A stretch of DNA of 64,000 nt. Origin: Camelus ferus (lineage: Eukaryota). How positions within the stretch are numbered: position 1 is the stretch's first letter; each line of letters begins with the position of its first letter. The stretch is taken from NCBI RefSeq assembly GCF_009834535.1, contig NC_045696.1, forward strand, positions 60,080,001 through 60,144,000, written 5' to 3'. Shown here one piece after another: positions 1 to 64,000 of the stretch. A program made the translations under genes and the position numbers. The notes under the pieces are model-generated. The model was given only the letters and a program-made list of their open reading frames with translations. It was not told where the DNA came from and made no database searches.

Positions 1-2756
1 CAGACAACCAGAGCCAACCAACCTGCTGAACTCTGACAGAACATTGCCCTCTTTGAAAGACAAAGATGCCAAAAATCTGGTAGGAGAAAAGGAAAAAAGA
101 AAGAAGAAAAAGCAAAGCAGTGCAGGACTGGTCCTGCGGGGAGGGAGTGGCAAAGGAGGACTAGCGCTTGTTCTCTGGGTCTCCCCCTCTCAAAGGAGAG
201 GCCAGCAGGATAGAGGGGGAGCCTCTGAGGCTCAGATCTGCCCGGAGCACCCCTTGACCGACAGAACTAAGTTAAAGGGGCACAAAGGGTCCCAGTGACA
301 TCCAGCCCGAGACGCAAGCCAGCAGCTGGGGCCAGGCCAGGCTGCCTGAGCTGGGCGGAGGACTGGGGCGGCTGCACTAGGTAGCCCCAGGGGACTGCAG
401 GGGGCTGCGCACCCTGGCTGGGAGGGGATATGGAGCAGAACAACCTCGGTCTCCCATAAACTGCGAAAAAAGCAAAGCAACACAGCTGGTGTGCCCTGGG
501 GGCAGGGGTGCATAGCCTTTGTCTCCTCAGACCCACAGCGCCATTATTGGAGTTTCTCACAAGAAGAGAGGCAGGGTGCAGCCACAGCCACCACATCCTC
601 CTGTGCGCAGTGCCCGGGCAGGGGCAGGGCCGAGACCTGAATCCGCACCCTGGGGGGCTCTGCAACCTCCTAGGCAGGACTGAGACTTGTTTACAGCCCA
701 TGGCAGATAGGCTCTTTCTGCCCTGGCACCTCAGAGAACTCGCGGCACCAAGACAAACAAGAAGCTGAGATTTGGCATGGAGCAGGGGCAGGGTGGTTCC
801 ATGGTCTTCCCTGAGCCCACCTTCAGAGTGCTGACCCAAGGTGGAGTGGGCAGCTGCTCAGAGCAGTGGAGCAATTGAAGCTGGGAGAGGGCAGGTGGCC
901 ACCTGCCTTCCTGGCAGTAATGCAGAACCTGACCATGGTGCTGGGAGGGGGCACAATCCACCCACCTGCCTCACCTGAGTTCAGCATCTGACTGCAACAT
1001 CGGGATGGGGAGTGACCTGCCTGCCCACCCACTGGTGCCAGAGAGATATGAGCAATATGAAGAAGGAGAGGAACCAGTCCCAATTAAAAGATCAAGAGAA
1101 ATCCCCTGAAAGCACGATCAAGGAAATAGATATCGATGGCCTACTAGATCAAGATTTCAAAAAAGGACTGATCAAAGTACTGAAGGAACTAAAAGAAATA
1201 GTGTTTAGATATAAAATATGTCAAAAATGAAATAGAAGCTATAAAGAAGAACCAAGTAGAATTAGTAAACTCATTTGCTGAGATGAGAGCTGACCTAAAG
1301 GCTGTACAAAGCAGGCTAGATAATGCAGAGGAAGGAATAAGTGACCTAGAAGACAGGACAACAGAAAGCACCCAATCAGAACAGCTGAGAGAAAAACAAA
1401 TAAAAAACAATGAAAACAATATAAAGAACCTATGGGATAATATAAAGCATGCTAATCTACACATAATAGGGGTTCCAGAAGGGGAAGAAAGAACAAAGGG
1501 GATTGAAAAGGTATTTGAAGAAATCATGACTGAAAACTTCCCAAACCTAAAGAAGGAATCAGATATCCAAGTACAGGAGGCTCAGAGGGTCCCAAACAGG
1601 AAGAACCCAAACAGACCCACACCAAGACATATCATCATCAAGATGGCCAGAGTCAAGGATAAAGAAATGATCCTCAAGGCAGCAAGAGAAAAACAAAGAG
1701 TGAGTTACAGGGGAACCCCCATAAGGCTCTCAGCTGATTTCTCTACACAAACACTATAGGCCAGAAGGGAGTGGCAAGATATATTCAAAGTTCTGCATGA
1801 AAAAAAGATGCAGCCTAGGATGCTCAATCCAGCAAGGCTATCCTTTAGAACAGAAGGAGAGATAAAGAACTTCACAGACAAGCAAAAACTAAAAGAGTTT
1901 AGCAACACTAAACCTAAAAGAAATATTGACAGGTCTACTCTAAATAGGAAAGAAGCAGGATGCTACAAAAATGAGAAACTCATAACTAGAAAGGTGATAA
2001 CTACCATGAATTCCAAATAGAATAAACACAAAATTGTAAAAGAAGACATCTAAATCATTAAGAATGGGAGAGAGAAGCAAGGAAAGCCACTGTGGAAAAC
2101 AGTATGGAGATTCCTCAAAAGACTAGGAATAGACTTACCATATGACCCAGGAATCCCACTCCTGGGCATATATCCAGAAGGAACCCTACTTCAAAATGAC
2201 ACCTGCACCTGAATGTTCATAGCAGCACTATTTACAATAGCCAAGACATGGAAACAGCCTAAATGTCCATCAACAGATGAGTGTATAAAGAAGTGGTATA
2301 TTTATATGATGGAATACTATTCAGCTGTAAAAACCGACAACATAATGCCATTTGCAGCAACATGGATGTTCCTGGAGAATGTCATTCTAAGTGAAGTTAG
2401 CCAGAAAGAGAAAGAAAAATACCATATGAGATCACTCATATGTGGAATCTAAAAAAAAAAAGAACATAAATACAAAACAGAAACAGACTCACAGACATAG
2501 AATACAAACTTGTGGTTGCCAAGGGGGCAGAGGATGGGAAGGGACAGAGTGGGATTTTAAAATGTAGAATAGATAAACAAGATCATACTGTATAGCACAG
2601 GGAAATATATACAAGATCTTGTGGTAGCTCACAGTGAAAAAAAAATGTGACAATGAATATACGTATTTTCATGTATGACTGAAGAATTGTGCTCTACACT
2701 GGAATTTGACACAACATTGTAAAATGACTATTACTCAATTAAAAAATGTTAAAAAA
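1..2756 (+). mobile_element. LINE-1, internally deleted: GC-rich 5'UTR, disrupted ORF1 (~1047-1930), jump at ~2085 to the ORF2 C-terminus, 3'UTR and A-tail
   Basis: ORF1p peptides (NLWDNIKHANLHIIGVPEGEE, TPRHIIIKM, IRLSADFS) with TAG at 1757-1759; ORF2 C-terminal peptide MFIAALFTIAKTWKQPKCPS at 2213-2452. Confidence 0.92.
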
Positions 2757-3258
2757 GGTTGTGGTATATTTATACAATGGAATACTGCTCAATGATAAAA
2801 ACAAATAAAATAATACCATTTGCAGCAACATGGATGGACCTGGAGATCGTCATTCCAAGTGAAGTAAACCGGAAAGAGAAAGAAAAATACCATAGTATAT
2901 CATTCATATGTGGAATTTAAAAAAAAAAGAAACAGAAAAAAGAGGACCCTAATGACCTCATCTATAAAACAGAAACAAACTCACATAGTAAATAATGTTA
3001 TTATGGTTACTGGGGGAAAAGGGGTGGGAAGGGATAAATTTGGGAGTTTGAGATTCACAAATGTTAACTACAATATATAAAAATAGATAAAAACAAATTT
3101 CTTCTGTATAGCACAGAGAACTATATTCAATACCTTGTAATAACCTTTAATGAAAAAGAATATGAAAACGAATATATGTATGTACATGCGTGACTGGGAC
3201 ATTATGCTGTACAACAGAAATTGACACATTGTAAACTATACTTCAATTAAAAAAATAA
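2757..3258 (+). mobile_element. Second LINE-1 3' end (ORF2 tail plus a different 3'UTR) abutting the first
   Basis: tgtggtatatttatacaatggaatac... through cttcaattaaaaaaa; 3'UTR resembles that of the L1 at 43.9-45.3 kb. Confidence 0.88.
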
Positions 3259-6200
3259 TATCAATCATTCTAAAGGGTAGGTAGTGGCATCTCACTTTGG
3301 TTTTAATGTGTATCTCCCAATAACAAATGATGTTGAGCATCTTTTCAAGTGCTTATTAGCCATTCATATCTCTTCTTTTCAAAAATATTTTGTTCTATCA
3401 TTTGCCCATTTCAAATGGAATTGTTTGTCTTCTTATTTTTGAGTTGTCAGGGGTCTTTATGCATGTGTTGCAATATGTTCTCCCTTTCTGGATTTTTCCA
3501 TGACATTTCTACCTACTACATCCACTTTATAAAAGGCTAACCAGGAATTTAGGAAAATGGAGAGAGTGGCCAGAGGTCATATAATTGGCTGCAGAGTCTC
3601 AAATGCAGGGACTCAAATCCTGTCTCCTGAATCAGGAGGAGCCCACCGCTCTATCCTCTTCTGGCTTCAAGACAGCAGGAGAGTAATATCCACAGAGCTC
3701 TACTGCCAGTGTCTGCTAATGCCATCCTATTGTAGCAGGGTTGATGCTACCATGGTTTGTCCCACTTCTCTGCTGAGGACACAGGAAGAGTGACCAGGGA
3801 GGGACACAGGTATGCTAGCACCTGCCTTCCTGACGCTTCCCTGGCCTTCCCTGGGAAATACGGGCAACAAGGTCAGGCAGTCAGTCCTGAGAGTGTGACT
3901 CCACAGCCATCCTTCTTAGGTCTCCTTCATCCCAGTCCACCACTTCCCAGGCTCAGAGAGACGATGTATGCAGAGTCTCTCAGCAGGGACGTGCTCTCCC
4001 AGCTGCCCACGTCTCCTTCCACGTGGAGGCAGCTCGGTGAGCATCGTGCTCCTGGCCTCTCCGCGTGCCTTTATTCACTGGCCCTACGTGAGGTGTAGTG
4101 AGTTGTTTCAGAAGAATAAACTGGGAAAACTCACCTCTGATGTGCCTTTTCCCTTCTGGGGGGCGAACCTGTGTATTCAGGCTGGTTGTAGCTGGGAGGG
4201 TAAGGATGCAGGACTAGGAAGCCCTAAATCACATTCTCCAAAGTAAACTCCTGTTGAAAGTGATAGTTCCTCTCCGTCTACCATATTCTTTGTCCTATTT
4301 CTCACATCATTCAAAACCTGGGCAAAGAAAAGGGGCGATAATAACTAGCACCTCACTGGCTATATCCTAGATATTTAACTGTAAGTTGAGGACACAGTCT
4401 GCATCTTCCTGTAGAAACATTATATGTAGGTGACTTTGTCACAGAATCAGCTAAAAAGAGCTAAATTTACCCATAATTACCTGGTCACCGCAGAACTGTT
4501 TGTCAGCAGGGACTTTATCAATGGCCTATTGACTATAGAGAAGGACAGGACATGCCCATTAATCTAAAATTATATCTGACTACTCAAACATAGGGTAAAC
4601 AGAAGGGAGTTGTGTCAAAGCGATTTAGGACTGGAATTTGATCTGTCAAGGACCCCTCTTCAGCTACTCTCGTTCTGTAATATGGTGGTACGATCATAAG
4701 GTTCTAAGGCTTTGGAAGGATCATTAGATACCTAAAAATCGCTATCAAGATTAAATAACAAGACTTACCAAATTTTTTTCTGTCTACAGAATCAAGTGTT
4801 GCAAGAAATTTTAACTGCCCTTCACTGCTTCTCACTAATTCTAGTCCCTTGGTAAGTATTTTCCATGCTATAGTCTTTCCAGATTCACTAATACTAATTA
4901 TCAATATCATATTTTGATAATAATGAAGTTGATCATTTATTTTCCTCTCTAATTCAGTAAACCATTCCCACAGAAATGGCTTGTGGGAAAGCAATCTTCC
5001 CAACTCAGGTGTTTAACTGGTTCCACTTTGACAGAACCATGTCCAATCCTGGCATTCACATCTACTGAAATTAACTTTCACCAAATGGATACTCTACAGG
5101 AATAACATTCAGGCAGCTCTTCAGATATCGGATACTTGAGGCACCTCTGTACATCTCTCAGCCTCTGAATATGAAGCAGTGGACAAGACAATGGAGGTCT
5201 CTACTCTCTTGGGGTTTATAGGGGCGGAGGGGTAGACAGAAAATAATTAAATAGAGAGTGAGCAGAAGAATGACAGGAGTGTTCTCCTTGGTGGTCTCCT
5301 GTAAAAGAGCCACCTGACTATCGATCCCCAGTTCATTTCCTCTGTGGCCTCATTACAGGATGAAACTATTTTTCTTTTTGCTGGTTCAGTTGTCTGCTGC
5401 CCGTAAGAGCCCTGTCTCGTGCCTTGTCTCCCAGGAGAGCTTCCCTGTCATGTTCATGCCTCTGCCCCCAGCACCCAGAACACCCGGCACAAGCAGGTGC
5501 TCAGTAAATATTTATGGAATAAAGGAAAGAATGGACGAGTATCATCCAGTTTGTTGCAGGTGTGGGGAGCAGGGATGCCAAGTAAATAGATATTGTCCTG
5601 GGTCTTCAGACTCAACGTGCATTTGGATAATTTATTTTCCCAAAGTTGGTTGTCATAATCAAATAATTCACAAACAGAAAATAAATTAGTAAAGAAATGT
5701 GGGGAACATACTTGACTTTTCATTCATTTTAAAGACATGCTACTACAAAAACAAGAGTAAAATAACATTTTACAGCTGTTAGAAATGTTCACATTGACAA
5801 TGTTCAGTTCTGGGGGGTGCAGATAATTTAACATGCTTACAAATGCTATGTCTGCTTCAAAAGGCGATTCAGAAACAGACATTAAGAACCATAAAAAATA
5901 TTCTTACCTTTTGACCGAGAAACACCTCTAGGACTCTAGCCGAAGGAAACATTTTCAAATGAAGGGAAAATTATACATACAAGTTCATGTGCTGCACTAT
6001 TATGTGTATTATAAAATTAGAAACAACTATTAATTCCCAAGAGCAGAGGAATAAATGCGGTGACTGTCCTTGATGAAACGTATGCCAGCGTCGCACAGGG
6101 TGAAGATGAAAGCAGCAGTAGGGGAGGGTGCTTATTCTACTCAGGCATGAGAAAAAGGCAGGGTTCCGACTATACAGCCAAGTGCGTGAAAAGTGTGCCT

Positions 6201-6399
6201 CTGTAAAGATGGGCCCTGGAAGCAAACATGGACAAATTAATGTGCTTTGACTTGTTGGGAGGCAGGACTGTGGGTGAGCTCTCCTCTTGAGATTTTCTCT
6301 CTCACACACAAAGACGTCAAGGGCTCTGAGGTGCTTCAAACTTGGGCACCCATTCGTAAGCTATTTCCTGGGAGGCAGCAAAGCACCAGGAATCAATTA

Positions 6400-6720
6400 C
6401 ATACTCTGACTGTGGGCCTATTTTGCTGACAAAGATGAAAAGAATGATACTGCTTGCTGTGGACCACGGTGTGTGGGAAACAGGCCTCGTACACAGCCTT
6501 TGGGGGAAAGGAAATCTGGCAATATGTATCCCAGAACTTTAACATGGACTTAACGCTTGATCCAGCAATTCCAGGAATGTATCCCAAGGAAGCAGCCAGA
6601 CATGTGCTCAAAGACAGTGCTACAAGGATGTATCACTATTATGTTTCATAGGAAAATATTTGAAACTATGCAAATATCCAAAAGCTGGAGCTCGGTTAAG
6701 ACAAATGTAGTCATTATGAC
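6400..6720 (+). mobile_element. Old L1 (L1M-type) ORF2 3' remnant
   Basis: ggcaatatgtatc...tgatccagcaattccaggaatgtatcccaagga motif. Confidence 0.6.
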
Positions 6721-7694
6721 AAAGGAAATTTTCAACAATGCTGCGTTTACTAAGTATGAATAATTACAAAACAGTATATACAATGAGGAGCTATGCTGGG
6801 GTTCTACCAGCCCGTGTCGGGTTCTGATGTTTTCCTTTATTCACTAAATACTCTTGAGCATCTACAAGTGCCAGACGCTGTCCCAGGCTCTGGGGATGGA
6901 GTGGTAATCTGAAACGAGCGTCTCTGCGGTAACTCTGCAAAGGGCTGTGAAGGACATGCTGAAGGTGTGGTGGGAGCAGCAGTGGGAAGTCCTCACTCTG
7001 GAACACTCTCTGCAAAATGCACCCAGGAATCACCACCAGCAGAGGCCAGCAAACGGGGGCCCACGATACAGAGCCCTCGACTGACTGACTTTCTTTGAGG
7101 GCCAATATCCCCATCTCTGCTCCAGCCTGGACAGCAGCTGCCACACAGGGCAGGGCCAGAAACCACCCTCCCCTCTGACCTCCTCCCATGATGCGGGGTC
7201 TGCCTCCCTTCCTTTATGGAAACGCTCTCCCACCTGCCCTGGGCCTCTCCCCAGAAGGTTCCTGGTGTCTCTGTAAATCACAGGGATGGGGAGTGGGTGG
7301 TGGGAGGTGGGGCTGGGAGGGAATGTCTGCAGAACTTCTCTCTGGAAGCCATCTTGTCCTGGCTCCTGCTGAGTCAAGATGCCCTGTAATAATCTGCCCT
7401 GTAACTATGTGGAGTTCCTTGAAAAATATTTCCAGATCTCTCAATAATGCCTACCCAGAGGGTGGCATAAATGTGTGGGTTTTATGAATGGAAAAACTAG
7501 GTACCTCCGAGGCACAATCTCTGAGAATCTTTTCTTCTCTGAGAAAAACTTAAATTTTAGTGGAAATACTCCAGTGCTCTTGCAGGGCTGGGTTCCCAGG
7601 GTGTTGTCCGCAACGGGTCCCAGTGTGGAGAGGTGAGGAGAGTGGTTTTCCCCAGTACCCACTCCCAGAGAATTAAAAGTGAGCTGGGTATCAC

Positions 7695-8385
7695 ATTTTC
7701 GTCACCAGGATGGCTGTGATCAAAAAGACAGTAACTGCAAGTGTTGGTGAGAATGTGGAGAACTGGAATCCTCACACAGTGCTGGTAGGGAGTAAAACGG
7801 TGCAGCCACTTTGGACAACAGTCTGGCAGTTCCTCAAAAAGTTAGACATAGAGTTACCACGTCACCCAGCAATTCCACTTCTTCCTAAGAGAAAGGAAAA
7901 AATGTCCACACAAAATTTTGTACATGAGTTTGTTATTCATGATGTCCAAAAGACGGAAAGAACCCAGTCTTCATCACTGATGAATGGATGAACAAAATGT
8001 AGTACATTTAGTCAATGGAACACTGTTCCACCATGAAAAGGAATGAAGGACTGATACATGCTACCGTGTGGATAAAGCTTGAGAATAATATGCTCGGTGA
8101 GATAAACCGGTCCCAAAAGACCACATATTGTGTGATTCCATTTATAGCAAATGTCCAGAATAGGCAAATCTATAGAGAGAGAAAATGGATTATATGTTCC
8201 CTAGGGCTAGGGGGTAGGTGGGAGGATGAGGGGATGATGGCTAAGAAGTATGGGTTTCTTTCTGGGATGACGGAAATGTTCTAAAATTGGTTGTGGTGCT
8301 GCATTGAACTTAAATGGGTGTATTGCATGATATATGAATCGTATCTTAATAAACCTGCTACCTCAAAACTAAAATTTAAAAAAGC
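7695..8385 (+). mobile_element. L1MB/MC-like 3' end
   Basis: MAVIKKT...QPLWTTVWQFLKKLDIELPRHPAIPLL peptide and L1M 3'UTR ending in aataaa and an A-rich tail. Confidence 0.8.
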
Positions 8386-8697
8386 AAGCTGGGATGGATT
8401 AGGTGGAAACCCCTCCAGGGCAATTTTAAAGAGGACTGGCTTAAAGGAAAATTTTCTTCACCAGTGGCCTCCCTCTGCCTACAGACAAGCTTGGTAATGA
8501 TCACAACTCTGTATAGCTCAGAAGAGTTATAGAAATAGAGTTTATTAATGTTCATAAGAACTTAAAAAGCACCTACCACATGTCACCATTGTACATACTT
8601 TACACTTCTTAGCTCAAAACCATGAAGGTGACTTACTATTATAACACACATATTTTAGCTAGGAATCAGGAGCACAGGTGAGACTTTAACTTAGATC

Positions 8698-10770
8698 TGG
8701 GTTAGTAACCTTTTCCAATAAAGGGCTGGATAGTATTTTAGGCTTTGTGGGCCAAGAGGCAAAACTGAGATTATTATGTAGACATTTATATAACAAGAGA
8801 GAAAACAAATTTCAAAAAAATATATTGATGAAATTTAAAATAGAATAATAACTGAGCACAACTTTTGTTAATACTGGTTTACTAATAGAGAATAGAATCA
8901 TTTTGGTAGGGGGGGTTAGTTTGCTTAACTGACGTTCAGAATTAGGTTCCCTATGTCATTAAAACTGATCACAAATGTTCAACTGTTAATGCTGATTTAT
9001 AATGAAATTCATGTATTTCATCTTCAAAAATGTCTTTTCATACTCAGAGGCTATAGTGCCAAATGCTGATATTTGCCCACCAGCATGTAATTTTCATTAA
9101 GTATATCCACTGCTCAGAAGGCAGCTATAGGAATCTATTAGATTCTTCTATTGGTAGTTGCCCTTTAGCAGCCATTACATTGCAAATTAATCATTTCCAA
9201 TTGAATGTTAGGTAGATGCTCCTCAATTGCATAGTAAAACAGATTTTGAAATACAGAAAGTTTCTTTGCACTTGCATTGAAATCAAAAAGCAGAGCTGGA
9301 ACTGTGGTTTAAATTCAGAATATATGTCTGCTGCAAACATGTGTGGGAAGGAATATCTTGCTTCTCATTTTAATTTTAGACTACATGTGAAGTATAGAAA
9401 TTAGCTTGATATTACTTGTGAATTACATAAAATTATTAGATTGCTATAAAAATGACTTTTCCACAGTATAAAATTTGCATGTATTGCTTTTTTGGGTTTT
9501 AACTATAAGTTGAATTCATTAAGAAGCATGATCAAGTCTTTAGCAGAAGATACCTTCAAAAGTCATTCTTGTTTGATGATAGTGGTTGAGAGTGGTTCTT
9601 CTCATTCAGATTCAAATTTTTGCCCTTTGCTCAAAAACTTGCAATAAAAGTTTGCTAATATTAAGCCATCCAACTGCTTTATAGTAGATTAAATCAGGAT
9701 ATTATCTTCTGTACTGGATTAAAAATTCACGGAAACAGTGATGGTTAAGTCCACTGATAGTGAATGAAGTTACACTACCAGCTTACAATATATGATGTAT
9801 ACAAATATTTTCCACAAAATACTTATTTATAACTAATACAATGAATAACCATAGGCTTTAAATGCCTAACATTTTCACAAACTTTATAAATGAGCCCAAC
9901 TATAGCTTTTTCTGCTTTACACATATTTCTACCACCTTTAGTTGTTATATATCTTAGCAGATTCTACTTCAGTTTATACTGAAAATAGAGTTTTCTCAAA
10001 TTTTTGAAAATATCCTCTTTCAAACAAGAGCTTTATTGAGATTAAATTCACATATCATGCAACTCACTCAATGTGTGTAATTCCGTTTTGAAAATATTGT
10101 TTCCTATAGTTGTTCCACAGAGGCTGCCCATAGAATCTAATTCTTCAGTTACTTCAAACTTGTCACTGACTCCTTGAATAAACAACAACTGAGTAGTCCT
10201 GGTGACATCTGTCAGCTCATCAAGAGCCTAGGAAAACCACTCAGAATTATTTTCCTTGTTTATTAATTGGCCATTGACACTGTTCCCAATGTTCTCAACT
10301 TTCTGAGCAACTGTTCTGGCTGAAAGAGTCTTAAGCACATTTCTTTATTTCTAGACATATCTCCTTGGCTGCTGTAAACAAATACAATTTAACTCATCCC
10401 TACATGGCTTCCTTTGCTTGGCTAATAAATGAGCCACATGGAAACTTTCTTTGATTATAGGCTTATTTTCATTATTTAATTTTATGATGGAATTCTTCTG
10501 TAATGAGATATTCCATTTAAAAATTTCTGTTTTTCCTGATGGCTGCTTTCCTGTGAGTTGGGAATATTGTGATAAATCCTTGGTATGGAAATGTTAACAT
10601 AATCTATTATTTTAGCCCTACCTATAGTGTCACTGCCTAATAAATAATGCTTTGCCATCAAATTTGGTAACTAATCCATGTTGGATTCAAAAGCATGATA
10701 CTTGAAAGTCCATTTTTGTCTTCTTATTTTGATATGATGTGTTGCATTGGTATTTTAAAAATAAAGTGAT
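8698..10770 (-). mobile_element. hAT-Charlie DNA transposon (Cheshire/MER58-type), left part with decayed transposase on the minus strand
   Basis: MER58-like terminus (aaagggctggatagtattttaggctttgtgggcca); minus-strand remnants resembling hAT transposase (LNEKNHSQPLSSN, DLIMLLNEFNL). Family name from recall. Confidence 0.7.
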
Positions 10771-10849
10771 GAAGAATTGGCATTTCCTAAGAGACTAGAG
10801 ACAGGACACAAAACTCCTTCCTATTGCTAATATAAAGTCTGCTATTGGG

Positions 10850-13067
10850 TGCGGCCAAATGATGGAGTGGGAAAGTCTTGAGCTTACCTCCTCCCATGGA
10901 CACACCAAAATCACAACCATTTACAAAGTAACTGTCAGTTAGAACAATCTGAAGACCAGCAGAAATGATTTTCCATCACTAAAGATATAAAGAAGGAACC
11001 ACAGCGAGATGGGTAGGTGGGACCAGGATGCAGTATATTTTAACACCCACACCCTCAGGGAGGAGACCCACGAATTGGAGGGTAATCACAATTGCAGAGG
11101 TTCTTCCCAAGAAGCGAGGGTTCTGAGACTCACATTGGACTCCCCAGCCCAGGGGTTCTACACTGGGAGAGATGAGTCCTCAGAATGTCTGGATTTTTAG
11201 GCCAGCAGGGCTTGCATTCAGGAGAGCCAGAAGGCTGTAGGAAACAGAGAATCCACTCCTATAGAGCTCAGGCAAAATCTCATAGGTCTGAGTCCCAACT
11301 GAGAGACAGTAAATTGAAAGGAACCTGAGTCAGACCCACTTGTTGATCTTGAAGCACCTCCCAAAGAGGAGGATGCAATTGGGAAATCCCCCTAGGGTCA
11401 CAGACATTGGCAGAAGCTATTTTGGGGAGCCCCTGCTACTATAAGGGAACTGGTGTTGGAAAGTGCCATTTTGGAGTCCTCCCCTTAGCTTATTAGCACT
11501 AGGGATTTATCTGCTTACCAGTGGACTAACACATGCCATGAGACCCAGCCTTGCCCATCAGCAGGCCAGGACTAGCTCTGGGGATCCCTGGACCTTGCAG
11601 CCAGCTTCCCTAGGACTCAGCCCCAACTACCAGTGGGCTAGTAATCACTGCATGAGGCAAGACGTGGCAGCCTGCCTGGCTGGGGACTGGGCCTGCCTAC
11701 CATGTGTCCATAGCAGTTGGCCCTGCCAGAACAGAAGGGCTCATGCAGCCCATATAGGGGGCATCATATGAGCATATAGTTCTGGTGACCAGAGGAGAGT
11801 ATGCTGCTGGGCCCCATAGGATGTCTCCTACATAAAGTCACTTCTCCAAGATCAGGAAACATAATTGACCTACATAATACATACAAATACATGCAGAGAA
11901 TTAGGTAAAATGATGAGACAGGGGTATTAACAAATGAAGAAACAAGATAAAACCTCAGAAAAAGAACTAAACAAGGAGAAGATAACCAATCTATCTGATA
12001 AAGAGTTCAAGCTAATGATCATAAAGATGCTCAATAAACTCAGAATAAGAATGGATGAATATAATGAGATTTCAACAAAGAGAAGACATAAGTAAGAAAC
12101 AGAGCTGGAGAATACAACAACTGAAATAAAAAATACCCTAGAAGGAATCAACAGTAGATTAGATGATACAGAGGAACAGGTCAGCAAACTGAAAAACAGA
12201 GTAGTGGAAATCACCAAAGCTAAACAGAAGAAAGAAAAAAGAATTTTAAAAAATGAGGAAAGTTTAAGAGATCTCTGGGACAACATAAAGCATACTATAT
12301 TTGGATTATAGGGGCCCCAGAAGGAGAAGAGAGAGAGAAAGGGGCAGATGATTTATTTGAAGAAATAATAGCTGAAAACTTCCCTAACCTGGGAAAGGAA
12401 AAAAAAAATCCAGGTTCAGGAAACAGAGAGTTCCAAGCAAGATGAACCCAAAGGGTCCACACCAACACACATTAATTAAAATGACAAAAATTAAAGAAAA
12501 AGAGAAACTCTTAAAACTTGCAAGAGAAAAGCAACTAGTTACGTATATGGGAACTCCCATAAGACAATAGGGTGACTTTTCAGCAGAAATTTTGTAGGCC
12601 AGAAGGAAGTGGCACAATATATTCAATGTGGTAAAAGAAAGAAAACCTATAATCAAGAATATTCTACATGGCATGGCTATCATTTAGATTTGAAGGAGAA
12701 ATAGAGAGTTTTACAGTTAAGCAAAAGGTAAAAGAGTTCAGCACCACTAAGCTGACTTTGCAGGAAATGTTGAAGGGACTTCTCTAAGCAGAAAAGCAAA
12801 GGCCACAACTGGAAATATGAAAATTATGAAAGGAAAAATCTAATTGGTAAAGGCAAACAGACAGTAAAGGAAGTAAATCAACTACATGTAAAGCTAATAA
12901 GAGGGTTAAAAGTACTAAAATCATCTATATCCACACTAATTAGTTAAGGGATACACAAAACAAGAAGATGTAAAATATGATGCCAAAAAATTACACATTG
13001 TGGTAGCAGGGTAAGAACACAGGGTTGTTAGAATGTATCTGAACCTAAGAGATCATCAACTTAATAC

Positions 13068-13105
<38 letters not shown>

Positions 13106-13108
13106 ATA

Positions 13109-13170
<62 letters not shown>

Positions 13171-15420
13171 CCTCATGGTAATCACAAACTAAAACTCTAT
13201 AATGGATAATTTACACAAAAAAAAAGATAGGAATTCACACATAACACTAAAGATAGTCTCACATCACAAGGGGGAAGAGCAAAAGAAGAAACAAACAAAC
13301 AAAAAACCTCTACAAAACAACAAGAAAACAATGAACAAAATGGCAATAAGTACATACCTATCAATGATTACTTTAAATGTAAATAGACTAAGTGCTCCAA
13401 TCAAAAGACAAAGAGTGGCTAACTGGATGAAAAAAAAATCTGTGTATATGCTGCCTACAAGTGACTCTCTTCAGATTCAAAGACACACACAAATTAAGGG
13501 GATGGAAAAGGTATTCCATACAAATGGAACCAAAAAGAAATCTGGGGTAGCGATACTTATAGACTTCAAAAAATATATATATAACAAGAGGCAAAGAAGA
13601 ACATTACATAATGATAAAGTGACCAACCTAACAAGAAGATACAACAATTGTAAATATATGTGCACCCAACCTAGGAGTACCTAAATATATAAAGCAATCA
13701 TTAAAAAACTCAAAGAGAGAAATTTACAGTAACACAGTAGTAGTGGGGGAACTTTAACAACACATTTACATCAATGGACAAATGATCTAGACAGAAAATC
13801 AATAAAAAAACACTAGCTTTAAATGACACATTAGACCAGATGGACTTTATATATACACTAGGCCACAAAACAAATGCCAATTAACTGAGGATTAAAATCA
13901 TATTAAGCATATTTTTAACCACAAGAGTATTAGACTAGAAATCAACTGTAAGAAAAAGACTGCAAAACTCATAAACACATGGAGCCTAAACAATGTGCTA
14001 CTAAATAACCATTGGGTAACTGAAGAAATCAAAGAGGAAATAAAAAATACCTGGAGACAAATGAAAATGGAAACACAATGATCCAAAATCTATGGAAATA
14101 GGAAAAGCAGTTCTAAGGGGGAAATTAATAGTGATACAAGCCCACCTCAGAAAAAAGATCTCAAACAATCTAACCTTACACCTAAAGCAACAGAAAAAGA
14201 AGAACAAACAAAACTCAAGTTTAATACAAGGAAAGAAATAATAAAGATCAGAGTGGAAATAAATGATATGGAGACATAAAAGACAGTAGAAAAGGTCAAT
14301 GAAACTAATAGCTGGTTCTCTGTAAAGATTAACAAAATTGATTAAATTTTAGTAGGACTCATCAAAAAAGGAGAGGGCCCAAATCAATAAAATCAGAAAT
14401 GAAAAAGGAGAAGTTACAACTGACACTTCAGAAATGCAAAGGATCATTAGAGATTACTGTGGAAAACTATATGCCAATAAAATGAAAACTTAGAGGAAAT
14501 GGACAAGTTCCTAGAAATGTACAATCTCCTAAGGAAGAAATAGGAACAATGAACAGATCAATTCCAGTAATGGTATTGCATCTACAATTTAAAAAAAAGA
14601 AAACTCCCAATAAGCAAAAGTCCAGGGCCAGATGGCTTCCCAGGTGAATCCTACCAAACATTTAAAGACTTGGCACCTATCCTTCTCAAACTATTCCAAA
14701 AAACTGCAGTGGAAGGAACACTTCTGAACTCATTCTATGAGGTCAGTATCACCCTACTGCTAAAATCAGACAAAGATATCACAAAAAAGGAAAATTACAG
14801 ACGAATATCACTGCTGAATATAGATGCAAAAGTCCTCAACAAAATATTAGCAAACTGACTCTGACAATACTTTAAAAGGATCATACACCATGATCAAGTG
14901 GGATTTATCAAGGAATGCAAGGACGGTTCAATATCCACAAATCAATGTGATACACTACATTAACAAATTGAAGAATACAAAACATATGATCATCTCAATA
15001 GATGCAGAAAAAACTTTTTATAAAATTCAACATCCATTCATGATAAAAGCTCCCAACCAAGTAGTTTTAGAGGGATCATGACTCAACATGATAAAAGCTG
15101 TATTTTTCGAAACTAAAATCAACATCGTACTCAATGGTGAAAAGCTGAAAGCATCTCCTCTAAATTCAGGAGTAAGACAAAGATGCTTACTCTCTCCACT
15201 TTTATTCAACACTGGCAATCTTAGCCACAGCAATCAGACAAGAAAAAGAAATAAAATGAACCCAAATTGGAAAGGAAGAAGTAAAATTGTCACTTTGCAG
15301 ATGACATGATAATATACAAGAAAATCCTATCATCACCAGTAAAAAATGATTAGAACTAGTAAAAATAATTCAGTAAAGTTTCAGGATACAAAATTAGTAT
15401 ACAGAAATTTGTTGGTTTTC
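10850..15420 (+). mobile_element. LINE-1 5'UTR, ORF1 and ORF2 endonuclease/RT part, heavily disrupted
   Basis: ORF1 remnants ~11930-12790; EN motif ITLNVNRLSAPIKRQR; RT motifs [41 protein letters not shown]. Confidence 0.93.
13068..13168. repeat. Compound microsatellite (TAG)n(TAA)n in the L1 inter-ORF spacer
   Basis: Directly visible. Confidence 0.95.
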
Positions 15421-15429
15421 TTCCTTTTA

Positions 15430-16697
15430 TTTGCTAAGTGGTATTTCATTGTATAATGGTCCCATAATTCACCAGGTGAAAGGCTTTCTGGGCATCTTTA
15501 AAGTGTTTAGTCCACAAATGCCTGCTGGAGCTTTGCTACAAGAGATCTTTGCTAAGGGTCCCTGTTCGGGTACATGTCATAACTACCTATTTATCCACCC
15601 CCAGCTGGTCCTCAGCCTTCAGCTACTGGATGGGGTAGATCTCCAGGAACTTTAACTTCAATCATTTCTTCTGTTGGGTGATTTGTCCACCCACTTACTC
15701 ACCTATTCTTTGTTTTAGTGATGCCTGCTAGTTGCCAGGCACTGAGCGTATCAGGTTGAACAGGACAGTCTTGGTTCCTAGCTATAAAGAGCGTACAATT
15801 TTGAGCTCATTAACTCCTTCATGATATGGGGTGCAGGCTGGAGAAGGATGGGAGGGGAAATGACAGGAACACTTTAAGGGCAAGTCCAAGATCTTCAGGA
15901 CCAGTCACTAGTGAGTCAGCATTGAAATGACACATTAATCCTGTAATTGTTTGTCTTTGTTTTGGTGACAACAGGGCCCTATTGAAGAGAACTGATTTGT
16001 GTTGTTCCTTTGTAGTTTCAGAGTGTCTTCATTTGAATTCCCCCTTTTAGTCCTCACAACTCTGGGAGGCGATACTTATTATCCCCATTTCCCTGATCAG
16101 GACACTGAGGCTCAGAGAGCTGAGCGGACTCTTAGGCCTGACGACATGATCTGAGAAAACAGCCATGAAACTGTCAGGGAGTGTCTTGTACCAGCTGTTA
16201 GAGCCCAGGCCTACTGTGAGTTTTTATGTGGTCATTAAAAATCACCTACATTTCTGTTTCCTGGCATCTCTCTAGTATCTTTCTGATGTGACGTTCATGC
16301 TGCATCACATGGCTTCACGTCCACACAGCCCAGCTCTGGGGGTTTATAGCTGTCCTGACATTCAATATCCCAGACAGAAGGACTCTGGCCTGTGTAATCT
16401 ATATATTGTGCCCCTGACTTTCATTACCCCTCAAGCAACTGGAATATGAGTGTGCATTGCTGAAGCCCTTTAAGTCCAAGGGCCTAAAAGTACTGTTTAG
16501 ATCTTGACTTACTGGCAAATCAAACCCTAAGGTGGAGGCTCAAAACTGCTGGGTCGGAGACACAGGCAGGACAAGCATCAGGCCAGCGTGTGTGTGGACA
16601 GCAGAAGGGCCTCCCATTTTCAGTCCTGAACAGTTCCCAGGGGAGCCGAGTACAGAAATGCTGTGATGTTTACAATGTCTGGCTAAATTGGGTAGGA
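15430..16697 (+). repeat. Local direct duplication, copy 1 (~1.27 kb; partner 26945-28207)
   Basis: Colinear match to 26945-28207; core nearly identical, flanks more diverged. Confidence 0.95.
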
Positions 16698-16709
16698 ACA
16701 AGAAAATTT

Positions 16710-17248
16710 CATTGCAGCATTATACAATAGCCAAGATATAGAAGCAAACTAAGTGTCCAGTTGATAGATGAATAGACAAAGAAGATATGATATATTTACA
16801 CAATAGAATATTACTCAGCCATAAAAAAGAAATGTTGCCATTTGTGACAACATGGATGGGTCTGGAGGGTATTATGCTAAGTGAAAAATCCAGATAGAGA
16901 AAGACAAATCCTGCATGGAATCTAGAAAGCAAAGCATTCAAAAAATAAAATGAAAACAGACTCATAGATACAGAGAATAAACTGGTGGTTTCTAAAAGGG
17001 AGTGGGATGGGGCTGAAGGAAATAGATAAAGGGATTAAGAGGTACAAAACTCCAGTTCTTTAAGATGTCACAAGACTGTAACATACAGCATAAGGAATAC
17101 AGCCAATAACACTGTAATAACACTGTATGAGGACAGATGATTGCTAGACCTATCATGGTGATCATTTTCTAATGTATATAAATGTTAAATCATTATGCGG
17201 TACACCCGAAACTAACAGAATGCTGTACATTAACTATATTTCACAAAA
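16710..17248 (+). mobile_element. LINE-1 3' end (ORF2 C-terminus plus 3'UTR), probably the remainder of the 10850-15420 element
   Basis: cattgcagcattatacaatagccaag... and an L1MA9-like 3'UTR (ggtacacccgaaactaac). Confidence 0.85.
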
Positions 17249-17249
17249 C

Positions 17250-17628
17250 GTCATGGGATAACTACACATGGCATTTGAAACACTGTTGAGTTACAAGTGT
17301 ATCACTGTGGTGTGAGGTGTGCTGAGCAGCAGTGTGAAGTGATGAGAGAGTCATGTCATGTCACCTCTAATCCGTTATGATACTCGACCCTGCCACTGTA
17401 GCATGGAAGCAGCTGTAGACAACGTGCAATCAAATGGGGTGGCTGTGCCCCAATAAGACGTCATTTGTGACACTGAAATTTGGATTCCACAGGATTTACA
17501 CATTTCACAAAATACGATTCTTCTATTGATTTTTTTCTAGGTTTTTTTAAATGTAAAAATCACTCTTAGCTTGTGGGTCCTACAAAAACTGGCAGCTGAC
17601 TGACTGTGGCCCTGGGATGTAGTTGGCC
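17250..17628. mobile_element. Right end of the Cheshire/MER58-type transposon
   Basis: ctgccactgtagcatggaagcagctgtagacaac...ggctgtgccccaataa...tgtagttggcca resembles the MER58 terminal half. Confidence 0.65.
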
Positions 17629-19849
17629 AGCAATTGGTCATGAGTGCAGTCAGCCCAGTGGGGACAGGTCCTCTCTCACCAAGGTAGGAGCTTGTCTGTG
17701 TCCAAAAGAATTCTCAAGACAGACAGAGGGATGGGTGCTCACTTTGAATCTCCTAGAAGGACCACAAGACTTGACCTCCATGAGGATGTCACCAACCATC
17801 ATCTTTCAGAGTTATCTCCTGGTGCTGAGCTGAAATTACAACACATCCATTGTCTCCTTTAACTAATTCTGAAAGTCAGTGCTGTGGGCAAGCTTTTACA
17901 GATGAAAAACTTGGATCTTAGAGAAGTTAAGTAACAAGGGGATTTGTGGCAGCCCAGGGACTGAATTCCAAGTTCCAAAGACCATGTTTGACTCACCACA
18001 TCACTCTGTTTTTATTTCATCCAGACGCCTCTCCAGGCCTGCCCCACATCCCTGCCCCTGCTCTCCTCCAGGCCTTCCCACAGAATCCCTGGTGACTCCG
18101 GCCTCCGTAAGGGAGCTCTGCCTCTCAGTCACCACGGCTGGGCTGCTGGCCTCGCCGTCTCACGTACCTTCTGTACCTCACATGCTCTTATGACACATAT
18201 TTTGATGACAACATGTGCCCTGGGACTCATAAGACCTGGACCCCTAGCCCAACCCTTTCATGAACCAGCTACATCACCTTGGAAAAACGTCCTCTCTCCG
18301 GGCCTCAGTTTCCTTATTTATAAAATCAGAGTGGGGGTGGAGGGATACCCCCCTTTCCTGAGCTCCTCTCCAGTTTTAAATTTCTATGAGTCAACTCATT
18401 CCCCACCATGTTTTATTACCCACAAACTACCACCTCCCTCTGTTAGTAATAGTTATGGAAAGGATACTGCTGATAGGCCCAGAGTGGCATGGACTCTGAA
18501 CTTTGCTTTAAGGGACATGACACAAGAGTCCTTTAATAAGTATAGCACCCCTGAAATGCCAACTAGTTGGCACAGACTCGGGGACATTTAAGAATAAATC
18601 AGGTAAACAAAGAGGCCAATTTCACAAATGCACAGACTAAACAAGGTAGAGAATGAGGCTTAGGGAGTGGGGAGCAGCCTAAATGACAGCCAAATATCCG
18701 TGACACATCCCCTATGTGAATGTTTGTCTCAGGGAGTAGAGATGGACACAGAGCAAAGATAAGACTGTGGTCCCACCCTTGCGGAGTTCACAGTCTAGTG
18801 GGTGATAACCAAGGTGCTAATAATAAAAACTTAGGAATAATAGAAATGCAGGAAGCAGTAGCAGTGAAATTAGGAGGATTTGACCTACCTGCCTCTGTAG
18901 AGAAGTAGGCTGACTAAGCTTGCTTTATTGTACATCCCTCAATCAGGGGACAGAGAGCTTCAGAGGACATTAATAGCCTCAAAATTCCATTATCCTGAAG
19001 GTTAACTGACTTAGTTCCTTAGATATAAGCCTAGTGCTGGGGGGCAGGGGAGGGAGAAGGCTGTGCCTCTCTTGTTTTTTGGTTTTGTTTTGTATTCTTT
19101 CCTTAGTATAAATTCAGGGAAGTAAAATTACTAATTCAAAGGGTAAACATTTTAAGGCTTCTAGAAATTGTTGCTAAGTTATCTTCTTAAAGATTCATAT
19201 TAATTTACTCCTCTGTGGTTTTCCTTTCATCCATTGGCATAAAGTATTTTCGTTTTTAAAAAGTAGAGCTTTTTTGCCACAATGATAGGTGAGAAATGAT
19301 AGCCCAGGATTTAAATTCTCATTTCTTTGACTACTAATGAGATAGAGCATTCTCGATATATTTGTTCGGTTATGTGTAATTCCTGTTCATGATTCTTATC
19401 TACTGTTTCAAGGGAAAGTTTATTCATCATGTTCTAATGAAAGTGTATGAGTTATTCATCTATCTTATGGATTAAAGATATTAATATTTGTCGACCTTTC
19501 ATCGTCACCCAGCCCTTCCTTCTTCTCAGTCCAAACCCACAGGCATCACTCTGAGTAAAGTCCTCCAGCCAGTATCCTCCCACCTGGTGCACCTGCCAAA
19601 ACCTCAAGTCTGGCCCCCTTCTCTGCTCTAATACCTACTACTGAGTCCTGCTGGAAGACAATTATCTTATGTCGGGGTTGCTGCTACCACAAGCCCACCG
19701 TTCTCAGCCTCTGTCCAACATACTCCATGTCCTGAATCAGCTTCTTCCCACGTTCCCAAACAGCTAATTCCCGGTTTTTTTTCTCCTCCCTGCTGTTCAA
19801 CCCCACCACACTCTTTCTTTCTCTTTCAGGAGAAGAACTTGTGTTTTCT

Positions 19850-20042
19850 CTTTCCAATTGAGACATAATTGACATGTAACATTGTTTTAGTTTTTGGTAT
19901 ACAACATAATGATTTGATATATTTTTATATTGTCAGATGATTATTACAATAAATTTAGTTAATATCTGTCACCACATATAGCTCCAAAAGAATATTTTTT
20001 TTCTCGGGATGAGAACTTTGAAGATTTACCCTCTTAACATCT
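19850..20042 (-). mobile_element. L1 3'UTR fragment
   Basis: aattgagacataattgacatgtaacattg...tacaacataatgatttgata antisense L1 tail. Confidence 0.7.
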
Positions 20043-22899
20043 TTATATTAGAATGCCTCTCTCATTATGTGACTCTCAACTTCTTTCATAATTTAAGAGA
20101 TTATCAGGAATATTTTTAAAAAGTAACAAGGAAGTCAGCTATATAAATTGTGAAATCCAAATCATGGTTTCACAGAAATTTTCAGTTTCAATTCCAAAAT
20201 GTCTTACGTTTCACAAACACTTACACTGAAGTTACTCTGTGTAAATTACTAGTGTGTTTTATAGATACTGACCCATTTAATTCTCAAGACAACTCTAAGA
20301 GGTAGAGTGTTATTATTCTACCTGAGGAAACTAAAGCATAGAGCAATTAAAAATAATTGTCCAGGACTTGAAACTAACACAACATTGTAAATCTACTTCA
20401 ATTAAAAAAAAATAACTTGGTCACAGAGCTAGTAAGTGGGGATGTGAACCCAGGAAGTCTGCATGAGTGGCCAGGGTCATCTCCCCTGTCCCACTATCTC
20501 GTCAGCCTCTGCCCTCCCCTCACCACTCCTGCAAGGATGGCTGCAGAGAAGGCTGCAGAGGTGAGCAGGAGCCTCTTCCTCCTCACACATTTCCCAGGTC
20601 TTCCCGGGTGTTGGCTATGACTCAGGCAGAGCAGAAGAGCCTGTGTCCCCTGGTGTCTCTGCACCTGGAGCCCACCCTGCCTTCAGACTCCCCCCACCAG
20701 CCTCACCTCTCTCCTCTCTGCTGCTCAGCTTTGCTCAAATCTGTCCCCATACAGCCCTAACCTAAATCCAGTTCCTCCACCCTTCCAAGCCCCTTGCCAC
20801 TCCCAAGAGGTCTCTCTCATCCAAGAAGAGGGAAGTAAATGGGGTGAAAGTCAGGAGGAACTTTCTAACAATTGGAGTTATTGAGATATGCAGAGGGCTT
20901 CCTCAAACACATGTGCTCCCTGTTCCTGGTACATCTACTCAGATGAGAGGGAATTTAACTGGAATTCACAATGGCTAAAATCTCTTCCAAACCTGAGATT
21001 CTGGGATTCTATATTTTGCATTTCCTAGCACTGTTTTAATTCATATTTAATATTTTTTAAAGCAAAAGATCTCCTCTCTGATGTCCTGAAACATCTCTGT
21101 TATCCAGCTGTATTTGTTCTACTTTTAGTGCTGATAATTACCACAAAGAAGGACGCCACTGGACACATCCGCTTCATTTGGAGAAGTTCCCCTAGATCTT
21201 CCTTCTTCTATGATAACCACCTGCTTCAAAAATCCTGAATACCCTACTTCCTCTCATTTCTGACATATTATTTTTCTTTCATGTCCAGGTCAATACCAAT
21301 TTTGATAATTCTTCCTCCATCACCCCATGTCATCTATTTCCAGGAAGCTGAATTATAGGTCTTCATCACTCAAGGGCTTCCTTCAGGTCCAGAGCTCCAC
21401 TGATGTGGGCCCTGAGTGCAGACTGAAAGCACACAAAGGTAGGAGTCAGACAGATCAAGGCTTAATTCAAGGCTCAACTCTGAGTGGCTGGCAAATTACT
21501 CAGCCTCCTGGAGGTTCAGTTTATTCACGTGTGATAGAGAGACAATGACCTCCTTCCAGAGACAATAAATGGCAAGTATGGTTATTTTTCTTGCTGGAAT
21601 CATGTTTTAATTTCAGAATGATATATTTTTCTAATATAAAACTATAGCATTAGTAATATATTAAAAAGAAAGTTTGAAAATAAAATAAGGAGGGAAAACC
21701 TCCATTGTCCTTCTACCCTACTATTGTTGATATTTTGGTATATTTATTTTAAAATTTTTATCCTATATACTTTTCCTCATTTTTTTAAATTATAAAATAT
21801 TTGAAAAAATTTCCAAGAATACAGAAATATAAAAAGTGAAACCTCCTTCATTTTTCCACTTCTTATCCTGATATCAAGGGGGATCAGGTTTATTTTAAAA
21901 ACTGTATGAAATAATTTTTCCCGTTTTACTTCCTAATATTTATAACAAATATTTATATTAGCTATGTAATGTTCTATTAATTGGAAAATAAACATTTATC
22001 AAGTAGACAATTTCTGGACATTTAGTTTGTTTCCAATTGTTTACTCATAAATCCTTGACAAAATCTTTTTGCCAATAACTCTTTCCATATACTGAATTAT
22101 TCCCTAAGACAAGATTCCCTCAATGTGGAATGACTGGATCAATGGAAATCAGCATTTTTATGGCTCTTAGTTAAGTCTTGACAGATTTTAAAGGGTTTTA
22201 TTTATTTACTCACCCACCCATAACCTCTCATGAGCTGGACTCTTCCACTACACTTTCATCAGCACTGGGTCTTGATAACTTAATAGGCAAAAAATCACAC
22301 CAATCACTAGAGAGGCAGCTTGAGGAGTGGAACGACACTGGTCCTTGAAGACTGACAATCGTGGGTTCAGCTTCAGCTTTGCCAGTTGACATTGATCAAC
22401 AAGCTATCCCACCCTTCAGAACCTCAAGTTTCCTCATTTATAACATGGAAATTATGGTACCTAATGTGACCGTGGTTGTGAGGATGAAATAAAAATGCAT
22501 GTGGGATGCTTGCCGCCCCCTCCCCCACCCCGGCAGTGGTAGTCTCCCTTCCTCTCCAGCCATGAGTGAGCATTAGTATCTTTCATCCCATGTGTCTTTT
22601 TGTACCTTCTCCCTTGTCAATCATCTGTGCATGTTCTCTGCCCATGTATCTCTTGGGTTCTCAGTGGGATTATTTTTTAAATTAATTTGTATGAGTTTTG
22701 GAACATCAAGATATATTAACTTTCCTTCTGTCATATCTGCTGTAAATTCTTAGCTTATTGTTTGCTTTTTAATATTTTCTTTATACACAGCTTATATTTT
22801 TATAACAAATCTATCAATTTTTCACCTAAGAATTGAGAGGTCTCTGATAACACCATTTACATTGGATAAGGGGTCCCTTCTCTGAGTTTTTAGAATTTT

Positions 22900-23250
22900 A
22901 TAGTGGTCCCCTGGTATCTGGGGGGGGGGAGTGTGTGAGACTCCCCCCCATCCCCCACAGGTACCAAAGTCCTAGAATGCACAAGTTCCTTATATAAAAG
23001 AAAGTAGTATTTGCATAACCTCCCATATACTTTAAATCACCTCTAGATTACTTATAATACCTAATACAATGTAAACACTATGAAAATAGCTGTAAATACA
23101 ATGTAAGTGCCACGCAAATAGTTGTTAGTGAGTGGCAAATTCAAGTTTTACTCTTTGGAACTTTCTGGAAATTTTTCTTTTTTAACATATTTGATCCACA
23201 GTGGGTTGAATTCCCAGATATGGAATCCATGGATACAAAGGGCCTCTTGT
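22900..23250. mobile_element. MER2-like (TcMar-Tigger) non-autonomous DNA element
   Basis: tactttaaatcactctagattacttataatacctaatacaatgtaaa core; ends ggatacaaagggcc. Confidence 0.75.
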
Positions 23251-23973
23251 ACATAAATATATTTCAATGAATTGGGAAAACTTTTGAATGAGTAAGGAGC
23301 CAATTTACAATAACTTTCAAGTGCTCTTGAAATCTTTTGGCCTTTGGATCACCATGCTTTGTAAGGGATACTCAGATGGTGCAGTTGACAGTGATGCCCT
23401 GTGTGAGGCGGCTCAGCTTCTTGGACCACCCTTCCTGCACCAGGGATCTCCCCGCGAGCCCTGCCTCTCCAAGGGAGAAGCCAAGACCTTGCTTTCGCAG
23501 CCTCTCTTGTCTCTGGGGTGTAGGTCTGTGACTCTGCACCATAAACCACAGTTACCTATACAGACCTGGTATTTAGAAGAGGAAATTAATGGAGGCAGCA
23601 CCAGGTGAAGTCTACTTTCCTGGCTGTCACGGGCAGAAACAAGGTGCCAGCATCGTGCTGGGGCCAGCGGTGGGAGCTGTGGGGTCCGTGCGGAGCAGTG
23701 TGGCAGAGGGGCTGTCTTTCCGGATGCTCACTCCTGCAGTGTGATTAGGCCATTGCTCCCCCCTGGGAGATTCTGTGAGTCACCTGATATCATTTAATAA
23801 ACCAAACCGAAGGGATGCTCATCTCTGCAGCTAAGAACCTCAGCTAATACAGGAGAATATTACAGTCGAGATTTAAGGCTCTTCATCTCTCCCCAAGAAA
23901 GCAGTAACAACAGCACCTAGCATCTACTGAGTGCCACCAACATGCCAGGAACTGTGCGCGGCGTAACTTCCTC

Positions 23974-24017
23974 ACACACACATACACCACTACACACACA
24001 CACACACACACACACAC
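23974..24017. repeat. (CA)n microsatellite, interrupted
   Basis: Directly visible. Confidence 0.9.
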
Positions 24018-26944
24018 TTTCTTTCAACAATCTGAAAGTTACACATTGATGTCCTCATTTTATTTTTTAAATTAATAATTTTATTGTTTTTATTAAATGA
24101 GTCATGCTTGTTAAAATAAATTTAAGCAACATGGAAAAGCATGAAGAAGAAAGGAAAAGTACCCACAGTCCAGTAACCAGTGTTATCATTTAGAGGACAC
24201 CCCGTGAGACATTGCTCTCCGTGTGTGTAGACTGACAGTGGGAGAGAGAGAATAGATGGAGGGAGACAGTGGGTAGGTGTGATTTTACAAGTGTGAGGTC
24301 ATAATATAGACACCTTTTCAATTGCATATGACATTTAGTTTTTAATTTGACTTAAGGAAAAAATCAATTGAAGTGAAAACGAAATGATTGCTGAACTTTG
24401 AGAAAATGTGTTTTTATACAAGAGATAATAGTTCCAAGGACACTTCTCCAAGATGAAGAAAAAAATGTGAAAACTATAATAAGCTATGCTGTTTTAAAAG
24501 ACTTACTAACTTTAAACTATGGATTGATCTAGCCATTATGAAAACAAGAGAAAGAGCATCTTATTCTCCCACTCCTCCTGTTTTTCTTATTTCTAGTTTG
24601 TCAGGGTTTTGTAACATTTATATTCTATTTCCAGGTCTTAATTCTTTCATTTTCTTAATTCTATATCTTAATTCTCTGTCTAATCAGATCCAATACATAT
24701 CGTTCATGGCTTCTCCATTTCCAAATTCAGTGTTTTGATTCCTCCTCTTGGTTGGCAGGACCTCACCATGGAGTGGTTTTTCTTGGGTGCTGGGTTCCTT
24801 GAAATCTTTTCTTTTGAACAATCTCTGCCTATTGCTTTCATGATTAAGAGAATAACCTTATAAATATTGCTTCACTGCCTCCAAGCTTTGCATGTTGCTA
24901 TGAGGGGCAGTCTGAGACCAGCCAGATTCAACCACTTGAAGGGGCCTTCCTTTTTATACTTGACACAAACCTCGTCTTCAAAATGGGAAAAAAACCAACG
25001 ACTAACAAGATTTAGGGATGGCATAATTTGTCAAGGCTCTATCCTAGTGAGCAATTCATTGGGGCCCTGGACTTGTATCCAAATCTGTCTCTAAAACCTG
25101 CCCTCTTTTATCCCACTGCACGACAATGCTTCTGTCTGGCAAAGTACAACCAGTGACACTGGGAAATTTTGGGAAAAGTAACAGCCTTCATCCTCCGTGG
25201 GCCTCAGTTTTCTCTTTTGTAAGATACAGGACTGGACCATGCTAGTGGTTCCCAGACTTACAGATTTTACAAAGCTAGTGATGTGTCCCAAACTAATGAT
25301 GTGGAAGGGCCTGACCCAGAGGTGCTTGCTGACAAAACATCATTGGTATTAAAAAAATAAAGAAAACTGCCACCTGCTATTACTATTGTTTTGTAAAATA
25401 AGGGACATTTTTATAACTAAAAAGAGTAGAAAGCACATTATCTCATAATAATGAGATTGTATTTAAATGGACTCAATTTAGTTTTTTGAAAAACTCTCCA
25501 CATACTTCATACATTTGGCCTCAGCCCAGTAATGGCCTCTTCTGGACCAGTCACTCTCCAAGGGCAAGATTTGTAAACTGTTGCCTAGATGACCTCACTG
25601 AAAATCTTTCCTGGTCCCACATTTTCTATGATACTGAGTAATGGTGAAACCTGTCCTGATTTTCCCAGGTTAGGATGACTATTCCAGTCCCTTGGTCTTT
25701 AGAAAGGAATTAGCGTCAATCTGAAATGTGAACCAATTAATAAGGAAGTGAGGGACAAGATATTCCACAGTGAAGCTGATGGGTGTGGAGAGACAGGAAA
25801 GATGGACCTTGTTCTCAATTAATCTAGTTATCACTGAGCTAAATACAGATCAAGTTTTACGTGGATTATAAAATCACAGCATATTTCCCCAGACAACCTT
25901 CATCTTATTGATGGTACTAGAATCATTGTGATAACGCCTTACAATAAAATTTGACAACAACAATGAACTAAGCAGGAAGGAACGGCAGAGGAATTAAAAT
26001 TGTAGCTTTATATCAACAACAAAAAAGCTGCTTTAAGCATGCCCACCATGGGGCCTAACACACATATATTCAGTGCCTGCTTTGTCCAAGGCCCAGAGCT
26101 AAATGATGTATCCCACCACTGAGATACACTTTAGAGACATCCTATCATTTAATCTCTCAACACACCTCTGAACTAGGAATGATCATTATTGCTATTTTAT
26201 AGAGGAGAAAACTCATGATCAGACTGATTAAGAAATTTATCAAGGTCACATAGCTAATAAATCTAGGTTTCAAATCTAGGACATTCTAGTTCAAAAGCTC
26301 ATTTACATCACAAATCCTCACACCTCAGGCTTGGAAAATATTCGCCATCAATAAATGTTTCTGATTTGAGTTCTTATAAAACAAACAAACTTAAAACAGC
26401 TTAGTTGAAGAATTTTAATGATAAAAATGCTCTATGGCATTGAACTAGGAATCAAGTAATTCACATGAAGTGTAGTAACCAGTGTCACTTTTTGTCCAAT
26501 TCACGTCCAAGCCCAGTCAGCAAGGGGCTATGTTCCTCTTAGTCACTGGGTGTCCCAGGCCAACAGTGCCTCCATCTCAACACATATTTCCACGATTGCT
26601 GAGCAGGAGACATGAAGGCCACACACAGCTCTTAAAGGGTCTCCCAGAAGTGACACACTTCACTTCTATTCACATTTCTTTGGCCAAAGGAAGGCACATG
26701 GCCATATGTCAAAGTGGGTAGGGAAGTCCCAGCTACCATGCGCCTGGAAGGAAGAAAGCCCTTCCTGACCTCCAGGGAAAGCACTCCCCTGCTTTCTGTC
26801 CCTATATATAATCTTCTCTTTTCCAGAATGAAATACAATTGGAATGACACAGTCTGCAGCGTTTGGGGCTGGCTCTTTACACACAGCACAGCACTTCTGA
26901 GACACGTCCGTGTTGCTGTCTGTTGAGGTCGTTTGGGCCTCCTG

Positions 26945-28207
26945 TTTGCTGAGTGGTGTTTCATGGCATAGTTGCTCCACAATTCATCAGGTGAGGGGCT
27001 TTCTGCTGCATCTTCAAGTGTTTAGTCCACAAGTGCCTGCTGGAGCTTTGCTACAAGAGATCTTTGCTAAGGGCCCTGCTCAGGTACGTGTCGCAGCTAC
27101 CTATTTGCCCGCCCCCAGCTAGTCCTCAGCCTGCAGCTTCTGGACGGGGTAGATCTCCAGGAACTCTAACTTCAATCTGTTTCTTCTGTTGGGTGATTTG
27201 TCCACCCACTTACTCACCTATTTGTTTTAGTGATGCCTGCGAGGTGCCAGGCACTGAGCGTATCAGGTTGAACAGGACAGTCTTGGTCCCTAGCTGTACA
27301 GAGCGTACGATTTTGAGCTCATTAACTCCTTCATGGTACAGGGAGCAGGTGGGAGAAGGATGGGAGGGGAAATGACAGGAACAACTTGAGGGCAAGTCCA
27401 AGGTCTTCAGGACCAGTCACTAGTGAGTCAGCATTGAATGACACATTAATCCTGTAATTGTTTGTTTTGGTGACAACAGGGCCCTATTGAAGAGAACTGA
27501 TTTGTGTTGTTCCTTTGTAGTTTCAGAGTGTCTTCATTTGAATTCCCCCTTTTAGTCCTCACAACTCTGGGAGGCGATACTTATTATCCCCATTTCCCTG
27601 ATCAGGACACTGAGGCTCAGAGAGCTGAGCGGACTCTTAGGCCTGACGACATGATCTGAGAAAACAGCCATGAAACTGTCAGGGAGTGTCTTGTACCAGC
27701 TGTTAGAGCCCAGGCCTACTGTGAGTTTTTATGTGGTCATTAAAAATCACCTACTATTTCTGTTTCCTGGCATCTCTCTAGTATCTTTCTGATGTGACGT
27801 TCATGCTGCATCACGTGGCTTCACGTCCACACAGCCCAGCTCTGGGGGTTTATAGCTGTCCTGACATTCAATATCCCAGACAGAAGGACTCTGGCCTGTG
27901 TAATCTATATATTGTGCCCCTGACTTTCATTACCCCTCAAGCAACTGGAATATGAGTGTGCATTGCTGAAGCCCTTTAAGTCCAAGGGCCTAAAAGTACT
28001 GTTTAGATCTTGACTTACTGGCAAATCAAACCCTAAGGTGGAGGCTCAAAACTGCTGGGTCGGAGACACAGGCAGGACAAGCATCAGGCCAGCGTGTGTG
28101 TGGACAGCAGAAGAGGCCTCCCATTCTCAGTCCTAAACAGTTCCCAGGGTAGTGTGGGTACTGGAAATGCTGTGATGTTTACCATGTCTGGCTGAGCTAG
28201 GCAGGAT
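26945..28207 (+). repeat. Local direct duplication, copy 2 (probable donor)
   Basis: Matches 15430-16697; its left end is continuous with an old antisense L1 remnant starting ~26800. Confidence 0.95.
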
Positions 28208-28974
28208 GGTGAACGGGGTCAGTACTGGGTTATGCTAAGTAAGGTCTCAGCTGGGGGACTAACTGGTGGCGGGGAGAGGGGAGTGGGAGGGACCTGGTCA
28301 GGAGAGGAGAGCACTGTTGCTCATCTCCATTCAGAGATGTCTGATGGGCTGCAACTGTGATCTCATGTGTCAAAAGGTCAACTTCCTGGCCCAAGCTGCC
28401 ATTACCAACCCCTCCTAGGGCCAAGGTCACTGTCATAAAGCATATGAGAGGCTCATTGATCCCTGTCACGAAAGGCACTCAAGGAAGCAATTCATCAACG
28501 AACATATATCGACCAGGAGGCCACATTCATTGGCCACGGTTAAGTGTAAGGCCCACGGCCACCATCTTCAAGTTCAAGATTCTCCCCACCACAGAGCCTG
28601 GGCACGCTTACTATCCCTCCTCCTCCAAGACATGAAGATGGGAAATGGAGAGGTGGTGGGAGGCATTCAGGAGGAAGCTTTCAGTGTCTGAAAATTGGTT
28701 ATTGACTCTCCAGTTCTCAGAAAGAAAAATAAACAAAAGCCAGTGTTATACTGAATCAAGCTTTTCATCATTTAGGTTGACCTATCTGCGCATCCATCTG
28801 TCATCAAAAGCATATTTCCTCATGGTGTCGAGCACTGAGGACACAGTGATAACTCGGTCCCTACATGGGCCATGTAAGAGGTCAATGTACAGCCCCATTG
28901 CTTAAGCGATGCCCTCATGAGAAAGACCTTGCTGAACTCTGGTCTGGATTGTTTGTTACTAGGAGAAAAACACA

Positions 28975-31900
28975 GTGACAATGATATTTATTTTATTGCA
29001 TCATTTTACTGACTAGAACGCCAGACTTATAGTGGATATAGTATAAAAATAATCAAATTCTTACAAATAATACATTGCTGCTACAGTACGGAATAATTAG
29101 TGGAGGTAGCAATTATAATACAAATTTAAATAACATTCTCATAATGGGTTTAACACTAAGGTTTAAAGTTTTGCAACAAGAAATCTGGGACCCTGTGAGA
29201 ACTCAGAAAGTTCATTTGCCAGCTACATGCTTCATTTAACCATAAATCCAGCAACACAAACAGTAACAAGACTCACAGCCACCCATGATGAGAGGTCATT
29301 TTTTCCTAAGAAACAGGCCAAGGTAACACAGAAACCTGGGGTAGCTTCCCGGGTAGACTGGTTCCATCTCATTCCTATCCAGTCCCATCCTTCCTACCCA
29401 AGGACTCTGCACCTGAGGTGTATTTCTGTGTTTCCCCTAGAAAAAGACAAAGCCAGAATCCAATGGGCAAACACTTTAGAACGTCCTCATTAAAATGCCA
29501 AGAGGACAGAGTCAAAGATCTGTCTCTTTTTAGACCTCAATTGTCCCCTTTGTTTTCACAGGCTTTTCTGTGAGCAGTTTATACCAAATGGGACAGATTA
29601 AAACACTCTTAAAAATATACTTTAGCACAACAAGTTAAGTGACACTTAGTACTTTAATTTTTCTAGTATATTAACCAGGTTCGTCCTCTGGGGATTTGAG
29701 AAAGGAAAAAAGAACACACTTAACAGCCAATTCTACAGAACATATGTTTTCAAAAATGCACACGAGAACCTCAGAATGACGCTTTGTCAACAAGAAGAAA
29801 ATGAAACGTCCCTTCTAATTCCCACAAAAGTTTTCACAGAAAAAAAATCTGTGAAATTCTGATATTAATATTAACGGTATTTTCCAATGAGATGCAAAAT
29901 CCTGAAACACTAAACTTTGCATTTTTCCTCTCTCCAAAGAAGTGTTCTAGTTTCCATATGAGTAAGTATCTTAGAGCCCGGGCCCAAATCCCTGGTGTGG
30001 GGTGTGCTAAGCTAAACTCATCCAGGAGCAAGGAGAGAAACACTCTGGCTTCGTCAGCCGCCTTCACACAGTTACAGGCACACCTCCCACCCCCCGTGGG
30101 CAAGGGGGCTTAACAGAGGCCCCAACAGCCACGTGAGACACGTGACCCTGGCGTGTCTGCTCTGGGACGTCCACATCTGAATAAATAGCATCCTTCAAAG
30201 ACACTTCCTTGGGCAGCCATCCGGCCTCGTACTGCAAAGATGCTGCCCTCCCATTTGGACCAACTTTAAGAACGACCTCTTCAAGAGCTTAACTGTTACA
30301 TCTTCGTTTTGGACCTCAAATGCCATCAGCCAGCTTGAAAACACAATCCATTTAGTAATGTTGGTTCTTAATGACATAGCTGCTTCTGAAATTAAACTTC
30401 TGTCAAAGGAGGGGAATTTGTCAGCATTTAAGACATTCAACTGAATAAGTTCCAGACTCTGATAACATTCACAAAGATCTGCTTCCAATATGTGGGAAAT
30501 CCGGCCTTACCACGGAACCAGGTGAGGCAGCCTTCAGATGGATGTCTAAGTCTAGCTGTGTCTGTCAAAACCCAGAGCATCACCGTACACTCCTACATCC
30601 AAAGCCATGTACCACTGTGCTTCTTGCTAAGCACAAGCTGACCACAGCTTTCTTAATGACCATCACAGGTGTCCAAAAAATACATGTAACAACATACCTG
30701 AAAGGACTTTTTCAACATTTTGTTTTTGTACTTCATGTCATCAGTTTAGTTCCAGTTTAATAATATCAAAGTTCTAAAAACCCAAACCAAAACAAACCCA
30801 AACTTATTCTCAGCCCACTCTCTCATGCTCTCTTTAATACTGGATGGTGAGGCATCAGCCAGGAGGAGCAAGCCACGTAAAGGGTTTGGATCCTGACTCT
30901 CCAAGGCAGGGGCTTGTCCTCTCTGAAGGTTCCCACATCCGAGAATGAGTGCTCTCATGTCCACCTCACCAGGGTGTGGTGAGGGCAAGGATCCTGCACA
31001 GATCCTGGCCCTGCTGGAAACACAAGAGATGCTCTTGGGACTATTAAGACTTCCTAAATTGTCTCCAGTGCCCTGGGCTGGCTCGTGGGGCAAAGAGGAA
31101 GAGATACAATAGGACCTCTGGAGCTACAACCAAACCCACAGATGTGGGAGGCTCCAGGTGAGCGCTGCCCTGCTCTGCGTCCCCAGGCTCAGGTACGCTG
31201 CAGGATGCGGGGGTTCTGTTCAGCCCACTCTTCCCTACCCTCTCAGCATCTCCCGGGCTGCTAGGGGCCACTTTTCCTTTCCTCCCTTTGTCCTCTAGTC
31301 CTGGGACCCCATGTAGGACTGGGACATTTCTGTGCACAGGAAACGCACACCCCAGGTGGGAGGACTAACACTGAGGGCTTCTGCTCCCCCAGGGTGCATC
31401 CAGCTTGTCCCTTCAGTCCAGGGCTGCTGCCCCACAAACAATTTCTTGGCTCAGGGGGGACCCTTCTGGAGGCATATTCACCCCAAGCAGGAGTGAAGCT
31501 GGCCTCTCCCTTCCTCACCCAGGCAGGCAGCCGGCCCTGAGGAACAGTCAGGCTGCTTTCATGCCTTCTTAGACCCTGACACCCTGGAGATGCACTTTTC
31601 CACTCTCAGAAGCCTCCTAGAAACTGCACAGAACTGTGAACTCAACCTTCGGGGGTGTGCTACAGTACTCACGATAAAAGAAAAAGACAACACTCTTAAT
31701 CCATTTCACATGCACAAAACCCACTCACAGGAAAGCATTCTTGGAACTCACAGCACACTCTTTTCTGGACGTTGGGATCCTGCTCCAGGATGCTTTGGGG
31801 ACAGACCACTCCATGTGGGGGAGCATACAGCTTCCGGCCCTGGTATCGGAGATGATTTGCCAGTGGAGGCAGCAGGCGTGTATGCCTGGGAACAGCCCCC

Positions 31901-33950
31901 ACTGTGCTCTGGGCCCTGGAGGTGAGCAGGGCTCTGCGTCTAGAGCAGGAAGCAGCTGCCTCAGGAGGGACCCAGTCCTGTTGGCTCAGGTGAGCTGAGT
32001 GCAGGAGCTCCGAGCTCTCCAGTTAGATGCTGAGGCCGTGAGACTCAGAGGGCTGTTTGGTTCCACGGGGAGAGGCAAGACCCAAGATTTCTCAAAGGGG
32101 ATGCTCTGAGATTTTAAGTTGGCACCCACTGACAAAAAACAGGACTCTTTGTATCTATCTCATGAGATGAGTGCAATTGAACTGCAAAAGTGGCATCGCA
32201 TCTGAGCAGCCTTCCTGCTCGTGGAGACCATGGGACACAGGAGTTTGCACTTAAAGCTGTTAGGATGAGAATTCCATAAGATTAAGGATTAGATACATTC
32301 TGAAGACAGTAGAGAATCTTGAAGAAACCACCATGCCCAGGACAGAACTGTCTCCAAAGGCCGCACCATTTCCAGAAACGAGTGTGCCATTGGGCTCCAA
32401 GCTTCAGGGTGGGAACAATTTTTTTTACCTCTGTGTTCTCTTTACCCCAAACCAGGATGTTCAAAAGTAGATGATGAGAATGATCACAATTCCACAAGGA
32501 GTAAAGACACCACACTGGATATGCACCCCCCCCCCAACCCTCCTCCGCACACAGGATCCAGGTCACGGGCATAATAAGTAAGACACAGGGTGTTTCTTTC
32601 CCCAAGGCAAACGCTCAACTCCCTAACTGGCCAGGAGACTTAGTTCTCCAAAGCCGACTTGAATTATACCCATGCTTCTGGAGGGAACTATGTGATACTA
32701 TGAAGAGTTACAAATTACTGTCTGAGAGAAAATAAGTTATTTCTTCAATGAATAAATAGCATTGAGTGGTTGGTGGAACCACTCAAGCTACACTGGGTGT
32801 GGACGAGACCAGAAATTCTAGGACAGGTGCTGCACTAGGTAAGCAGACTCACGTGTGGCTCCCCTCAGCTCCCTCTCCTTCCCCAGCAATATGCAGGGCT
32901 TCCCAAAGGGCTGGCGTTCCAGATAATCGAACTCGCCTATCCATCCTGCTCCTCTAACCACATCCAGCTGCTTTTGTATTAGTGGTGAAATAGCAGCTCA
33001 GACCCAACCTGCAGTCAGCTTTTCACTTCTGCTCCCTACGTGGCAGCCTGGGCCTCAAAGCAGGCGCTCAGAGCCCCCACACCACACGGTGCCCTCGGGG
33101 GTCGACCTTCCACCAGGAACTTCACCCCGTGCCCGCTGCTGCCTGCTGGGCTCACTGTGGGGCAGCTGGAGCCTCTAATTAGAACCAAGTGCAAGTTGTT
33201 TGCCCTGATGCAGGCGTGTATGGAAAAGCGAGCTGTGACAGCAAAGGGAAAAAACCTTAAATAAACGTGTCACCTGGACTAAAGAAAGCACACTGGAGTT
33301 GTGTGCTGTGCCTCACACATTTCAGCTCCTCGTTTGGAGGCGGGTGGGGGGGTCTGTCTGGCCAACGTAGCACAAGAAGACTTAGAAGCATGTGGAAACC
33401 CTGTGCCTTAACCTGCGGCATCTCCAGACACTAGTGGTAGGCCCGTCGGCACCTGTGCTTCAGCACGGAGCTACTGGGCAGGAAAACAACTGAGGAGGCA
33501 GTATTTCGCTGTCAAAGCATCACCAAATTGAGGCCTCTGGAAGTGTCTGAGGAAGAGGCCTTCTTTCCGGAGCAGTCTTGAAAAACACCTGAAAGGAGAC
33601 CTCCCTCCCTGCTTTTGCATCTACCGAGGTGCAAGCTAAGGAAAACCTGGGTCCTTGCAATGATGCCTAGTGATCAGCCCTAAGGAACGTCATCCCCCAG
33701 CCGTGGCCCTGCTGCAGGCACGCGGGGATCCCATGGTACTGGCCCGTGTTCACATTCACAGTAACAATGCAGGTGCCGATGAGCAGCCGGCAGTTCCAGG
33801 TCCACGGGCTCCCGCTGTCGCCTCCCCTGTGGTCACGGCGCTTCCGCCCGGCCCCTTCCGCTGGTGTGGCTCCTCTAGCCCCGGGAGCGGCCCCGGGCGC
33901 TGCTCCCCGTCCGGTCCTCTGAGCGATGGAGGCCCCTGCGCCGTCTGCAC
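28975..33950 (-). other. HEG1: HEG1 long 3'UTR (~5 kb)
   Basis: Repeat-poor stretch after the stop codon, AU-rich distal end, overlapping AATAAA hexamers at 28987-28997. Confidence 0.7.
28987..28997 (-). terminator. Tandem polyadenylation signals (AATAAAATAAA) of the HEG1 3'UTR
   Basis: tttattttatt on + strand, followed on the minus strand by GU/U-rich sequence (tgtgtttttct). Confidence 0.7.
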
Positions 33951-34100
33951 TTAGAAGTAGTCCCTCCTCCTGCTCTCATCGCTGGTGAAAGCTGGGTTAT
34001 ACTGTCCGGGGAAAACGCAAGAATGCCGCGATCCTGGCAATCCAGTGTAGGCCGGGTAGAGGCCTTTCCGTTCAAGTTCAGGATTCCTTATACTGGTGAG
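33951..34100 (-). CDS. HEG1: HEG1 last coding exon (LTSIRNPELERKGLYPAYTGLPGSRHSCVFPGQYNPAFTSDESRRRDYF*)
   Basis: ctctctttggccaccag acceptor; TAA at 33951-33953; C-terminal DYF KRIT1-binding end of HEG1. Confidence 0.95.
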   Translation of the reverse strand, partial: LTSIRNPELERKGLYPAYTGLPGSRHSCVFPGQYNPAFTSDESRRRDYF

Positions 34101-34911
34101 CTGGTGGCCAAAGAGAGAAGAGAAGTCGGTTTATGATTCTTGGGTTTCAATTAGATAGTTAAAAACAACGACGACGACAATGACGAATGCTCCATTTCGA
34201 TGAATTTATGCGGAGGCAGCTATTCCCGCAGAGCAAGGCTTGACTTGGAAGTCACACCTGCCAGGTCAGTCTCTGTGGAACCTGAGGCACCTTTGCCCAT
34301 ATGTCAAAAGGGGATTTTTAGAAGTATTACATCGTCAAGAGCAGCCCACAGGCCAACAGAGGAAAAGCCTAAGTTGATTATTATCTTGATTATTATCGAA
34401 ATTAATTATTATCTGATTATTATTTTGACTTAAAAAAAGAGTATCTTTCTCTGTGGAGCACAATGGCTTTAAATCCTCTCTGGCATTTACCAGAACACTA
34501 GTATCCCTGCCGCGAATGGGGGACTGACCTTGGCAATATCATCTGAGCACCTGTCACACTGCTCAGCCTACCATGTCTGAAATGAAGATGGGGTTCATCT
34601 AAGTTTGTAATTCTATCTATTAAAGGCAACTTTTCAGCTAGTGGCCAGAAACACGCAGCTATACCTCAAACAGCTCCACAGGGCATGAGAAGTCACCTGA
34701 TGGCTGTTTATTTTTCAGCTCAGGTATCTCCACTCGTGTTTGCTTTATGGTTGATATCGTGTAACCTGAGATGAACTGACAGGGCACCGGAATATGACAT
34801 GCGCTATTCAATGTGGGACAGGAGAAGCAGGGTTCAGGGTGGTCTCTCATTTGTCCAACTGATGCAGTCCACGGCCAGATACAGAAAATTATTATTTTTT
34901 TACATTAAAAA

Positions 34912-35270
34912 AATCTTTTTTATTGAAGTGTAGTTGATTTACAATATTAGTTTCAGGTATACAGCAAAAAGATTCAGTTATGCACATATACGTGTACATA
35001 CATGTATTTTCAGATTCTTTTCCATTATTGCTTATTACAAGAAATTGAATCTACTTCCCTGTGCTATACAGTAGGTTCTTGTTTGTCTATTTTATAAATA
35101 GTAGTGTGTATCTGTTTATCCCAAACTCCTAATTTGTCCCTCCCCTCCCCTTTTTCTTTGGTGACCATAGTTTGTTTTCTATGTCTGTGAGTCTATTTCT
35201 GGTTTGTAAATAAAATTTCTATCTTTTTTTAGATTCTACATGTAAGTGATATAATATTTGTCTTTCTCTT
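34912..35270 (-). mobile_element. L1 3'UTR fragment in a HEG1 intron
   Basis: ttttattgaagtgtagttgatttacaatattagtttcaggtatacagc...ttccctgtgctatacagtagg. Confidence 0.85.
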
Positions 35271-35777
35271 GGACATAGCAAATTACTAAAGATCTACTGA
35301 CTATTAAAGACCTATTGAATCTGCGAAACCTCTGTCATGGGCTGGTTGAGGACAGCATGTTCTCTCTACACCTTTTCCCCGTCCCTCAGTTTCAATTTCC
35401 CAACCTTATGACGTAAAGCATGGCCAACAAGATAAAAATGGATGGGCCAAAGGCTAAATATCATTAAATTCTTTCTGTATCTTTTAGCTTCCAATCCTGT
35501 AACTTAAAGGCAATTTCAACGACAAGAGGTTTATTGCTACAACCCCATAAATTATGGACTGTGTTCCATGGAAATATTATCTCAACGTCAAAACTAATAA
35601 ATACCAAGCAAAGAGATAGTAAGTAAACTGAATATTAAATTATGTGAATAATGGGCGTAGGCCACCATTCTCTTTAACCCTTAACTAGCTGGAGTGCTCT
35701 GACTACCACAAAACGGAAGCCCTTGAATTCTCAGAGGAAAGTGGAGCCCAGAGACCCCCGGGGGTGGACATACACAC

Positions 35778-35952
35778 CGAGTGATACACGTCCGTCATCT
35801 GGAGGAGGTTCTTGGTACTTCCGTTCTCGTGCATCTCGACAGCTTCCCGGCCCCATTCTTGGGACCGAGGGTTCTTGGGGTACTCAGCATATGGGGACAT
35901 TTGGAAATCGCCACTTTTGAAGATGAGTTTGCTTATGTCATTTTTATTCTTT
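35778..35952 (-). CDS. HEG1: HEG1 penultimate exon (KNKNDISKLIFKSGDFQMSPYAEYPKNPRSQEWGREAVEMHENGSTKNLLQMTDVYHS), 175 nt, phase 2 to 0
   Basis: tttttttcccacag acceptor, TCG|GTGTGT donor; HEG1 cytoplasmic sequence. Confidence 0.95.
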
Positions 35953-37484
35953 CTGTGGGAAAAAAAATTTAACATTTAAATGAATAAGTTCTGTAAAGAA
36001 ACGGTATCTGTGAAAGTGCCATCTCGTCACTTACAAGGTAAATTAGACTAAAGCTACCACTATTTTTTGTAGCTGCCCACTGAGGAATGTTATTGTTAAT
36101 TTTAGTATTTGCCTAAAACAAGTAAAAATGCAATTAGGTGCAAAAAAAAAAAAAAAGCCAAAAATCTTTGAACCCAAAGGGCCAGGTTTTTGGGGGCAGA
36201 GAGGACACAGCCCCAGTGGAGCGGATTTAGACTCTTCTAGGGGACAGAGATCTCTAAATCATGGGGGAAACAGGTGCAAATAAGGCTCAAATTCACAAGC
36301 TGTTGGAGTCAGAAGGGCCTTTAGAGTTCTTTAGCCCAGCTGTTCCCCACCTGCTTGAGGAGTTGCGGGGCTGGGGCAACTCTGGCTTTGTGAAGGATGT
36401 GATTTGTCCTGGGGTCACAGTTTGCTACTAGCAAGGCTGGGCTAGAATTCAGGCTTTCGAACTCTCTAGTCAGTCTTCTTTTACTGCGTGAAGCTACTTC
36501 ACGAACCGTAAAAATATGATGTTTTGTTTGCAGAAATGTCCAGCTGTCTTTATACCCATACAGATTCTCATTTCAGGGGGCAGGAAACCCTAGGACAAGT
36601 TCCCTACCTGTGAGAGTTCTCTGACTGGAAAGGGTTGGAGGATATGTCAGTCACCTTGTGCACCCAGCCTAGGGTCAGACATGTTTAGTTATACTTGCCC
36701 TGGGTAAGAGAATCTGGAGTTTCCTCCCTTTACGTAGCTTTCCTGTAAATAAACTTTCTGGGGAAAGCACCAAATCACTCGGGATCATAAAACCAAACGT
36801 CCAGCATGGGGCTTAGGCGTTGTCCCTCCTGACAAGTTCAGAACAGACTTGCAATTCTATTGCTCCCTGGGGGTGGAGCATCCGGTCTCAAACGATGACT
36901 TAATTATTCACAAAGACCTTCTCCTCCCAGGGGCCAGCAGAGACAGGCTCTCCTTCCACACTACCTGGTTGCTCCGGGACACTTAGCAGACCCCTGAAGC
37001 ATTCGAGGTTCGTCTCTCTAGCTCCTAGTCTCATTCCCAGTGTTTTATTTCCACTCACATAGTTTATCTCTGATGCTTTGCTAGCAACATTGTAAATTAT
37101 AGGCAATGGCTGAACCGTGAGGCCTGAATCCCTGGATGGGAAGTTGGAGCAGCTTGCTCTCTGCAGCCTCCCTGGAGGAAGAGGATATCTTAAACTGTCC
37201 TGCATATCAATGGTCCAAAAGATAATTTGCTATTGTGTAAGTTCCCTTCATCTGTGATGTCAGGATAATTCCTGCTGTTTATTACCATCCAAACCAAAGG
37301 TCTGAGTTTTCTCTTATCTGAATAATCTAGGAGAAGGGGACCAGCTCTGTTCTTTCTCTTCCTTTTCCAGTAGAAACCCATCCCGCTGGTGTCCAGCAGC
37401 CCAGAGCCAAGTTTACTACTGTCTGCTCCTCGCCACTGCTAACGACTTCAGTGAACCCCTTTCATCTCTTTTTGTTTCTTCATT

Positions 37485-38655
37485 TTCCCACTTAAAATGT
37501 ACAAGTCAACGGTTTGTAGTATATTCAGAGCTGTGTAACCATCATCACAATCAATTCCAGCACAATTTCATCACCCTGGAAAGAAACCCATACTCCTTAG
37601 CTGTTACCCGTCATTCTGCCCCTGCCTACCCAGCCCTAGGTAACCGCTAATCTACATTCTGTCTCTCTTTGACTTGCCTATTTTAGACATTTCCAATAAA
37701 TGCAGTCATACATATGTGGTCTTCTGTGACTGGCTTAATTCATGCAGCATACTGTTTTCAAGGTTTATGCACATTACAGCATGTATCAGTAGTTGGTTCC
37801 TTTTCGTGGCTGAATAATATTCCATTGTATGGATATGGCATTTTGTTCATCCATCAGTTGATGGATATTGGGGTTATTTTCAACTTTTGGTGACTATGAA
37901 CTGGTCCTCTATGAAAATTTATGTCCATATTTCTGTGTGGACATCATTTTCATTTCTCTTGGTTTGTACCTAAGAGTGGAAATGCTGGGTCAAATGGCAA
38001 CTCTGCTTAACTTTCTGAGGAACGGCCAGTTTTTTTTCAAAGTGGCTACACCATTTTACGTTTCCAGCAGCAGTGTATGAGCATCCTAATTCTCCCACAT
38101 TCTCACCGACATTTGCTATTTTCTATTTTTTGTTTGTTTTCAATAGTCATCTTTGGGTGTGAAGTGGTATCCAATTTCGGTTTTTTGGGTTCCCCCCCAC
38201 CCCCGATGTTGGTTCTGATTGCATTTTCTGATAGCTAATGACTTTGAGCATCTTTTCATATGTTACTGGCAATTTCATATCTTCTTTGGAGAAATGTCTA
38301 TTCAAATTCTTTGCCCACTTTTAAATTGGGTTGCATTTTTATTACTGAGTTGTAAGAATTCTTTATATGTTCTAGACACATGTCCCTTGTTAGACAGATG
38401 ATTTACAAATATTTTCTCCCCTCCTGTGGGTTGTCTTCTCACTTTTTTGGGAGGAGGGGTAACTAGGCTTATTTATTTGTTTAATGGAGGTCCTGGGAGA
38501 CTGAACCCAGGACCTCCTGCTAAGCACGTGCTCTACCACTGAGCTATACCCTCCCCTCATCTTTTCAGTTTCTTGACAGTGTTCTTTGAAGCCGAGTTTT
38601 TCATGTTGATGAAGTCCAATCTATCTTTTTTCTTTTGTTGCTTGTGCTTTTGAAT
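37485..38655 (-). mobile_element. L1MB-like 3' end, antisense, interrupted by a SINE
   Basis: ggctgaataatattccattgtatggata, tttggagaaatgtctattcaaa, ttgatgaagtccaat motifs. Confidence 0.85.
38449..38556 (-). mobile_element. Camelid-type tRNA-derived SINE
   Basis: gaacccaggacctc...tgctctaccactgagctataccctcccc (antisense A/B boxes); imperfect target duplication tcttctcacttt / tcttttcagttt. Confidence 0.8.
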
Positions 38656-38870
38656 ATTCTTTTTTTTCCACTAAAATCCCATTTGCTCTCCTTTTCTTTC
38701 CCTGATGGCAGTGCCTGTCAGAAATTTGCCTTTCTTTTTCTCTAATGGTTCAGTCATAGATTATCATTAATACTGTACACCACCCCAGACATTCTTTATG
38801 AGGATAAAAATGGACCCTTGTTTAGCACAGGCAAAGGGACAGAATTGGGATGTGGACGCCCGGCACTCAC

Positions 38871-38958
38871 CGGCAACAGGTAACAATCAGTGCGATGCCC
38901 AGGATGAGGAGAAGCCCACCTCCCGCTGCCGCAATCACCACGGTGATAAGCTGATAGG
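38871..38958 (-). CDS. HEG1: HEG1 transmembrane exon (YQLITVVIAAAGGGLLLILGIALIVTCCR), 88 nt, phase 1 to 2
   Basis: gtgtttag acceptor, CG|GTGAGT donor; peptide matches the HEG1 TM segment as recalled. Confidence 0.95.
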
Positions 38959-39142
38959 CTAAACACGGTTCAGGAGAAAAGGAAAACGTGGATCGGTAAG
39001 AGGTAATGAATGAATGAAGGAATGCCCCAAAATGGTCCCCCTCCCCACCCCAAGGCCACCCCAGTACCTCAGCTGGGGACCACCTTTCATTCCCTGGGCC
39101 CCCAGCAAGGGCGGCTAAAGGCTGGCTCTGCATTTTCTCTAC

Positions 39143-39635
39143 TGAAGGGGAGCAGAACGTGTCACCCCAAAATATGCCTCTTTACCTATTTATTATTTAG
39201 AGCTGATATTTCTGCAGGCACAGAAGAAGCTCTGAAAACTGAGTCCTAGTTACCCCTTGGTAAGGGAAATTTACATTAGAAGGAGGCTTGTACCAGGAAG
39301 AGAGCTAACACCAGAGATGACCTGTTCACCTGAGAGACTTATCTGCTGGCAGGAATCTTTGCTTCCCAAACATTTCCTCTTCGCACTTTTCCCCTGTGAA
39401 CTGCCTTTTCCCATTTGCAGCCCCAGGCCCCCGGCCCTTTCCTCATCTCAGGAGGGTATATGAGCCTCAATCATCTGGCTGCCTGAGTCTCATATCTTTG
39501 TGGGGGCTCCCATGTGTATGCACATAATTAAAATTGTGTTTTTCTCCTCTTAGTCTGGCTTCTGCAGAGGGTGGGGGGATGTGTCTCAGCCAAGAACCTA
39601 GGAAAGAGAAGAAAAATGATTTTTCTTTCCCTACA
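39143..39635 (+). mobile_element. ERV1-type solo LTR (MER34/MER39-like)
   Basis: TG...CA ends, tgtcaccccaaaatatgcc start, TATA-like gggtatatga, attaaa signal, ttttctttccctaca end. Confidence 0.65.
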
Positions 39636-42124
39636 ATTTTTGGGAAGAGCTTCCCTTTCTCATCCATGCCTAGAGTGGGGGTCCCAAGTTCTACTTGCAG
39701 ACCAGCCTGATGACACTGCCACCAATCCACCAACAGAAGAGAAAAATAAAGGAGATGCATGTATTTTTCCAAAACTACGCTTGTTTTTTCCTTAGTTTTA
39801 ATACCGCCTAAGAGTTGGTCCTTCCTTCTTTGTCTCCTTACTTACTCTAGATGCACTTTATTATGTGTAAATTACGCCTCCAATAAGGCTAGTTTTTAAA
39901 AAGTAATTGAGAAAAAAGAGAATCTTTTTTGGCTACTTTTAAAATTAATTGTTCTAATTTTTTTTAATTGATGGTGAAGATAGATACAAATTTTTAAAAT
40001 TTGGTTTTAGGTTTTTACTTCATAAAATAAAAAGGGGATGCTCTGAAATTTTACTTCAGATTCCCCAATTTTATAAGACATATTACCCAGAGCCTGGGAA
40101 TCACTGCATAATCCAGGCTGGCACTGGGTAGTCTCAACACATACAGATTGAGTTTAATGTCCAGAAGTTAGCAGTCATACAAGTCATATATAAGTCATTT
40201 ATAATAAACAATATTAAAATTTTAATTAATTGGTTTATGCCTGTGTATTTCTGGAAAAATCATATTTTCAACAAATTCCATTAGATATTCAGATTGATTT
40301 TGTACTGTGGCAATATAATTAAAATTGTGTTCTCAGGTTGTAAAGTCCAAGATGGAAAAAGGGCCAATAAACCAGGTAAATCTGGCTGGAACCACACTCT
40401 GTATGTATTCAGGTAAAGTCAAAGGGTAATACACAGAGCTGACTATGAACAGATTGTAAGATAAGAGCAAACACAAGTCATGCAACCATTTACCTGTCCT
40501 TTCTTGAAATAAGCAGCACGGATACCAGATTTTATGAGAAACCATCAGTATGTAGATACACAAGAAACAAAGCAAACCAACGAATGAGAGAATTCTCTCC
40601 CTCACCTCCTGACACATGTATTCAAGCTTCACTTTCAAAAAAAAAGTAACGACAAAAGACAAATCCTTAAATTTGTGGACTGCTCTTTACCGCCCTAACA
40701 CCACCCCAAGCCCCCGTCGAGTCCTGACCAGACAACTGTAATCACCTCCCAACTCATCCTCTTGCCCACGTCTTGCCCACTCATTTCTTTCTTTCTTCTT
40801 TTTTTAAATTGAAGTATAGTCAGTTTATCATGTTATGTCCATTCTGGTGTACAGCATGAAGTTTTTGCCCATTAATTTCAAAAAGCAGCTGTGATGGTGC
40901 CATTTCCCTGCTTTAAAAACCCCACAGTGGCTCCCTTTGTTCCCAGCCAGAGAGCAAAGTCTGGCTCCTGCTTATCCCTCCACACCAAGGTCACGTCTCC
41001 TCCCTTCAGCAAAACAAACGAGCACTGGTTGTAGAAGCGATCCTTGCAGTGGCAGGTTCCTCTATGAAACCAGCATTGAAAGAGACAAAGACAGTAGACC
41101 AGTGCTTCCCGAACGGCCTGTGGTCGAGGATGAGCTTTTCTCTGCCTGTGCTTTTGGATGTTCTTTTTAAATGAAGAAAATAAAGTCTCACTTGCTCCCC
41201 TCATCTCTCCCCACAGGTACCAGCTCTCCTTCTTTCCTTTTTTTTAAGGGGTCTCCTGTGGACCGAAACTTCCGTAAAATACAATAGAGATTTTTTTTTT
41301 TCACACCCTGCCCCATGCTTGGGTGTCATGGCCATGTCACTGTAAAGGAGGTCACAGCCCCCAAACTTTGAGGTGCTCTGTGTTGTGAGCTGGTTTGATA
41401 TGAATTCAAATCCCCTTGTTTGTGACAAAAATGAAGTTGTTTTTAAGGATGAAGTTACTGTTTTGATATAAAAGTGAACTTGTGTGTCAGGATGTCGTCA
41501 TCCACATCTGTGGTTGCGACATCACCCAGCTCAGCTGCAGGGTGCGGCTAGGGGTTTATCTCTAAGAACCTAAGAAGAAGTAAGTTGGCTGAGGGAGTGT
41601 TTAGGCTCTAAATACTTAGTTTGTGAGGCCCATCCGAGAGTGTTCCACTGGGACAAGGCTACCCTTTACTGACCTAAATAGCTCTCTGAAGACCAAGGGG
41701 AATTAGCTCCTGCCACGGGAAAGGGGACTCTGTTACCGGCAGTGGGAAAGCCGTGCAGCGGCTCCAACACGGGCATCTTGGTCCCCTAGCAACGGGCTCT
41801 AGGAACAAGGACTTTGGTTTTCGCGCTGGCAGCTGGAGATCAGCTAAACCGTCTTTTCTGAGAGCCAACTCGAAAGGTGCGCCTCAGTTAAGTTTGAACT
41901 TTATTCCTTTCATGACCCCTTGCTGGGAACAAGAGTGTGATTAATCTGTCATTGGTCTGGACTCTGTTATTTCTTTATTGACTTATTAAGAGACATTACC
42001 CTATGTGCTCTTGGCTTGTGAAATTATAGCTCCCGCAGTCAACCTGTGTTAAATAAAATATTGACAAAGACCATCGCAGTCTCTGAGAATAATTTGCCCC
42101 CTGGAAACAAAGCACACTGGGATA

Positions 42125-42312
42125 GACTAGTGCTTCTCACACTTTTCCTGCACATCTCAGTCACCCAGGGGGCTTGTGAAAACTCAGATGCCTGGTCCCC
42201 AGCCCAAGAGACTTAATTCAGTAAGTCTGGGCTAGACCTGAGAAGCTGTATCTCCAGCAGGTTCCAGGGGATGGAGATGCTGCCAGCCTGCAGACCACAC
42301 CTAAGTGACACT
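42125..42312. mobile_element. MER5A-like hAT element
   Basis: agtgcttctcacactt...cagtcacccagggggcttgtgaaaactcagatgcctgg...ggagatgctgccagcctgcagaccacac. Confidence 0.65.
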
Positions 42313-42545
42313 GGCTTCGATTATATAGGAGAGGCATGAACACTGGACCAAAAGCCAGAAGACCTCTGGGCACAGGAGCACAGAGAAAGCGCTGGGGAGG
42401 GAATTCACAAAAATACAGATGTTAGCGCTGCCTTGAGTGATAAGGGTCTTGTGCTTTCTTCTCCGAGCTTCTCTCTATTTCCCACATTTTATTCATGTGT
42501 TTACATACACACAACCTCCTCTAAATCTAGACATTATATGTGTAT

Positions 42546-42997
42546 TGTGGACAAAGAGTGTTGCCTGTCATATCAGTAAATAAAAGATGTTGTGACCATC
42601 AAGCCAGCAGCCACTGCAGCCGCCCTGACTGTGCACCCTGCGGGGACCCAGGGTGGAGAAAAGCAGGATCCTGGTCCTAGATCACTAAGGTGCACATCAA
42701 GGGAATGATTTCCATGAGCCCAGACTCTTGCATCTTCCCATACACAATAAAGAGCTAAATTCATTAAGTGGAGATGTCTGCTTTTCTTTAATTAACAATA
42801 ATTCTTTGATGTTCCCACTTCCTGGTTTTTGTTACAAAAACTCCTGTGTATCCTGGTTCCTCCCCTAGTCTTCGGCGCAGTCCCTGAGAGTGATCTGAGA
42901 GGTGACTGTCTTTCAGGCATAAGTCCTCAGAAAGTCAGCCGAATAAAACATAATTCTCAACTTTTAGGCTGTGCTTTTTTTTTTTTTTCAGTTGACA
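42546..42997 (+). mobile_element. ERV solo LTR
   Basis: TG...CA ends; aataaaacataattctcaacttttagg...tttttcagttgaca terminus typical of laurasiatherian ERV1 LTRs. Confidence 0.75.
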
Positions 42998-43920
42998 TTA
43001 AGATGAGAGTGAAGGCAACACTTGCTGTCTTGGGTTTATCTGTCCTATCCTCCCTAATTTGAAGAGATCTTCCAGAATGATGAGCCTGGAATTCTTAGTC
43101 TTACTTTGTCTTTGACATTTGTTGACATTTCACAGTCTTTCCCAAGCAGTGGCTCTGTCTTTATTCTTCCTGTGGTAAGAATTAAATGATTAAAGGGATC
43201 AACACACGTGAAGCACCAAGAAATTATGCCTGGCATAAATTAAGTACTCCAGAATATATGGACTATTATTATTCTTGATGTTTTTCAGACTGGCTCCCTC
43301 ATCTGAATGCAGGAAGGAATTCTTCAATTGGACCACATGTCATGGCCGTGGGCTCAGAGAACGTTACTTAGCCTGCAGGAGTTAGGAAGCTGTTGATGAT
43401 CTGCTCCAGCTTCCATCTTTGAGTAAAAGACCACACAGGTCACATGTCAGAGCCTGGAGGCTAAAGAGAAGATCCCCACATGGTGCCCAGAGTTCTTCTC
43501 AACCTCATTCTCTAAAAAATTCAGCCAGAACTTGCTCACCTCATAAAAGCTGATGAAAGACAGAAACCTTCTACTAATGGTATTCTCTTTTTTTCTAAAA
43601 TGAATGATTTTTCAGTGAAAATGGATTTATCTCCTTTTGTATTTGGGAAAACCATCAAAGAAAACATTGATTATCTGAATAATTGTGCCAAACATTATGC
43701 ACCATTAAGATAACAATGACATCACTTCAATACTTAAGCTTTTATAGGGCCACTGAAGAGAAACAATGTATGATCTCTAATGTTCCAGTAAAAATTATGC
43801 AAATAATGCAAGAGTGAACTGATAACATTCATGTTCCCCTGGCACAAGAACAAGGAATGAAGAGATCAAGGAAAAATCAAGGGGGAATTATTAAGATTGT
43901 TGAATTAAAAGTGAAGTATT

Positions 43921-45349
43921 TCAACCCACAGATCTACGGTCAATTAATCTTTGACAAAGGAGGCAAGAACATACAATGCAGAAAAGACAGCCTCTTCAGC
44001 AAGTGGTGTTAGGAAAACTGGACAGCAGCATGTAAATCAATGAAGTTAGAACACTCCCTCACACCTTATACAAAAATAAACTCAAAATGGCTTAAAGATT
44101 TAAATATAAGACAAGACACAATTAACCTCCTCGAAGAGAACATAGGCAAAACATTCTCTGACATAAATCTTAGCAGTGTTCTCCTAGGGCAGTCTACCTA
44201 GGCAATAGAAATAAAAGCAAGAATTAACAAATGGGGCCTAATTAAACTGATAAGCTTTCATACAGCAAAGGAAACCATAAGCAAAACAAAATGACAACCT
44301 ACGAAATAGGAGAAAATATTTGCAAATAATGCGACTGACAAAGGTTTAATTTCCATAATATACAAACAGCTCATACAAAAAAACCAAACAACCCATTCCA
44401 AAAATGGGAAGAAAACCTAAACAAGCAATTCTCCAATGAAGACATACGAAGGGCCAATAGATACATGAAAAAATGCTCAATATTGCTAACTATTAGAGAA
44501 ATGCAAATCAAAACTACAATGAGGTATCACCTCACATCAGTCAGAATGGCCATCATTCAAAAGTTCACAAATGATAAATGCTGGAGTGGGAACTCTCCTA
44601 CACTTTTGGTAGGACTCTAGTTTGGTACAGCCGCTATGGAAAACACTATGGAGAGTCCTCAAAAAACTGAAAATAGACTTATCATATGATCCAACAATCC
44701 CACTCCTGGGTATATATCCGGAGGGAACTTCAATTCAAAAAGACACATGCACCCCAATGTTCATAGCAGCACTATATACAATAGCCAAGAAGTGAAAACA
44801 ACCTAAATGTCCATCGACAGATTACTGGATAAAGAAATTGTGGTATATTTATACAATTGAATACTACTCAGCCATAAAAAATAATAAAATAATGCCACTT
44901 GCAGCAACTTGGATGGACTTAGAGATTGTCATTCTAAGTGAAGTAAGCCAGAAGGAGAAAGAAGAATACAATATGATATCACTCATATGTGGAATCTAAG
45001 AAAAAGAAAAAAAGAGGATACTATTGAACTCATCTACAAGACAGAAACAGACTCACAGACATAGTAAACAATCTTATGGTTACCAGAGGGAAAGGGGTGA
45101 GAAGCAATAAATTTGGGAGTTTAAGATTTCCAAATGTTAGCCACAATGTATAAAAATAGATTTTAAAAAACCCAAACAAACAAGTTTCTGCTGTATAGCA
45201 CAGGGAACTATATTCAGTATCTTGTAATAACCTTTAATGAAAAAAAAAGAAAATGAATATATATATGTACGTACATGCATGATTGTGACAATGTGCTGTA
45301 AACCAGAAATTGATCCATTATAACTGACTATACTTCAATTCAAAAAAAA
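43921..45349 (+). mobile_element. 5'-truncated LINE-1 (ORF2 3' third plus 3'UTR), with target-site duplication aaaagtgaa
   Basis: [11 protein letters not shown]... ORF2 remnant with stops, camelid-type 3'UTR; aaaagtgaa on both flanks (~43907 and ~45346). Confidence 0.92.
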
Positions 45350-45418
45350 GTGAAAGATTTCAAACAAGCCTTTTAAGAGCTGTCCCCCAGAAGTCAGATG
45401 TTTACAAGCCATAGGAGA

Positions 45419-45437
45419 CAGCGCCACCTACTGGCCA
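45419..45437 (-). promoter_or_regulatory. Candidate CTCF-binding site
   Basis: Minus strand TGGCCAGTAGGTGGCGCTG versus consensus TGGCCACCAGGGGGCGCTA. Confidence 0.6.
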
Positions 45438-47829
45438 TGGAATTTCCCCACCTGCTAGGAAGGGGCAAGAGGGTGGTGGGTAGTTAGGTGGGGCAAAACT
45501 GCCCCCAGAGATGTAAGTTTCAAGCTCTTCTGGTGCTGGTGTCACCTGGATGCCTGACCTCCTCCTCCACAAGGAGGCTCGGAGCCCTCTGAAGCTTCTT
45601 GTGTGTAATGGACTCTTGGTTTCTAGAATCTCTGGGGAAGGGATGAGATATGTGATCTGGGGCTTGACTGCCAGGAGCAAGTGGTTCTCAAACTCCCCTG
45701 CACATTCGAGTCACCTGCGGAGCTTAACAAGCCTGCCCTAGACCAATGAAGCGCTGCGCTCTGGGATGGGACCCAGGCATCAGTGATTATTAAATCTTCT
45801 CAGGTGACTTGAATGTAAGCTGAGACCTGCTGCTGTCGGGGCAGCAGCCCATCATCCCCAGCCGGCTTCACCCAAGGCTGACCTCAGAGAGCCTTCAGGC
45901 GGAAGTGGACATCAGCAGAATGACACGTATGTGCTCCTGCCCTGTCTTAGGGCTGTGATCAGAGGATGCCTCCCTCAAGGTCAGAGAGGCCCCTGCATGA
46001 GCGGCCACCCCTACTTGAAAAAAAAAAAAGCTTTGTTGTGGTACACTTGATGTACAATAAACTGCACTTACACGAAGCATACGATTTCAGTTTTGGTAGA
46101 CCTGGGAACCTTCACCACCATCAAGATAATCAACATACCCCTTGGAGACCAAGCTGGAAGAGTCCCGTTTTCTACTGTCTCACAAACTGTTTAATATTCT
46201 GCACCAGGCACTGTGCTGGGTAAGAAGGAAACAGACTCACCGTGTGGAACCTCTTTCCTGGGGGAGTGAATTCCAGGAGCCCGTTGGGATCTGAAGGACT
46301 AGATACTTCTACTCGGGAGTGCCGGGTGGAGAAGAGGAGAATTAGGAAAAGCTGGTCAGAGGAGGCAGAGGTGCTCACTAGGCAGCTGAAGGAAAGGGGC
46401 ATTTCAAGTGTAGGGCACAGCACAGGCAAAGACACGGAGGTATGAGGAGATGGACGTTCAGGGAGCAGCAGGTGTGCCAGTGTTAGTGCCCTGCAGGGGA
46501 GGGGAGGGGAGGGGAGGCGAGGCCAAGCTGGAGCAGCTGGTGGCAGCAGCTGCAGGACTGAGGAGCCACAAGCAGCCTGGCTTGATTCTCTCAATAAAGA
46601 ACCGCTGAAAGCCTTAAGCAAGGGAGTGTCCTGATCAGATTCACATCTTCGAAAGTTCATTCTGACAGCCCTCCAAGGTTGCAGGACAATCAGAAAACCT
46701 TTGCAAAGGTCCCAATGAGCAGAAGCAAATGAATTACAGGCCATATTACTCAAGAATCAAAAACAACTTTGGAGGCTAAAGCCATTTACATAAACATTAC
46801 ACATATACATACTTAGAGCATGATTTTTATTCAAACAATAGCAATGAAAGTCTCCCAAGAATGGATGTACTCTGGTCCATGAAACCCAGAGTTCTGCAGG
46901 CCCAGGGCCTTTGAGAAGTGATGGAAACTGGCATGGTCTGGTGCAGAGGGGCACAAGAGAAGTGGGACTTTTTAGTAAAGAGGTAGAAATAGCCTACGTT
47001 CAGCACTAAATCCAGAATCATCTTCAGATGTAAAGCAGGTAGCACACAGGTCAGAAATAGAATCTGTGATGACAAGTTACAGTGGTCAGCCAATTTAAAG
47101 TTATGTCTGCATTGATTCTGCTGGTGTTAACCTATTGATGGACGGCCAGTGTCTTTACAGTGGGCATTAATAGCTCATAAGAATGTTTCTTTTATTCCCT
47201 TCACTAACTAGCCTTGAGAACAAAAGAGTAAACACAAGCTATATCAGTGAGGATGCTTTCACCTGCAAAATCAGAAACAACTGCTCAAACTGGCCTAACA
47301 GTATATTCCAGGGACTTCAGGTACAGTCTGATCAGAGCACCAGCTCCAGGTTTGCATGGTTCTTTCAGCTGTCCCCTCCTTTTTGTGTCAGCTTAGCAAA
47401 ACTGAAGCAGTTTAAGGCCTCACATTCCATTCTCCAGAACAAAGAGTTTCTCTTCCTCCAAGCCTTCTACCAACAATTGAGCTTTGTCCTATTTGCATCC
47501 ATTTATGCCATGTGCTAAGTCAATGACTGTGGCAAGGAGGGTGGACAGGATTCCACTGAATGACTTGGGCTCCTGCATTTGAGCTGACGGGCAGATAGTC
47601 CCATCCAAAATATTTGGTTGCTTCATAATGGAAGAGTAGTGGGGTATGCATGGAGAAGCAGCCGATAATATCTACTCCATGAAAAAATAAATTACCGTGG
47701 GTATTCCAACAGGCCCTCATGAGGACAGCAGATGTCAGTCACCTTGGTTTGCCATGTATCGTGTTTGCCATTGAAAGTGACATGTAACTGCTATGTGTGT
47801 CATCCAAAGTCCCAAACACAAGGAAGGAC

Positions 47830-48819
47830 ACCAGCTACTAAATATACTTTATTTGTTAACAGTCAAGAACAAATACTAACAATAAAAGCAAATTAAAATG
47901 ACTTGCAAGGAGACTAGACATAAACAAGGATACAATTGACATTAAAGAAACTGGATATGACTGGATGTGACTGCCACCATTCTTGGCTGTGTGTGTGTTG
48001 GTGGCCCCGTTAAGCCTCTGTCCCCAGGGAAGGCTGGAGCTTCAGTGAGGTACTTCTGGAATCTGCATCACAAGGCTGAACATCTGGATCCAGAGCACAG
48101 CTGCCTCTCACCATCAGCTGGACAGAAGGCCTACAAGTTTGAAGTGACTTTAACCTCTTGCGCTGGGAGTTTTGTCTTTACACCCTTTCCTAGGTTCTGA
48201 GTCTTGGGTGGGACACGAAGTAGAGGAAGTGCCCATTCCCTCATCGAGGCGGGGACTCTGAGGGTGAAGGTGGGTCCTGGGTATCTTCTCCCTGACTCAG
48301 CCTCCCCGTCCAGCTTCCTTACAGTCACTTGCCCGAGAATGAACCCAAGAACCTTAAAGGATGGTGTCTCTTCCCATCCCCTGGGACCTCCACAGCTGAT
48401 GTGTAAGAGTCTCCCAGAATTAGGTCACTTATGCACAGGCTGTCAACTCAAAGTGACACTCTTCTAGACTCTTCCAGGAGTGAACGATCTGGGGCACTTC
48501 CGTCTAGATTGGAAATGGTTACTGTTGCTCCACCGTGTAAAAGAAACCCCAACCCCTGTACTGACTGGAGCAAATCAACTATCTTAACAAGTGCTGGTCC
48601 CATCTGTGTGCATTTAATTTCACAGGTACTTAGCAAACAAGCTTTATTCACTGCAAACTGTCACAACTTCCATTCAGAGAGGCTAGGTGTTGGTTGGAAG
48701 AGAAATCCCAACCGTCAGAGCTTCCCAGCTGCTCACGTCTCCTTCAGTCTTCCAAACACTCGAAGTAAAAGCTCATATGCTGGGTTCAGGGCCATGAATG
48801 GTCCCAAACTTTTACCATC
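47830..48819 (-). other. MUC13: MUC13 terminal 3'UTR exon
   Basis: Pyrimidine tract plus AG (ctctctttttgtctag) ending at 48820; AATAAA at 47848-47853; sequence resembles the MUC13 3'UTR as recalled (gcctctctgaatggaagttgtga). 3' end approximate. Confidence 0.7.
47848..47853 (-). terminator. Polyadenylation signal AATAAA of MUC13 copy
   Basis: tttatt on + strand about 1 kb into the terminal exon. Confidence 0.55.
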
Positions 48820-50373
48820 CTAGACAAAAAGAGAGGTGGGGGGGAATTCTTAGAAAAGTATTGCAACAGAAACGTATGAGACAATTTAGATTCATAAAGG
48901 ATTACTATAATTTTAATTAACATTATTTAATACTACTGTTCCAATTAGAACCCATCATTGTGCTGAGTTCTTTATGCATATTAGCTTATTTGATCTTTAT
49001 CCTTTGAGGGAGGCATCCTTTTGTCCATTTCACAGATGAGAAAACAAACCCAGAGAAGTCAGGGAACTAGCCCGAGACCACAGACTTAGTAGCAGGAAGG
49101 GCAAGGCTGTGAAGCCAGGTGTCTGATTTAAATCCCACACCGACTCAGCCACCAAAGGGCTTTCTTCAGAGGTTATACTTGAGGTAAGGGCTCCAGCGAT
49201 GTGGAGAAAAGGCTTGAAATGAATTCGAGAGTTAAGGTTCACCTCAGGTAGGACCAACAGGGGCGCCCATGGGACGTTCGTCCCCGGCTCTTGCTGACTA
49301 GACCTGTGTCTGACCCCAAGTGGCGCACTTTGTGGAGTCGTCCCGTGGTGCACACACGAGACATCCGGACTTCCATGATTAAAAGGAACTTGATGTGTGA
49401 AATCAGCCATAGGATTTCATAATAAAAATAAGTCAGGTTTTCCCAGAATGTTCAAAGTGCATTAAGGTCCTCAAAGGATGACTCTCTCACCAGGGCTGCC
49501 AGCAGAAGTGATCGCCCTCGGCGGGGGGGGGGGGGGGGGGGTGGGTCCGGTGCTGTGCTCCCTCCCCAGCGCCTCCCCCACCTCCCATGTCGTCTCCTCT
49601 CTCAGCCTATTTTCTACTCTCCTGGGGATGCCTCACCCCACTTCTCCCTCCTTCCCTTTCTCCCCACTCTTCCTTTTGAAAACAAATCCTTTCTCTCCTC
49701 CCCTCTCTTCTCTCCTCTCTGGCTCCCTCCTCTTCCTGGGCCATCCCTCCTTCCTTCTGTCCTGTCCCTCTTCCCCGCAGGAGTCCCCTGAAGGCTTTCT
49801 CCTCTCAGCATTTCACTGGGTCGCACTAAGCAGTGCCAGCTGTGCTTATCCAATGCACATCTGAGGACAAGCTAGTCTCCTCGCAAGCCCTCCCAAGGGA
49901 AATAAAGCATTACTAGCCTCAGAAATTGATCTGGCTGCCTTGAGGTCTGCGGGGAGGAGAGGGGAGCTTTGCCCTTCTGTGGGCTGGATGGGAAGGGTCC
50001 ATGTAAACAGGACCGTGCTTACATCCAGCAGTGCTGCCCAGGCCTGAGCCAGGTCCTAGTTCCTCCAACAGTCTGGGAGCTGTCATCACAACCACTGGAG
50101 TCATATCCGTAGAAACGGATTTAAAGAGACCATAGAGGCATCTAAATTAAAGCTTCTCTTTTTACAGCTGAGGAAATAGACAGCCAGAGAAATTAAGCGA
50201 TGTGTTTAAAGTCACATAGATGGTCAGTGTTAGGGACCAGGTGGTGGCTATTTACAATAGCTTTGGATTAAAAAAAAAAGCCTACAGGACAGCCAGGGCT
50301 GGTGATGATACAACAGCCAGGTCCCTGGGGCATCTCACTCAGCAAAGGAAACAGAAAGCACGTCAAGGCTCAC

Positions 50374-50578
50374 CTAATAGTCGGGGTTGGGTATACAACC
50401 CTAGTTCGAATAGGGATTCCGAGCACTACCGTCTTTTGGGAGGTTCACCCTGACTTTAGGGAAGACGTTCCCATCTGCTCCTAGGTTGCTAAAGCCAGTA
50501 GTCTCATACAGTCTCAGACTGTGAAAGTCGTTCTCAATCAGGTTCTGTTCTTCCACATTCTTCTTTTTGCTCTTTGAA
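50374..50578 (-). CDS. MUC13: MUC13 cytoplasmic-tail exon (SKSKKKNVEEQNLIENDF...NPYSN*GCIPNPDY*), premature TAG at 50401-50403
   Basis: ttacag acceptor; ancestral-type stop after PDY at 50374-50376, followed directly by a GTGAGC donor. Confidence 0.9.
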
Positions 50579-52589
50579 CTGTAATTGGTAACAGGAATTA
50601 GAATATGACAATGGTAGCAAGTTCTGTGAAGCAAATGTTAATATTCTTTTTAAAAAATGTTTAAAAATTCTGACATAATTTCATATGTACATGTAAGTTA
50701 CGAAAAGAGTATTACACGAAGCTCCCATACATCTATCACCCATATTCCCCCATTGTTAATATTTCTGAGCCATTTAAGAACAAGCTGCAGACCTGATGTC
50801 CGTCACCCGTAGTGTCTCATTACTTCATTCCATGCAGATCCCCTCAGTCCACTCATAAGCTCCAGGAAACCATCAAAACCAGAACGTTGATCCTGGTCCA
50901 GCATTACTGTCTCATTCTACTGATCCCATTTACTATTTGCTAATAATGTTAGTATTGTTAAGTGTGTCTTTGAATTCTTTATGGAAATGATAATAACAGT
51001 CAAAGAAAAAAGATGATTTGTGACTAAACTTTCATTCAGGCAAAGTCACTATCCACGGAAGCACCTCAGTGAATAAAGTGAGTCCCAGGTATAAAGGTCT
51101 CAGGAGGAGGAACCGAAGTTTCCCAGGTTCTGCTGCAGGCCCTCAGGGACCTCAAGGGGTCAAAGACAAGTGGAAGTACTTTCAGGTGAGGGAGGCATCT
51201 GCTCCCAGTGAACCTGGCTCATGACCTTCTTTCTTCTGGCCCCCAGACACAGTCCTGCCCTTCAGAGTGGGTCGTGGGGCCAGAGGCACCTATGATGGCC
51301 ACAGGGCCATCCCAGGGTGAGCCTCAGACACTGGGAATGTCGTAAAGGAAGACCCAGCCCCCTGGTGACCGTGATGGCCAGCCCAGCCCACAGTACAGCT
51401 CCTGCCCTGTGACAGCCCTCCTGTCTAAGGTGATTCGTGGAGGAGAGGTTTCCTTCCCTTGAGATGGACAAGAAATGATAACTCCTGGCTTGCTCCCAAG
51501 AGTCACGAGACTGAGGCTGAGCTAAGAGCAAGCCAGGCTCTGCACTAGGAGGGAGAACCGAGAACCAGGACTGTCCCAGGGGCGAGCGTCCCCCCATGGC
51601 CCCGCAGGGCAGGAGCCAGTCCCGAGAGAGACAGCCTGGCTCCAGAACCCTGGGTCCTGGCCCTCTCCCTGCAAAAGGAGTTATTCTCAGTTCCCAGCTT
51701 GGCATCCTGTTAAGCAAGTCTCTGGGGAAGAGTTAGTATCAAAATGGAATAGAAGAAAAAACAAATATTTTAGGAACATAAACTCTATTTGTCCTCTCTT
51801 ATTATAGTGCAAAAGTACCTATTTTGCCAAAATATGATACGAGATAATGTCATTTTAAAAAAGCAGCTTGTTTTTTTTTTTACCACAGTGGCTCCTCACT
51901 TGGCACATTTAGAATGGACTGGATAACAGCTTTCCACCCTGCTCATGGAGGGAACTCGAGCTCTCTACTCATTCTGGAAATGAATGGACCCCACTCAAAT
52001 TTTAAGAAGAGCACTTAAGACACCGCGCTGAGGAGCAGCCATGAGGAGATCATGTTTCTAAAGCCCAGGGGCTCACTTGAGGTTGTCTGGCTTTTGTGCG
52101 AAGACCCGGGCAGGGGAGTGATTGATGAAAATTAGATCTGACAACATCAGTGGAGTCAAATATGCTAACAAACGAGTCTCAGTGCCATCAGAGAGCGGCT
52201 GCTCTGTCACAGTACAGTATTAAGCAAAAACAAACCTCAGGAAAAAAATTTTAAAACACAAAGAATACAAAATTATGTATGTCATTTTAAAAGGTAGAAA
52301 CAACCTGGAAGAATGTATGTCAAAATGTTGGTGGCTGCAGGGTGTCAGGTTTTGTGGGTGAGTGTTTATTCTGCTCCTGTACACATTTCTCTCTTTTCTT
52401 CAATGATCATGTATAGCTTATAGAATCAGAAGAAAATTCAGGTAAGAAAAAAAGGTCATTGGTGTGAGAGAGGCCTCGCCGTATTTTTCTGCTCTTGCCC
52501 AGGGAAGTCTGGGCATGTTTGGAAGTTTGGAAACCAGAGTGTAATGACGGTGTCGCTGTGTCCCAGAAAAGGGACACTTCATTTTGTAC

Positions 52590-52674
52590 CTCATTGAGAT
52601 GACCAATGCTATCAGCAAACCGAGGATGAGGATGCCAGCAATGATGCCCACAATGGTGATGATCAGATAAATAT
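52590..52674 (-). CDS. MUC13: MUC13 transmembrane exon (NIYLIITIVGIIAGILILGLLIALVISM), 85 nt, phase 1 to 2
   Basis: ttttccctttcag acceptor, AG|GTACAA donor, hydrophobic helix; seen in ORF 52418..52777. Confidence 0.92.
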
Positions 52675-53149
52675 CTGAAAGGGAAAAGAGCCGAGTATGA
52701 GAGGCTCCCCCGAGCACACCTCCACTGCCTACTGCACAGGTGCATGCGTTCCCAGTGGGTTCTGGCCCTGAGGACAATCAGGCTGTGGTCTCTGATGCCT
52801 CCAGGGCCAGGATGGAGGGTGGCCCACCTCCTTTAACCCTCTGTCCACCCACCCCCATCTGTGTCTTCAGAACTCAATCAGAAGAGACAGCCTTGCCAGA
52901 TAAACCAAGACCATAAACACAAAGGAGGCCATGGTGACAGGACCCTCCTGGGCTTCGTGGTGGGTGGGATCTCATCTGAGGTCCACACACCTCCGTGCCT
53001 CTGCTGCCTGTGCCTGCCCATCGCTGACCTTGCTGATAAACTAGGGGAACCAGGTGGGGGTTAACTGTGCCAGTAACAGAGGATCCAGGAAATGGCCTGA
53101 TGGAACCGGTGAGGGAAGAGCCTGGGGGTTCATTACCACCCATCCTCCT

Positions 53150-53448
53150 CTAGATCTGCTCTGTCTGGCACTACTGAGTCCTTGAAAAGTGGCCTTGGGC
53201 TGGCCTTTAAGTGTAACATGTGCAGCGGATTCCAAACACACAGTATGAAAAAAATGTAATCCATCTCATTAATAATTCCTAGATTAATAACCTGTTGAAA
53301 TGATAATGTGTTCAATATCAAGTGAAATAAAATTATTAAAATCATTTTCACCTATTTCTCTTTACTTTTTACATTTTACTTAACACTTTTAAAATCTGAA
53401 ATTAATTCTGCAGCTCACGTACTGTTTCTGTTGGACGCTGCTGCTCTA
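53150..53448. mobile_element. MER3/MER33-like hAT element
   Basis: Terminal ctagatctgctctgtc / ttggacgctgctgctcta and the AT-rich core aaataaaattattaaaatcattttcacc. Confidence 0.6.
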
Positions 53449-54255
53449 ACCACTTGGATTCTTCTGCATGACTGCCCTGCGTATCACCTCCAACCTCACT
53501 CACGGGGCCATCAACCATTAAGTCTAGGAAAAAAACCCTCAAAGATGATCTGGTCCGAAACTCTCATTTTATAGGTGTGGACACAGAAACCCCAGAAAGG
53601 AGAAATGATTTAGCAAACCCAGCCTCACAGCAAAAGATAGTAGGAATTGAAAGCATTTCTCATCACTAACTTTGTGGCTGGCTGAGAGACTGACAGGGGT
53701 ATTTCATTCATCACTGATCTTTTAATTCATTACATACAATTTCAAATATAAAATTATTTAACATATAAAGTTAGTATTGACCCCAACTGGTGGGAAAGAA
53801 CTAAGCAACTGAATTTGCAACAACACATGCAAACTAGGAAATCACTCTCAGACAGAAAAGATTTGAATATTTAATATCTATTTTCTAGTTCTGCTCTCCC
53901 ATGAGCACACATTTTTGGAAAACACTGGCCTTGGATCCTTTCTAGCAGCAGACAAGGCATATTTAAGCTACTGTAGGAAGGAAACATAAGGCTGGGACTC
54001 CCTTCTTGGCCTGGGGCAAGTCCAGAAGCAGCAGTCCACGTGCTGGACTGACTTCTCTGATTTCCCACAGCAGAGAGGCCCTGCCCGAGACTAATAAGGG
54101 TGGGAATGGGACGGCCTGACCCAGAAGACAAACACAGGCAGGTTTTCTGTGTCTTTGAGAAACAGGCCCGAGACTTGGGGCACTGGACAGATTCTGAATG
54201 TGGTCAAGGTTTGTATCTCAGTTATTGAATAACAGAGCAAGACTTTTCTACTCAC

Positions 54256-54293
54256 TGTCTTTACAGCCGACTCCGCTGTAGCCAAATGCACAC
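54256..54293 (-). CDS. MUC13: MUC13 38-nt exon (CAFGYSGVGCKD), phase 2 to 1
   Basis: gtttcag acceptor, GTGAGT donor; matches CAFGYSGLDCKD. Confidence 0.9.
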
Positions 54294-54756
54294 CTGAAAC
54301 ACAAGGAGCAGGAAACCGTGGTAAAGAGCCTTGTGGGAGCAGGCCAGACCTCCCACCCAACCTCCGTATGGTCCTTGCATCTCTTTCTTTATCCTCCCTG
54401 TTCCATCTTCTTTTCGTCATTTCTTTCTTACCCTCCCCATCTTCCTGGCTAAACCTGGAAGGTTGAGGGGGGCACACAATCCCACATGCTTCCATTTGCT
54501 ACCATGAATGCTCATGCTGTGAGCACCAGGAGGATTCAGCAATTCAGGGGAGGCTGAGCCTGAGAGGCACGGAGCATAGCAGGACCCCCTCGGGCTGTGG
54601 GCCTACCTGGCCCTGCTGAATATTTGCTGCCCGGTGAGGTGGGGCACGTTATTTATATTCTTTGAGCTTTGGGTTCCTCACCTGAAAATGGGGACAGTGC
54701 TGTTGTGTGAGAAGAATTACCTAGTGTGGTTCCTAGCACACAGAGGATGTTCAAAA

Positions 54757-55050
54757 GCTGCTGCTGCTGCTGCTGATGGTGATGATGGTGGTAGTGGTGA
54801 TGGTGGTGATGATGGTGATGATGGTGGTGTAGCGGTGATTGTGATGGTGATGGTGATGGTGATGATGGTGGTGATGCTGGTGATGATGGTGGTGTAATGG
54901 TGGTGGTGATGGTGGTCGTGGTGATGGTGATATTGGTGGTGGTGGTCATAGTGGTGGCAGTGAGAGGGGTGGTGTTGGGTGGTTGGTGGTGGTGGTGGTA
55001 ATGACTGATGGTTATGATGACGATAGTGATGATGACAGTCATGGTCAGTG
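54757..55050. repeat. Degenerate trinucleotide tract (GCT)n then (TGG/TGA)n in a MUC13 intron
   Basis: Directly visible; produces spurious poly-His/Thr/Val ORFs. Confidence 0.9.
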
Positions 55051-55180
55051 ATGCTCTGTACCTACCAGCTTTTGGCAGGAGCCAACATCCCTGACCCTAA
55101 ACTCATACATCTGTTACAAGCTCTATCCTTTTCGCTCAGCCTCAGCTACGGCAAGATGAAAAAGCAGTGTCTTCTCTTAC

Positions 55181-55311
55181 GGTTGACAGGCCCCGTGACT
55201 GTCCTCCGCGGTAGCCCGGCAGGCACACGCAGTCCGCGCTCGTGCTGCTCCTCACTAAACATTGCCGCTTGTTCTCTGCGTTGCAGGTGTCATCGCAGGT
55301 TGGACCGAAGG
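55181..55311 (-). CDS. MUC13: MUC13 EGF-like exon (AFGPTCDDTCNAENKRQCLVRSSTSADCVCLPGY/+1 shift/EDSHGACQP), 131 nt, frameshifted
   Basis: ttttgcag acceptor, GTAAGA donor. Flanking phases require 130 nt; deleting one base at 55207-55210 restores YREDSHGACQP (human YQEDANGNCQK, recalled). Confidence 0.88.
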
Positions 55312-55640
55312 CTGCAAAACAGAGTGATTTCTGGGTAATTTTCAGACACAACCTCCTCCTATCCAAAGTGACATGTCACAGAATACAGTGTTTTTCACAT
55401 TGCTCTTTCTAGGTAAAAGGAAGTGCTCAGTGGTCTGCACGTAATGTGCCCCCTGTGAAGCTGCACAAGGCTCTCCTCACCGGCTCTCAGCCAAGGCCCC
55501 ACCCAGGTCCGTAGGTCTACAGCCAACATTCCCACTCCTTAGACTCTGAAATGCACATGGGAACTTGAGCAGGACAGTCTGTATTTTGAAAATGTATAAG
55601 GAGAGAGGAGAGGGACATTTAGAACCAAGGGAGCCCTTAC

Positions 55641-55766
55641 CGACACACATGGGGATCTGCGGGTTGGGCCTCACCAGCCCCTGTTTGCACTGACACAGTA
55701 AACCACTGGAGCAGTTGTCCTGGTCATTCTTCTTCTCACAACCATAGTAGTCACACCGGTCTTGCT
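55641..55766 (-). CDS. MUC13: MUC13 EGF-like exon (EQDRCDYYGCEKKNDQDNCSSGLLCQCKQGLVRPNPQIPMCV), 126 nt, phase 1 to 1
   Basis: tctcag acceptor, G|GTAAGG donor, six cysteines, CDYYGC and RPNPQ motifs. Confidence 0.92.
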
Positions 55767-58589
55767 CTGAGAGGCACACAGAATTCAAAGATGAATTAGG
55801 AAGACAGTATGGATAAGGTGACTTGTAAAGCACTCACTCAATTGTTGTGGTAATTGCTTTTTAATAGGTTTGGAATTTAACAAATAAAGACCTGAGACTC
55901 TAAAATTCAAGTCCCCTAATCATTTCTTCTATATCTATATCCTATATTACTCAATTCAAATTAATTCAATCCAATGCAGTACAGTTATGTTCAATTTCAA
56001 GACCTCTTTTGCACCTGGCTCTTTGCTGGATTCCACAGGGGACACAGTAGCTGTGTAAGTTTCAGGCCCCATCTTTGTAGAGTTACATGACTGTCACATC
56101 CAGCAGCAGCCTTAGGAACAGTGGGAACTCAGGGGCTCGGGTAGCTAAAGGTCACATTGTGGAGGAGGTGGGTACTGGGCCAAGTGCTGAAAGATGGGGA
56201 AGATATGAACAGTCAAAGGAGAGACAAAATCTGTCGAAGTGCAGTAAGTGAGGCATGAAAAGAAGTGAAGGATTGTTGTCCGGGAGTGACGGAGTTGTAC
56301 GTGGGCAGAAGAGAGGCAGAGAGGTGAGGAGGGAACGTCAGGATTTCTCAGCTCTGCCGTTGATTGGCTGTGGGCTTCCTGTTCAATTATTTCATTGGTG
56401 GTGGGTCCACGTTCCCTCCATCTATGAACTAAGGCTAATGATTCTTGTTTCGTGTGATTGTTGCGAGAATTGAATGAGATCATGGAAATGCAAGTGTCCA
56501 CTCAGCAAATAATCGTTGTTTTGTTCATTCACAGGTAGAGCAGGGTTTGAACACAAGGCTAAGGACATTGATGTTTATCATATAAGCCTGAAAATCATTG
56601 GTCGATTTTGACCAGAAGCATGGCAGGAGGAAGCAATCTGGTAAGTACGTTAGTCTAGAAGCAGAGCGGAAGGCATTAGGGATAAATGGGGGAATGTGAG
56701 GATGGATGATGGGGAGGGGATAGGAGCAGGTAGAGCAGATACGTGCTCACTCTCTTCTAAACACCCCAAATCCATACCTGACCTTCCTTCATCACCTGCC
56801 CTTTCAAAATGCCTCCAATTAAAAGCTTAGAGAAAGAGATTCTATAGCTTTTGACACAGAAGAATCTGTCTTTGCAGCAGGAGCAAGAGAGCATGAGAAG
56901 CTGTTTTTCTCCAGAAGTTTGGCACTCTCACGTCCATTTGCTGGGCGGTTCATGCTCCTGTGGCCACCTCGAGCTGGCAGCATGTGGTATTTGCTAATGT
57001 ATCTCAGAGTACGTGACTGGTCTCAGAGTGGGGAGATGCTGAGAGCAGCTGGTAAAGAAGAGCATTTCTCAGTCTGAGGCTGAACGGTTTCAAGTTGGCC
57101 AGAGCTCAGAGCCAAGTAGAACCAAATGAGAGCACGGCAAAGGGTACTCAACTATGTCCTGAAGGGTACAATGGTTATTTTCATCTAGTACCCACTCTGA
57201 GCGGTCAGTCCCCATGCTGATGGGAACCCTCAACTTCCTCGCACTTGCTGGAGATCTCATCTAGCCCAAAGCAGAGCGTAGGATAAGGTTCTGTCTTGCC
57301 CTGCTGACAATTTCACCTTCCGGGGGAGAGGTTCTGACTGCATGAATTGCTACCCTCAGCCAAATTCTGACCCCAAGGAGAAATTTATCGGCAGGCAGAA
57401 GTGATGGGTCTCCCGGAAGACAAGGATCACGTGACAGCCAGAAAGAGGAGTGTGACTTAGAGTAAATGTTGACATGTTCAGAAAGGACAAGGTGTAGGTC
57501 CACGGCATGAGACTCTGGAAGATGAAAGTAGAAGAGAAGGTAAGAAGCTCTGAAAATGTGATTGTAATTGTGCAGCTGCAAGTGATCCCAATAGATGTAG
57601 AAAAAAAATACAGTGGGAGAGTGTCTGTAACTTAAGAAACTGGCATGGTTCGCACAGAAGCTCTCAGATGAGAGACAGAAACAAAATATGAAAAGAAGGT
57701 CCTGGAACCAAAGATGGAATATTAAACATGTGACACAGTCTAGAGTCCCAAATGAGTTCAAGTTTGCCACAAGCAAAACCCAAAACAACAGCAAGAGTCC
57801 AATGACACAGAGCAAAGGGTTAAACATGAAAAATGGGTAAATCAGTGAAGGGGTGTGTGTCTCTTCCACCAGGAAGTAATACTTGGATGGAAAAGAGTTG
57901 AATGGACATGGCTAAGGGAACTGAAGTCCCCGGAAAGAACACAGAGCAGAGCAGCCCCCATCATTCCTGACAAAAGTTTAAGTATTTTATTCCAGAGCAT
58001 TTATATTCCAGGTCCTGAGAGAACAGTGAGAATCTTTGTGGAATCTTGAAAAAAAGATAAAAGAGAGAGAGAGAGAGAAGGTGCCGGAAAACGATCAATG
58101 ACCAGGATTTCTTTATATTTTCAAAAAGAGAAATAAATTTTGCAAACTAGGCCATGGAGGTTCCAAACATCAAAAAGCAAACATTCAAGAGACGAAAAGA
58201 GGAGTCTTGGAAGGATCAAAAATGAAGATGAGGGAGGCGGGCAGGGGTCAAGGGAAGGTGGGGGGAGGCCCAGAGAGAAAAGGACTTCAGGACGGGTAGG
58301 GAGCAGTGTCAGAGGCTACAGAGAAGTCAGAGAAATTGTTCCTCAGCAGAAGCCTTTGGATTTGGTTGCCACAGGGAGAACCAGTTATAAAGAACTTCCC
58401 GCAGGCCAGCCGGCCCTAACAGCTCCCTCTGAGGGGAGGACCTCCTGAGGACGGCTGTGCTGGTTGCAGTCATAGTACCAGTTTACTCCTGCCTTCCTAT
58501 CTACTCCCCTAGCAGCACCGGGCACACTGTGTTTGGTCATGTGAACTGAGGACAGTTGTAAATCTAACATAAGCAGAAAGTGAGAAACA

Positions 58590-58915
58590 CCTGTGTATTG
58601 AAACTTGCCCTCTTGCTGCTCTTGAAACTCTTTGGGACTAACCTGCTGGGGGATGAGAGACCACGTGGAGCAGGGACTAACCGTCCCGCTGAATCATCTG
58701 AGATCAACTGGTCCCCAGGAGGCCCACCCAGCAGCTAACGGCAGATGCCTAAGTGAGCCCAGCAGAGAGCAGCCAAGCTCCACCTAGGTCAGCAGAAGTG
58801 CCCAGCTGAGCTCAGCCCACATTCTGACCCAGAGAATCACGGTGCGGTAATAAATAAATGGTGGTTGTTTTAGGCCACTAAGTTTGGGGTGTTTGTAACA
58901 CAGCAGAAATGAACA
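58590..58915 (+). mobile_element. MLT1-type (ERVL-MaLR) LTR, 3' part
   Basis: aataaatggtggttgttttaggccactaagtttggggtgtttgtaacacagca terminus. Confidence 0.75.
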
Positions 58916-59329
58916 GTCACAGCTCTGCTGTGGGCTTGTGTGTCTGCCTAGAGGAGAGCCAGTATAAGTAAAACTTTCTGTGAGCATTTGGAAAGCTCTA
59001 ACTTGGTAGAGAGCCCTCTTTTTTCTCCTTCTTCATCTTTCCATGTCCAGAGGCTATTTGTCCAAGACTACCTTCCAAGCAGAGGGACAAACTAGTCCAT
59101 TTTTTGACTTAGGAGACGGTTAGGAAGGAGCAGAAGCCACGTGAGAGAGGAAAGGGAGGGAGGAAGAAAGGACGGTGCAAAGGAAACTCGTCTGTGGACG
59201 TCAAAGGACAGATGTCTGTGGATTCAATTACCCAGTTCTTCTGGCCCCCTTCACACAAATAATAGCAAAGTTTATGAAAACCTAGATAGGTCTTCAGGTA
59301 AATGTGGAATAAAATTATTTGATACTTAC

Positions 59330-59490
59330 CAGTATATCCTGTAAAGACATCTGCATTGTCTTCAATTGCTTTTGTAATTGCATTAGATACTGTAGTCTCA
59401 TTTAGTTCTGTAGTTTCCTTAAAGATGTTTACTACTTCTACGTCAACATCCTTGTCACCAGCACGCAATTCAGATCTTGCTGCAGATGTC
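59330..59490 (-). CDS. MUC13: MUC13 SEA-domain exon (TSAARSELRAGDKDVDVEVVNIFKETTELNETTVSNAITKAIEDNADVFTGYT), 161 nt, phase 2 to 1
   Basis: AG acceptor (in-frame alternative 6 nt upstream, exon start 59496), G|GTAAGT donor; RSELRAGDK matches MUC13 RSEMRADDK; overlaps ORF 59109..59468. Confidence 0.88.
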
Positions 59491-62400
59491 CTAAGACTGA
59501 AATGAAATCATTACTTGATGAATTGAACTTAAGCTTCAACAAATAGGTCTTCAGACCTCCCAGACTCTCAAATCTCCCAGCACTAGTCCCGACCCACTGT
59601 TCTAAATCCACAGTTGAGGCCCACATAGGGAGACCTGGGGTTGCAGTAAGATGGCAGTTCATAGCCCAGAGATCTCTATTCGATGTGCATTCAGAGGAAA
59701 TCTATGGCTACAATAAGGTCCTGCTGGAAGGTACGTAAAAACATTGTGGACAAACTTGTTTAGCATCTAGGAGCCCGGAGTGAACCAGAAGTAGAAGTTG
59801 CATCTGAAATAGGCAAAGTGTCACTTTCTGCAGAAAATCAGGAGTACATTTCTTAACAACCTGTAAAATCTCAGACTTGTGCTTTGAGAGAGACAGATGG
59901 GTGTGTGTTCCTCCCTGCGCACAGAGAGAGCAGTAATCCACCACACAGAGTCTGGGTCATTCCCAGAAAAGGCCCAGGAAGCCAGCAGGCAGTTCAAAGT
60001 GCATGCAGATTGGGCCTGGGCACATAGGACCCAGAGAAGAACTGATCCCAAGGAGGGTGGGGCTGGGGGAAGCATCAGCATACAGCCCCACATCACATCC
60101 CCAGACACTAAGTCCTCCTATGACCAGGACATCGTAAGGGCCTCTCTCTCGAATCAGCGCTGCAATTTGGGGCCCTAAGAACAGCTGTGCCAAGTTCTGT
60201 TTCATTATCCAAAAGGAATCAAGTCACACAACCACTGAGAGAGAGAGAGAGAGAAACGACTGTTAAAACCTGCTTCCCTCTCTGATTAGTGTCCGTGTTT
60301 TTTTTTAAGACTCAGGATCTATTTTTCCTGTCTAATTATTTTCCTGTATTCTCTTTTGACATCTGAATAAACACAGAAGCTTGAAAACATAGCCAGCCTG
60401 CTTGGGAAATGTTCACCGCCATGTGGGTTCTGCAGAACAATCAAGAAAAACCGAACATGAACCAAATTCTGCTTTTTAGGAATCATCCCATAAAAAGGGA
60501 TTCCAAAACGAAAAATGGGCTTCCAATTCTAATTAAAAGTTTCCTACAGTAATTTGCTCATAGTAGGATTTGAAGGCGGGAGTGGAAGGAACAGGGCAGT
60601 GAGAAAGGGGTACTTGACACAAGCAATTCTTTATCGGTTGAAAGATGCCCAGAGATCCACGGTGTAACTCTGCAGTGGGGCTAGGGAAGAAGTGCCGTCC
60701 ATTATTCATTGATTCAGAGAACCTACTAGCACACACCCCAAGTCAGGAGGCAAGACGTCACACTCACAGAACATTTACAGGAAACACTGGAGCAGCCGCG
60801 CACTTAAGCGACAAGAGGTGCAGAATGCAGGACTACAGCGCGGCTTGCAGTTAAGCACCCAGGGATCGAGACCCAGGATGGACAGGACACCGTCTTCTGT
60901 GGCCCAAGACCAGTCCCAGCTTCCCTGAACCTGAGTGTCCTCCTCTGTCCAAACAGAGCTTCGAGTGTTTGAGAAACTCTGAGGATCCTTCTCATTCCAA
61001 CATTTAGGCAGGAAATAAAAAGATCTTGGGGAATCAGAGGCAAGGGCACTGGTCTGGAGTCTAAGAAATGCCTTTGAAAGTGAAACCAAGGTCCACGTGC
61101 CGGGCAGGGCCCCTGAGCTGAAGGGAGTCACTCCTCCCCAGGACACTGAGCTCACAGGTGAGGGGTTGCCTCCAAACACCGCTGGCTCCCTTTCAGTAAC
61201 TTCTTAGGAATGACGGGAGTGCCAGAGTGTCAGGGAACCCCCAGATGACCTTGTGGGGCCAGCTCTCCCTCACACTTGCAGGGTCTGTTATTCTGGACAG
61301 GAAACAGACGGGAACTAACGTGTTGAAACTGACTCTGTTCCAGGCACTTTGCACAGGGAATCTTCCCAAGGGTATCTCATTTGCTCCTCCCGGGGTTTCA
61401 AAAGTTGATTGGATTATCCCAGTTGTACAGATGAAGTAATAAAAATTTAGAGAGGTTAAATCACCTGCCTAGTCACACAGCAAGTGGTGCCAAGGCCAGG
61501 ATTCGAGTGTGGATTTAGCTGACCCCACCACACTGCACTGATCCTGTTTTTATCCAGTCATCCCGATGCACGAACTCCTTGTTTTCCCTTAAGCCAAACC
61601 TAATGCCCTGACAGTTGGTGGCTGTACCTCCAGCTTTGAGCCTCCACATCGGGGCTCAGCTCCCTGCCTGCTGCTTGCCCTGGGCCTCCTATTGGCTGCC
61701 TGCTGTCCTGGCCACCAATCATATGGGACCCTTGTTCACCGCCAAGATCAAAACGCACCAGCTTTAGGAGGTCTTCTCTGAATTTATATATATGAATGTA
61801 TATATTGTACATTTTTCCAGTATGGATTTGACAAAGCTTATAAAGATAGATGAGGTAGTAAAACCATAAAATACAAATACATTAGGGCTGCTTTTTCTGC
61901 ATGACTCCGTTCACCTTAGAGCTGCCTTTCCCCGGCCTGCTGCACTTGTGTGTCAGCAGGCTTCAGAGAAGGCCGAGATGGAATCACTGACTTTTTGAGG
62001 CTCCTCTGCCTCTTTGGGTTCCTTAGTAGCACGTAACCCTGGTCATTGAATATTCATATGCTCACTGAATGCCTGTTCTTCCTGAAGAAAGAGCTCAGGA
62101 CGGGCCCTTCAGTGGCCAGGTGTGTGCCTGGGGAACTCCTCTCTGCTCATTCCCCCCATGAGGGAAGAGACAGCCGTGAGCCACTCATTCTGCTCCTGGC
62201 CCCCTGGAAGGAACATGGTTTGTAGCCAAGGGATCAAACCAAACAAACTGATGACTGGTGATGTCATGTGTGCACACTGCTGTGTCGCCAATCACAGGCA
62301 GCATCTTGCTGTCCCCAGGCTACACCCTGCGCACCCAGGCATGGCTCAGTATGACATCAGAGGCTGGTCCCTCTGCAGTGAGTGCTCTTCCTGACATGTG

Positions 62401-62510
62401 ACTCGCCACCCTAGGGCCTCAGTGCCTCACGGGGAATGCCAGAGAAGATGGGAAGATAGGCATACACACACCTGCTTCCAAAGTTCCCCTTCAGTCCACA
62501 GCAAACTTAC

Positions 62511-62566
62511 CTTATTTTAACAATTACAGTCTGTCCGTAATCAGAATTGTTAAATGCCTTTTTAAA
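62511..62566 (-). CDS. MUC13: MUC13 SEA-domain exon (FKKAFNNSDYGQTVIVKI), 56 nt, phase 0 to 2
   Basis: ttcctccacag acceptor, AG|GTAAGT donor; resembles human FKDVFGTSVYGQTVILTV (recalled). Confidence 0.88.
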
Positions 62567-64000
62567 CTGTGGAGGAAAAGAACAGATTTAATAACTACAA
62601 AGAGGGGGGAAATGTGATACTGTATCTATGTTTTAGCATAAGTCCATTTCTAAACTCATTTATACAAATAATACAGCAAATTATTTATTCTTTACATACG
62701 CTCTAACACCTTTCAGTAAGTTTTGCTTTGAAATAGTAAGATTCTGATATAATTCAGAGCTACCCAGGAAAAAGCAGGAAACCTAAAGCACTCAGTCTAA
62801 TCAATGATCACTCTCTTAAAAATCAGCTGACTAACTTCAGTTTTGTCTTATCAAAGCCACGGTGAAGTTCTGCAAGTCTGTTACACTTACCTGTATGCAA
62901 ACTTCATACACTCATCATTTATCCAGGAACACATAATTGCCTGCCTTCCCAGGGCGTCAGGCCAGGAACACGGAGATGACCAAGGTGGGCAGAACCAGCC
63001 TGAGAGCCAATGGGGGCTACACCATGAACTTGAGTGAGGGGAGCACCACAGAGAGTATGATCTACCCTGGGCGTTCAGAGAAACTCCCTCCAGGCTGCAG
63101 AGAAGCAGAGCGAGCGGCACAAAGGAGAGCAGCCTTCCAGCACTTCAGCGGGTGGTGCGGGGCCAGGGCGCGGAGCGAGCGGCAGCCCGGGCCGGCCTTC
63201 AGAGGTGGCGGGGCTCAGAGCGGAGCGGGCTCAAGTGCCACCTTTCTCCCCCTGTCAGCTTTCTTTGAACCTCGCTGTCTGACTGGGAAGTGTGAGATAG
63301 CAGTAATTTCCACCACCCAAGGCCGCAGGTGTAGACGAGGAGGGGGAGTAAAGGATCGTGGCTTTGTGCGCTGGAAGGGGCTCCAGCACAGGTAGATCTT
63401 GCTAGGCTCGAGTTGTGTCCCAGGAACAGAGACAACTCTAGAAATTTATACAGACGTGGCCAGAGGTAAAGCTGGGACTCTGGCAGGGGTGAGGGGATGG
63501 GGGTCCCAATTAGAACGTAAGTTCTTTGATGACACAAATGAGATTCATTTTCTGTTTCTTAGGACACAACCCCCCTCCCGCCTGCTCACCCCTATCCTCG
63601 TCCCACAGCGCCCAGCACCAGGCAGCCCCCAGGAAATACCCACACCAGCTGACTGATGACTGAGGGAATTAAATGTGAAAGTCATGACCTTGGACGTGTC
63701 TTCTCCTTTTTGGGCCCCAGTCTCCATGTTTATTACATGAGTGTTGAACTGGGTTGGTGCAACTGTTTTAGAATCCAAGAATTTTATTATTTTTCTCCCA
63801 CGGGGGCCCTACATTTTAAAAGATCTTGGCAACCAATGTCACTTAGAAAGATGTTAGAACATTTCTCTTTCATTCTAGTCAAATCCAAATAAATTTGATG
63901 CTCTCCTTATTCTGGGCAGCCTTATATCTGGAATATGTCAGATTCCTTTTCAATTCTTTTAAATATTAGGAAGGGCTGGTATTTCTGTAAACCATCAGGG

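Follow-up and report, generated by a model that had tools for sequence, protein, structure and literature searches.

Human and mouse carry the genes HEG1, MUC13 and ITGB5 in this order, with a single MUC13 and a HEG1-to-MUC13 spacer similar in size to that of the camel. In a 64,000-nucleotide stretch of the Camelus ferus genome (the window; contig NC_045696.1, positions 60,080,001 to 60,144,000), only the 3′ end of HEG1 is found and it lies downstream of a MUC13 gene, which raises the question of how this reversed order came about. As originally predicted, MUC13 is encoded on the minus strand with its poly(A) signal at ~47.85 kb, and the HEG1 transmembrane (TM) exon, two tail exons and 3′UTR, expected ~9 kb past MUC13, map 8.9 kb further on (Table 1). 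The HEG1 exons that should precede them (ACEDGYRLENETCM / SCPFGLGGLNCGN), which the same prediction had failed to find, are indeed not in the window; they are single-copy at about +128.5–128.8 kb (all such positions are window coordinates, negative values lying left of position 1).

A direct tandem duplication at the HEG1–MUC13 locus

The gene order is odd because a block comprising the end of HEG1 and the entire gene of the gut mucin MUC13 is present twice in tandem in this assembly. Self-comparison of 464 kb around the window, a region without N according to the gap check of the assembly, visualized a direct tandem duplication (self-blastn and chaining, one C. ferus assembly): the chained self-matches form 26 collinear direct blocks with 57.1 kb aligned, in addition to a 9.5-kb block dropped by chaining. 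Copy 1 occupies approximately −51.6 to +43.17 kb and copy 2 the interval from +43.21 to +122.45 kb, which corresponds to a duplicated block of ~80–95 kb. The two collinear copies meet at one novel junction, the single one inside the window (43,174–43,208). Homology to the right boundary stops by ~43,174 and homology to the left boundary (−51.6 kb) begins at ~43,208; no repeat is common to the left and right outer boundaries. The unit contains the last three HEG1 exons, ~3.5–4 kb of the preceding intron, ~31 kb of spacer, MUC13 and ~4.6 kb beyond MUC13. A tandem duplication of the last three HEG1 exons, spacer and MUC13 had been postulated beforehand, and the self-comparison bears this out.

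In this assembly, the minus strand reads complete HEG1, MUC13-A, the orphan HEG1 TM exon with two tail exons and 3′UTR, MUC13-B and an integrin-beta gene, whose Integrin_beta exons, likewise on the minus strand, span −119 to −90 kb. This is the predicted succession HEG1–MUC13a–orphan HEG1 3′ module–MUC13b. The second MUC13 is found, as foreseen, to the left of position 1: its first exon is near −2.6 kb and its tail occupies −45.1 to −45.5 kb. Genome-wide, the last HEG1 exon has two matches, 77 kb apart on one strand; full-length HEG1 proteins map once, at +128.5–163 kb, and their last exons map twice. For MUC13, protein mapping recovers two complete sets of exons, and both genes possess their own signal-peptide exon and a full upstream spacer.

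Many kb-sized insertions are present in one copy only. The spacer of copy 1 is paralogous to +82.7–106.2 kb, with a mix of 95–98.5% and 80–86% identity and kb-sized copy-specific insertions, and in the HEG1 intron remnant identity drops from 100% to 83–90% towards the end. The flank downstream of MUC13-A consists of blocks with K2P of 0.25, 0.013 and 0.16 and harbours a 1.4-kb copy-specific interspersed repeat (43,924–45,346), dispersed copies of which occur in both orientations.

On the basis of these data, we propose that the last three HEG1 exons, spacer, MUC13 and a short downstream flank were duplicated directly in tandem, and that the window spans the point where the two copies join. The duplication likely occurred a single time on the camelid stem, with one breakpoint in the intron that precedes the HEG1 TM exon and the other ~4–5 kb past MUC13. 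It would have been followed by gene conversion and have left a distal HEG1 module that is probably unused. We consider this the best explanation, with a probability of about 0.8.

Table 1. Features mapped in the window.
Feature	Positions	Strand	Basis
Spacer of copy 1, from orphan HEG1 3′ end to MUC13-B promoter/exon 1	1–28,974	−	Collinear blocks
Orphan HEG1 3′UTR, poly(A) signal at its end (~28.98 kb)	28,975–33,950	−	Identity to true copy
Orphan HEG1 last coding exon, ...RRRDYF and stop, acceptor AG intact	33,951–34,100	−	
Orphan HEG1 first cytoplasmic-tail exon (KNKNDISK...VYHS), splice sites intact	35,778–35,952	−	
Orphan HEG1 TM exon, 88 nt, preceded by a phase-1 intron	38,871–38,958	−	
Truncated HEG1 intron remnant upstream of TM exon, right end of copy 1	38,959–43,174	−	Aligns to +118.2–122.45 kb
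Duplication junction, copy 1 end/copy 2 start	43,175–43,207	.	Homology limits
Flank downstream of MUC13-A, left end of copy 2	43,208–47,830	−	Self-alignment blocks
MUC13-A 3′UTR, AATAAA at 47,853	47,831–50,403	−	Identity profile
MUC13-A cytoplasmic-tail exon, type A, ends NPYSN	50,404–50,578	−	Protein mapping
MUC13-A TM exon, type A, preceded by a phase-1 intron	52,590–52,674	−	
MUC13-A short exon (CAFGYSGVGCKD)	54,256–54,293	−	
MUC13-A EGF exon with frame-shifting 1-bp insertion near 55,208	55,180–55,333	−	
MUC13-A EGF exon	55,633–55,770	−	Protein mapping
MUC13-A SEA-domain region exon	59,331–59,504	−	Protein mapping
MUC13-A interior exon	62,513–62,566	−	Protein mapping

Two types of MUC13

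The nearest named relatives of the window gene are MUC13 proteins (best named matches: camel and alpaca 'mucin-13'), and it has the same exon and domain order (PTS, EGF, SEA, EGF, EGF, TM, tail). The full-length NCBI models P0006, the window copy (MUC13-A), and P0005, the copy to the left (MUC13-B), carry a precomputed SEA assignment (PF01390); a Pfam scan of single MUC13-A exons returned no family above the cut-off. Position 62,566, originally taken as the limit of MUC13, turned out to be the start of an interior exon and not of the gene. MUC13-A, of which the window contains the 3′ half, runs on to the right, with exons at 65.9–67.4 kb and a PTS repeat exon at 71.9–72.6 kb; the signal peptide is encoded by an exon near 80.47 kb. 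In this assembly its reading frame is disrupted by the 1-bp insertion, which is absent from copy 1 and from the named dromedary and alpaca proteins, and the NCBI model of the window MUC13 is flagged 'LOW QUALITY PROTEIN'. A third MUC13 block of 29 kb, located 3.9 Mb away, is bounded by 100-N gaps and contains several frame-breaking indels.

In MUC13-A, identity dips locally to 87% at the TM exon, with the adjoining introns at 97–99.5%, and the tail exon is 77–84% identical to copy 1 in 200-bp windows. Altogether, the TM/tail exons of the two copies differ at 33 of 83 residues (dN 0.24, dS 0.31; 83 codons), three ectodomain exons together show 1 difference in 366 nucleotides, and the PTS repeat exon measures 0.7 kb in one camel copy and 13 kb in the other. 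C. ferus and Vicugna pacos each have one type-A and one type-B protein on one chromosome-sized contig, the alpaca pair being known from its proteins and their contig. Type A appears to combine a derived TM segment with a tail ending short of the conserved C-terminal end, and type B an ancestral-like TM segment with a giant PTS exon; the A and B tails each retain different ancestral residues.

If one locus had been assembled twice or mis-joined, the reversed order would be unreal. The assembly has trouble with MUC13, as seen from the gap-bounded extra block with its frameshifts and from the 1-bp frameshift in MUC13-A, and tracts of 99–100% identity over more than 10 kb are hard to assemble. However, the 464 kb are free of gaps, the collinear blocks include distances of K2P 0.09–0.25 and many kb-sized copy-specific insertions, and an independent alpaca assembly has annotations for both of the strongly differing TM/tail types. 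Furthermore, 14 DNA-type runs from 5 studies contain 82–86% of the sampled 31-mers of window positions 29,001–39,000, which exceeds the 57% (5703/9970) also available from the other copy. An artefact is thus very unlikely, and a mis-join, considered as an alternative in the original prediction, conflicts with how far the copies have diverged and with the independent sequencing and protein data. A further independent sign of the duplication is the orphan-specific residue in an older C. ferus gene model from a 214-kb contig. Gene order and junction rest on one assembly, with indirect support from the 31-mer shares; a metagenome scan for the junction sequence gave 0 matches.

Age of the duplication and probable gene conversion

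K2P distances between the copies are bimodal, with values of 0.013–0.046 versus 0.09–0.25. Within species, MUC13 ectodomain exons and introns are 99–100% identical, and species-specific substitutions in the ectodomains are common to both paralogs. Trees were built from 26 proteins hand-picked from those returned. In the ectodomain tree the paralogs cluster by species, and the AU test rejects paralog grouping (p=3e-5), whereas the TM+tail tree displays a type-A clade (3 rows, SH-aLRT 100) and a type-B clade (2 rows, 99), each across genera. Discordant species and paralog trees together with this mosaic of identity are the marks by which we recognize gene conversion. Interlocus conversion would have repeatedly homogenized most of the unit, namely the MUC13 ectodomain exons and introns, the HEG1 3′UTR and the HEG1 TM exon, and the MUC13 TM and cytoplasmic-tail exons would have escaped it, giving rise to the two paralog types. 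The high overall identity seems to reflect gene conversion, not youth.

Taken at face value, an identity of ~97% would date the duplication to Camelus or even to C. ferus and require no conversion, and the bulk of the aligned sequence is indeed 95–98.5% identical. Nevertheless, this scenario is extremely unlikely, as it conflicts with the occurrence of both paralog types in alpaca, the paralog-specific TM/tail clades across two genera, the bimodal distances and the same species-specific substitutions in the ectodomains of both paralogs. Since both types occur in Camelus and Vicugna, the duplication is not recent, and we infer that it is old and predates the split of these genera. The copy-number change that had been suggested is therefore not a recent one.

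The timing is loose: a dS of 0.31 (83 codons) and K2P values of up to 0.25 could fit a pre-camelid artiodactyl origin. Duplication in an early artiodactyl or laurasiatherian ancestor, with loss of one copy in other lineages, would also agree with the TM+tail tree, which does not resolve A and B as sisters, and with the 'mucin-13-like' entries of some other species (by name only). We regard it as unlikely, given that the AU test leaves a single camelid clade for TM+tail unrejected (p=0.45) and that the retention of different ancestral residues in both tails is expected from duplicating one ancestral-like gene. Moreover, two distinct MUC13 proteins on one contig occur only in camelids among the 120 proteins listed, and a published qPCR study of 60 pigs reports a single MUC13 copy (PMC3440394).

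The distal HEG1 module

Orphan and true HEG1 3′UTRs are 98–100% identical in 250-bp windows and have the same poly(A) signal context; the orphan TM exon including 250 bp on each side is 100% identical to the true copy. The last 26 residues of the module, ending in RRRDYF, match PDB 3u7d chain B, 'Protein HEG homolog 1' (E=1.3e-12, 23/26 identical), the HEG1 peptide solved with KRIT1. Contiguity with HEG1 ectodomain exons is lost: the next HEG1 exons upstream are found only at +128.5 kb, separated from the module by the whole of MUC13-A and a complete proximal 3′ module.

Compared with the true copy, the orphan module carries 8 nucleotide differences, 7 in the last exon (6 of them amino-acid changing) and 1 in the first tail exon (I to V). 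All 7 nonsynonymous changes depart from the state common to the true copy and other mammals. Among mammals the HEG1 tail hardly varies. The true last exon has the form of other mammals; the first tail exon of the true copy differs from them at one residue, which the orphan has as well. Because 7 nonsynonymous changes stand against 1 synonymous change, albeit at few sites, the orphan tail shows no sign of coding constraint or purifying selection. Hence, the distal HEG1 module is probably an unused, non-functional by-product, and its intact look may originate from conversion by functional HEG1, which would refresh parts of it.

Use of the module, either as an alternative HEG1 3′ end or as the end of a chimeric MUC13-A/HEG1 transcript, would be in line with its intact splice sites, frame, poly(A) signal and RRRDYF terminus. 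As the introns before the MUC13 and HEG1 TM exons are both phase 1, a MUC13–HEG1 join would be in frame. RNA runs contain 39–54% of the words of the orphan stretch; since the 3′UTRs share 80% of their 31-mers, ~43% is calculated for true HEG1 mRNA alone. The top runs (0.54 versus ~0.43) exceed this share, but intronic or shared words can account for it. In addition to the missing constraint, two strong poly(A) sites located upstream (HEG1 and MUC13-A) argue against use, and of the 120 proteins listed, a lone old model of ab initio style has the orphan variant. We thus judge use of the module quite improbable. A camelid chimeric mucin with MUC13 ectodomain and the tail for HEG1–KRIT1 junctional signalling, or a variant-tail HEG1 isoform, kept usable by conversion, is a long shot. 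The originally considered nesting of MUC13 in a HEG1 intron would hold only if HEG1 were spliced to the distal module.

Comparison with known loci

Genes, strand and overall order are the same as at the human, mouse and pig locus, with a camel spacer of that ~31 kb in each copy; by contrast, the camelid unit occurs twice, which results in a second MUC13 and a HEG1 3′ module stranded between the MUC13 genes. Tandem duplications with interlocus gene conversion are known from the globin, opsin and RHD/RHCE pairs. As in these, the camel copies are direct, near-identical tracts are found alongside old blocks, and trees follow species or paralogs depending on the part. Unlike in these pairs, the peaks of divergence fall on the small TM and tail exons, whose neighbouring introns are converted, and the unit includes a truncated piece of a neighbouring gene. 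In kind, this is an ordinary gene duplication, though neatly documented.

The connection of the locus with the pig F4 receptor, mentioned in the original prediction, is real according to PMC3440394, in which pig MUC13A and MUC13B are alleles of one gene. The pig PTS repeat exon, 3–5 kb long, varies in sequence and length. The camelid pair has in common with these, at the candidate F4ac ETEC receptor locus, the gene and its strongly variable PTS exon, but the camelid A and B forms are separate loci, distinguished mainly by TM/tail and repeat length. The literature searched yielded neither a camel pathogen-receptor phenotype for MUC13 nor a paper on the camelid duplication. The two genes are already named by NCBI: 'mucin-13' and 'mucin-13-like' of C. 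ferus and V. pacos are the paralogs analysed here, although neither the tandem unit with its orphan HEG1 module nor the age and the mosaic of conversion can be read from these models alone.

For annotation, the apparent synteny break is explained; HEG1-like exons between camel MUC13 genes represent a duplicated fragment, and old HEG1 models can take up wrong exons. With near-identical ectodomains, long-diverged membrane and cytoplasmic parts and very unequal repeat lengths, the camelid MUC13 genes are a natural pair for probing the role of the MUC13 tail at a locus that in pigs is linked to bacterial adhesion, and they offer a clean evolutionary case of conversion tracts ending at two small exons.

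Tandem duplication of the HEG1 3′ end and MUC13

Self-comparison of the window (C1:60080001-60144000, plus strand) together with 200 kb on each side (464 kb of contig C1, which has 122,453,268 bases in a genome of 2.09 Gb), as proposed with the original prediction, revealed a direct tandem duplication. The duplicated unit comprises the last three HEG1 exons, a spacer, MUC13 and flanking sequence, and its copies 1 and 2 are connected by a chain of 26 collinear blocks covering 57.1 kb, plus a 9.5-kb block dropped by chaining. In the 2.09-Gb genome the last exon of HEG1 matches exactly two places, on the same strand and 77 kb apart. Sequence homologous to the right boundary stops at about 43,174 and sequence homologous to the left boundary starts at about 43,208; the novel junction therefore falls within the window. 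Self-comparison and protein mapping give the assembly order HEG1, MUC13-A, orphan HEG1 3′ module, MUC13-B (see table), which is the order deduced beforehand, and the second MUC13 gene predicted left of position 1 is present. In human and mouse the neighbourhood is ordered HEG1-MUC13-ITGB5; gene content and order in the camel are alike, but the unit is doubled.

Features of the duplicated locus and of the third MUC13 block. Positions are relative to the window (negative to its left, above 64,000 to its right) unless C1 is given.
Feature	Position	Strand	Remark
HEG1 5′ exons	+163 to +128.5 kb	minus	single copy
Copy 2	about +43.21 kb to +122.45 kb		self-comparison
Proximal HEG1 3′ module	TM near +118.1 kb; tail exons 114185-114009, 111353-111201	minus	
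MUC13-A	+80.5 to +47.85 kb	minus	next after proximal HEG1 module
MUC13-A signal-peptide exon	near 80.47 kb	minus	
MUC13-A PTS repeat exon	71.9-72.6 kb (+71,882 to +72,624)	minus	
MUC13-A further exons	65.9-67.4 kb	minus	
MUC13-A exons	62566-62513, 59504-59331, 55770-55633, 55333-55180, 54293-54256, 52674-52590, 50578-50404	minus	mapping of named MUC13 proteins
Junction			between MUC13-A and orphan HEG1 3′ module in minus-strand order
Copy 1	about -51.6 kb to +43.17 kb		self-comparison
Orphan HEG1 3′ module	38.96 to 28.98 kb	minus	
Orphan HEG1 TM exon	38958-38871	minus	
Orphan HEG1 first tail exon	35952-35778	minus	
Orphan HEG1 last exon	34100-33954	minus	plus stop
Orphan HEG1 3′UTR	end near 28.98 kb	minus	
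MUC13-B	-2.6 to about -47.8 kb	minus	then left boundary
MUC13-B last exon	-45,461 to -45,060	minus	carries triple tail motif
Integrin-beta gene	-90 to -119 kb	minus	beyond left boundary
Third MUC13 block	C1:64,024,320-64,053,413 (loci L045-L048)		29.1 kb, 3.9 Mb from locus

The left and right outer boundaries are without any alignable common sequence. We therefore do not put forward NAHR between repeats at the two original breakpoints as the mechanism behind the duplication. A 1.4-kb interspersed repeat at 43,924-45,346, found in copy 2 only, adjoins the junction; related elements are spread through the 464 kb in either orientation.

Several observations argue against the arrangement being an assembly artefact. 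The 464-kb region contains no N and is thus gap-free, and the copies have diverged from each other, each carrying several kb-sized insertions that are absent from the opposite copy. Two classes of MUC13 TM/tail sequence, type A from MUC13-A and type B from MUC13-B, are both found in camel as well as in alpaca, whose genome was assembled independently; dromedary has type A. The orphan-specific residue is present in an earlier C. ferus gene model, which derives from a 214-kb contig. Moreover, 14 DNA-type runs from five studies (one labelled with a second organism) contain 82-86% of the 31-mers sampled from the orphan stretch (29001-39000); of all 31-mers of this stretch, only 57% (5703/9970) also occur in the other copy. 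Caution is nevertheless advised by a 1-bp insertion in MUC13-A (near 55,208) and by a gap-bounded third MUC13 block elsewhere on C1. A 60-nt junction word gave 0 matches in metagenome contigs.

The third block was noticed through a further match to a MUC13 exon at C1:64,036,109. It is flanked on each side by a 100-N gap and ends inside the PTS repeat array. Its TM/tail is of type B and matches copy 1 at 99-100% identity, whereas the 5′ half is nearer to copy 2, and the block carries several frame-breaking indels. Given the bounding gaps, the end in a repeat array and the frameshifts, we think that it is not a genuine third MUC13 gene; the block is probably an alternate or chimeric contig that was put in the wrong place.

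Divergence between the copies and probable gene conversion

The distribution of K2P distances from one copy to the other is bimodal, with long blocks at 0.013-0.046 and interleaved collinear blocks at 0.09-0.25. From 52.75 to 63.4 kb, where the exons and introns of the MUC13 ectodomain lie, most 200-bp windows reach 99-100% identity. Identity drops to 87% in the window of the MUC13 TM exon and to 77-84% in those of the tail exons, against 95-99% in the flanking introns. Over the 83 codons of TM and tail, dN is 0.24 and dS 0.31; in three ectodomain exons, 1 of 366 nucleotides differs. The HEG1 module shows a similar mosaic: identity is 100% across the TM exon and the 250 bp adjoining it at either end, 98-100% in the 3′UTR, and 86-94% in the last exon and the following intron.

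Phylogenies were computed for 26 proteins chosen from those returned (5 camelid and 21 from other mammals). The TM and tail portion yields a type-A clade (three sequences, SH-aLRT 100) and a type-B clade (two sequences, 99), each spanning Camelus and Vicugna, and the ectodomain of the same proteins groups by species. In AU tests, grouping by paralog is rejected for the ectodomain (p=3e-5), and a single camelid clade is not rejected for TM and tail (p=0.45). We infer that the duplication is older than the Camelus/Vicugna split, and that ongoing interlocus conversion homogenises most of the duplicated unit, the MUC13 TM and tail exons being kept apart presumably by selection against conversions that overwrite them. 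The duplication may have originated in the stem lineage of camelids or before it. Camelids alone, in a list of 120 proteins, have two distinct MUC13 proteins encoded on one contig, although the name 'mucin-13-like' is also in use for proteins of some other species. For pig, PMC3440394 describes MUC13 as single-copy by qPCR in 60 animals and its A and B forms as alleles.

The process, a tandem segmental duplication and then concerted evolution from which a few exons escaped, is well known in kind, and both MUC13 genes are already named in the NCBI annotation. Among the papers listed by our literature search, none deals with the duplication in camelids, with the orphan HEG1 module or with the pattern of conversion; passages of one paper covering both MUC13 and alpaca make no mention of a MUC13 duplication, and 'mucin-13-like' appears in the literature searched for fish only. 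The value of the locus lies in a tidy explanation, a warning for annotation and a natural pair of MUC13 tail variants.

The orphan HEG1 module

The HEG1 3′ end in the window is securely identified: its last exon, when translated, matches chain B of PDB 3u7d, 'Protein HEG homolog 1' (E=1.3e-12), and full-length sheep and dolphin HEG1 proteins align at 35954-35778 and 34097-33954. The two preceding exons, reported as missing from the window, are real HEG1 exons, present as a single copy near +128.5-128.8 kb. The orphan module retains intact acceptor, donor and poly(A) signals.

Compared with the proximal module, the orphan differs by 8 nucleotides in 107 codons, 7 of them nonsynonymous and 1 synonymous (NG86 ratio 1.8, from few sites). 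All seven differences between the HEG1 copies are on the orphan side. The proximal last exon has exactly the form common to other mammals, and the proximal first tail exon departs from the mammalian form by one residue, which the orphan shares. The TM exon, inside the 100% conversion tract, does not differ between copies. We read the orphan module as a putatively unconstrained by-product of the breakpoint position; its intact look would stem from modest divergence together with conversion.

RNA-type runs contain 39-54% of the sampled 31-mers of 29001-39000, where the true HEG1 mRNA alone would account for a calculated share of ~0.43. Since 80% of the 31-mers of the orphan 3′UTR are common to the true copy, these shares were dropped as a sign of orphan expression. 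The introns preceding the MUC13 and HEG1 TM exons are both of phase 1, and a MUC13-A/orphan HEG1 chimera would therefore be in frame, which we regard as a structural possibility only.

The older C. ferus 'HEG 1-like' model P0016 (898 aa) joins upstream HEG1 exons to a first tail exon of the orphan type (a 100% match to the orphan), skips the two exons preceding the TM exon and continues into translated 3′UTR; the duplication has thus misled gene prediction.

The two MUC13 genes

Named camel and alpaca MUC13 proteins map onto minus-strand exons of the window, which secures the identity of MUC13-A, and its poly(A) signal, claimed at ~47.85 kb, is an AATAAA at 47,853. Position 62,566, previously taken as the limit of MUC13, is not the gene start, as further MUC13-A exons lie to its right. 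A Pfam scan of single exons returned no family at its cut-off. The PTS repeat exon measures ~13 kb in MUC13-B (-23,685 to -10,571) versus ~0.7 kb in MUC13-A.

The NCBI C. ferus MUC13 proteins are P0005, 'mucin-13-like', and P0006, 'LOW QUALITY PROTEIN: mucin-13, partial'. The insertion near 55,208 shifts the frame of the MUC13-A EGF exon relative to copy 1 and is the cause of the 'LOW QUALITY' flag on the MUC13-A model. It sits in a 200-bp stretch otherwise 100% identical to copy 1 and may be an assembly error; unlike MUC13-A of the window, the type-A proteins of dromedary and alpaca have an intact frame.

The type-A tail (50,404-50,578) ends at ...NPYSN, without the C-terminal ...P(R/P)P(D/E/N)Y that type B and the other aligned mammals have. 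In the C. ferus type-B tail, a single exon carries three tandem copies of a motif of ~29 residues, NLGA.GSIFP.V.LNLSEDSQPQ..Y, as against one copy in the alpaca type-B protein. A MUC13-A intron contains an imperfect (TGG/TGA)n trinucleotide array of ~230 bp (54,774-55,003), which gives rise to long spurious His/Thr-rich ORFs on both strands.
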